The notes under the pieces: generated by a model
Seen by the model: only the letters and a program-made list of their open reading frames with translations
What the model was told of the DNA's origin: nothing
The model's database searches: none
Source: Octopus vulgaris
Lineage: Eukaryota
NCBI GenBank assembly: GCA_951406725.2
Contig: OX597819.1
Coordinates: forward strand, 94,550,001 to 94,614,000
Direction: 5' to 3'
DNA: 64,000 nucleotides
Position numbers and translations under genes: made by a program
In this document: one piece after another, positions 1 through 64,000 of the stretch
Position numbering within the stretch: the first letter of the stretch is position 1
How the letters are laid out: every line of letters begins with the position of its first letter

Positions 1-108
1 TAGATAAAATAAACTTAAGACCATGCTAAAGTACTATCTCCATTAGTGTTTGTGATATGCTAGTATATTGTTTATATCTCCTATTCCTGTGATGTCACTA
101 GTATTTGA

Positions 109-285
<177 letters not shown>

Positions 286-860
286 TAATGTAACTCGTTT
301 ACTATAGTAATAAGTTAGCGTAATTGTCTTTATTCAGCATAACATATAGAGAATAGAAAAATCTGTACAAAAGACTTTACCATAATATTTCTCATTTTAA
401 GGGAATTTTATCTATAGAATTCATTCTTTTTGTTCTATATTAATTTCTAACATTGGCACAAGACCACAGATTTAGGAAGAGAGTGCAGTCAATTAAACAA
501 CTCAAGTATTTGGCTGGTGCTATAAATTCATCAACCCCAAAAAAGGTTCTGATGATGAAATTTGGATGAAAAACAAAACTGACCTTTGCAAAATTTGAAT
601 TCAAAATGTGAAGGGTTTACAACTAGATACAAAGATGACTATTGGATAAAGAATTTCCAAGCAATTCAAGTGGTAAAAACCTATAGAAGATGGAACTAAT
701 GAAGTGTTGAAGGTTGACAAAGGAGTGCAACTGCTCATGCAAGCATAGAAAAATGGGCATATAGTGATGATGCATTGAATAAAAATATTATATTGAGTTT
801 CATTCCTTTACACCAAGGAGAACTTAGTCCTTCAAATTATAGAGATCACTAAATTAAGTA

Positions 861-1323
861 CAGTGATCCCTCACTACTTCGCGGTTCAACTATCGCAGAT
901 TCATGACTTCATAGATTTTTAAAATATATATGAACACCTAAAATTTTTCATTAAATCCATTAAAATATTAATATTATTTCCTAGTCTAGGAACAACAAAA
1001 CAAGTGTAAAATAGCAAAAAAGCATTTACAGGGGTATTTGAACTTAAGACGAGCAGTGATTGGTGCAATGGAGAGGCAACGAATCGCAGCTTTCTATTTT
1101 GTAATCTGGCCTGTGTAACAATCTTTATTTTTGTAAATCTAAAGTGTTATTGCTTAACAGTTGTCTTTGTTATTAATAGACTACTGTAATGGGTGGGTTG
1201 TTACCAGTACAGGGAGGATTATAAAAGTTCAAATACATGTTAAATAAATACTGTAAATATGGTGTCCCTACTTCGCAGAAATTCAGTTATCACCAATCTA
1301 CCATGATAAACAAGGGATCACTG
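861..1323. mobile_element. Tigger/pogo-like non-autonomous DNA transposon (MITE) in an ABCC intron
   Basis: TA|CAGTGATCCCT ... AGGGATCACTG|TA, i.e. terminal inverted repeats with a TA duplication. Confidence 0.85.
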
Positions 1324-1666
1324 TACAATGGAAGAGATAGTAAGTAAAGAAAATAGTTTGGGCGCAATGTTTCTGTATGGTCACAAATTCTAAAAACAGT
1401 AAAAGAAGGTAAAAGAGGCTCCTTACAATGATCAAACAATTCAAGTAAAACAAAGTTAGGATCAAAAACATGAAAAATGTGGAGGAATTTACACTACTTG
1501 TAATATCTGCAATATATAATTTACTAATCAAAGTTAAAGGGTTTAAAGCATTCAAAGAAACTTATGTCACAGGCTTCTTTAAAAAAAGGGATACCAAATA
1601 AAGACATACAAATTGGGTAAATAGCTCCATGGCAAAATAAGAAATTATCTTTCAGTTTAGAAGATT

Positions 1667-1882
1667 CATCATCATCATCGTTTAACATCTGTCTTCCATG
1701 CTGGCATGGGTTGGACAGTTTGATGGGAGCTGGCCAGGCAGAAGACTGCACCAGATTTGTCTGTTTTTGCACATGGAACCAGCACAGATGAGGTCAGTTT
1801 TGGCATGATTTTTTACATCTGTATGCCCTTCCAAATGCCAGCCATTTCACAGTATTGAAGCTTTTTATGTAACACCAGCAGA
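1667..1882 (-). repeat. Dispersed repeat, probable RTE-type LINE 3' tail ending in (ATG)n; related copies at ~24690-24880, ~62355-62390 and ~62896-63140
   Basis: The motif catcatcatcgtttaacrtcygyyttccatgctrgcatgggttggacrgttt recurs four times in the window. Confidence 0.65.
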
Positions 1883-2002
1883 ACTATCCTTTGGAATCAA
1901 TAATTCACAAGTGCTTCAGTGTGATGCCCATTGATATTGAGTTTAGTGTAGATCTGCTTTAGAATTTGGTCTTAAATACAGTGCAAGAAATTGATATGAT
2001 AG

Positions 2003-2272
<270 letters not shown>

Positions 2273-2847
2273 TAAGCCATTTCCCATTTATCTATTTTAC
2301 ACTCACCATCATAGCCTTTGTTTTGTTTCTCATATTGTATGTTGTTAATATTTTTTTTCTATTTCCCCTTCATCTTATTTTTTTTATATTGCAATCAGTG
2401 GGTGATAAAAATCATTTTGTTGCAAATTTACAAACTAATCACCAGTTAATTTTATTTTTGATGTTCAAACTGCCTCAGTACAGACTAAATATAACAAGTG
2501 AGGTATAGACAAGATGTTCATGTCTTTCCTTTGTCCATAATATAAATGCAGGATCATTGATTAAACCTTCTAAAGTGCACTCTGTGGTTTAATAGATACA
2601 GGTCACTGTGTGAAACTTCATTTATCAGTTAGCCATTAAAATTCTCTGGCATTCGGTTTATGATTACAAAAAAAAAAAAAAATTAGACCATTACTATAAG
2701 CATCTGGTTTTAGAATAGATATACTATATTCCTACATGTTGTAACAGGTAACTAAAAGGTAGGCAAAAGAAAGTACATTTGGCTGTAAAATGTTACTTAG
2801 GGAGCTCTGATAAGTTCAATAGAACTCACAAGGCTAACCTTTGATTT

Positions 2848-3082
2848 TTTTTTTGCGCCTTTTTCAAGCCTAGCCATGGCATATGTATGTCCCTCCTCCC
2901 CTAGCTGGATGGGTCACAAGAAAGAATGAGAGAAAGTTGGGGCAAAACAGTACAACAGGGGCCTCGTGGAGCTTTAGGTGTTTTCGCTCAATAAACACAC
3001 ACAACGCCCAGTCTGGGAATCGAAACTGCGATCCTCCGATCGCAAGTCCGCTGCCCTAACCACTGGGCCATTGTGCCTCCAC
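2848..3082 (-). mobile_element. tRNA-derived SINE in an ABCC intron
   Basis: Minus strand has an A box (TGGCCCAGTGG), a B-box-like GTTTCGATTCCC and an A tail. 12-bp TSD aacctttgattt at 2836-2847 and 3083-3094. Confidence 0.88.
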
Positions 3083-3377
3083 AACCTTTGATTTAGCTGG
3101 GGGAAATTGTTTTAAAGCATTTATTGTATAATATCCTTATCGTGGCTTATATTTGTGAGACAAGTTTAATAGTTGAACCAGCAAACTTTCAGAATTGCTA
3201 TTTCTACCTCATGGTGAAGGAAAATGGCAAGAAATTGTGATTGTTTAACAGTTTATTTACTAATCCTTTTATAAATAAAAAAAAATTGGCTGTCAAATTC
3301 TTTTCTTTACAAGTAAAATGAAAATATTGCATTATATAGGCTTAACAGTTATTTTGTATTTTTTCTTTTTCTCTCAG

Positions 3378-3498
3378 GATAATAGTAATGGACAAAGGCA
3401 GGATATGTGAGTTTGATTCACCTGCAGTACTTCTACAGAACAAAGACAGTCTTTTTTATAGTTTGGCAAAAGCTGCTGATCTGGTCACAGAACAGTGA
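3378..3498 (+). CDS. ABCC1: ABCC/MRP1-like transporter, last coding exon
   Basis: Polypyrimidine tract plus ctctcag|G, phase 2. Encodes [40 protein letters not shown], with TGA at 3496-3498. Confidence 0.93.
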
Positions 3499-6400
3499 CA
3501 TTAATCTAGTTCTGTTATGGCTCCTTAGTCATTTCTACTGTAATTTATTGGCTTTGGCTGTATATCTGATACCATCCAGTGACTTTTATATACAATGGTG
3601 ACTTTTTTTTTAAATTGCATATGATAATATTTTTATATGTAATTTTTAAAATTTGTTGAATCTGTTTTGTTACTTTTTTTTAATTTTCACTAAAACACTT
3701 GAGAAAAAAAAATTATTTTCAAACAACTGGACTGTGTGTATATTCAGTTTATTGAGAGGTATGCATTACTTGGATTATTAAACTCTTCCATTTTCTAAGA
3801 TGATATTTTTTCCAAACCACTAATCTCCTCTTCAGATTCATTATTTGCATCTACATTATGTTACAGTTGATTTGATCTCTGATCAAATATCTTATTTCTC
3901 AATGTGCTTCAGCATGGCCACAGTCAAATGACTGAAGAAAGTACAAAAATAGAACTGAATTCAAACTAAAGACCTGGTGGATAATGTTATACTTTTAATA
4001 TTTACAATAAGGATATTTCTTAGGTTGTTAGTTACAGAAATATAATCTTATTAACTCATCTCTGACATTTAATCATCCACTTCATACCTACATTGATAAA
4101 TTATCTGTATAACCCCAGGACCTATGATCAAATGTATCCAATCCATAGCCAATTTTTTTTCTTCTCCAAGAGCTAGATTATCCAATGTGTTCTCTTTATT
4201 TAAGATGGTACTATTTGGTATTATCTTAGTTCTGGCACTATTTGATAGATTGCAAGGCTTAAGTTTTTAGTTGTGTGTTTTACTTGCCAAGAGTGCAAGG
4301 TACCAAACTGCTTCTTATGCTATGCAGTGATTACATTGGTACTGTTTAAAAATAAGGCTACTATATTGTCTGATTTGGCTACGGCTTAAAAACTTAAGTA
4401 AAGATTTAAGTAAAGTTTTAATTTTAGCTGAATGGTACGTAGATTATTGTATACAGAAAGAGAGAGATCTTATGACAATCAGAGAATAAAACAATTGAAA
4501 TGAAAATAATGTTGACACACAGTCTAATCACTGTATACCATAAGTAATAAATAAACCCTTTCAGAAACATCTTATCTTATTTCGAGTTTACTCTTTACCA
4601 TAGCTACAAAAGTTAAGTGCATTTTTTTTTCTTTAGTGATAGGTGTTACTCAGCCATATTAATGACAGAAATAAGTGCAACTTGAAAAAAATAAACCAAG
4701 TTGCAGATTTGATTCATCTACAACAATAGGTAAATATCCACAATATTTAACTTTGAACAACAAAGGAAAAGTAAAGACATAAATGCCTACTCTATTTGTT
4801 TCATTAGGAAAATATGGAGAACCTTTTTCTTTATTTAATTTTGTAATTTTTATCAAGCTTATTGTGTTGCTCGGGGCCTTAACCTATCAGTCTAAGAATA
4901 TGGAAGAGATTGTTCATTAGTAGATGTGAAGAGAATACACTGTGTATATACAATTGTATCTTATAAAGATGCTATCTTAATGATTAGAATATGGTTTCTA
5001 TATATTAAAAAAAAATAAGTGGTTATTTTAGTGCTACTGTAAAATCTCAGGGAACAAAGTCTGTGACCCAATTTCAATTCCTAGTTTGATCACTTGTCTT
5101 GAAATAGGGTTGAACATCACATGGCATGGAAAACAAATTTGTTTAAGAATTAGGTTAAGTTTGGATGTATGCATTATTATAGTTGAACTAAGTTTTATCT
5201 TAGGGGGCATGAGGATTCGGTTGTATCCTCTATACACATATTTGGGATTTTTGAAATTAGGTTCATATATTTGCATTCAACACAAAGAAATCACAGAATT
5301 TTCTATTTAGTATTGAGTAACTAACTTCTCCCCAAACATACACATCTTCATTAGAACAAAGCGACTGCCAATTGTAAGTAATCAATACTCAAATAAGAGG
5401 ACATCAAAGATAGTGACTTGGGGTATTTAATTAGGTCTGTTTTGCATTTTGGGTTCAAATCTTATCAAGGCCAATTTTACCTTTCCAGAAAGTGTGAGGT
5501 CAGTGAAATAAAGTACCTATGAAACAGAGTGGGATATGCCTGTTCCTCAAATTTGCAGCTATATGTCAAGGTTAGGTATCAGCATTGATTACTAACCAAG
5601 CAGAGTACAACTGATTGAACTGATCTCAATATAATATATAAGTGCTTATTTTATCAACTTTCTTCCATCTCCCAAGTGGTTAAAAAGGTAAACATTTATA
5701 GGGGTGGAAGGATGTGAAATCAAAACATGACAAAGGTATTTTATTTGGTATTACCATGTCTGTCATGTCATTACTCTGGTGTGGCCTAAGATACTTTATA
5801 GATGAGCTAGGTTGTCGTCATAGATTCTACCACATATGCAAGCAGTAATTTGAGCAGATAGGGTTGACTAGAGAGATAAAAATAAAACTTTTTTTTTTAA
5901 ATGCTGCAACAGTCTTTCTATGCAAGTGAGATGTTTATCCATTCATATTACTATATATTAGGCATTTGCGCAATGAGTAATGTTGAGATTATTTTTTAGT
6001 CAAAGAGCCAAATTCAAAACTGATGAACAGGAAAAGGTTAAGTGTAAATTTTAATAATAGTTAATTAAAATATACATATATACAAATATTCAGTATTTTT
6101 TTACAAAATTAACATTGTCATAAAAATAAAACATACAAATTAGATATTTTTTTTACAAAATATTTTTTTAAATTGATATCTCATTAGTAATTTAGAATGA
6201 CTTTACATATGAAATACAAAAGATTGTAAATAAAACTTGTGGTTTGAATATTTGGAGTTTTGATAACAATGCAAAAAAAAAAAAAATTACATTTTTTAAA
6301 ATTCAGTTTTTCTTGTCTGATATTAATGTTAAAAAAAAAAACAAATAAATATCAATAATCCAACATACAAATTATCAACAAAAATCTGAATTGTTTTCAT

Positions 6401-8537
6401 TTTGAAGAATTTAAAAATGTAAAAGTGATTGGGTTAAATGGCATTGAGTAAATGATAAATTAGAAATATATCAGTTTGAGGTAGCAAGTTATAGTTTCAT
6501 TTTTTTTTTGCCTTGCTGTGTGTGTGTGTGTTTGAGTATATGTTTACATTACATTCCATTCACTGCTGGGAGAAAAGTCTTGTCTTGCTAAATATCAAAA
6601 TGGAAATAAACTGAAATGTAATATTACAAATTTTGTTATAATTTTCTTCCTAAAAATATATACTTGAATTAAAAAAAGTATTTAGGTCCAGCACTTAAAA
6701 CTCTGGCTGTTACTGCAGTAAGCACTTAGATAAATACTCTAGACTATCGCAACTTAGCTTCAATTCTCTTAGTGGTAAAGAAGTATTTAATGACAAGATC
6801 CTCAATTCTAAAGAAACCATCAACAATGTTCACTATCTTAGCTACTCGACAATTTCACTTGTTTACTAAAGTAATGGATAGACATATCTTGTTCTAAATA
6901 TGTGAAAATTTACACAAGAAATATAATTGCTTTCCATATAGGTACTAAATCACATATTTTGAGAGACAATTCAGTCAATTTAATCAAGCCTTTTATTTCG
7001 GTAGGGCTTAACTGTGTTCATGAAAAGATGTTTAAGATACATGATAGATAAGACCACCAAGGTAAACTCGGTCACATTTTTCTTACCTAATCTTATCAGA
7101 TGAAAAAAAAAAAAATGATAAAGACTAACAATATTGTAGACAACTTATATAATTGATGATAATATCAAGCAGGGTTAATTCCAGTCATTAACCCTATTCA
7201 GAGGCATCGTTTGATAACTTAAACATGATAAAACTGTATGACAAATCCAACACTTATCAAACAACACTCATGAGATGATTCAACTTCACTATTCCTATGG
7301 CTTGCAGTAGCCATCTGTACCTACCCTTCTACTGATAGACTCTTGTCAATGCACACAACACATCAATTAATAGAATACAAGCAATAATGGCCACACTTTG
7401 CAAAATAAAACCATATGCGTTGATCTAGAGTCTCAAATTATACAAAATTGAATGCAACAATAGATTTAAGCTTTTCTTTCATAAGTACACATATTGTTAT
7501 CATTTAGCTTGTGAGTTTTCACATACCACTACCTTACAGCTATGTCTCTGGACCTATAATTCTATTGTCACTTAGCATTGATTGAAATTGAAAGAGGTGA
7601 ATGGCTCAAGCAAACGCTTTGATAAAGGCATGTGAGCTCAACCTTGTGAAGTCTTTTTTTTTTTTCTTAAATACATAAGCATATGGTCGATCTGTACTTG
7701 TATATAGACCTTCGTAAGCCGATTCTACACAACACATTTAAGACATACTGACTCACATATAGCAATTCACTTCCTCACTCATCGAAATATTTGTCTATTG
7801 ACAAATATTAAATTTCTAGAATTGATACACATAAATGTTCTAATTGAACAGAACATTTATTAAAACAAAAAATTAATGAACATCCAGTTTTTGCTTCAGC
7901 TGTAATATCAAACAATTCAATTAGTGCCTTAAAAATAAAGGAATCGAACAGAGCAAGGATTTTTCGTATAGGAGTGTTTTAACTGTTGTTTCAATATAAT
8001 CAAACTTTTTTGCAGCTATGGAAAAAATTGGCTCAAATGAAAGAAAGCTAAATACTAATCATTAAAAATAAGATTTTTTTTTTTGTTCTAATTTTCTTCA
8101 TATATTGGTATTTTAGCAGTTGATTTCCTATTTGAATTGCCTCACTTATCAATCTGGCAATAAATATATAAATTTTTTGTTAATGCTCGTTAAAAAGATC
8201 AATGTAGACCACAAACTATCAAAAGGACTCAGTGCTGGCTAGCCAAGTGAATTACATAATTTAACTAAAAACATTAAATTTTTTACTTTTATACCGGTTT
8301 CTCCTCTATGAGACTTTTTTAAGCATTGGTAAAATACAGTCAAGAAAGTATATAGAATGCAAGAAAGTATACAAGTCCCTTAATATTTTATATTCAATAT
8401 TTCATCTATTCAATAAGACAATACTTCATTTCATTTTACTATATATTCTATATTAATTTTATAAAGAATATAAATAAAACAAAAACAGAGTTGGAATTCC
8501 TTTAAATAATATATATCCCTCTATACACAATCATACA

Positions 8538-8852
8538 AACCCCTTTATATGGGATTACACCTAGAAAGTTCCCTCACAAGGCATAAGTCCAGGCTAGGTT
8601 GTTTATGGACAACCAGCAATTGCCCATACATACCAGCCACCCCTCTCCATACCACCAATGTTATCCAAGGGAAAGACAAAGACCAATACAGCTTGACACC
8701 AGTGACATCATAATTCATTTCAACAGCTGAGTGAATTGGAGCAACATGAAACAAAGTGTCTTGCTCAAGAACAATACACAGCCCCGTCTGGAAATCGAAC
8801 ACACTACCTCATGATTGTGAGCCTGACTCTAACAACTGAGCCATGTGCCTTC
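8538..8852 (-). mobile_element. tRNA-derived SINE, older copy of the family at 37663
   Basis: Head GCACATGGCTCAGTTGTTAGAG...GTTCGATTTCC; body is colinear with 37663-37991. Confidence 0.82.
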
Positions 8853-9199
8853 ATACACACACCATTCTGTGTCAATATAGAACAGAACCATGACAAAGTA
8901 CTATATATTAAAAAGATGTGAAAATTATAATAAAAGGAAAGAGAATTAGAAAATAAAAAGATTGATACATTAAATCTTGGCAATTTATCCTCAGGTTGAC
9001 TTCTAGAAAATGGTTAGCACATTCACTTTCTAGCATTTTCAATATTAATAGAATGTTATCTTTATTTCATTAAATCAATTTTATTTAATATAGTGAATTA
9101 CATTATTAGGTTTAAAGAGGTTTTAAAATGTTATTGGAAGGCTATAAGAAATATGTTAGTGACTCCAAACTTAGAGCTAGAAGAATTCAGAGAAATAAA

Positions 9200-10190
9200 T
9201 CATCTAGAAAAGATGCTGAGCAGATACAGCAGTTCTGGGATGAAGGGTCAGTGCCACAGAACTTCAAGATGCCAACATCGTGCATCTGTACAAGAACACG
9301 GGGGGACAGAGCTTCATGCGACAACCACAGAAGCATCTCATTGCTAAGCATTGCAGGAAAGATCATGGCCCGTGTTTTTATGAACCGCATCACACACCAC
9401 CTGCTGGATGACATGGTCTCAGAGAGCTAGTGTGGATTTAGGAACAACAGGGGGACAATTGATATGGTCTTTGCAGCACGGCAGATACAAGAGAAGTGCC
9501 AAAAACAAAACCAGAACCTCTACATCTGGAAAGGAAAGATATGGAAACTCAAAGATCTACCACAGTCAGAAATTTAGAAACATTCTAGTCAAAGTTTTTT
9601 TAGCAAAAAGAAGGTGATACAGGCATAGAATATGGCAGACAACTGGAAGTTCCTACAGGACAACCTACAAAATCTGTAGCTGGAACAAAGACCACACTAG
9701 ACTGAAGGAGATGTAGTGCAACAGTGAGATAGAATAGAACTATAAAAATGAAAAAACAGGATTGGAAGAATGGGAGCAATAAGGAAATATGCCAGATAAG
9801 AGAAACCAAGCAACAAGTTTACATAGCAAAAAAAGGGGTAGAAAGAAAATTTGGCTATGTTCTACAGTGTGAGTATCAGAGGCTCAAGGTGCTCAGATTG
9901 CAAGATAGTGTAGCTCAGAAAATCAAGATGTCATAGATGAGAAGTGTATTCAGATAGATAATGGTATGTTTGCATTTAGTGATCCTGAAAAGAAAAAGCA
10001 TGAAAGGCTTTCAAAAATGGAGATTGTCTATGAGAAAGAGGATCTTCCCAGTGTGGATCCAACAGAGATACCAGTTATCCAAGTTGATAGCAATATGATA
10101 AATCAAAAAAGATACGAAGATAAAGGAAAAACCTATTAGGAATTGCTGCTGAGATGCTTAAAATATCTGGTGGAGTAGGATACAGTTTGT
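9200..10190 (+). mobile_element. Decayed RTE-clade LINE fragments
   Basis: Translates WDEGSVPQNFK...GDRASCDNHRSISLLSIAGKIMARV...GFRNNRGTIDMVFAARQIQEKC, homologous to the RTE at 56770-57105. A second degenerate RTE-like stretch follows. Confidence 0.75.
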
Positions 10191-10419
10191 GAAACTACCC
10201 CAGACACATTATCAACAATATATCAGGTTGAGTAAAAAGGTAAGCAACGTTTTGAACCATGAAGAATTTGTACCAGATTTTTGCTAGTTTTGAATTTTTT
10301 TTGTAACATTTTTTTGCAATTGTCTGATTATACAGACTTGCCCAAATGCATCAATAAATTTAAATTGACATTTTTCACTTTTGTAACAATCATCTGTTTT
10401 TCTGGATATTGAATAACGT

Positions 10420-13318
10420 TTAGAGATCTGTAGGCGGGTTTAAATAATTGTTGCCTGTTGCAGGATTCATTGTTGTTTTATTGTTGTAGCCGTTGAGTTT
10501 TTAATTAATGGCTTGTAATATTGTTACCCTCCTCCACGGGGGAAGGATTTGTATAAACTGATTTTTTTTACCTCATTGTAGAGGGAACGGATAAATTTTG
10601 AGTGCCACTATGGCATCAACTGCGGAAGCAGTAGCCACGCCGGCACCTATTAATTACGCCACTGCCGTTGGTCAGCAAGAGGAAATCATTACCTTGAAAA
10701 AGGCTGAAATACAACTTTTGTTTGGCAAAATAACTGAAAGCAACAGGGAAAGTAATTCCCCGCCCCCTGAAATAACTACCTGCAGACGGGAAAGAACTGT
10801 AATATATAAAATGTTCTGCTTAAAAAGAAAGAAAGTGAGACGGTTTGAGGAGGAAGATAGAGGAGTGCCTCGGGTCAGTAATGAAGGATATTGCCTTCCT
10901 GACCCGAGGTAACAAGTACGCAACAGTCGAAGCAGGGTTCGAGTCAGCTGGAAAGGCTGAGGATTATTCCGCTCGGACCTTGCAGAATGACAAAATGGCA
11001 CTATTACCATTATATCTGGGACGCAGGACATCCCAGATAAAAATCATGAATATCCCTCCTGGTGTTGAGGTAGCATGGGTTGTTGTCATACTCCTCTTCA
11101 ATAGAGAAGAAAAACTGGAGGTAATCCAGATAAAAAGATGTCTCCCAGAATTGGAAAGGACAATCTTTGGAAATCCTGGTACAGGCTACACCTGCAGACT
11201 TAGAAGAGCTCCCCGATAGAATACAGATTGCAGAGAAGTCAGCCTTAATCATAAATGTGGAAGGGAGAAAACCTTGGTGCTTCCGGTGCAGAAGGAAGGG
11301 ACACCAGAGGGCCGTGTGTGGGCCTCCCAAGGTGAAAGGTGGGGAGAACTTCCTTCTCCCCACCAACGAGAAAGTGGCAAAAGTGGTAGCCCCAGCCAAG
11401 GAGGCCATTACCTAGGGGGCTACCACCAACAGTAAGACCAACAACGAGAAGGTGATAGCCCCGGCCAAGGAGGCCATTACCCAGAGGGCTACCACCAGTA
11501 AAAAAGTAACCAGTGAGGAGCAGGTGGTAGCCCAGGCCAAGGAGGCCATTAACCAAGGGGCTACCACCAGCAGTGACGGGGTGACGGCCCAGGAAGAGGA
11601 TGGCAAAATGGAGTTCCAGGTGGTCTCAAGAAAAAGACCAAAAGCAGTAATATCGGAAAAGAATAAACCCCCTCCCAAAAAGGGAAAAGAAAATCATAAA
11701 GGTAGCCAGAAGGACCACAGCTGAAAAACTGATAGAAAGTAAAGGAACAACTGAAGAGGTGGCCTGGTACAGGCCATCAAACCTGTGGGGAAAAAAAAAC
11801 GGAAACGGTAATGGTAGTGTTTAGAAACACCAACACTTATTTGGTGGGTGTGATTGTGCCCAATATGCAATAAGGAATCTTCCAGAGTGATGTTGAAGGA
11901 GTCCTCACTTACAGAAGAATCTCAAGGAAGTTATACAATGACATGAAAAAGATACACCCAAAAGACATTGCAGAGCTTGGGTCACTGCAAAAAATAATCA
12001 ACCCGCCGGATGAACCAAGCCTGGAGGAAAGTGGCAAAGTTAACTCAGTCACCCTCAGGCATATACCTTAGGAAAGGTAAGCCGTTTCTTTTCCTTTTGA
12101 GAAAAGGCTACACTTAGCATAGGCTGTTTGAATGTATATGGCCTAGATTCGAAGTGGAAGCAGGCCTGTTTCCTCAATGACCCCGGGGATAGGTCTCAAG
12201 GATTTGATGGTTTGCCTTACGAATTTTATAAAAGTATGCCAGACTTGTTCAGGGAAATACTGGCTGTGGTGGGCGACCTGATTGGGGAGGCGCAAACCTG
12301 TACCATCCCAGGAAGGACGATACACAATAACCTTCATCTTATACGCTACACCTTAGATCGGGTTAGTCAAGTTCCTGGTGCACTGGTGAATTTGGACCAG
12401 TCTAAGGCATTCGATAGAATGGACCATCGGTATCTGGAGGCTGTCCTCACAGCAGCTTACCTTTCGTGGCTGGATCAGTGCTATGTATAGCAACATCAAG
12501 TCTGTGGTCTGGGTGAATAGTTTCTTCTCGGAGCCATTTGCAATCAAGTGTTCGGTTCAACAGGGTTGTCCTGTCTCCACTTCTGTACATACTGGCTCTT
12601 GAGCCATTGCTGTGGAGGTTGGAGGCAACTGAGGGCCATCCTCGTGATCTGTGTTATGGAAGAGACGTGATGGCATGTGCAGACGATGTCACCATCATCA
12701 TGTCAGACGAAGGGCAGCTACCTTTGGTAGAAGACCATCGAAAGATACGAGATGGTGGCAGGTGCAAAAATTAACCAAGAAAAATCAGTTGGTTTGCAGC
12801 TCAGCACCTGGAGAGGCAAGCCAACTCCTCCCAACAGTACCGTGAGTCGCTGGACAGAGGGTCCTGTTAAATTGCTCGGGGTCTGTTTCAATCCAGACCT
12901 CCTGATAGAGAAAAACTGGAGTGAGGTCACAGGCAAGGTGACTGCCCTAACCCAGGCCTGGTTTGGAAGGACATTATCCTTGCTAGGGTGGGCAGGGGTT
13001 GTACAGGTGTTTATTGCATCTGTAATAACCTACTGCCTGACCGTCGTGCTTTGCCCCAATTTGTGGATGAACAAGTTTGGACAGCTTCTATTCCGCTTTT
13101 TGTGGAGTGGGAGACCACCACTTGTGAGGCACTCTATCTGCTGCCAAAACCCGTTAGAGGGTGGGTTAGGGATGCATTGAGGGTGAGACATCTTTGGCTT
13201 TACCTGGATGATGAATGGGTGTGGTCAAGTTCTTTCTACAATTGGAGTCCCTGCGGGACTTGGGTCCATGGATCATGCAAAGACCTAGAATGGGTGATTC
13301 GTACAAAGAGTGCAGACA
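10420..13318 (+). mobile_element. L1/Tx1-clade LINE copy A: ORF1 plus internally deleted ORF2 (pseudogenised)
   Basis: ORF1 has RGNKYATVE and the CCHC knuckle CFRCRRKGHQRAVC. ORF2 pieces are DGLPYEFY, LDQSKAFDR, ACADD and GGLGM. Boundaries approximate. Confidence 0.85.
11363..11572 (+). repeat. Three tandem ~65-bp repeats inside ORF1 of copy A
   Basis: The unit ...gtggtagcccc(a/g)gccaaggaggccattacc..ggggctaccacca occurs three times (VVAPAKEAIT). Confidence 0.85.
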
Positions 13319-13319
13319 G

Positions 13320-16300
13320 GCCCTACCCCACCCAACTACGGTTGCCCACAAAAAGGTAAAAAAGAGAAGACCCCCCCCCCAGTCCAACCTGAACCACTTC
13401 CACCCCCCAGTGCCGAGCAATACCCTCCCCTCCCAAACTTATCCCAGTGTTCTCCCCCAACATACTCCCCGCTGTCCTCCCCATCACCCCCACAAAGCCC
13501 AAAAAAAATTACCAAGTTTCAGACAGTTTTTGTCTCGATAAACAAGGAAAACGATAGACTGAAGAGCGAAATGGAAAACATGCCAACTGCCGAAAAAGTG
13601 CAGACCTTTAAAATACTGCCCAAAAACGTGGAAATCTATAAGATGGATAGATTGAACTATAACATCATAAGTGCGCAGTACTCGGGGGATGTCAGGGGTC
13701 CGCAACTCGACCTGTACGAGTCACTTTTTAAGGCGGACTTCCCCCCCACGACCAACAGGGATATAAGAACACTTGTTAAAAAGTAAGCAATGTCCCGTAT
13801 TTGTGTAGGGTGCATAAATGTGCATGGCCTGATGTAGAACTGGAAGCAAGGGCGCCTCCTAAATGACATCAGGTCACGAGATTTAGATGTTATTGTTGCC
13901 ACAGAAACCCGGTTAAAGGGGCCAAGAGATCTGCTCCCGCTGTTCGACGGTTACAAGGGAATTATCTCTCCGAACCTGTCGTCCGGCAGAAGAGGGGTGT
14001 TGGTCCTGTGTAAAAAGAACCGGGTTTCTGAGAAAAAGTTCAGATCCAGAAGGTAGGCTGGTCATCGTTGATTTGACGTTCAGTAGTCGTAAGACAATCA
14101 GGCTGGTTGCAATTTACGCACCCAACGAAAACAAAGGGCAAAGTAATTATTTTCGGAACCTCGGCAAGTTTCTGAGTACATCGCACCCTTTAGTAATGTT
14201 AGGAGACTTCAACACAGTATGCGATGCGCGGGTAGACTGTGGAGGCTCGCGTACAGATAGGAAAGGAAATGCGTGCTTCCTGGATCTACTAAGACGCTTT
14301 GAGCTGGTAGATCCATATAGACTGGAACATCCAAACGCTCCATTGTGACATGGTCAAGTGGCGGCGGATCTCTCAAGTCATACATAGACAGGATACTAAT
14401 TAGAAAGGTAGATAGAAACCTAGCTAAGAGTCCACGAATTAATAACGATCCTGGCAAGGGAGGGGCAGTGGTCCATTTAGACCAATCAAAAGCTTGCGAT
14501 AGGGTCGACCATCATTACCTGGTGTCCGTTCTGGCTCAGTTTGGCCTGGGTCTTGGCTTCCTCAGGTGGATCATCAAAATGTACGACAACGTCGACTTGG
14601 TAGTTCGGGTGAACGGCTTTCTTTCTAAGCCGTTCAAAGTGAAATGCTCGGTCCGTCAGGGATGCCCACTCTCCCCACTTTTATATGTAGTGGCTCTTGA
14701 GCTGCTGCTGCGAAAACTGAGTGGCATCCCGAGGCAGCCAGGTCGTGAGATGTCGGTTTCGGCGTACGCGGATGACATCACTATCATCGTACTGAAGTGG
14801 ACCTCCTACGTAAAGTAGGCAAGGCCATAGAGGTTTACGAGACGGTGACAGGAGCAAAAGTTAATCGCGAAAAATCAGTTGGCTTGCAACTCGGCACCTG
14901 GAGAGGCAAGTCGATGCCTCCAGACAGCGTCGTGGGATGTTGGACGGAGGGTCCGGTTAAGTTGCTCGGGGTTTGGTTTGGACCAGACCTCCAAATAGAG
15001 AAGAACTGGAGCGAGGTATCGAGCAGGGTGGCCGCAATAGTCAAGACCTGGTCTTGTCGGTGGTTATCCCTGAAAGGTAGGGCAGAGGTAGCCAATGTGT
15101 TTATCGCATCGGTGATCACCTACCGCCTTGCCATCATGCCTTGCCCGGATTCGTGGTTGACCAGGTTGGAGAGACAGCTCTTTCTCTTCTTGTGGAAGAG
15201 CTCGAAACCACTTGTGAGACGCTCTATTTGTTGTCAAAAACCGTTAAAGAATGGACTAGGGATGCCGTGGCTAATTATGTGCAGAAATACACTGAGGCTA
15301 AGGCATCTGTGGCTCCATCTGGATGGTGAACGGGTGTGGTCTCCGCTGGCGAAACAGATGTTCCCCAAGTTCACCAGTTTCGGTGGACGGGAAGACTGGT
15401 TTAATCGCAGATCGAAGTTGGTATACGGAGTGTCGCAAGGCACTCCGCCTATTCCGTTGCTCGGGTAATGCCTGCGGCAGTGGTTCTACCGCTGTTTTCT
15501 ATAGAGGGTTTGTAGAGGCCGGTTGCGATGATACACTAGGGGAAACTCTAGGTTTCGACGATAATCAGCTGGCCAGTCTGTTCCAACGTACGAGGGACGT
15601 TCAATAAGTAATGCCCCTGACCCACTTGCAGTTGTTTGATCCAGCTGAAATTTTGCATGGGCAATTATTTATATTTCTATAGATTAAGTGGCAAATTACA
15701 GCTCTGAACTAATTGTGGTTTCTGATTTACAGGTGTTTGAACTGAGTCAAGTGTGAAATGGAGCCTGTTGAGTGTCGAGCAGTGATCCGGTTTTTGTATT
15801 TGAAAGGACGCACACCACGGGAGACTTTTGATGAAATGAAAGTAACTTGTGGTGATGATGCCCCATCATATGACCTCGTAAAACGCTGGCATCATGAATT
15901 CAAATATGGTCGGAACTCTGTGGAAACAGCTCCCAGATCTGGTCGCCCCCCCTTCTGCCATTGCATTGATGAGGCATCTGTCCGTCAAGTTGAGGCTGCC
16001 ATTTTGGAAGATCGATGCATAGCTATTCGCCAAATAGCCCATGAGGTCAAGATTAGTACCGGGTTTGTGGAAACTATCATTCATGACCATTTGCATATGC
16101 AAAAGGTGTCTGCCAGATGGATTCCCAGGTTGCTCACACCTTTCCAGAAGCAAGAACGCGTCGAGTGCTCGAGGATAAATTTGGAGATGTGCCAAGAAGA
16201 TGAGTCAAAATTTTTCAAAAGACTTTCACCTCTTCCCAGCCGTGAAGTTGTTTTTGAAAGGAAAGCGTTTCCCAGATGATGCAGCCTTGATTTCTGAAGT

Positions 16301-16630
16301 CACGTCGTGGTTGGAGGACCAAGCTGGGGTCTTCTATAAAAACGGTCTCCAGAGCTGCATCAAACGATGGTAGAAATGCGTAACTCTGGGTGGTTCCTAT
16401 GTAGAGAAAGACTAATAACTGTGCCAAGTTTCGTTGCTCTACTGCTATGGGAAGTGGGTCAGGGGCATTACTTATTGAACGCCCCTCGTACATTTGGGCA
16501 GAGGACCCTGGATAATTTTCAGAAGTCCTTGGCTTGGCAGTGTTACCGAGGTGCCTTACCTGTTCGGGACAAACTCGCAAGGCATGGAGGCCAAGTCAGC
16601 CCGAGGTGTGGGCGAGACAGGGAAACCGAG
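13320..16630 (+). mobile_element. L1/Tx1-clade LINE copy B: Pro-rich ORF1 end, APE, deleted middle, RT, zinc finger
   Basis: Motifs GCINVHGL, VAIYAPN, LGDFN, YIDRIL, SVRQGCPLSPLLY, AYADD and CPRC-like. The mariner at 15591 interrupts it. Confidence 0.9.
15591..16488 (+). mobile_element. Internally deleted mariner (898 bp)
   Basis: ~37-bp TIRs CGAGGG(A/G)CGTTCAATAAGTAATGCCCCTGACCCACTT with a TA TSD. ORF 15758 has the HTH region and WIPRLL but lacks the catalytic core. The empty site ttccaacgtacatt is seen in the sister LINE at ~41850. Confidence 0.95.
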
Positions 16631-16639
16631 ACCAGTAGT

Positions 16640-17445
16640 GAACCTGGTACAAGTGAAGATATCAGAAGCAGAGAAGGCAGCACAGTTTTAATTAGCATGC
16701 TGACAGGATAAGAGTTTATGCAAAGAAGAAAGGCTAGCAATTTTGAAGCAGCAGCTGGTGTCACAAAAAAGACAAATTGCAGAAGCGATGAGCTTAGAAA
16801 ATACAAAGATATGATGAAAAAGGATGGGGAGTGAAACAGTGATTACCCCTCCCAGTGAAATGATGCAGAATGCACTGCGGTGCACCATGATATATAAATC
16901 ATTTGTGACCAAAGCAAAAAAAAAAACTGGATAACGCAAGAGGCAGTGGAACTGTGCCTCTGTTCAGTTTGGAATGACGTGACATACATCGCAAGAGGAG
17001 TGAAGTATGCTACAATAGAAGTCCAATTCAAAACCGAGGAAAAGGCAAAAGAAGCGTAGATAGCATCATTAAAAACACAGGAGGTGGTACTCCTACCTAT
17101 TTATCTTGGCAGATGGAATTCCAAGATTAAGGTAGGAGACATCCAAACCCAAAGTAGATCTTGCTTGGCTGGTGGAAGCCATAATAAATGGCTTGGAGGA
17201 TAAGACCACAATTCTCCAAGCCTCAGTGCTTGGACTGAAGAATTAGCAGGGGCAGGGCCTCAAAATAATTACACAGGCTGCCCTGGCTGATTTAGAAAAT
17301 ATGATAGAAAGTATACAGGTGGGGGAGACTAAGCTGCAAGTCACGGTTGAGGAGAGGATGCCTCATTGCTACAAGTGTGATCAAAAAGGCCACATTAGAG
17401 CAGAGTGCAAACCTGAAAAAGCAGCAACTGGAGTGTCATTAGCAG
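16640..17445 (+). mobile_element. L1/Tx1-clade ORF1 fragment (copy C)
   Basis: Motifs YIARGVKYATIEVQF, LPIYLGR and VEERMPHCYKCDQKGHIRAEC. Confidence 0.8.
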
Positions 17446-19452
17446 AGCCTTGAAAATCGTGAGCATAGTCGATGCCCATCTGTCATCAATGATGGTCAAT
17501 TAAAGACCATCATTGAGAAAGATCCACGTTAAACCACTTGGGAACTGGCAAAAGAATTTCAAGTTAGACAGAAAACTGCCCTGCAACCATTTGCATGTGA
17601 TCAGAAAATCAAAAAGGCTCGACAGATTGGTACCACACAATTTGAATGAAAATCAGAAAATGCACAGATATGAGACTTGCTCATCGCTTCTTCTCTGTAA
17701 CCAGATTGATCCATTTCTCAACCATATTGTAACTTGCAATGAAAAGTGGATTCTGTACAATAATGAAAAAATGTTCTTCACAGTGGTTGGACGAAAATGA
17801 AACACTGAAAACCTTCCCTAAATTCAAGCTCTTCAAAAAGGTTATGGTGACTGTTTGGTGGTGTACTGCTGCACTCATCCATTATAACTTCTTAAAACCT
17901 CGAAAAAAACATTACTGCAGAAACATATTGCCATGAAATTGCCAAAATGAACGAAAAACTGCTACTCTGTCCTAGACTGGTCAACAGAAGAGGGCCAACC
18001 ATTCTTCAGGACAATGCTTGACCACATGTTTTGCTAATGACACTCCAGAAGTTGAGGGAACTTGGCTATGAAGTCCTTCCCCACCCAGATTATTCCCCAA
18101 ACTTTTCTTCTGACTACCACTTTTTCAAGTGCCTTGATACTCATGAGCAAAAGTCTTCATTGTAATGGTGCTTACTTTGATGAATAAAATTTCCAAATTG
18201 TTGAAATATATTGAGATGAATTTCATGTTTCAAAACGTTGCTTACTTTTAACTCAGCCTGATAGTTAAAAAACCACTTGATTTTTGATTTTCAAAACATG
18301 CTGCAACTTAAATATTCTTTTAGTCTGCAGCTGACTACAATGGTGCCTTGTCTATGGGAGACAGAATAAAAAAAAATGTTGACACAGAAGAAAACAATGC
18401 TTGAATTTTCCTCAGTCTCAACAATAAGAATTCAGTTCAACAAACTGATTTCTTACTCATGAAATTAATATGTAAGCAACTAACTATTCAACAGATACAT
18501 GAATCCTACATATGTAAATAGTCACATTATCATAGAACCACACAACTCAGAATGACAGGCCACTAGCAATGATACTGCCAAACATAGTAGCCTGCTGTAT
18601 CCAATCTATCTCAACTGGAATCAACAAAGTTAGACCGAGGAGATCTTCACATTCTAAAATGGCAAGTAATTCATATAAGAATGTAAAAGAAATGAACAAG
18701 TAATCAAATTCCAGATATCAAAATGACAACCTTTATGGCCAAAGATATTCAAACTAGTATTGCTAATATTCATACAACACCAACAGCAAGAAATCCTGTC
18801 TAACAAACACAGTGACCTTGCAGGCAAAGATATTTAAATTCAACATTCTAACCATAATGTTAGGTATCATAAAAGGCTTTTTGAAGAGATGTGGTATAGT
18901 TATCTTCAAACAGCAAAGATTATTATATAAACCCCATTAATCAGTAAGTACATTAGAATACATTTAATACAGAGGAGAGTGATAGGCATCTGTTGCTCAT
19001 TTTCTAGTCAAGGAGAATGTACAGGATTGTTCATAATTTTCTGTTGCATGCCATAAATTTGTATTTTTTAATTATCCAGTACACTGTCAAATTAATAATT
19101 TGCTAGCAAATTATGCATATCAAGAGCAGTATCAAATTAATTTGTTCTGCACTAATTTTAATTTTGCAAAACTAGAATGATCATTACTCTTCTACAGATG
19201 GATGGCATTACTAATCAGTTGTATCTATCAGTATTCAGATGAGATACTATGACCATTTGCCGTTTCACTAGTGACCTAGCAACATCTATTTGCTATAAAT
19301 GGAGATGCACAACAAAGTGTCTTAATTGGGTAAAGCTGGGAGAGAATTCAACAAGATCTGAATAAGCTGTACAAGGAAGAATTTGAGAATGTGAAAGTTC
19401 ATGAAGCTCAAAGGTCAGTGGAAAAAAAAATTCCAATATCTAACGTAAACAG

Positions 19453-20794
19453 TCTACCTATTTTCACGCCACTGATTGACATGTGACACGAGTGGTCTCT
19501 ACTACATTCGCACCGCTGGTTGTCACATGACGCAATTTGCCTCGGCTTATTTTCGCACAATTTGTTCCAAGCAGCCAATCACAGCTTTCCATTTCTGAAG
19601 TTCGTTTGAGCCACCCAAACAATATATAAAGGAGGGTTTTCAAACACCTTTGGTCTTTGGTTCTAGTCCTTCTCAGGGCTAACCTCTGACCACAGAGTTC
19701 GTCTTTGGGTTCTAGTCCTTCTCAGGACTAAACCTCTGACCACACAGAGCATACTCGACCATGTTCCAGTTCGAAAGGCAGGCGACCACCATTATATCAA
19801 GAGAAAAATAACCAAACAGAACATATAATGAAGACGCTGCAAAAACCAAGTGACAGACACGTCATTGCCAACATCGTCTTTATCTACAAAGATTTAATTT
19901 GTACACAAGACAACTACGGATTCAACTCTAGCGGTTAGGTGAAAATCTCACCATGGGAAAAACGGCTACAGTTAATATATCTGGAAGTATATTCATATCA
20001 AGAGAAAGATGAAACACAAGTGATTCAATTAATCTCAACTACGAGACGCAACGTCTTGATATGGAACTCTTACACTCCGTGTACCTCATAAACGGTAAAT
20101 CAATTATCTGTCTTGAGTTCCAGTTCTTCTAAGAACTAACTTAGGCCACCTGCTGCTCAACTTAGAGATATGCGATTGTCTCTGCTACTACCTGTTGCTA
20201 TGCTGATACCAACAACATGAACCGTGAACCGAACCGAATTCCATGGTTAATTCTATAGTCAGTACCTTTTATGCCTCACGAACACATAGACACAAAAACA
20301 TGCTAATGCTTACAAACTCTTAACATTGACACGATTGTAAAATATGTAAAATAAATAATGTATATATCTCAAAAAGAAATCTTGTTATTCCACTTGTGTT
20401 CTATTGCCGCTGTACGTATTATATGGTCTGTTTGGTTATTTTTCTCTTGATATAATGGTGGTCGCCTGCCTTTCGAACTGGAACATGGTCGAGTATGCTC
20501 TGTGTGGTCAGAGGTTTAGTCCTGAGAAGGACTAGAACCCAAAGACGAACTCTGTGGTCAGAGGTTAGCCCTGAGAAGGACTAGAACCAAAGACCAAAGG
20601 TGTTTGAAAACCCTCCTTTATATATTGTTTGGGTGGCTCAAACGAACTTCAGAAATGGAAAGCTGTGATTGGCTGCTTGGAACAAATGGCGCGAAAATTA
20701 GCGGAGGCAAATCACGTCACGTGACAACCAGCGGTGCGAACGTAGTAGAGACCACTCGTGTCACATGTCAATCAGTGGCGCGAAAATAGGTAGA
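19453..20794. repeat. Long inverted repeat: 377-bp arms (19453-19829 and 20418-20794) around a 588-bp spacer; LTR-like content
   Basis: The arms are direct reverse complements with roughly ten mismatches. Each arm has CCAAT, TATATAAA and two tandem ~55-bp units. Confidence 0.95.
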
Positions 20795-20893
20795 GACAAA
20801 TCGCGTCACGTGTCAACCAATCGGATTAGTGTTTACAACAATGTTAAACTAGCCAAAGATGTTTGTAATCTCGAACGAGATTATTCGTAATAC

Positions 20894-22260
20894 TCTTCTC
20901 AAACAGTGAAGATAGCAATGAGGGAAACGATATTGCTACACAGTCAACATCTGGATAACTCTGAGGAAATGGTTCTAAACAGTCTCAACTTTGCAACAAC
21001 TACCAAGTGCATTCCATACTTAGACAGGATAGCCCCCATCAAGGAGGTAGCCATAAGGACGCTCAAGACCCAGGGAGATGAACTAAGGTGGAAAGCGAGA
21101 CAGGTAGCAGAGAAAGCCAAACCACCAAAACCAAACATCACTGGGGAAGAAAAGTTGGTTACCAAAACCCTACAGAGTGACAGTACCATCAGAATACTTC
21201 CAAGTATTATGTTCCTACTGGACAAGGATAATGCTACGGTGGTGATGGACATATCTGGATACTTTGAAAAAGTGGCAAGCCTCATCAGAGATAGAAGCTA
21301 CAGCAAAGTGGAGAAAGATCCAACGAAAACAGAGTTGTTGTTATTGTCACAGATCTTAGCCAAGTACAAGGATCACTTCACACTAATGAAATACAGACAA
21401 CTGATCCAACATTACAGTAAGCTTCCACACATGTACATTCTCCCTAAGATTCACAGGGATGGCATTCCATTAAGATCTACAGCAAGCTATCAAGGCTCAA
21501 CGTGTCATCAACTGAACCATTTCCTTGTAGATATAATCAATCTGTTAGCTGGTAAGTTGGCATTACATGTGAAGAAGTCCACTGACATCACAGAGTTGAT
21601 CAAAGGTATTGCCATGGGATCCAACCAGATGGTGAGTCTAGCTGTGATAACTATTCACCAAAGTCTCAACTGATGAAACATTAGTGATTTGTGACAAACT
21701 AGTTGCAGACACCTCTCTAAAGAAGCGTACTAGGATACCAGAGGACTTGATGGAAATGCTGACCTTCTGCACAGAAACAACCTACAGTACTACTTAAATA
21801 CAGAGGTCCCTATGCATCTACTTAATGAAATAAAGGGGAGGTAATTTAGTATTACCGAAACTAATGTGACTTCACATAAGCAGCTCTTGTCTAAGTTGAA
21901 ATGGATATATTTCAAGTTACAGCTATTGCAAATGATCTGAAGAAGTTGGTAGAATTTTTTCAAAAGTTATGGTGTGTTACATACAAAACATTTTAGTGAC
22001 ATTTATTGCTGACACAAGCACAAGAGATGATCACAATATCATACAATGGGCAGAGGTAAAACACATGCTCACCACCTAATACTAACAACTAAACCCTAAA
22101 GAGCGTGCACTGTAAAAACAGATTGAAAACATTGTTGAGCCCCTTACGTTATTAACAGTAGTTTTGGTAAAACTAGATTACCCCGCTTCATATCATTACA
22201 TAGATGCATCAGGAGCTCTGTATTTAAGAAGTGCCCAACCTACTTCAGAATAGGTACTGA
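20894..22260 (+). mobile_element. Penelope-like element RT fragment (decayed)
   Basis: Motifs LNFA, KPNIT.EE, DKDNATVVMD, MYILPKIHRDGIPLR, MVSLAV and FCTETTY|FRIG. Confidence 0.85.
21786..22235. mobile_element. 450-bp MITE with ~75-bp imperfect TIRs and an 8-bp TSD (Merlin-like?), inserted in the Penelope RT
   Basis: TSD caacctac at 21778-21785 and 22236-22243. TIR core CTTAAATACAGAG..CC..ATGCATCTA..TAATGA...GGTAAT.TAGT.TTACC.AAACTA. Confidence 0.85.
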
Positions 22261-22262
22261 TA

Positions 22263-22905
22263 CAGCCTTGGCCAAAAGTATTAGGCCACCCCAATGTTTT
22301 GGGGTTCTGCTATCTCAATGTTAATGAAACTCATGCACATGGTAGATTATGGTATATTTCACAATATACATTAGGTTCAATATCTGGTTGACCCTCCTTT
22401 AGCACCAATTACCACTTTTATACAGTACATTATGAGTAAGACCAATGTCCAAAATGAATTTACGTTTCCTTGATTATTTCAGAGTTTTATGCTAAAATAC
22501 ATTGTAGATACAGTTAATAAACAGTAAAATGCCTAAAACAAGGGAGTTGAGCAAGTGTGAGCAAGGTCAAATCGTAGCTTATCATGAAGACGGAATGTCT
22601 CAAAGGCAAATCATTTAGAAGATGAAATGTTCTCGATGTGCAGTGCAAACGACTCAAGCACTTCAGTGAGACACAAGATGTGAAGAACAGGTAGAAAAAT
22701 ACAAAGAACAGGTAGAAAAAAGGTTACATCACCTTATGATGACAGCTCCATCATCCGTTAGTCACTCAGAAACAGAAGAAAAACATCGTCAGAGCACTGT
22801 GTGGACTTCAACAAGGCTAGTACTTCACAAATATCAACCAGAACTGTTAGAAGGCTTGTAGAGTACGGTCTGAAAGGCTGTAATGCCAGGAAGAAGCTAT
22901 GATTG
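22263..22905 (+). mobile_element. Tc1-like transposon, 5' half only
   Basis: Left end TA|CAGCCTTGGCCAAAAGTATT. Degenerate MPKTRELSKCEQGQIVAYHEDGMSQRQI...ISTRTVR...ARKK. Confidence 0.8.
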
Positions 22906-25119
22906 CGAGAGGAAGGTCAGCCGTAATTGCAGGCAGAAGGCTAGAAAGTGTTGGAGTTAATTTTTGATATTGTGAGTTCCATTGTTAATTGATTTTTATT
23001 GATTGTTGAAGGTCTCCCCTGCGTGGGTGTGCTTGTTAATATATAACCTAGTATATATGTCTGTGAGAGGAGGTCAAAATAATAGAGTGCATCAGTGAAA
23101 AATCAGAAAACTTAAGGAAACAATGCATTTTCTAAGACATATATATTAGGAGGTTATATATATATATAACCTCCTAATCAGGCCAAGCACAGAGATGAAA
23201 ATAATATTGGAACCAATAATTAAGAAAGAAAAGAACAGATTGCCACAATAGTGATAATAGATTGCTTAGACATGAAGATTACAATCCATAAAAATTCAGT
23301 CACTGCCTACAAGCACAACACAGTGGATAAAGGTGTTTGTTAATGCAGTGCCGTCACCTAGAGGTTCTGAGTTCAATGAAAGGCAAGACACTGAGATGAA
23401 TTCACAAAAAATATCATAAAACAAAGAGAGCAAAATAAGAAGCATTCCCCCTTAGATCAAATAATGGGCCAAGTTCAAAATTCTGATATAACAACAGCGT
23501 TCAATACAAGACACCTGAAAAACGTAATGAAAGCAACAATCAAGAGGACATCTTGTCTGACTAATGTAAATTGTACATAATATAAAATCCTTATCTCAGA
23601 AACAATAGAATTGTAAGTAACATTGATGTAAGGAAGTAACTAAAAACTGATTTTGGATAGTCCTCATGACTCTCAAGTATGGCAAAGGACATAAAAAGGA
23701 ATAAGATTATTATGAGTATGGCAACCTGTTCTGGACTATACACAAGAAGTTAATTTATAATTGGTTTCAATTAAGTTGATAGATTTATTCCAGACTTTTA
23801 TCCTTCCCTTGAATATTCATATTGTATAGAAATATTATGAAAGGCATATTACAATGAAAACATTTACAAGTAAAAATAAAAATAACAGCAAAAAATATCT
23901 AATGGAAATAAATAAGGACAATGTTCAGTAGAGAGGTAATTTACAAAGACATATTTCTCTCCAGGGGTGCATTAAATTTCTGATGTTGCTAGAAAGACAA
24001 CGGACTGGTTCCAGTCATATCAGTGAACAAATGTTTCAGAAACAGTTTTTGTAAAGGATAACATTACTTCACTGCTGCAGAAACTATTGGCCTTGATGAA
24101 ATAGGAAAATCGAAAACAAATACCTAAAATTTACAAAAACAGTTTTTGTTGATTACACTACAGCCTACAACACAATCTCAGATTTTTTGTTACCAAAGAT
24201 CTATAATTTGACACTGCTCACTTTTACTGTCTCGTATATCTTTCTGTTTAGCCTCTTCTAAAATAAATACTATCTCATTCATCTGTGTATGGAAACCTGC
24301 TTTATTGTACTCTCCACTTGCTCAATGTTACAAATACTAATTTTATTCATAAAATAGGCCATTTACTTTGTGTTAACACTGTCTTGTATCTCAAGCCATT
24401 CCCCACAAATTCTATTTTATTAATGCGATTAAATTTCACTTATTTTGGCATAAGAGAGGTATTACATAACATTTAACATTTGTAGTGTGAACAATATTAA
24501 ATATTAGCAACCACCTCAATGCATAATGTGCTCAGTATATCTCTACACACTGCTCCTTCTGCTAAAAACTGATTTAAGAGGAATTTATCAGACATATTTT
24601 TCTCTTACCCCACAATTCTTAACCAATAACCTTCAATAGTTTTAATCCTTACATATTTTTATCATATGAGTGTGTGTGTGAGATACTGATGATCATTATT
24701 TAAATTCTGTCTTCCATACTGGCATAGATTGCACAATTTCACAGGATCCAATGAATCAGAAGACCACACCAAGCTCCAATGTTTGCTTTGGCATGGCTCC
24801 TATGGTTGGTTCCTAACACAAACCACTTTACAGAGTGTGCTGAGTGCTTTTTTCCATAATACCAACACTAGTGTTTTTTGCTAAGTAACTTTCAAGACAA
24901 AGAAACAAAAAGAAAAAAGAAAAAGCCCCCTCAACTGAGTTGGGTTGTAGTAGAGGGGGAGGTAGCTTTATGTTAGGTATTGAGGGACTTTTGATAGAAT
25001 CAGACAAAGTACCTTGCTCTAGAAGAGATACACAGTGACCATGAACAATGTAGGGGTGAGCGAGAGTAACTAGAAGTTAAGGATGTTGGTCTAAAAACCA
25101 CATACATCTCACCCAGTTG

Positions 25120-25360
25120 GAAAGGAACAATATGATATAGAATGTATTATGCTTAGCTTCAAGACATCAAGAATCTTCCCAACCAGCAACATGCTGTTAA
25201 ATATATTAACAAGGACAGCAAGACCCAATGATTGAACCACCTTGAACATTACCCCATCTGGCCCTGCAGAAGTGGATCTCATGTCACAATATACAACCAA
25301 AACCTCAAAAAGAGTGAGTGGTTTTAAAAGCATGCTGTTGCCCATTTTGATGGAGGCCAG
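25120..25360 (-). mobile_element. Small inverted fragment of a related R2-like RT region
   Basis: SAGPDGV...LVNIFNSMLLVGKILDVLK parallels SVAGPDGL...ANICNCMLLAGKVPDILK of the adjacent element. Confidence 0.7.
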
Positions 25361-28300
25361 ATACATGCTTCAATCTACTTCCAGGTCTGGACTGGAGAAC
25401 TTGCCTCCATAAAACAACTTAATTTCAGTCATGGAAACAAGAGACTCCTCCTCCTTGTCCACATCAAATATAACTGCAAATTGGCTTTCACAGGCTTGTT
25501 TCCTGCTGTTAGCCCCGTTTAGGGGCGAATTGTTTACATTTTATGAGGGGTGTGCCTGCGCAAAATCAAAAACAATATGTTTTGTGAGCTCTGGGAGAGC
25601 AAAGAAGACTCGGAATATTCCAGTGATTCAGGAGAGACAGTACAGGAGAGATGCACTCTTTCATGGGGCCTGTTGGTTATGACCTCTATGAGGTGGATTC
25701 ACCAACAGGTAGGTCTGGTATATTATGACCTGTCGGGACTCAGTGGTTTGTCCACTGTTTTTTACTCAGCAGGTGGATGCACTGCCAGACTTCACCCTTA
25801 TGGACACTACCATGGCGTGGTGAAAGAGCTTACGTCCATGTGGGGGCGATGCCGGATATGCTTCGTGCGATGCTGGATGAGGCCCTCACATTGGATAAAC
25901 TAAACGTGTCCTTCTTCCCCAAAGCGGTGCCAAGTAATTTGGTGGGGACCATGTGGAACATGGGTGATCCTGATTGGGAGGTGTTAGCCTCCCCGCTAGG
26001 GTGGGTAGGTGGCCGCTGGCCTGCCCCTAGTAGTCCTGTGCTGGTCAAATAGTGGCTGGCCCGGCTTGGTTTTTTGTCTTCTGATGGTAGGTCATGGGGG
26101 TTCCCACTTGGGAACTTTAGGAGTTCGGTTGGGCCCTCTTCTGATATACTTTGGGGGTACCTGAAGTGTCACTGGAAGGGTCCTTACATTATTTTGTTTG
26201 ATTGTTGGAGGGTCTGGGGGGTCTTATGTGGTTCCTTGTGGGGGCCACCGGATCCCTATTGGGCCCGAGTGACGGGGCCCGTCTTTTATGACCCCAGCCA
26301 GCGGTGTTATCGAAAAACCACTGCTGATCTGGGGTGGATGCACTGACAGGCCTTGCCTGGTGTTGATGACCCCCTTGGGACCTGGCTGGTTGTACTTAGG
26401 CTTGAGTACACCAGCAGGGAGACTCAGTGGTTTTTCCGCTGGGTTTTACACGGCAGGTGGATGCGCTACCAGGCCTCACCCTTGGGGTGGAGTCACTGAC
26501 GGGCAGAGCCATTCACGGTCTGCTGTTGGGAGTCAATTTAGTGGGCCGGAGGGTATACTAGTCGGGTGGGGTAATGGTACTGCTTGCCTTACACGGTGGG
26601 GATGGTCTTGCACCTTCTTTAAGTTCAACTTAATCGTTTCAGCCAGGGACCCATGGAAATTGCCGCACAGATATATGGAATTGAAAAATAAGCTAGGAAA
26701 CAAACAGCAGTCAGGCGCTGCCAAACTGGTGGCCTGTGGGTCCGGGACGGGGCCCGCAGGTCAGGCTGAACACACAACCCAGTTGCGTTCGGCCGTACTG
26801 CAACCTTCCCCTGCAGGGGACAATGAGTCATCTCCTCTGCAGGGTAATACTGGTGGCTCACATAACAAAGACAGGACCAGTGTCGGGCGCTCTCTTTTGC
26901 ACCCGACACTGACGTATCACAGGAAAAGACAAGACATTTTTAGTTTAGATTACGGACATTATTCAATGGTGGTTAAAGGCTTTCAGCTCCCACTGGACCT
27001 AGCACTGGACCCCATCGATGACCTCCATTCTCTTTCTTTAGAAATGAACCGAGATGGGGTTGCTAGGGACCTCCCCCATGACGTCCATTCTCTTAATTTA
27101 GAAATGGACTGAGAGGAGGTAGTGAGGGTATCAAGCCTCACTCTAGCAGAGAGCGAATTTTCACTGACAATTCCCTGCGCGTTGTGCTCCATAGCCTGTC
27201 TGCTATGTCCTCTGCGCTTCTCTTCTACCCCTCCCTAGATGGGGAGAACATTTAGAATGTAGGCATGGCATGAGGCCTGTCTACAGATGTAGCAAATGTG
27301 GTAGGGAAAGTGGACACCTCCATTCAATGAGGTGCCATGCCGGCTTGTACAATGGTGCATCTAGAGTGCCTACCCCTAGTCCTGCTCTGTTTTACTTCCA
27401 ATGCGACCACAGCAGCTGTTCATTTTTGACAGCTGTAGGCCGATCACAGTACGTACGTCATAAGCACCCTGCGGTTGCTAATGCACGCAGGATTGCTGCT
27501 CGCATAGAGCAATTGGCGAAAAGGTGTGCTGATCGGGCCGAAGATGCAGAGGCTGTTGGTCAGATGAGGAAGTAGCGGTCCTCGTCGAGAAAAAGGCAGA
27601 GCTTTCAAAGGCAGGGGTAAGGCAGATAAATGCAGCCATCACACGGTTCCTACCTGGCAAGACTGCCAAACTGGTAGGATCTAAGAGGGCTGCTCTGGCC
27701 AAAAGGGCTCGTGTGAGTCATCATGGGTCAGAGTGGTCTGCGGCCGATTACCAGCCACATATCGAGGGAGGACCCCAGTCTGACAGACTGGAATGATCGC
27801 TTACTCAATGCTGCAAGTCCCGGGCACACCCGTTGGTTCGCGGCCCTATTGGAACTCGTAGAAGACGGGACCTCGGCTGCTCAAGGCTCTTTTGAGAGTA
27901 GAGGACTGGGTGGAACACTACAAATCACGTAGGGAAGAAACCACCAGGAGAATTAGTGTTATGTCTACTAAAAATAAAGCCAATTTTCGGCGGTGGGGTA
28001 GGCGACTTGAATACGCCCGCCACCAGGACTTATTTAAGAAAGATAGGAAGAGGCTCCTTGCAGTTGTCTTAGGCAAGGATACGGAGCAGGAATGCCCAAT
28101 CCCACTCTATGCTATAGAGGACTTCTATAGAGGGAGGCTATCTGCTCCAGGCCCTGAGATCGATCTAACTGACTACCCTTCCTCCTCCCAGGTTGAGAAC
28201 GGCTCTATTTTGAGACCGTTCTCCGTGGAGGAGGTTAAAATTAGTCGTAGAAAAATGAATATCTCCTCAGTGGCGGGTCCGGATGGTCTCGCAATTAGTG

Positions 28301-28372
28301 AGATCAAATCAATGGACCCAACTATCCTTGCAAATATCTGCAACTGCATGTTGCTGGCGGGTAAGGTACCCA
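25361..28372 (+). mobile_element. R2-like element, 5' unit copy 1 (leader, GC-rich 5' region, zinc fingers, Myb), truncated at the start of RT
   Basis: C2H2/CCHC fingers (YRCSKCGRE..H...HAGL; FQCDHS....GRSQYVRHKH), Myb-like FLPGKTAK, and AGPDG. Confidence 0.88.
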
Positions 28373-31300
28373 ATACATGCTTCAATCTACTTCCAGGTCT
28401 GGACTGGAGAACTTGCCTCTATAAAACAACTTAATTTCAGCCATGGAAACAAGAGACTCCTCCTCCTTGTCCACATCAAATATAACTGCAAGTTGGCTTT
28501 TACAGGCTTGTTTCCTGCTGTTAGCCATGTTTAGGGGCTAATTATTTACATTTTGTGAGGGGGTGTGCCTGCACAAAAGGAAAAACAATATGTTTGGTGA
28601 GCTCTGAGAGAGCAAAGAAGACTCGGAATATTCCAGTGATTCAGGAGAGAGTACAGGAGAGATGTTTGGGTGGTTCCTTGTGGGGGCGGGGCCACTGGAT
28701 CCCTATTGGGCCCGAGTGAAGGGGCCTGTCTTTTATGACCCCAGCCAGCGGTGCTATCGAAAACCGCTGCTGGTCTGGGGTGGATGCACTGACAGGCCGT
28801 GCCTGGCGTTGATTACCCCCTTGGGACCTGGCTGGTTGTGCTCAGGCTTGAGTACACCAGCAGGAAGGTCTGGTATACTACGACCTGTCAGGACTCAGTG
28901 GTTTTTCCGCTGGGTTTTACTCAGCAGGTGGATGCACCCTTGGGGTGGAGTCACTGACGGGCGGAGCCACTTGCGGTCTGCTGTTGGGAGGCGATTTAGT
29001 GGGCCGGAGGGTACTCTAGTCGGTTGGAGTAGTGGTTTTGCTTGCCTTACTCGGTGGAGGTGGTGTTGCGCCTTCTTTAAGTTCAACTTAATCGTTTCAG
29101 CCATGGACCCATGGAAATTGCCACTCAGATATATGGATATGAAGAATAAGTTTAAAAAACAAACGGCAGCCAGTCGCCGCCAAACTGGTGGACTGTGGGT
29201 CTGGGACGGGGCCCGCAGGTCAGGCTGAACGCACTGCCCAGATGCATTTGGCCGTACTGTGACCTTCCCATGCAGGGGACAATGAGCCATCTCCTCTGCA
29301 AGGTAGTACTGGTGGCTCACCCAACAATGACTGGACCGGTGTCAGGCGCTCTCTTTTGCGCCCGACACTGACGTATTACAGAAATAGACAGGGCACTTTT
29401 AGTTTAAACTACGGGCATTATTCCCTGGTGGTTAAAGGCTTTCAGCTCCCGTTAGACCTAGCACTGGACCCCATCGATGACGTCCATTCTCATTCTTTAG
29501 AAATGGACCGAGATGGGGTTGCTAGGGACCTCCCCCATGACGTCCATTCTCTTAATTTAGAAATGGACCGAGAGGAGGTAGTGAGGGTATCAAGCCTCAC
29601 TCCAGTAGGGAGCGAATTTTCGCTGACAATTCCCTGCGCGTTGTGCTCCATAGCCTGTCCGCTATGTCCTCTGCGCTTCTCTTCTCCCCCAAGATGGGGA
29701 GAACATTTAGAATGTAGACATGGCATGAGGCCTGTCTACAGATGTAGCAAATGTGGTAGGGAAAGTTGACACCTGCATTCAATGAGGTGCCACGCCGGCT
29801 TGTGCGATGGTGCATCTAGAGCACCTACCCCTAGTCCTGCTCTGTTTTCCTTCCAATGCGACCGTTCTTTTCTGACGGCTGTAGGCCGATCACAGCACGT
29901 ACGCTATAAGCATCCTGCGGTTGCTTATGCATGCAGGATTGCTGCTCACATAGAGCAAGTGGCGAAAAAGCATGCCGATCGGGCAGCTGCTGCTGAGGCA
30001 TCGGGTCGAAGACGCAGAGGCTGTTGGTCAGACGAAGAAGTAGTGGTCCTCGTTGAGAAGGAGGCAGAGCTTTTGAAGGCAGGGGTAAGGCAGATAAATG
30101 CAGCCATCGCACAGTTCCTACCTGGCAAGACTGCCAAACAGGTAGGATCTAAGAGGGCTGCTCTGGCCAAAAAGACTTGTGTGAGTCACCAAGGGTCAGA
30201 GCGGTCTGCGGTCGATTCCCAGCCACATATCGAGGGAGGACCCCAGTCTAACTTAGACTGGAAGGATCGCTTCCTCAATACTGCATGTCTCGGGCACACC
30301 CGTTGGTCCGCAGTCTTCTCCAAGGCCCTATTGAAACTCATAGAAAACGGGACCTCGGCTGCCTGGGGCTCTTTTGAGAGTAGAGTAGAGGACTGGGTGG
30401 AGCACTACAAATCACGTAGGGAAGAAACCACCAGGAGAATTAGTGTTAGGTCTACTAAAAATAAAGCCAATTTTCGGCGGCGGGGTAGACGACTTGCATA
30501 CGCTCACCACCAGGACTTATTTAAAAAAGATAGGAGAGGCTCGTTGCAGTTGTCTTAGGCGAGGATACGGAACAGGAATGCCCAATCCCACTCTACACTA
30601 TAGAGGACTTCTATAGAGGGAGGCTATCTGCTCCAGGCCCTGAGGTCGATCTAACTGACTACCCTTCCTCCTCCCAGGTTGAGAACAGCTCTATTTTGAG
30701 ACCGTTCTCCATTGAGGAGGTTAAAATTAGTCGTAGAAAAATGAAGATCTCCTCAGCGGCGGGTCTGGATGGTCTCACAATTAGTGAGATTAAATCAATG
30801 GACCCAGCTATCCAGCCGTCCTCTTCGCTCCTTGTTGACGTAAATTATCCTACAACGACACGTGGAAAGTGTATTTTATCATTCAAAGTTATATTTCGAA
30901 CACAGTATTGCCATGAAAACCATAAAAAAAAAATTGGGCATTATTACCCAATTATCAACAGTCACTTGAATCGAACCCCCATCTCTGAGAAACGGAATTG
31001 TAGTTTGGCTTAACAATAAAGTGCTCAACCAGTCTCTGAGAGATGAGAATTTGAGATCCGTGGCTGTTTGTTGACCACTTTTTTCCGTCTTGCAAGGAAA
31101 ATGTATACCGGTAATGAACGAAAATATCAGTGAGAAATTTGAAATTGTTTCGAGTCATCAAGAAGCTTTTCAATGTCTGCCAGAATATTTGTTAAGGCCA
31201 GTCGGATTTCATCTTCAAGATGAGCATCACTCAAATACTTTCTTTTGTTCGATTTTACCAGTTGCATGCGACTGAAGAGGTATTCACATATCCATGTCGA

Positions 31301-34300
31301 ACTGAACAAAACGAGAAAACTTTTTGAGTAGCAAGTAAGATTTGGATATTGAGTGTGCAGCAGACCGTATTTGTAGAAGTCGATCAGATTCCTATTTAAA
31401 AACTGACTCTTGACATCAAAGTCACTTTGTAATTCATTCATTCATTTCCAACGTCTGTCTGTCTGATCCACGTCATAAGGCATTGAAAAAATTTTCAGCT
31501 GGTCTTCACAAGCACGGAAATCCTTAAATCTCCTGGCAAATTCTTCCTGCATCCGTTTTAACTAGCTCACAAAGAATTCCTGGTTTATGGCTGAAATGTT
31601 CCTGAAGGCAAGGAAAGTGAGCATAATTGCTGTCAGCAATTTGAGTAATCCACAAATCCAGTTTCTTTTGGTAAGCTGTCACCTCCCCAAACAAATTATA
31701 CATGAGTTTGTTTCTTTTCCTTGTAACCACACATCCAACTCATTCAGCTTGTCTGTAATGTCCACCAGAATGGAAAAATTATTCATCCATTTGTCGTCAT
31801 CAAATTTGATGCATAAATTCCTTTTGCTTCAAGAAATGCTGCCACATGTTCTTGAATATCGTAAAAGCGTTTCAAAGTACGTCCACGGCTGAGCCACCTG
31901 ATCCCGGTAAAGTAAGGAATGCCAGAAAATTCGGCGTTTATCTCATCGAGAAAATTTCGAAACTGTCGATGATTTAACGCGCAACTCTGAATGAAGTTGA
32001 CAGCTTTCATGACATTATCCATGACTTGATCAAACTTAATGATTTTGGAGCAAAGTGATTCCTGATGTATAATGCAATGGTACCACAATATTTGGTCTTT
32101 ACTCACTTTCAGGGATTCCAGTTTTCTCTGGATGAAACCACGCAAGCCTTGTTCCTTGCCGATTATGGCCGGTGCACCATCGGTAGCAATTCCCACCAGG
32201 CGATCATAAGTCAGTCCCGCCTTTTCGAGTGCAATATCGATTTATTTGAAAACAGCAGCACCTGTGCAATTTTCTTTCATGGGGCATGGAGAAAGTAATT
32301 CTTCAGTGATATTAAAACTTGAATCAACACCTCTCACGAAAATCGCCAGTTGTGGTGTATCAGTCATGTGAGTAGATTCGTCGATGGCAATGCTGTAAGT
32401 TTCGAAGTTTTTACAAAGTTTGTTCAACTGCATTTTCGGCTAGTTCTTCAATCCTTTGGATTATTGTATTACGAGACAAGCTAACACATGTTGCTGGCAG
32501 GTAAGGTACCCGATATCCTGAAGCGGGGTAGATCTGTCCTCGTATCAAAAAGGGCAGATGACCCCTACGATTTTGCAAATTGGCGACCAATTACGATATG
32601 TTCTGCAGCATATCATTTATTTTCGAAAATGGTCACCAAGCGCATGCTTCAGGTAACTCCCCTTAACTCAAGCCAAAGAGGCTTTATCCGTGCTGACGGC
32701 TGCAGTGAGAATTCATTTCTCCTTCAGCAGCTCGTCAGTCACGCGATGGGGAGGCCAGCACGACTGAGAATACCGCGGCTGGAGGTTCCTTTCTTGGATC
32801 TCTCCAAGGCCTTCGATACAGTCTCGCACTTGTTAGTGTATGCGGGACTGCGGAGACTTGGGTTCAACAAACACGTTATAGCACTCGTGGAGGGGATCTA
32901 CAAAGGCAGTACTACCAGATTCTCAGTCGGTGGGCAACTTAGTGAACCCATAGAGATTCGTCGGGGTGTTAGACAGGGGGACGCGCTCTCGCCAGTCCAC
33001 TTCAACATGGTAACTGACCCGCTGCTAGATGTGTTATCCGGCTGTGGGGATTTGCAAGTTGAGGGGATCTGGATGGATGGAATTGCATACGCCGACGACA
33101 TGGCCCTAGTTGCGAAATCGCACGATGGTCTCCAAGCTCTTATAGACAGATGCCTGGAGTTCTATCGCGCAGTTGGACTGGGGCTTAATGTCAGAAAGTG
33201 TGCATGGTTCTCCATCCGCGGCTGGGGCAAGTCCTACCTCCTCAATGAGAACACCCCACCGAATAACGATGGTGTCACTATTAAAAAGGTAGAACCGGGG
33301 GAGAGAGTATATTATCTAGGTGTAAACATCTCCACGTGGAGTTCGATCTCAAGTCGGAAGTTTGGTTTAGATTCAGGGGAGCAGGTGTCCCTGGACATAA
33401 ATAAAATGTGCAGGGCTCCGCTGAAACCCCGACAAAAATTCCTCTTGCTCCAGCAATATTACTTGCCTAGGCTTTTTTATAGTCTAGTGCAGGTACTGCC
33501 GCCAAGAGGAATACTTGAGAAGCTTGACACGGCCATCCGTGTAGGGGCTAGAAGAATGCTGCATCTCCCCGAGTCTACGTCCTCTTCCTTCCTATATAGC
33601 AGCCGGCAGGACAGAGGGTTAAGTCTTCACCAGATGGTGAGACTGATACCAAAATCCGTCGTCCGCTGAAACCTTCGCCTGCTGACGTCAGAGTATGTCT
33701 GTGAGAAAGGTTGCTGATTCTGCAGGATTAGCCGAACAGAACCAGCAACTGATAGTATCTTACAATTTGCCTTTGCTACCTGCGGACGCGGCTGAATACG
33801 ACCCTGACATCCGGCTGGTGCACTCCCATAGATGGGCGGCCCAGCCGGTGCAGGGGGTGTGTGCGGTGGCATACCATGGGGATGCAATAGGCAATAGTTG
33901 GATAAGTAGGCCGGGTAGGATTACGGAGGGGTGCTTCTTGAGTTTGCTCAAGATGCACTCTAACGTATTTCCTACCCGTGAAACTCTGACACGTGGTCTC
34001 CGTGGTGATTCCACGTGTCCAAGATGTAGATTAGGAGCAGAGACTATCTCTCACGTCAGCGGAGTATGTGGTGCTCTTAAAGGGCCACGACTCGCCAGGC
34101 ATAATAAAATATGTGGCCTGGTGGTGAAGGAAGCTGTAGACCATGGTTGGAGCGTCAGTGTGGCGCCGTCTTATATCATAAGCGGCTCTAGGCTGATACC
34201 TGACCTGGTCTTTAGCCGTCCAGAAAGGGTAGTGGTCGTCGACGTGACCGTCAGATTGGAGCAAGGGGACGCCTTGAAAGAGGCTGCCCTCGAGAAAGTG

Positions 34301-34564
34301 CGCAAATACTGACCGCTCGTGTAATTGCTTTTGCAGGAGTTCAACCGGCCGGTAGAGGTGCATAGACTCCCAATCGGTGCCTGTGGTGCCTGGTGCCGAC
34401 CTGCAAGTCAGGCACTGGACGCCCTAGGCATAAAAGACAGGTCATTTCAACGACTTCCGAGCCGGACGGCTCTTATTTGTACGTATAATATGCTGAAGGA
34501 CTAGCCCTCAGTATAGGGTCCTGAACCCAGTACATTGACTGTAGGATTAAATAAAAAATAAAAA
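28373..34564 (+). mobile_element. R2-like (restriction-like endonuclease) non-LTR retrotransposon, near complete but mutated and interrupted by hAT
   Basis: Three zinc fingers, Myb (WSDEEV...FLPGKTAKQV), RT (WRPITI, QRGF, LDLSKAFDTV, GVRQGDALSP, YADD), CPRC...HVSGVC, RHNKI, PDLVF and VVDVTV. A-rich tail at 34549-34564. Confidence 0.93.
30813..32486 (-). mobile_element. hAT (SPIN/Charlie/GTF2IRD2-like) transposase remnant, 3' part only
   Basis: Motifs YSIAIDEST, ATDGAPA, HCIIHQESLC, IRWLSRG and FSSTWICEYLFSRM (hAT dimerisation domain), with frameshifts. Confidence 0.92.
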
Positions 34565-34639
34565 GACAAGTGTCCCTACCGACTCCAACATATAATACCC
34601 CCTCAATGAAGTCTTCAACCTAATCTTTTTTTTTTTTTT

Positions 34640-36536
34640 CTGAAGACCGAGCAGTTGGTTTGTTGGAGACCCTGCAGTATTTTTTTTTAAAATTTATTTT
34701 ATTTTATAAATTTTCTGCGAGGGGTAGCAAGGCTTTAAGGCCTTATTTTGGTGGGGACGGGACCTGAATAAGAAAAGAAAAATTAAAAAGAACACCGGAC
34801 TAGACAATTTAGAAACCCGTTCAATAAGATGTTTTTAGATATTTTTTACCTTTTTTAAAACTATCATATTAATATTTTAAGGGACAGTGGGTTCGTGCTG
34901 GCTATGACTAAAATGCCTGTGTCCTGTGCGCGTCACGATGGACGAGGCATTAAGTGGGACCGGCCACTCTAAAAAAGGGGAAGAGACTATGAACGTCTAT
35001 TAGAAAATGGTTATCCATCAAGCCAGAGTCCATGAAGAAATTCCAAACCCTAATGGTGTTATACAGGATGCTATCTCTGAAGACCAAAAAGACAGAGGTA
35101 GCATCCATAGAAGAAATAGTAAAGGCATTGAAGCCTATTATGTATAAAATTAACTTTTGTAAAATGTGGAAAGAAATATGGTACAGTGGAGGCTCAGTCA
35201 ATAATTGAGAGTGATGCATGGGTCGACTTTGCAATATTGTTGCAGATCAATGAACAAGCTCTTTTGTGGACACACCTCGGTAAAAGAACAAAAATATTTA
35301 TAAAAGGGTTCGCACCGGAAATCAAACTGACATTGCTCTTGGAAGCCACCTTCGCTAATATAAAACAGGTGATATTTATGGAGATGCAGGAGAGAAGTGT
35401 CCTGAACTGGTGTGGCAGGGCCATAAGAGCAACAATTCAAGCCACACCAGCAGACATTGACAATATACCAGAATTCATCATTCTTTTGGATGATACGAAG
35501 CTGAAGGTAGCCGTACAGGGCAGAATTCTAAAGTGCTTCGGGTGCGGACAGAAAGGGCACATAAGAAAAACGTACACCCAGGTCCTACAATCTGAAGCAC
35601 AGGGAGAAAGGCAGGAGGCCAGTGTGCAGCAGGAGAGAGTGGAAGAGGAGGAACAAGGAGAAGCAAGAGGAGGTGATGGTCTCATCAAAGGAAGACACAC
35701 TGTCAACTTCAATGTCTACAAAGGATGAGGTGATGGTGGAGAGAGAGATGGTCACGACAAGGGAGGACAGTTAACATCAACATCTACAGAGGTGACAGTG
35801 AATGGAATGTTGCTGGGAGGAAAAGAAAAGAAAAAAAAAACAGAAACACTGATTCTCTCCCTCCCACAAACCCAAAAAATTTTTAAACATGAACATTCAA
35901 ACAAGAACACACAAGATCACAAAACATCAGAGACAACAGAAAATACTGAGAAAAGATAAAAACTGTAGCAACACCAAGCAAAGTAAAAAAGAGAATTTTT
36001 GAAAATTTATGTACTTTGTAAAAATGTTCAATGATGTTTACCTGGGTCATGGGGCCCAGGTAACCATCATTTTATCTTTTTCATTATATGATCACTCGTT
36101 TTTTTATTCGATCTTTTACCCCCACTTTGTAATGTCCTGTACTGTTTGCAGAGGTAAGTGGCAGTGAATGGAAGGTTGCTTGGAGGAAGAGAAAGAAGAA
36201 AAATGCTCATTCTCTTTCTCACAAACAAAGTTTAAAGACAAGAATATACAAACATGAACACACAAGAACAAATAACACCAGAGATAGATGAAAACACTCA
36301 AAAAACAAAAGATAAAAAACTGTAGTGACTTCACAAACAACACCAAGCAAAGTAAAAAAGAAAATCTTGAAAATTATGTAAATTAAAAATGTCCAGTGAT
36401 GTTACCTAGGACGTGGGGCCCAGGTAACCATTATTTCATCTTTATATAATCATTTTTCATTCAATTTTTACCCCACTTTGTAATGTCCTGTATTGTCCCC
36501 TCTTTGTCTAGTCCCTTTTTTAACAATAAAGAATCA
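34640..36536 (+). mobile_element. ORF1-only L1/Tx1-related element (HAL1-like) with a duplicated 3' region
   Basis: ORF1 remnant with YGTVEAQ, HLGKRTKIFIKGFAPEI and CFGCGQKGHI. It is followed directly by a 3' UTR ending in the family terminus TGTCCCCTCTTTGT...AATAAAGAATCAA. No ORF2 sequence is visible. Confidence 0.7.
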
Positions 36537-36869
36537 ACAGTTGATTCCATTGCTATCAGATCATGGTTGATGTTGTTACCCCTTCTCATATGTTCTGCTG
36601 TTGATTGTGCTTCTGCTACGGCAAGATAAAAATTAGCAGTTTACGGCTATTTGATCTTTGTTCCTATACCAGAGCTTATGAAATTAGCAAATTACAAAAC
36701 TTTACAATTCCAACTGTCCCATGTACTTCAGAGCTGGAATTTAACAACAAAAAACTCAGCTGCAAAATATGAATACTGCAACAATCTCACAAAAAAATTA
36801 TGTTCAACATTATAAAGAAAGGTATAAGAATGGTGCATTTGCAACATTTTTGAAGACATGTCCCATGAG

Positions 36870-37643
36870 TGAGTTGAAGATATTCTGTACAACGAACTCA
36901 GCATGATGAAGGTTTTTGCTCAGTGGGTGCTACATCTTCTGACACCTGATTGAAAGTGCACCAGGCTGTTCACATCACAGGAAAATCTGACAGTTTAAGG
37001 CAGACCCAACTGGTTTCTTTAAGCATATCCTAACCCAGGATGAATGTTGCTTCATCACTTTGAACCAGAGACAAAGTGACTATCCATGCAGTGGATACAC
37101 CCCTCCTTACATGCTCCAAAGAAGGCCAAAGTTGTTTCATTTTCAGGGATGTCCCCAGTTTTTTTGAGATGCAAAAGGCATTGTGTTTATTGACTATATT
37201 CAATAGGGCCAACTTATTGGGGCAGTTACAAAAGGCTATCAAGACCAAATACCCAGAAAAACCGATGAAAGCCATCTTGTTTCATCAGGATAATGCTCTA
37301 ACACACAAATCCTTGCTTTCAATGGCTGCTGTATGTGACCGTAGCTTTGAACTGGTTGATCTGTCTCCTTATTCTCCTGATTTGGCCTCGTCTGATTATC
37401 ATGTTTCCCAACATAAAAAAACACTTGGCTGGAAACCAGTATCAATCATGATCATGTCATATCTGCAGTTGATGGCTTTTTTGACTAACAGGATGAATGC
37501 TTCTTCACTAATAGGATCCAAGCACTACAACATCAATGGAAGAAGTGTGTGGATCACAAAGGGAAATATGTTGAGACAAACCTAATTTGATCACATTCCA
37601 TGAGTATCTTGGTCAACCTATGAACTTTTCAATTGACCCTCAT
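36870..37643 (+). mobile_element. Decayed mariner (3' part)
   Basis: Motifs WVLHLLT, LFHQDNA and PYSPDLASSDY. The right end is ...AACTTTTCAATTGACCCTCA|TA. Confidence 0.85.
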
Positions 37644-37662
37644 AAACATGTTATGTAACAAT

Positions 37663-37991
37663 AAAGGGTAAAGACCCCCTTCGGTCATGAATGACCATGG
37701 GATTGCACCTAGAAAGTTACCCTCCTAGACACAAGTCCGTTTATGGAAGACCAGCAGTCGCCCATGCATACCAGCCTCCCCTCTCCACGCCACTAGTGTT
37801 ATCCAAGGGAAAGACAAAGGTCGATACAGCTTGGAACCAGTGACGTCGCAACTCATTTCTACAGCTGAGTGAACTGGAGCAACGTGAAATAAAGTGCCTT
37901 GCTCAAGAACACAACACGCAGCCCGGTCCGGGATTCGAGCTCACAACCTCACGATCGTAAGCTCGACGCTCTAACCACTGAGCCATGCGCC
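37663..37991 (-). mobile_element. tRNA-derived SINE, CpG-rich and probably young
   Basis: Head GGCGCATGGCTCAGTGGTTAGAGCG...GCTCGAATCCC. TSD ttatgtaa(c/t)aat at 37651-37662 and 37992-38003. Confidence 0.9.
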
Positions 37992-38248
37992 TTATGTAAT
38001 AATGACAAGGTTAATCTACTAGACTCTAGAAACTACAAGCAAAATATTTGGCAACAGACTGGATGATCTGGACAAATTCAGAATAAGATGATGGTAAGAA
38101 GCACAGGACTGGTGCAAATGACAACTGGGGAAAGGACTATAACCAACAAAGAACAAGGGATAATATTTCACACTTTTCTCTCTTTAGCCCTCTTCACCAA
38201 TTCAAAATGGAAGTTCCAACTTTATATCAAACTTTCTTTGTTCAACTA

Positions 38249-39413
38249 CAGTTGCGGCCAAAATGTTCAGAACGGCATTGTTTTCGCCAGAAAAGTAGGT
38301 ATAAGTTTTATCAAAGTTGTTTTATATTCTATAATTTTTACAGACAATAAATACGATATTAATTGTTATTGTCTGAGATTTTGGTGTAATTTGAGAGGAT
38401 AATACAAAAGTTATGGATGATTTAGTGATTTACTGCAAAACCCATGGCAGCCAAAAGGATCAGAACGGTTGCTTTTACTCCATGTTTTAGTATATTTAAC
38501 CGGCGAACTCTAATGTTTTGAATTTGTTTACGTGACGGTTTGTTTACTAAACATAAGTAAGAATATCTGCAGTGTACTTTGTTAATATAATGCCACTTAC
38601 TCCGTTATCAATTCGTCAGCAGATTATTAAGCTTCGAAAGAAGGATAATTTAAGTATTGGGTCTATTGCAAAGATTGTTAACAAGTCAAAAAGTGTTGTT
38701 CATGGTATTCTTAAGGTCTTCGATGATTGTGGTTCGTGTGAAGCAAGAAAGTCTACAGATAGGCCAAGAAAAACGACCAAGAGAGAAGATCGTGCTATGG
38801 TAAAGTTGGTTAAAAAGGACAGATTTAAAACTGCTGCTGCTGTTTCTCGGGAAATGAGCATTGTACTGAAGAAAATGTTATCTCGAAAAACTTGTCTCAT
38901 CGTTTAGTTGAACATGACCTACAAGCAAGATCACCAGCAGTGAAGCCACTGATCAGCTCCAAAAATAAAAAGTGTTGTCTTACCTTTGCAACCGAACATG
39001 TGTTGTGGTCTCAAGAAAAATGGCAAACGGTGCATTTCAGTGATGAATCTAAGTTTATGTTATTTGGCTCAGATGGGAAAAGGTACATTCGTTGAAAAGT
39101 AGGTGAAAAATTGTCGCCTAAATGCCTTAAGACTAGTGTTAAATTCGGTAGAGGAAATGTCATGGTTTGGGGGATGATATCTGGAGATGGTGTTGGCCCT
39201 TTGGTGCGATTACATGGAAAGGTAAATGCAGGAGTTTATAAACAACTTGTAAAAGATCATGTCTTGCCTGTGCTGAGAAATTCAACTAAGCGACCACCCA
39301 TATTCATGCAGGACAATGCCCCATGTCACAAGGCTAAGGTGGTCATGAACTTCCTCAAGGCTGAAAAGGTTATTATTATGGATTGGCCTGCTCAAAGCCC
39401 AGATCTTCACTAA
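38249..39413 (+). mobile_element. Tc1 transposon, 3'-truncated, frameshifted DDE transposase
   Basis: Left end TA|CAGTTGCGGCCAAAA. Motifs RPRKTT, VHFSDESKF, VMVWG, FMQDNAPCH and WPAQSPDL. Confidence 0.92.
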
Positions 39414-39789
39414 CTTAGATCTTTCATTAACAAATAGAGAAAAAATTTACATTGTTTTTAGTATGTCACTTTCCTATGGTCAGGTTCTACCTATTACTAA
39501 CACCATATAACTAGCAAGAAAATAAGAGAGCCTCAATAAATGTATTTGCTCAACCTGCTAGAAATAGAAACCAAATCTTCTTCAAATCACAGCCTACTGC
39601 TTTACGAAAGGAAAGGACACACTGATTAATGTATGTGATACCAGGCATACTTTTAAAATGACTGAAATGCCTTAGAACATAGATCTGCTTAATCAGGATT
39701 GGCCTGGAGTCAATGTCATTTAATATACAGCCCATCTCACAGTTATGAACCCTACTCAATTCCTTGGGATGAGAATATGTGGGCAACTA

Positions 39790-42625
39790 GAGGGATTAAA
39801 AATAAAACCTATCAAAAAATCAAAAAGGCTTCTCATAACAGTAGAAAAATGCCTGAAACAAATTTGGCCCGAAATTACCTACATCAACCGTGGAAAAAGA
39901 TTCGGTACAGTGGAAGTAAGATTTAAAACAGAAGAAGCAGTGAAAAAGTACTCCTCGGAGACACTCAAAACAGAGGAGGTGGTTATTCTTCCAATATACA
40001 TGGGGAAGAAGAACATCAAAAATAAAAATAAATAACATTCCCCCTGAAGTGTATGTCACTTGTTTAGTGGCAGCAATAACATTAGGCCTGGATGAAAAAA
40101 TAAATATTCTCCAGGCCTCAGTGAAAGAAGAAGAGCATTGGAAGGGGCAATGCTTGACGATGGCAATTCAAGCGGAAGTAGCAACATTAGAAGAAATTCC
40201 AGAAGCCATAAATGTTGGCAGAGGTGAGAGACTGATAGTATACGTGGAAGGCAGAAAACTGAGATGCTTCAACTGCGGGTTGAAGGGACATATCAGGGCC
40301 GAGTGCCAACCAAAAGAGAAGGAAAGAAAAGAACACCAGATGAGACAACACTTGTACCAACAAAAGAAACACCAGCACCAACACCTAAAGATGTTCCATC
40401 ACCAGCGACAGAAGAAAGTGAAGAGAAAGACAGAGAGGAGGGATGGTCGACTACTTCTAAGAAAAGAAAAAAAAACAGACAGCCCCTCCCAAATTGAATA
40501 TAAAAAAGAAAAATGAACAAGAGAAAGACAATACGTACATGGCCATAAAGGCCTCAAACAACAGACTAGTCAACCGTTTGGCAGTTATCCCAACTGCCAA
40601 ACGAGTTGAAAAAACTACATCGAAAGACTTCCTTATCTACATGATAGGCCAGAAGGATTACAGGTGGATTAAATCCGAATTCTTCCACGACGTAGGCCCT
40701 CTAAGAATGGATTTTTCTTCATATTTACGAGGGCCTATGTCCAAATACGCCACGAGCCCGAGAAAAAGGATGAAGGAACGCCAAACCACTGATACTGAGG
40801 TAAGTAATGTCTAACATTCATGTTGGTTGCTTAAATGTGCGTGGCCTGAGATCAAGCTGGAAGCAGGGTCGCTTCTTTAATGATATCAGGTCGCGGAATT
40901 TGGATGTCATTGTCACTACAAAAACCCGGTTACAGGGGCCAAGAGATCTGCTCCCGCTGTTGAATGGCTACGAGAGTTTTTTTCTCTCCAGGCAGTCCTA
41001 TCGGCGGGAGTGGGGTGTTGGGCTTATTAAAAAGAAACCAGGTTTTTGAGAAAAAGTTAATTTTTTCAGATCCAGAAGGTAGGCTGCTCGTTATGGATTT
41101 GACGTTCAGTAACAGTAAAGTTATCAAACTGGTTGCAATTTATGCACCCTCATCATCATCTGGGCAAAGTGAGTATTTTCGAGAGCTAGAGAAGTTTCTT
41201 AGTACTTCACATTCATTAGTTGTGCTAGGAGACTACAACACAATTTACAAGGCGGATGTAGATTATGTTGGCTCGTGTACAGATAGAAAGGGTAACCCTG
41301 GCTTCCTGGAACTGCCAAGACGCTTTGAGCTAGCAGATCCTTATAGGTTAGAATTTCCAAACGCTCCATTGTGGACATGGTCAAATAGCGATGGATCTTC
41401 CAGGTCTTACATAGATAGAATACTAATTAGAAAAGCAGATAGAGAAATAGCTAAGTGTCCACAGTTTTACCCGGTCAGCTAGTGACCATAAAATGGTCAC
41501 CTGTAAGCTTGACATAGATAAGGTATATAAGAAAGGCTCCGGTTATTGGTAACTTAATACATCCCTTTTGGCGATTAAGGAGTACAGAGACAGGATTAGG
41601 ACTTTGATTCAGAGGGCACTATCTGGTGCCATCATTAATAATAAATGGTGGTATGCTCTCAAGCAAGCCATAAAATTCGAGTCTATTAGATATAGCATAG
41701 GATTAGTGGCTTTTATATTTCATGTCCTGATACATTTCCTGCTGTGGGGGGGTTCCACCACATTCTTCTATAGAGGGCTGGTAGAGGCGGAATGTGACGA
41801 TACTTTAGGGGAAACCCTAGGTCTCGATGATAATCAGCTGGCCAGTCTGTTCCAACGTACATTCGGGCCAAAGACCCTGGACAACTTTCAGAAGTCTCTG
41901 GCATGGCAGTGTTACAGAGGAGCTCTACCTGTTCGGGACAAACTCGCAAGGCATGGTGGCTGAGGCAATCCGACATGTCAAAGATGCGAGCGGGATAGGG
42001 AAACCGTCCTGCTGTTGTTCAATGTCCGGAGGGGTCAGAGGTGTGGGTTTGTGCTGAACAACTGTTGTCAAACACACGAAGAGTACAGCTGTCAACTGAG
42101 TCTATTGTAAAAATTGACCCACCGGATTTCCTCTCGAAAGAAGGTAAGAATTGTTTTCTCTGTGTAGTTGCAATTGCAAGAGAGGTGATTTGGAAGATAA
42201 GGCTGAAAGGGATAGAGTCAGGCAATTTCATCTCTGGCCCTGGATTGATGAATTACTTCATCTTCCACCTGAAAAGGAAAAAAGGGCTGGAGAGAAAATG
42301 CTTGACTGAGAAAGTGTTCGAAAAACGATGGAAGAACGTAGCACAGATGTTGCATATGAATGGTCCCTTATAAATGTGGGACAGGATGAAACCAAGGTAT
42401 CAGTGGCGAGGCAGAGCTCGTGGGATCTGAGCTAAACCTGCCCCCCACTCCATCTGTAATGTCCTCCGGTCTGTCCCATCATTCGATTTTTCAATTTTAT
42501 TGTGATTCATAATTATGTGTTAAAATTTTAAAATTCATATTCTATGTAAAACCTTTCGTACATCTGACCCCAAATCAGATTGTGTTGTCCCCTCTTTGTT
42601 CACCCCTTGTGGGTAATAAAAAATC
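39790..42625 (+). mobile_element. L1/Tx1-clade LINE copy D: ORF1, APE, RT deleted, C-terminal zinc finger and 3' end
   Basis: ORF1 has RGKRFGTVEVRF and CFNCGLKGHIRAEC. ORF2 runs MSNIHVGCLNVRGL, SDH, and then jumps at ~41710 to the C-terminus. Family 3' terminus and AATAAA at ~42615. Confidence 0.9.
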
Positions 42626-42629
42626 ACAG

Positions 42630-43455
42630 CCGCTTCTACTGAGTACTGCTGTTGGTTTATTTCTTATACATAAAGGACCATAGCTTCAACTGCGTACTGC
42701 TTTTTGATTCACCGTAAGGTTTGTCATTATTACTGTTTAACTATTGTTATCACGTTTGTTGGTTCCTCATAAGGGAAGCGTTGTTGTGTGGCATTTGTTA
42801 AATAATTGTAAACTATAACCCTCCCCCTTTGGGAGAAGGAGCTTTGGTTATTGTTTAAAAATTGAATTGTGTCCCTGTTTTGGGAAATTGACAATATTTT
42901 CACCGTTTATACGGAAGCATTTTTGTTAAAATGCCTTCGATAGAAGAAAGTCCAAAAATGAATTTCGCTGCAGCCATCAGTGGGCGCGAACTCATTAAAA
43001 TTAAAATGGAAGAAATACAAACCTATATCGGATTGATCACCGACAAAGACAGTGAATCTAGGATAACACCACCAAACGAAATAAAAAATTAAATTAAAGA
43101 AAAGACTATTGTCTATAAAGTATACAATGTAGAGACAAAAAAGATCTGAACACCTGGAGGAAAGCACCATCGAAAAGTGTCTTGGTGCAACTATGAAAGA
43201 TATCTAACCAGAGGCGGTAAATTTGCCACAATAGAAGCAAGGTTCGAGTCAATGGAGTGTGCAAGGGAGACCTCGACTAAAACCTTGCAAAGTGGAAATA
43301 TTTTATTTTTACCTTTATATCTGGGACGTAGGACGTCCCGGATAAAAATTTAAAATGTCCCCCCCAGAAGTAGAGGTAGGCTGGATTGTAGCCACACTTC
43401 TATACAAGAGGGAGGACAAGATATAATTGATCAAAATTGCAAGAGACGAGCCTAC
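42630..43455 (+). mobile_element. L1/Tx1-clade 5' UTR plus ORF1 fragment (copy E), directly after copy D
   Basis: Motifs MNFAAA, RGGKFATIEARFE and LPLYLGRRTSRIKI. The 5' UTR resembles 10480-10600. Confidence 0.75.
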
Positions 43456-43493
43456 AATTCCAGTTTGTTATATATTTTGAGTATTGTTATCAC

Positions 43494-43496
<3 letters not shown>

Positions 43497-43541
<45 letters not shown>
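43497..43541. repeat. (AT)n(AC)n microsatellite
   Basis: Seen directly. Confidence 0.95.
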
Positions 43542-46419
43542 TAATATACATACACTAGCACTATGACCCGGCAACGACGGGTCATAATGCTAGTATTATT
43601 ATAATCTGGGCTTTAAAAGACCTCACTTGTTTAATAAAGAGGTCAGGAGATTCTTTGGAGATCACCAAAGTAAGTTACTACATTAGTCATCATCCCCAGA
43701 GAATAATCATTGAATTATCTTCAGCAGTTTCACTGCTACACCATCTACAAATGCTTGGTGTATGCATGTATGTGCATACACAAACACACTAGAAAAATCA
43801 AAATCATAAAGGCAATAAGATATTATAAGGTGATGCTTTAGAAATCACAATAATTTAAACAAGTGTTTTAGTGAATGAATAAGTAAATGAAGACAACTGA
43901 ATTGGTTTTACTTTAGAAAATATCATCCTATTCCAAAAATTAGAGTTTAAATTATGAATGCCAGAAAAAGATGCAGGTTCTTTTTTTTTTTCCTGAACAA
44001 CTCCAAACAAGAATTTGGCTCTCCTTAGGTCACTCCCATCTTTTTATCTCCTATTTCCATGCTCACTCCCTGTCTGTTCATCACATTAACATGATCCTCA
44101 CTCCTCATCAAAAGATCACTTCACATACCAAGCTAACAAAAAAAAAATAATAAACAACCATTTCTATGTATACCTTTCAACAATTGAAAAATTCACTAAC
44201 CTATCACCACCACATATTTCATAGCCACTTGTTCACCAAGGTGGACATCATTCCCTCTAACTTTTGCAGTGCTACAATGTTGGCCTTGTCTGTATTTCAA
44301 CTATCGCCATTATCTTCATCTTCAATGAGCTATAGACAGTCAAAATATGACATGGCATTCTATCAAATATTGTTCATTGTGCCACTGAAATGTATGGCAG
44401 GCATCAAGGGGGCCTCAACCAAACCTCATCCCCAACAGAGACAAATATAGGTCTTTCTCATTTTTCTATGCCCAACATTACTAGACTCATATTCATACAT
44501 CATTCTTAGAGGTTCCATCTGCCTTCACTTAGGTAACATTCAAAGCACTGCTTTAATTGCAAAGATATATATACTTTCAACCTTGGCCTTAATTGTTCAA
44601 TGATGTCTCTTTCTAAGAAACAATTCCCACTCTCTCTAAAGAATTATTTGAAATTCCACTTGTTTAGCAACCCTTCAGTAATTTTGAATGATATGTGCTA
44701 CAATTGTCTGTAAATATCTCATTCACTGGGCCCCTCTTGCCAAAGAAATGTAATTCAGGGCCTGATATATTTAATCAGTCTCTACCCTAATCTCCCCATA
44801 TAGCCACAGATTTAGTGTCACATCAACTGCCAATCTCTGCAATCATAATACATATAATTATGATTACCAGAACTGACATTCATATTTCAGTACTATTCAC
44901 TCTACAGGACAACATATCTTCCAACAGCTGCCTTTATATTGCTATTCGCACTTCAGCTATCTATCATCTTTAGTCATTGTAGTGACTATGCAATCCATAT
45001 CAAGAGTACTCGATCCCCTCCTTCCCCCTCACCAAAACTTTCATTGTGGGCAATAAAGAAATGCCTGTACTTGATGATGGGGTGGCTCTTGGCACAAGAC
45101 TGATCACATCCTTAGCTACAAAACCTGTTCTATTCCATCAGTAGTAAAACAATTTAGGCTGGGCTCTCAAAATTCCTTGACCACATGTGGCCCTCAACAC
45201 TTAAAACACCTCTATTGGAATGTTCAATTGTCCCACTTTTTAGTTCTGCTTAAATTATGTCATCTCACTACACCCTGTCCCATCGTGGCCACTGCTGCAA
45301 GATTTTGAGTTTTGTTTAATAATCTATCACTGGTTACCAAATTTACCACAATCATGGTTCCAATATATGGCAACTACAGCATCTCTACTAAAATGTAATG
45401 AAGGAAGCCAGTCACAAACTACATTAACAAACCATCTCATTCTACCTTTGTGAATATCAACCTTCTGCAGAGATTCCAAGGTGCTCGTAGAGAAAAAATA
45501 CTACTCTTACTTGAATTCAAAACAAGTAGAGAAATTAAATTCTGACGATACCCATCCATCCCCAGAAAAAATGCAAGCCATTTTCTTCTCATCAACAACA
45601 CACATCTGGGCTCTCCTGACATCACTTCTAGTTTTGTGGAGGAGTTTTTGTCTCCAACCATCAACTTAGTTTATCATTCATTTTTCTATGCATACACTAA
45701 ATACTTTAGTTGCTGTGGTATTTTCAATTTCTGCAACTGTTGGCCTGATTATGATGTACCAGATTAAGAAATGTGCAGACCAAAAAATCATTTGGACTCA
45801 AAGTGAAAAACATGGATAATGTTATATACATGTCCCCACAAAACTGCATTTGTAGTTTGCTGATTATTGCTCCTTTAGAGCTTTCTACATCAACCACCAT
45901 CCTTTCTACAACATCCAGATAATTACATCAACTAATAAAGCAGCTGCTGTCAATCATCAAAATACTGAAAGGCAACAGCCTGCATGGGGAAAAAGAAAGA
46001 AGCAGTCACATCACAAAGAATCATGGCTAGAACATGTCACACAGAAGAGAACAGTAAAAGCAAACCACAACTCTCTTCACAAACTGACCATCAATGCCTC
46101 ATTAACACAAAGAGGAGAGTCTGCATGGCAAATCTAGATCATGGTTAAATGATCAGGTTGATGCAGAGAATATTTCTAACACCAATGATCTGCACAGATA
46201 TTTTGATACTGCAGACCATCTGATTGGCAGACAAATAACAACCTGTGCCAATCTTAAAGATGAGGCTGGTAACTCACTTTTGACCAAGGAAAGTTAGAAA
46301 CATTTCCATACCAATGAAAGACAACCTGTTGTCACTAAATAAATACCAGCTGGAATTTCCCTTAAAATCTGAAATCATCAAAGCAATCAATTTGCTCCAA
46401 CATATATCCTACGTATCAG

Positions 46420-49400
46420 TTCTTATTCACATGCAAACCAATCATCCTTTTACTGTCTCGGATACACCCTCTAGTCAATTTTCTCTCCGAAAGGTGGTGT
46501 CTGAACATATGCAGACCCTAATCTCCTTTAGATTTCAGCAACAATGACTTCCATTCACTCTGGCTAAAAGTCTCCTCACTCAACAAAACTTTAGATAGAT
46601 GTATTTGGGGGAATAGGGTACTTTAATTTCTCAAATCATCAGCAACTCTTTGATTATATCTCCTCCTGTATTGAGAACATCTATCTCACTTGTGCCCTCT
46701 CTGAAGTTATCAGCCTCAGTAACTTCAACGCTCACAATTCATCATAGCTCTCGCACTCTTCTGTCACTAGTGCTGTCAGTAAAGAAACCAAATTATTTGC
46801 TATTCTGAACTTTTTACACCAATTCATTTCATCTCCTACATAACTCAAAAGACCGCTACTCTCTTACCAAACCATAACTGTCTCTGCACATATGACACTA
46901 AAACCACTGCATCACAACTGCCCACCATACAGCCACATACTACACAACTCCTTCCCTCTGGACCCTATGGTACTATACAGTCACCGGAAGTAACTTGCTA
47001 GGACATCGGAAATACATCTGCCATCACCAGAGAAAACAAAGCAACTACCCCCAGTGACTTGCCTGACCTTTCATTGGACAAAAGCTACCTACCTGCCATT
47101 CTATTGGACACTGGCTAAACATCACTGCTGATACTTTTGTATAAATAGACATCATAAATCGCTGTAAAGGCAGTTGGCTTTTAGCTTTGTTAAAATCCAC
47201 ACAAGTCTTTGTCAGTCTGTTTCTTGACTATTGTTGTATGAATTTGTGTTGAACTCTTGTTAAAAAATTGTTTTGTTAAAAAGTGTTATTTTGAACTGTT
47301 ACTGGCTTTGAACCAGAAAAACATTGTTACTCCCCTCCATAAGGAGGGGAAAGTGCTGTGCATTGTAGCACAATAAAAAAAAATAAAAGATAAAAAAAGC
47401 ACACACAATTCTTTAAAAAATGAACAAAGAAAACATTTTTTCATCTGAAAAAATGTCTGGAAAAAAAATGTCTGACGAAGGTTCGCCTTCAAAAGAAACT
47501 AGTAGGTTCACCTACATCAAAAATTGCCAAAAATATGTCTGAAATAGATGCAACCAAATTGAAAAGTTGTTGAAGGTTCGCCTTCTGATGAAGCTGTGAA
47601 AGCAGCCAAAGGAAAAAAAAATGATAAGACTATAACATACAATTTCGCAGCCGCTGCAGGAAGGAAAACGGAAGAAATTAAGATGGAAGAGATAGACTAC
47701 GAGTGTTATAAAACCATGTTCACAAGGGAGGGGAACAATGTAAAAGCAGCCCTTCCACAAGTAATTAGAGAGGAAACTTTAAAAAGAATTATAATTTACA
47801 AGTCATATATAATAAAAGAAAAAAAGATCGAGAAGGTGTCAAAGGAACAAGCGGAGAAGTGCCTTCAACCAGTATGGAACGATGTGGATTATGTGACGTG
47901 GGGGAAGAAGTACGCCACTATAGAGGTGTACTTCAGAGACGAGGAAATGGCGAAAAAGCATTCCTTAACCCTAATCAAAACGAGCGAGAAAATTCTTCTA
48001 CCCTCCTATTTGGGGCGAAGAACATCAAAAATAAGGATCGAAGACATACCCCCAGAAATTGAGGTGAAGTGGCTGCTTCCAGCCTTATTAATGGGGCTGG
48101 AGAGAAAAATAAGAGTGGTAAATATCACAAAGATAAAAAAGAAAATTGGAGAGGCCAGACACTACATATAATAATACAGGCAGTCCCAGAAACGCTGGAG
48201 GAGGTCCCGGGCTGGAAAAGAAAATAAATATCATTAACATTACAAAACTTCAAAAAGAAAACTGGAGAGGCCAGACGCTGCAGATAACAGTGCAGACAGC
48301 CCCAGAAACTCTGGAGGAGGTCCCGGAGAATATAAATTTTGACGAAGAAATAAACTTGTGGGTGGTGGTGGAGAGGCGAAAGCCAAGATGCTATGAGTGT
48401 GGCGAAAAGGGCCACATCCGTGCGGAATGCCCCACCCGCAAGAAAGAGGAGGAAAAAAGAAAGACTGAAGAGGCGAAGAAGAGCAGAGACAGAAGAAGAA
48501 AAGATAAAGGAAGATGAAAATGCCTTCACACTGGTGAGGAAAAAGAAAAAAAAGGAAGAACGATGACCTAAACCCACCCATCCCATGTACAAAGAAAACA
48601 AACACCCAGGGGGGAAAATCTACCCCACCCAACCACGGTTCCCCACAAAAAGGAAAAAAAAGAAGACCCCCCCCAGCCCAACCTGAACCACCCCCACCCA
48701 GCAGTGCCGAGCAATTCCCTCCCCTCCCAAACTTCTCCCAGTGTTCCCCCCCATCATACTCCCCGCTGTCCTCCCCATCACCCCCACAAAGCCCTAAAAA
48801 GATTATTGAATTCAAGACAGTATTTGTCTCTATAAACAAAGATAATGACAGACTAAAAAATCAAATAGAGAAAATACCAACAGCAAAAAAAATACAGACA
48901 CATAAAATACTTCCCAAGAATGTTGAAATCTACGAAATAGATAGAATGAACTTTAACATTATAAGAGAGGAGTACTCAGGGTATATTAATGGTCCGCGAC
49001 TCGACCTTCACGAGTCACTATTTAAAGCGGACTTCCCCCCCCCCCCCCCCACGACCAACAGGGAAAAAATAACAACTAAAAAGGTAAGTAATGTCTCGTA
49101 TTTATGCAGGGTGTATAAATGTGCGTGGCCTGATGTCGAACTGGAAGCAAGGGCACCTCTTAAATGACATCAGGTCACGAGATTTAGATGTTGCCACAGA
49201 AACCCGGTTAAAGGGGCCAAGAGATCTGCTCCCGCTGTTTGATGGTTACGAGGGAATTATCTCTTCGAGTCGTTCGTCTAGCGGAAGCGGGGTGTTGGTC
49301 CTCTGTAAAAAGAACCGGCTGTCTAGGAAAAAGTTAATTTTTTTCAGATCCAGAAGGTAGGCTGGTCGTCGTTGATTTGACGTTCAGTAGTCGTAAGACA

Positions 49401-50900
49401 ATCAGGCTGGTTGCGATTTACGCACCCAACCAAAAGGGGCAAAGTGATTATTTTCGGAACCTTGGAAAGTTTCTGAGTACATTGCACCCTTTAGTAATTT
49501 TAGGAGACTTCAACACAATATGCGATGCGCGGGTAGACTGTGAAGGCTCGCGTACAGATAGGAAAGGAAATGCTTGCTTCCAGGATCTACTAAGACGTTT
49601 TGAGCTGGTAGATCCATATAGACTGGAACATCAGAACGCTCCATTGTGGACATGGTCAAGCAGCAACGGATCTTCCAAGTCATACATAGACAGGATACTA
49701 ATTAGAAAGGTAGATAGAAACCTAGCTAAGAGTCCACAGAGAAAGCACCTACCCTCACAGCCCACTCTACATACCCATGACCAATCTAACAACCTTCCCA
49801 CTGTTTAAACACATGCCGTGTGCAGAAGTACTTTCCACTACTTTAAACAAATCACTGACAATGCCCCTTCCATTATACATAAACAATGCATCCTTGAACT
49901 TGCCCCTATAATCACCTAACTCATCTCTTACTCTCTAAGGGGATATGCCCAGGCATTTAGAAATAGACTTCAGTGTGTCCTACTCTAAAGAAAGGAAACA
50001 CCAACTCAGCTAACATCTGCAAGATAGTAGAGACAGCTATTAAAAATGTTTTCCATTACCTTGAATTTCTCTCTCTCTCTCCTTAGCTTTTGCAGAGTTT
50101 AGCTTTTGCAGAGCCTTATCCACTGGAGAAAATACTTTCTTACATCACACATCAGTGGATTCTGACAATGTTGCTCTTGAGATTAGCAAAGCTAGCAGCA
50201 TATTTGGTATTCAAATCTAAAGAAAAAAAACATTTTCAGTCTCCACCCATCTTTAACTTATTGGACAAGTAGCTTTCTATCAGATTACACCACTGGAACA
50301 TATATTGATGGAGCTCTTTCTCCCCTACTCTTAATTCTGGAACTCTTCAGGGTTCAGTTTTGTTCCCTAATCTCTTCCTTCTACATATTCACCAATTTAC
50401 CACCACATCCAGCGATGTCCACTCTTATGCAGATGATACAACCTTTTGTTCCTTCCTCAGTCACACACACACATGGATACCACATACCAAATTTTCACCG
50501 ATTCCATAAATAGAGACCTTGAGAGCATCCTCCAGTGAAGTCATGCAGCAAAATCTCAAGCACTACTCATATCAAGAAAACATTACTACACCACAGTCCC
50601 CTCTAAACACGAGCAGCACTCCAATAAGAGCTTGCACAGTCACTGCAAGCGTCAGGCCTCACTGTCATTAAAGATTTCTTTGGGGGAAAAAATACATAAT
50701 TAAGACCACAACCCCAAAACTAACCCTTCTCTTTAGGACCAGCAATATTTCTGTTCCCCAAGCCTCAAGTGAGACCCACAATGGAGTACTTCTCATATCT
50801 GGGATGAAGTAGCTGCTATACATACTGACATCCTGGACCAAATCCAGAGCCAGTACACTATAATGGCTTCTGCTACTTGTAGCTAGTTGGCCTTGTACTT
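46420..50900 (+). mobile_element. Old CR1/Jockey-like LINE (APE remnant ~46420-46970, RT remnant ~49740-50900), split by Tx1-like copies
   Basis: APE remnant NFNAHNSS. RT remnants LKKGN, SGTLQGSVLFPNLFLL and SYADDTT. Confidence 0.6.
47170..49739 (+). mobile_element. L1/Tx1-clade copies F/G: 5' UTR, chimeric ORF1, APE; 3'-truncated
   Basis: ORF1 has WGKKYATIEVYF and CYECGEKGHIRAEC plus a Pro-rich region. ORF2 has MSRIYAGCINVRGL, LGDFN and YIDRIL. 48620-49737 closely matches 13320-14435. Confidence 0.88.
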
Positions 50901-51629
50901 CCACTACTCAGATGTCTCTCTTGTTACCCATGTTGTATCCATCCACCAACCCCACATTAACCATTAAGCCCTTTCTTCAGAACATCAACCCTCTGGACTA
51001 TCTCCACCTGCTCAAGTGTCACCCATAGATGCTGACCTGCAACAGTTTAAACAGAAAATGGGATCTATATTACAATTTTGGAAGGCATATAAGAGTCATG
51101 GGTATTGCAACATCTTTCAGAGTGAGCAAGTAAAAACCATTACCCAGTTCAACATCAGCTGACATTTTGTTAGAAGCATTCAAGTGCCAGACCTCTGATT
51201 TGAGGCTACCTTCTTCCCTCCAGTCTCAGAGGCTCTGTAAAGAGCCTCCTCTCTCAATACAAAAAAAGACAGCAGGGCCAGATTGTGTCTATTGAGAGTT
51301 CAAGGAAATAATCAAAGATAGTGCTATACAAGCTGCCTTCAAATGTGCAGTATCCAGAAGGCTGGCAAGTTGTAACCCATGATAACAGTATCTACAAAGA
51401 TAACACCCCACAAAAAGACTGACAGTGGAAACTACTGTATTCTAACTTCAGTAAGTCATACCAGTAAGAGTTTTAAATGTGATGCCATCCAAACAAATTC
51501 AGCTATTATACTATATTGATCAGGGCCCAGGATACACATGAAGTTGTTTGATGACCAGAAATTTATGAATGGTGGCTGTAGATATATGTCTTACTCTGAG
51601 CCTATAGCAACATTAGGCTACATATGCTG

Positions 51630-51848
51630 ATGTTGATTTCAAATTTTGGCATAGGCTTGTAATTTCAAGGGAGAGAGTAAGTGAATGTAATCAACCTCAA
51701 TGCTCAACTGGTACTTATTTTATTGACCTTGAAAGGATGAAAGGTAAAGTCAACCTTGGCAGAATTTGAACTTGGAATGAGAAGACAGACAAAATACAGC
51801 TAAGCATTTTACTTGGCACAATAACAATTCTGCCAGCTCACCACCTTG
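51630..51848 (-). mobile_element. tRNA-derived SINE of a second family; degenerate relatives at ~445-630 (-) and ~5410-5575 (+)
   Basis: Minus strand reads AAGGTGGTGAGCTGGCAGAA...GTTCAAATTCTGCC.AGGTTGACTTTACCTTTCATCC...AAATAAGTACCAGT. Confidence 0.75.
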
Positions 51849-52424
51849 ATGATAACACTGACTACAGTAATGAACACAGGAAAAACAATAGATATAATTC
51901 AAGTTTCAATAAACAAGAATTTATAGACACTTTCTGCTGACATGGTTAAAAGTAACCTTGCAATGTTAAACCAACAAGGGAGCTTCTATGCAATTGTTTA
52001 ACCAACAAGAAATAGCAGCAAACTCTCCCTGCCTTTAAGAGACTTATTTTTAGAATTATATATCACAGCATGAGTGTGTAAGTAGAGAGAATTATTAAGA
52101 GCAATTTGAATGCCAAGTTAATAAAAAACTAAAAGCACTAGAATGATGAAAGCACGAGAACCTGTACAGCTGATGCTAGCTCATGTATGTTAACATGCAT
52201 GCATATACACAAGCATGTATGGCTGCATGGTTAAGAAGTTCGTTTTGCAAACACATGGTTTCTGGTTCAAACCCATCATGTTACTTTGGGCAAATTACTA
52301 TACCCTCTATCAAATTTCAATTCCAATGCCTTGTAATTTGGTAGGCAGAAACCCCTCACATGTGTGCACACATGCAATTCTTGTTGACATCACTTCAGCA
52401 GTAGTATGTCTCTCATAAGCAAAA

Positions 52425-52810
52425 TGTCTGGCAGTGCTGTGTGAAGAAGGGTGTGATCAGTCCTTTGAATGGAAGTCAGCCAAATACAAGAGCCTTCTGC
52501 AGGATTGCAGGAAGAAGTATAGTTATTGCTTTTCTCAGTCAAGATTAGTTGTAGGGGATTCCCTGCTGGTCAGTATGAAGGATGCTTACAACCACTGGAA
52601 TGAGAGGAAAGGAGTGAAAAGTGGTTGTGCACAGGATGGAAGAGGCAGCAGAAGGAATCTCTTGCTAGTTATAGAGCAAAAGAGAGGAATTAACCTGGAA
52701 GCCAGGAGATGATGAGCAGTGATTTCGCCACTTTTGCTGACCCACCAACAGGAGGATATCACAGTTCAGAGACAAAACACCCAATGATTGTTGGATACCA
52801 TCTGATGACA
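52425..52810 (+). mobile_element. HERO/NeSL-like RLE-LINE 3' remnant
   Basis: V.CEEGCDQSFEWKSAKYKSLLQDCR resembles the RLE C-terminal VPWEE..A.ERK..KY motif. Confidence 0.55.
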
Positions 52811-53332
52811 TTCACTTTGGTGAATGGAAAAGAAATGCCTTCTAGGTATTATCAATAACATAATACAGGTGCAGAAATGGCTGAGTGATTAAGAAATCTG
52901 CATCCCAATTACATGGTTTGGGGTTTAGTCCCACTGGATAGCAACCTGAGCATGTGTCTTCAGCCAAAGCATTGTGAGTAGATCTGGTAAGCAATCGTGT
53001 GTGTGTGTGTGTGTGTGTATATATAAGGACTGAGATGTCAGACATGAAGTTCTCAGAAAGATATGCCCACCCCAGTAAAACTGAGTTTTGGACGCACTGT
53101 GTATATTGTACTCTCCATTGATTCACTCTACTGCCACTGAACTACTCTCATCATGTACTACATCTACCTCTTCCCCCAATGCTCCTGCAGTATACCCCAC
53201 CTTATCTCTTATTCTCCCACTCAACTACACCATTACTGTCATTTCTCCCCACCCCACCCTACATTTATCTGCCTCGACTCATCAATCTTCAGCCTGTCCA
53301 CCTGTTTTTTTTATAATAATTGTAAGCTACCT

Positions 53333-56300
53333 ATATAAAGTTGTCACTGTCGCTGCTAGAGTAATACAACCCGAGCTGATATTTTTTGAGCGGAAGAGTG
53401 AAAGAAAGTGAAAAATTGTAGAAAGAGACGTAACGGGATTGAATCGTGCGAGGCGCTTGTTGCTGCGTGTCGTTACTTTATAGAAGGAGCATCGACCCTC
53501 AGTCGACCGTTATTGTTGTTACCTTTATTGAAAGGAACTGTACGTGAGGGTAGGCCAAATTATGGCAAGCCCGACGGCAGACCTAAGTGAGGCGAAAACG
53601 GCAAGCTGAGTAAACCAAAGCCCACGAAGAACGGCTAGCCAAATGGTTAGCCCAGAAAAAGAAGAAGAGCCGGAAATAATCGGCATACCGCTTTTTTCGG
53701 ACTCTGACGAAGAGAAGGAAAATGTGACAAAAAAAAAAGCTGCACGTTCGAAGGAACATTGACGTGCCGAGTCTGGCAAAAAAACAACTTAATTTTGCAG
53801 AGGCAGCAGGCACAAAGGAGAAGATTGAGCTCTCAAACCTGGACGAGCTAAAAAAAGACATGAAAAAGGAGGGGTATGAAACAAAAATCGAACAGACAAA
53901 GGAAATACAAGAGGACATTGAAAAGAAGACTATCATTTACAAAACGTATAAAAACAAGGAAAGGAGAATTGAGTTCTCAGCAGAAAAAGAAGTAGAAGAC
54001 TGTCTCAAGCCCATCTGGGACAAGGTGAAGTATATCGCAAGAGGAAAGAGATACGGAACTGTAGAGGTGAGGTTCATGTCCGAGGAGGAAGCGAGACTTC
54101 ACTCTATGAATCCGCTCAGAACAGAAACGGTGACACTTTGGCCCGTCTATATGGGCAGGATATCGAAAATAACAGTAGCAAACATCCCTCCGGAGATCGA
54201 ACCGGAGAAGATAGTGGCAGCAGTCACTTTGGGATTAGAAGAAAGGCTGGAAATAAGAGATGCCACAGTCGAAGAAACGGAGAAATGGAAAGGTAAAAAA
54301 GTAAAAATTATTTTGCAGGCGGAACCAGCCACACTTGAAGAAATAAGCGAAATAATTGAAGTTGATGACAACAGACTACCAGTGATGGTTGAGGGCCGAC
54401 AGCCCAGGAGCTTCGCCTGTGGAAAAAAAGGGGCACCTGAAGAAAAACTGTAAACCGGTGGAAGAAGGGAAAAAGACGCAAGAGTCTACTACCCCGGTAG
54501 TACACCCGATAATAGCACCCATACCCGAAGAAGGGGAGGGGTGGATGCAAACAAAAAAAAGAAAACATAAAAATCCCTCCCCGGAGAAAACAAAAAGTGG
54601 AAAAACGAGAGAGATAAAAAAAAGCGAAGAAGCCAGAGAAAGACAACCAAGTGTATGCAGCGATAAAATCTTCCAACAGAGAAATCATGAGGAGGATAGA
54701 AACGCACCACATAGAAGAAGTGGAGACAGAGGAGGCAGGCGAATGGAGAAGCTACAGAATGGGGCAGAAAATGTTCAATCTATTGGTGAATGACTTCAGA
54801 AATGATGTCTGCCCCTCGAGAATGAGTGCAGAGGATGCTAAAAAGGATGCAGACAGTAATAACACCAACTTGCCGATTCCACAGGCCCAAGAAGCAGAAG
54901 GGATGGGTTCCCTCCGTCCTCCAGACCCAGATGAAACAAGGTTGGTGAATTATGGCAGTTCATGTAGGTTGTTTGAATGTGCACGGCCTGATATCAAACT
55001 GGAAACAGGGGCGTTTCCTAAATGATATCAGGTCGCAGAATTTAGATGTTGTCGCTACTGAGACTCGAGTGGAAGGTCCAAGAGATCTACTCCTGCTCCT
55101 GGATGGCTATGAGAAATTTATTTCTCCTGGCCGGCGGGGGGGGCGGGTCCTGCTTAAAAGAAATCGAGTTTCTGGGAAAAAGTTAATTTTTTCTGACTCA
55201 GAAAGTAGGCTGGTCGTCTTAGATCTGACGTTCAGTTGTGGCAAGGAAATCAGGCTGGTGGCGGTGTACGCACCCAATTCGCATCAGACTGATTTTTTTT
55301 CGAGACCTGGAGAAGTTTCTTGGCACGTCAAAATCCATAGTCATGCTAGGGGACTTTAACGCTATAGTCGATGCGCGTGTTGATAGCAGTGGCTCTAAAG
55401 ATAGGAAACCAAACAGTGGCTTCCGGGATCTACTTAGTCGCTTTCAGCTGGTAGATCCCTACAGACTTGAATTCCCGAACGCTCCACAGAGGACGTGGTC
55501 AAATAGCGACGGGTCTGTCAGGTCCCATATAGATAGAATTCTTATTGGAAAAATAGATAAAGACATAGTTAAGTGTCCACAGCTTCACCCGGTCAGTTAC
55601 AGTGATCACAAGATGGTCACTGGCAAACTGCACCTAGATAAGTTATGTAGAAAGGGATCCGGTTACTGGAAACTCAATAAGTCCCTTTTGGCTATTGAGG
55701 ATTTCAGAAGCCGGATTAAGTTATTAAATCAGAGGGCGTTAACCGGTTCCATTATTAACAACAAATGGTGGTACGCCCTCAAGAGAGCCATTAAATACGA
55801 GTCCATTAGATACAGCATAGGACTAGTAGCTAGTGGGCGTAGAAAAGAAATGGGGTTAGTTAAGGCCTTAGAGGAAGCCATGAGATCTGGCGATGGAGCC
55901 CAGGTTAGGCTGAAAAGACTGGAATTAAACCAGCACCTCGAAGCCAAACACATGGGTTGTATTGTCAGAGCTAGAATCCACGCAATGGGTGCGAGGGTAT
56001 TAGGGCTGCCGGATGGGCACAAATTGTGGAACCTCAACATGGAAACGATTCCACAATCAAGTCTGTGACGAACGAACAAGGCGATGTGGTAACTGAACCA
56101 GAGGAGATGTGTCGGACGTTTCAGGAGCACTTCGCCCAGCTTTTCGGGAGCGACGGCGGGCCGGGTGAGAGGACGGACCTTACAGACCTCCTCGCCGGGC
56201 TGCTGCGCCTCTCGGGGCAGGACGCGGAGAGCTGTGAAGGGTCAATCTCGCCTGAGGAGGTAGCTGAAGCCATGGCCGACTGTGGCAGAGGTAAGGTGCC

Positions 56301-59300
56301 GGGAATTGATGGTTTGCCCTACGAACTATATAAAAGTATGCCAGACTTGTTCGGGTACGTACTGGCGGCAGAATGGGTTCATTCCCAGATCTGTGCGCCG
56401 GGGAGTGGTGACGCTGATCAGGAAGGACTCAAGCAAGGGGGTTACAATAGATAACTTCAGGCCCACCACCCTGCTGAATGCAGAGGTGAAGATTTTGGCC
56501 AAGGTGTTAGCGAAAAGCTTGACGTGTGTCGCGGATGGCCTAAACGGGGAGACACAAACTTGTGCAGTCCCCGGAAGGACCATTCAGGATAATCTTCACC
56601 TTATACACTACACCATAGAAGGGTTCGGGAACAATTCTGGCAAAGGTGGGGCACTGGTCCATTTAGACCAGAGTAAAGCTTTCGATAGGGTGAACCATCG
56701 GTACCTGGTGTCTGTGCTTGCACAGTTCGGTCTGGGCATTGGTTTTCTCAGGTGGATTATACAGTTGTATCGAAAGCCCTGGTGAGGTCAACAAAGGTCA
56801 AGGTGCTGCTCCATGTATTTCTCCTGGAGCTGGTGGGCAGCGAATATCATGTCAGTGGTCCCTCGACCCGTGCGGAAGCCACACTGGCTCTCAGGGAGAA
56901 GGCCTTGCTCCAAGTGTTCCAGAAGGCGGTCAAGCAGGACTCAGGCCAGGATCTTGCCTGCTATGGAAAAGAGGGAGATTCCTCGGTGGTTGTTGCAGGA
57001 CTGCCGATCTCCTTTCCGCTTATAAATGTGGACGATTGTTGCATCCCGGAAATCTTGAGGGAGTTGTTCCCTGTCCCACATCGACTGGAACAGGCTGGTG
57101 AGCTGTTCGATACAGTCAGTCGGGAGGGACTCTGGAAGGTCATGGGAAAATTTGGTTGCCCTAGCAAATTTATTGCAATTGTCCGCCAGTTCCACGACGG
57201 AATGATAGCCAGAGTCCTTGAAGACGGCAACTCATCTGAAGTCTTCCAGGTGACCAACGGAGTCAGGCAGTGCTGTGTCCTGGCCCCAACACTGTTCAGC
57301 ATCATGTTCTCGGCAATGCTGTCCAACACCTTCAGGGACTGCAAGTCCGGTATCGACATCAAGTACAGGACGGACGGGAAATTTTTCAACTCCAGAAGAT
57401 TGCAGGCCGTCACAAAGGTGAAGGAGACAGTCATCAGATACTTTCTCGTTGCTGACGACTGCGCCCTTAACGCAATCGATGAGCAGGAGATGCAGCACAG
57501 GATGGACAGGTTCTCATCAGCCTGTGACAACTTCGGTCTCACCATCAGTGTCGAGAAAACCGAAGTGATGTTTCAGCCAGCCCCCGGCAAACAATACCAT
57601 GAGCCTCAGATAAAGGTGAACGGATGGATCCTACGAGCGGTGGAAAACTTCACCTACCTGGGCAGCACTCTCTCCTGCAATGCCAACATAGATGCTGAAA
57701 TCATCAACAGAATCTCCAAGGCAAGCAGCGCGTTTGGGAGACTGTGAAAGAAAGTCTGGGAGCAGAGAGGAATCAGCCTCAACACCAAGCTGAAAGTCTA
57801 CCGGGCAGTCGTGCTTACCACCCTACTATACGGCTGCGAGACGTGGACTGCTTACCGAAGGCACGAGTGCCAGATAAACAACTATCCACCTAAGGTGTCT
57901 TCGGAACCTCCTTCACATCCGCTGGCAGGACAAAGTCCCAGACACGGAAGTTCTGAAGCAGGCAGATCTCCCTAGCACCATCACGATCATGCGCAAGGCC
58001 CAGCTGAGATGGGCAGGCCACGTCTCCCACATGTCCGACACTCGCATCCCAAAACAGCTCTTCTACGGTGAACTCAGCCAGGACAAACGCAAAGTTGGAG
58101 GGCAGAAGAAGCGCTTCAAGGACAGTTTCAAAGTCTCTCTCAATGACTTCTCCATCGGCACAGAGCCTTGGGAGACACTTGCTGCCGACCGCTCATCCTG
58201 GCGCAGCGCAATCACCACAGGAGCAAAGACAGCCGAGGAGAGACGGATTCAGTCAGCAGAACAGAAACACCAGATGCGGAAAGCCAGAGCCACCTGCACC
58301 AATAGCACAGCCCCTACCCACTTCTGCGCCACCTGTGGGAGGGGCTTTCTTGCCTGGATAGGCCTCACCAGCCACCTCCGGTCTCATAGCAGCAATTCCA
58401 CCAAATGATGTCAATGGTCATCTTCGAACCCGAAGGACGAACATTATTATTATACAGTTGTACGACAACATCGACTCGATCATTCGGGTGAATGGCTTCC
58501 TTTCAAAGCCGTTCCACATCAAACGGTCAGCTCGTCAAGGGTGTCCGCTCTCCCCGCTTTTATATGTGATAGCTCTCGAGCCATTACTGCAAAAGCTGAG
58601 CACCATCCCGACGAACCCAGGAGGTGGAGGATCTGTTACAGCGTATGCGGACGACATCACCATCATCGTGACCAAGGTGGAACTCCTACAGAATGTGGGA
58701 GATACCATCAAGGCTTACGAGACGGTGACAGGAGCAAAAGTTAATCGGGAAAAGTCAGTCGGCTTGCAACTCGGCACCTGGAGGGGCATATCGATGCCTT
58801 CGAATAGCATCGTGGGATGCTGGACGGAGGGCCCGGTTAAATTGCTAGGGATCTGGTTTGGTCCAGATCTCCAGATAGAAAAGAACTGGTCGGAGGTGAC
58901 GAGCAAGGTGGCCCACGCGGTCAAGACTTGGTCTTGGCGGTGGCTATCCTTGAAAGGAGGGCAGAGGTGGCCAATGTGTTTATAGCATCAGTCATCACTT
59001 ACTGCCTAACCGTCGTTCCTTGTCCGGATTCGTGGTTAAGCAAGTTGGAGAGGCAAATCTTTCACTTTTTGTGGAAGGGTAACCCTCCTCTTGTGAGACG
59101 TTCTATTTGCTGTCAGAAGCTATTAAAGGGTGGGCTAGGGATGCCTTGGCTGTTGATGCGCAGACATGCGCCGAGATTGAGGCATCTTTGGCTCTACCTG
59201 GATGGTGAACGGGTGTAGTCCCCGCTTGCGAGGCAGATGTTCCCCAGCTTTGCCAGTTTTGGTGGTAGAGAAACCTGGTATCGTCGCAGACTTATGTCGA

Positions 59301-60232
59301 GCATGTGGTATTCAGAGTGCCGCAAGGCCCTCTTCCACCTCCGCAAGTCGGGCAATGCCGGTGGCTTTGGTACCACCGCAGCCTTTTATAGTAGGTTGGT
59401 AGAGGCCGGAAATGACGATGCCCTGGGAAGGACCTTGGGTCTCGATAATAATCAGTTAGACAGCCTGTTCCAAAGGACATTCGGACCGAGGACGCTGGAT
59501 AACTTTCAGAAGTCTTTGGCCTGGCAATGTTACAGAGGAGCCTTACCCGTTCGGGATAAACTCACAAGGCATGGTTGGAGTGGACCATCGAACTGTCCAA
59601 GATGCGAGCGGGATGCGGAAACAGTCCCGCACGCTATTGTTCAGTGCCCGGAAATTTCGGACGTGTGGGTTTATGCAGAACACCTGTTGTCGGACGGAAG
59701 AAGAGTACAGCTATCGGCTGAGACAATTCTAAAAATTGACTCGCCTAGTTTCTTGACAAATGAAGGTAAGCATTGCTTTCTCGTCATAGTAGCAGTCGCG
59801 AAAGAGATTATATGGAAGACCAGAACGAAAGACACCATGATCTCTGGCCTCGCCTTGGTGAACTTCTTTAAGTTCCACCTAAAAAGAAAGGTTGAGTTAG
59901 AGAAAAGGTGTCTGTCAGTATGCAAGTTTCAAAAAAGATGGAAGTGTGTTGCACGATTGCTGGGAGTGAAAGTCACTGCATGAACATGCCATAAGTCAAC
60001 TACCAAGGTTTCAGTGGGGAAAAACAGCTCGTGGAGTCGGCAATCCTGTTTTTTTCTGCTTCATGCGTCCTTTTTGTGTTATTTCGTCAAATGTGTAACA
60101 TTCGATTTTCGATTTAATTGTAATTTCATTGTATTTTTACCATCATTTAATGTTTTACATCATTTTAACATGACCCCAATCATGTTGTACTGTCCCCCTC
60201 TATGTTGGCCCCTTGTGGGTAATAAAGAAATA
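53333..60232 (+). mobile_element. Full-length L1/Tx1-clade LINE (5' UTR, ORF1 ~53562-54950, ORF2 54952-59983, 3' UTR); frameshifted and carrying an RTE insertion
   Basis: 18-bp TSD aataattgtaag(c/a)tacct at 53315-53332 and 60233-60250. ORF1 has an RRM-like region and zinc knuckle. ORF2 has APE (GCLNV, GDFN, SDH), RT (PGIDGLP, LDQSKAFDRV, QGCPLSP, YADD) and CPRC..ET.PH...C. Confidence 0.95.
56770..58448 (+). mobile_element. 5'-truncated, 5'-inverted RTE (BovB/Expander-like) LINE
   Basis: 14-bp TSD attatacagttgta at 56756-56769 and 58449-58462. 56770-57105 is inverted. The sense part runs FDTVSR...ADDC...FTYLGS...QLRWAGHV...CATCGR and ends in an (ATT)n tail. Confidence 0.95.
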
Positions 60233-61142
60233 AATAATTGTAAGATACCTCCCATCCCTTCCTCTTCCCCATACAATCTCGCAAATCACCCCATCCACTT
60301 CTCACCTCATACCTTAAGGGGCTACTTGGACATCTCATTGGCACTATCTCTCTGCAGCACCTACTGATCATTCTTTCCCTCCCCTACTGATTTACAAATT
60401 GGAGCAACTGACTGCTTTTTTCTACCTCAAAACATCCAGTCTAAGAGAATATATCAGGCCAGCAGACTGAGTCAAGTAGGGTTATATCTTGCTAAAGACA
60501 CAACAAAACAAAACTCCACAGGCCATCCCTATGAAGATGCTCAACCTGCTATAAATAACACCTAAATTTCCACCCAATCATTTCAAAGAATAAAAAAAAA
60601 AAAAAAAAATCATTGGACAAGTCCATGATATACCAAAAAAAAAAAAAAAAAAACTTATGATGGATGGAATATCATTCATCATAAGACTGCTCAATCAAAA
60701 TATAACCTGAATCTATACAACAAAATGGTTTTTTTTTTTTTAATGGTTCCTTAACAGTTTGAAATAATGCAACTATTAGCCCAGCACATTAACCAAATAT
60801 TTGAATCTTTCTTAGTGATCATAATATTAAAGTTTTATTTAATTGTACTGGAACTACTGAAGATAAGTTCATTAGAAAACTAAAATTTCATGACACTAAA
60901 ACAAAAACAAAAACTGTTCTAGGAGGAGGTGAAACTAACATTGCATTGCTGTTATATTTCATCCTCTGTTCTTTCTCCTCCACTTTCACTTACATATATC
61001 TCTATAAATAAATGATTTTATATATACAGAACTGAAATTCAGGAGAAATTGTATTGGTGAATTCCTTTCTTTCTTGATAAAGAAAGAAAGTTTGCAATAT
61101 CATATACCAGACACTTATGTCTTAAAACATTGTCAAAGTGTG

Positions 61143-61350
61143 CTATGAGCTATACCAGTGTATGCATCCTCCTTTCTGACTTGTTATAAGCCATAATTGA
61201 TTGACAGAATGGAAAACTGTGACACTAGAAATATTAGAACAATAAATAGATGCCATTAAATAACCAGAGAACAGGTCCCAAAGTCCAAGGATATTTTCAT
61301 TAAATGACACAAATGTTTTGTCAAATACATGAGCTGACGTCATTTTCAAG
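61143..61350 (-). CDS. PALB2: PALB2-like WD40 protein, last coding exon
   Basis: Poly-T tract plus ag| acceptor, phase 2. Encodes SLKMTSAHVFDKTFVSFNENILGLWDLFSGYLMASIYCSNISSVTVFHSVNQLWLITSQKGGCIHWYSS*, resembling the PALB2 C-terminus IAIWDLLLGQCTALL...LLAGQKDGNIFVYHYS* (from recall). Minus-strand AATAAA at 60834-60839. Confidence 0.75.
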
Positions 61351-61987
61351 CTAAAAAAAAAAAAAAGAAAAAAGTATACTTTCATACTGAAGCAGACGTT
61401 TTTAAGAAGATAAGAAATAAATTCAAGCAAAAATTATAAAGAAACAATGTGAATGTGCATAAGAAAATATCAGTCGAAATATACATTCTAATATGGGTCC
61501 ATTTGGTAACGGCAGATAATCTGTCTAGGGCTGAGAGGAAGGATGCAATAAAATGTAACCAGTCCAAGCTGTAAAGTGGTTGACAATGGAAAGGTGGTAA
61601 AAAAAAACCCATGTTAAAACATAACATGCAACAACATAAGCTAGCAGGTTTCTTTATTGTAGTTGTGTGTAACGGAAGGCCACAACAAATGATGAAACCA
61701 GAACCAGATGGAGGAAATTAGGTATGATGAGAATATTTGCTGCCACCACCATCACCACTACTTTAATGTCTAATTTGTTTTTGCAATTCCTACATACCAT
61801 ACCTCCATTTAACCTCAACTTTTTCTCTTAATTTCTCCTGACGTCTCACATGATTTCAAATAACTACATTTCAAAATGCTAGTGGAAGAAGGGTGTGATC
61901 AAGCCTTATGACATCTCAATCTGATAAAAATAGGAGCTAAATTTCTCCCAAACCACAAACTGAAGTAAAAAAAAAAAGAAAAAAGTA

Positions 61988-62112
<125 letters not shown>

Positions 62113-62704
62113 TGATCATATGATAAAGAATTTCACATTCAGATTCATTGAATGACAGCATGGTTGACCGATAACTTGCTAATGGTAAATGGTTGATGCA
62201 AACAATGAGCACACCCATTCTATGCACACACACACGCACGCACACACACAAATATGAGCTTGAGAGACTGAATGACAAATTTTAAGATCTAAAAACCTAC
62301 CAGAAATATTGATTGGTACATTCAAGAGGGATAGTTTACACTAAGTATGTATGTATCATCATCATGCTGGCATGGGTTGGACAGTTTGACTGGCCAATCC
62401 ATGTATGCATATTTTGCCAAAGAATGACTCAAATCAGTATCAAACAAAAAAATAGCTAATTAAGTTATATTCATTGATGTCAAGGTTGTATTAGCCAATC
62501 AATAAACAGAGTCCAATAAAAAACAAGAAGTACTAGAGAGGATTTAATTGACAAAAAGACTGAAAGTAGTGTTTCAGCAGTTGCTGTCTTAAGATCGAAA
62601 CCGCAAAAGTCATGAAAATTTACATCAGCATCAACAAAAGAATAAAAATTGTAACATTTTAATTTTAGAGCAATGTAGTTGAAAGAAAAAGGTAGAATTC
62701 ATAC

Positions 62705-62813
62705 CTTGTATTGAAGTGTGGAATCTTTTCATATGAAAGTAGTTTGCTGACCATCGATGTTGTTGGATTCAAAGCAACAAAGCTTCCTAGTTGCAAGCCC
62801 TCTTTAAATAATA
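62705..62813 (-). CDS. PALB2: PALB2-like WD40 protein, penultimate coding exon
   Basis: Minus-strand acceptor tttccag| and donor AG|gtatga enclose a 109-nt open exon, LFKEGLQLGSFVALNPTTSMVSKLLSYEKIPHFNT, resembling PALB2 FQLIVINPKTTLSVGVMLY (from recall). Phase 2 matches the next exon. Confidence 0.72.
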
Positions 62814-64000
62814 CTGGAAATATTACATGACCCTTAAAAAAAAAAAAAAAAAAAAAAAAATTGTAAAAAATTTTGGTCGATATTCTATATGCACTTCATC
62901 ATTTAACGTCCGCTTTCCATGCTAGCATGGGTTGGACGGTTCAACTGGGGTCTGGGAAGCCCGAAGGCTGCACCAGGCCAGTCAGATCTGGCGGTGTTTC
63001 TACAGCTGGATGCCCTTCCTAACGCCAACCACTCCATGAGTGTAGTGGGTGCTTTTTATGTGCCATCGACACAGGTGCCAGACAAGGCTGGTGAATGGCC
63101 ACGCTCAGATGGTGCTTTTTTATGTGCCACCGGCACGGATAACTGTATATTTTGAAATAGATGGCTTATAGCTACATTGCAAATTCTTCCTGATGTAAGC
63201 TACAATTGCCATGGTGGACTAGTGCTTAAGGTGTTGAACGACTGAGCTTTGTCATCAATCCCCTTCCAAACACTAAACAGGCATTCAAGAAATTACATCA
63301 ACATTATCCCACTATCAAACTGATCTCTCACTACATCTAATATAATGGGCTGTTCTTCATGATATCAACCTGCACTTAAACCTAATGCACTTGACACATC
63401 TGTTCCCCAGCTTCCTCTTACCGCCAGGGTAAATCAACCTCCCTCTTTTACTTCAACAATCATAAAGAAGCTAGCCTCTACATGTTTGCACAACCTATTA
63501 GAAATAATAGCAAAATTTCCCCTAGCATCTTAAGATTTGTTAGATCATGTGGTCCTGAGTAGACTATTTCTTAAATAGAAAGAAGGGGATGGTCAACAAT
63601 TGAATTCATTTGAACAGAAGTTTGGTTACTCAGAAATAAATTGGGGCTAAATAGCAACAACTAATCACTGGACCAATCCTTTTTCTCAAGTAATTCATAC
63701 TTTTGTTTTCTTCTCAGAAATTAAAGATTTAAAATATTAGTTGACAGACCCCAACTAAATAACACTATCTCCAGGTCATCTCTTCTATTCAAACTATGTG
63801 AATTTTTATTAAACATTCTTCAAGTCAAAAGGTCAAAATGCATTGACAAAGATCACTCAAAAGTCACTTTATATGTCAAGTATACAATATATATATTTCT
63901 ATTCCAACCCATATACAAACTGCTAATTTTGATGCTGTGTAGCCCTACATCAGCTCTGATGGAGCAAGCCTATGGCAGTCAGTCAGTCAGTAAACAAGGT

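Follow-up and report, generated by a model that had tools for sequence, protein, structure and literature searches.

A one-directional transposon island directly downstream of octopus PALB2 as a candidate read-through piRNA cluster

Why should transposons of unrelated classes nearly all point the same way over tens of kilobases? The question is raised by the gap between two convergent genes of Octopus vulgaris (2.80-Gb genome), ABCC1 on the plus strand and PALB2 on the minus strand, which holds a 51-kb transposon pile-up at positions 9,200-60,250 of the 64,000-nucleotide stretch of contig OX597819.1 that we analysed (the window, whose numbering is used throughout). An earlier note on this DNA had proposed a flamenco-like, uni-strand piRNA cluster, served by a minus-strand precursor that might be read through from PALB2. 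The right edge of this island falls about 0.9 kb past the PALB2 stop codon; with the stop at 61,146 (minus strand) and the nearest island element ending at 60,235, the island lies directly downstream of PALB2, on the strand of that gene.

The boundary genes are well defined. Exons of the ABCC1/MRP1-like gene and of PALB2 match named O. vulgaris proteins at 99-100%, and it is from this match that PALB2 takes its identity, single PALB2 exons having been missed by Pfam and a PF16756 profile search of the genome having returned no match. The last coding exon of ABCC1, the left boundary gene, lies at 3,379-3,498 (plus strand), and its gene body begins some 92.6 kb before the window; the last and penultimate coding exons of PALB2 lie at 61,146-61,350 and 62,704-62,833 (both minus strand), and its gene body extends to about window position 79,133. 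The two protein records follow one another in O. vulgaris (CAI9724597, then 598 and 599), which leaves no annotated protein gene in the gap, and protein record numbers place the pair side by side in three Octopus species. In O. bimaculoides two unexplained accession numbers stand between the PALB2 and ABCC1 records. Further out, the right flank includes a syntaxin-like gene (minus strand) and a rhodanese gene (plus strand), gene strands there being only partly read, and the island as a whole sits in a gene-dense, microsatellite-poor domain.

To the left of the pile-up, an AT-rich and largely single-copy spacer (5,900-9,200, assigned to no strand) combines a minus-type A>T skew with little repeat content, and could possibly be the far end of a read-through unit. 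No coding exon was found in this spacer; a candidate gene of two exons at 7.9-8.4 kb had no homolog among 12 candidates and was rejected. A tRNA scan of the window found none, and no strong coding segment was found in the island.

The elements of the island are given here from left to right, on the plus strand unless stated otherwise; the labels Tx1, RTE, CR1, Penelope and R2 are presumptive, given from Pfam domains and known sequence motifs rather than from a repeat database. The pile-up opens with an RTE-type LINE fragment from the reverse transcriptase (RT) region (9,200-9,530, read from its translation and a weak tblastn match) and a second old RTE-like fragment of weak assignment (9,560-10,330). 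These are followed by a chain of L1/Tx1-type fragments, comprising ORF1 and deleted ORF2 pieces and counted as one seed (10,380-17,450), in which a young mariner with terminal inverted repeats is nested (15,577-16,502; 94-97% to a copy elsewhere). An old mariner (17,460-18,270) precedes a Penelope-like element (19,453-21,790) with an inverted terminal repeat (19,453-19,829 and 20,418-20,794) and the 5' fragment of a Tc1-type transposase (22,250-22,920), assigned by eye and without a Pfam match. A minus-strand R2-like RT piece (25,214-25,480), duplicated at 28,373-28,501, is one of three minus-strand events.

The centre of the island is a plus-strand R2-like non-LTR element of a low-copy family (26,228-34,560), whose 5' part is locally duplicated (26,228-28,327 and 28,670-30,813, 88%). 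Called HERO-like earlier, it has an R2-type layout of N-terminal zinc finger, Myb-like domain (both weak matches) and RT. It is interrupted by a nested hAT at 30,830-32,480 (edges approximate; coding match 31,130-32,439), the only DNA transposon on the minus strand. Directly behind the R2-like 3' end comes an internally deleted Tx1 (34,700-36,540), and then an old mariner (36,600-37,620), a Tc1-type transposon recognised by Pfam (38,250-39,420) and two Tx1 copies arranged head-to-tail (39,700-43,450) with their junction near 42,625. A very old CR1/Jockey-type LINE, whose endonuclease and RT motifs were read by eye (44,450-51,050), is split by the 5' half of a Tx1 (47,140-49,737). A minus-strand RTE-type 3' tail, also assigned by eye (52,400-52,750), separates this LINE from a full-length Tx1 with a target-site duplication (53,335-60,235), in which an RTE with an 11-bp target-site duplication is nested (56,770-58,451). 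The elements range from a mariner with 94-97% similarity to other copies, to a CR1-type LINE that could be read by its motifs only. The nesting and local duplication described earlier are borne out, for instance by the doubled R2-like 5' part and the mariner inside Tx1, and so are the three minus-strand exceptions named there, the hAT, the R2-like piece and, by eye, the RTE tail. To these we add a 5' inversion in the RTE at 56,770, affecting its first ~336 bp.

The pile-up itself is real, and its one-strand bias over tens of kilobases is strong. Among stop-to-stop open reading frames (ORFs) of at least 60 aa, leaving out those outside the pile-up (147 of 160 retained on the plus strand, 150 of 165 on the minus strand), Pfam transposon domains occur in 18 of the 147 plus-strand and none of the 150 minus-strand frames; they comprise RT, APE endonuclease, CCHC knuckle, Mos1 HTH, DDE, Tc3 HTH and zf-RVT. 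One further plus-strand ORF matches Serglycin. A tblastn map of 9,200-60,250, made with a library that includes pieces derived from the window, assigns 25,839 bp to the plus and 1,869 bp to the minus strand (93% plus, ~27.7 kb in total), and about half of the mapped bases belong to classes other than Tx1. When every window-derived query is removed, 18,616 bp remain on the plus strand and none on the minus strand. No LTR-type Pfam match was found in the 297 ORFs, and no Gypsy in the tblastn map, whose library included only two Gypsy pieces.

This density sets the island apart from its surroundings. Its 18.6 kb of transposon-coding match compare with 0.2-10.0 kb in random 50-kb windows, so that it is denser than 11 of 11, a small null drawn by lower-bound lengths from 27 chromosomes; four flank windows hold 1.4-3.1 kb each. 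The library was home-made, and old elements are under-counted everywhere. SINE-like loci number three in the island plus one Tx1 tail, compared with 14-36 in the flanks and 6-30 in the random windows. The true introns next door are poor in transposons and, on small numbers, show no clear strand bias: ABCC1 introns hold 2.2 kb per 50 kb (four sense and three antisense events), about 12-fold less than the 27.1 kb per 50 kb of the island, and PALB2 introns hold two sense segments and one antisense segment. At window positions 79-164 kb of the right flank, eight of ten transposon segments are on the plus strand, at low density.

We further note that the copies are not all independent events, as the earlier note had cautioned. 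When LINE chains are collapsed by hand, about 15 plus-strand events stand against three on the minus strand (binomial p 0.0075), a value that is not genome-wide significant, given that the genome comprises ~56,000 windows of this kind. The count weakens once Tx1 and R2 are removed (10 versus 3, p 0.09). Similarly, the DNA transposons, at five plus and one minus, make a weak case by themselves against a LINE-only effect, contrary to the use first made of them. Against the rest of the genome the density stands apart, and the polarity taken by itself does so less, since two of the five random windows with at least 4 kb of matches are also more than 90% one-stranded. By event count the bias is real but modest; what stands out is density, bias and position together.

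Much of the LINE polarity is self-made, because Tx1-type LINEs chain head-to-tail by themselves. In a 30-kb Tx1 array at C10:76.65 Mb each 3' tail is directly followed by the next 5' end, and a tail-to-head junction of this type recurs at window position 42,625; together with the chain at 10.4-17.4 kb, Tx1 copies are thus arranged tail-to-head for part of the island. Tx1 copies are co-oriented at four of four other loci, which were chosen for having at least two copies, and these multi-copy loci are nearly pure Tx1 with few extra elements of mixed strand. The succession of an R2-like element and a Tx1 5' end is found both here and at C5:22.37 Mb, where an 11.7-kb pile of Tx1, R2 and RTE is entirely one-stranded (CpG o/e 0.80).

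One indication of minus-strand transcription into the island comes from PALB2 itself. An annotated isoform of 809 aa, P0003, splices out of the last exon four codons short of the stop, and its C-terminal 57 residues, which replace the final four residues of PALB2, are identical (57 of 57 aa) to the hAT at 31,300-31,130. The hAT segment at 31,130-31,301 (minus strand) thereby becomes its last coding exon, joined through an intron of 29,854 bp (31,302-61,155, minus strand) that runs from a cryptic GT donor within the final PALB2 exon to a pyrimidine-rich AG acceptor 29.9 kb into the island. Other genomic hAT copies match 31,130-31,301 at no more than 91% DNA identity, or 93% over a part. The P0003 model is probably transcript-based, because a published O. 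vulgaris annotation is described as having used PASA with short and long RNA reads to add alternative forms (PMC10700109). Isoform P0001 ends at 61,146, an end shared with O. sinensis and O. bimaculoides, and keeps the coding sequence and splicing of the host gene intact; the minor isoform P0003 is the exception. Loss of the last residues, as in Y1183X, is reported to destabilise human PALB2 (PMC6876638).

P0003 also bears on whether the region is simply an intron of a minus-strand gene, the outcome that the earlier note had held against its own proposal. Formally this is true of the right 30 kb, in a minor isoform. An ordinary intron would have constitutive, conserved exons of the same gene on both sides, whereas the downstream exon here is a hAT copy nested in the pile-up; with such an end, the intron looks more like an outcome of read-through than like its cause.

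Run contigs, which are unstranded, were compared over 42,001-61,990, to the right of the first 33 kb of the island. In runs X1, X9 and X10, PALB2 contigs of 2.1-2.9 kb match only from 60,665 or 60,730 to 61,344 and stop there beside the acceptor, whereas those of the DNA run X8 continue into the intron; for this reason we read X1, X9 and X10 as RNA. The only minus-strand AATAAA between the PALB2 stop and the island lies at 60,834-60,839, and RNA-like contigs extend past it. An X1 contig beyond it covers 59,621-60,580 with no differing letter and connects unique DNA with the 3' end of Tx1; the Tx1|RTE junction is bridged in X1 and X10, and the Tx1|CR1 junction in X10. The first two of these three junctions occur once each among the scored genome matches. 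In X9, near-identical pieces cover 50.4-51.7 and 54.0-55.0 kb. A contig that spans two units does not amount to a single transcript, and sense Tx1 transcripts could explain some of the pieces. Together, the canonical intron of P0003 and the locus-specific contigs in RNA-like runs make the minus-strand read-through from PALB2 that had been suggested likely.

Other transcription markers were set aside. Contig depth falls away from PALB2 and was discarded, since depth cannot rank parts of the island and 3'-biased sense Tx1 RNA gives the same slope. RNA-editing asymmetry fails as a strand marker, the ratios of A>G to T>C being alike in RNA-like and DNA runs, and transcription-linked A>G asymmetry in transposon copies (9 versus 16 in Tx1) has too few counts. 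Shared sequence words (6-8% in five putative-RNA runs, next to none in 14 other runs) are no evidence either way.

Base composition is a further line of support for transcription of the island. CpG o/e is 0.06-0.27 in the old parts of both halves of the island and 0.23-0.28 in the PALB2 and ABCC1 bodies, compared with 0.80-0.91 in nine of 11 random windows and 0.74-0.87 at other Tx1 loci. The full-length Tx1 has 40 CpG transitions in 374, against 40 in 1,165 in four sister copies (p 3e-7), and the young mariner of the left half has no such excess (2 of 53). Octopus methylation is described as lying on transcribed gene bodies and their downstream ends, not on transposons (PMC9476566). AT skew is -0.031 in ABCC1, +0.057 in PALB2 and +0.10 in the island spacers, which share the sign of PALB2; the spacer skew may come from unrecognised plus-strand LINE remains, part of one spacer being an old repeat.

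These observations suggest a mechanism in which PALB2 transcripts would sometimes run past their usual poly(A) site and carry on through the island in reverse, presumably as one minus-strand transcript that spans it. RNA of this kind would be antisense to the messages of LINE, mariner and Tc1 elements and could serve as a natural piRNA precursor. Antisense insertions would then be kept, adding targets at no cost, sense insertions would mostly be lost, as they can trap splicing, and LINE chaining would amplify whichever direction had been seeded. That PALB2 reads through into the island, so that most of the transposons there are matched by antisense RNA which is cut into putative piRNAs, we judge to have an even chance of being right. 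The evidence points to the PALB2 promoter as the likely driver, and the locus may best be filed as a candidate read-through ("downstream-of-gene") single-strand piRNA cluster, comparable to those of mammals and mosquitoes. A bolder version, to which we give slightly less than an even chance, would make it a PALB2-promoter-driven piRNA master locus of the octopus, an archive in which LINEs and DNA transposons of widely differing age are stored; with much the same reserve we suggest that, under this version, the sense hAT has been caught in the act of trapping the PALB2 last exon. The O. vulgaris genome has four PIWI-domain loci.

All of the transcription evidence fits equally well with an account that involves no special piRNAs, in which leaky PALB2 termination transcribes the gap and sense insertions are purged as splice or poly(A) traps, as in introns; we consider this unlikely, and think no better of its companion idea that transposons have accumulated since nesting in other transposons is harmless. 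P0003 does provide such an account with a real trap, in view of the effect on human PALB2 cited above (PMC6876638), antisense bias of intronic LINEs is reported as general in mammals (PMC3088655), and the right flank leans in the same direction, 8 versus 2. Alone, however, it fails to explain a density some 12 times that of the ABCC1 introns; the introns of ABCC1 and PALB2 lack a clear antisense bias, on small numbers; and mouse read-through genes without piRNAs are described as having equal sense and antisense content downstream (PMC11615739). The orientation could instead have arisen from a self-organised LINE chain, with each new Tx1 landing, in matching orientation, after the A-rich tail of a LINE already in place, the other classes on the plus strand by chance and the read-through incidental. 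The tail-to-5'-end junctions at C10:76.65 Mb and window position 42,625, the four co-oriented loci of four, the R2-to-Tx1 adjacency repeated at C5:22.37 Mb and the p of 0.09 for the 10 versus 3 events outside Tx1 and R2 all suit this account. We nevertheless rate it as improbable: other Tx1 loci are nearly pure arrays with few mixed extras and a CpG o/e of 0.74-0.87, the five Tc1/mariner elements, Penelope, CR1 and three RTE elements are also on the plus strand, five seeds that count as separate point the same way, and the independent splice evidence fits this direction.

The minus-type skew and low repeat content at 5.9-9.2 kb would also suit an independent minus-strand unit, either an unannotated gene or a long non-coding RNA, whose intron or body the island would form and which would run from a promoter of its own near 60.3 kb to a last exon near 6-8.5 kb, and the two unexplained O. 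bimaculoides accession numbers would leave room for it. The consecutive O. vulgaris records, the candidate exon without a homolog, the island without a strong coding segment and an annotated PALB2 isoform that enters the island from upstream make it very improbable.

Read-through from PALB2 finds its closest counterparts in mammals and mosquitoes, the architecture resembling piC-DoG and Aedes clusters because the island is dense, antisense and ~0.9 kb past a stop codon. Like the piC-DoG loci described in mouse, human and hamster, it is a LINE-rich array of dense antisense transposon fragments, tens of kilobases long, right behind a protein-coding gene, and the extension of their transcripts beyond the normal poly(A) site is suggested here by P0003 and the unstranded contigs; only productive piC-DoG clusters are reported to be enriched for antisense elements (PMC11615739). 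It differs from them in belonging to a mollusc, in carrying DNA transposons and Penelope, in having one sense element spliced onto the last exon of the host gene, and in being a candidate by sequence. The read-through core clusters of Aedes are likewise described as intergenic and one-directional, starting no more than a few kilobases past an upstream gene, with endogenous viral elements as their cargo, unlike the island (bioRxiv 10.1101/2022.08.22.504762).

Like Drosophila flamenco and flam-like clusters, the island is packed with nested transposon fragments that strongly favour one strand, but their bias is driven by Gypsy LTR elements according to PMC10643416, and none were found here by Pfam or in the tblastn map; flamenco is also reported to have its own promoter (bioRxiv 10.1101/2022.08.22.504762). 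Because flam-like loci are defined by Gypsy content in that account (PMC10643416), the island is not a member, and "flamenco-like" can describe its appearance only. Intronic antisense bias with gene-trap exonisation, in which a sense copy can draw splicing to itself, like the hAT at PALB2 (PMC3088655), predicts a bias but not a 12-fold pile-up, and the neighbouring true introns are transposon-poor. Head-to-tail arrays of what we take to be the L1/Tx1 clade explain the co-orientation of Tx1 and probably the R2-Tx1 pair, and do not cover the orientation of mariner, Tc1, Penelope, CR1 and RTE. Among molluscs, piRNA clusters, some of them unidirectional, are reported from snail, oyster and slug, with R2 enriched 149-fold in those of the oyster (PMC6128900, PMC12506671). 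No mapped cephalopod piRNA cluster was listed among the papers searched on octopus and cephalopod piRNAs and on read-through clusters.

Should the island make no piRNAs, it would show that LINE chaining together with read-through can mimic the flamenco signature in sequence-only scans. The hAT splice trap offers a concrete price for sense insertions, which is relevant to the question of why clusters of this kind point in one direction. If the read-through reading is correct, the island would be the first cephalopod piRNA cluster candidate in the literature that we found, and gene-read-through clusters, known in mammals and mosquitoes, would extend to a third major animal lineage, the molluscs.

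The R2-like family of the transposon island between ABCC1 and PALB2 is present at low copy number, with 46 matches in the Octopus vulgaris assembly (GCA_951406725.2). At three other places, on chromosomes C18 (79.80-79.84 Mb), C5 (22.366-22.378 Mb) and C3 (107.45-107.47 Mb), an R2-like copy adjoins a co-oriented L1/Tx1-type LINE (Tx1). This pairing reflects either mutual targeting of the two families or the existence of more polarised islands. Another locus, C10:35,080,001-35,130,000, resembles a smaller version of the PALB2 island in that one strand carries two Tx1 copies, a nested RTE and a Penelope element and the region has only three SINE-like loci, but it differs in its observed/expected CpG ratio (0.87). 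Elsewhere on this chromosome (C10:76,650,001-76,680,000), Tx1-type LINEs of several different subfamilies are arranged head-to-tail over about 30 kb, several of them retaining a long open ORF2, and further near-identical 5.3-kb arrays are found at C27:32.96 Mb and C22:14.22 Mb.

Within the window, the 3' tail at 60,194-60,232 is common to the Tx1-type LINE and, at many loci, to a very abundant SINE-like repeat that also forms head-to-tail dimers, which suggests that the two constitute a LINE-SINE pair. Two other Tx1 copies (13,323-14,435 and 48,620-49,737) share 86% identity and are cut off at one and the same nucleotide. This may point to an ancient duplication within the locus, or to a site where breaks recur. 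The nested RTE carries a 5' inversion (56,770-57,105), a pattern expected under twin priming.

The cryptic splice donor of PALB2 (61,151-61,157) is made of the codons for the final residues of the protein. Since these residues are identical in three Octopus species, the trap-prone donor site may be conserved.

To the right of PALB2 lie a gene on the minus strand that is syntaxin-like by its motif (L013:9020-9932) and a rhodanese-domain sulfurtransferase on the plus strand (L017:4373-5098). Microsatellites cover 0.1-0.8% of the whole 264-kb neighbourhood, compared with 2.8-17.6% of random windows. A low microsatellite share goes with a low CpG ratio, and the genome thus seems to be divided into methylated, gene-dense domains and unmethylated domains.
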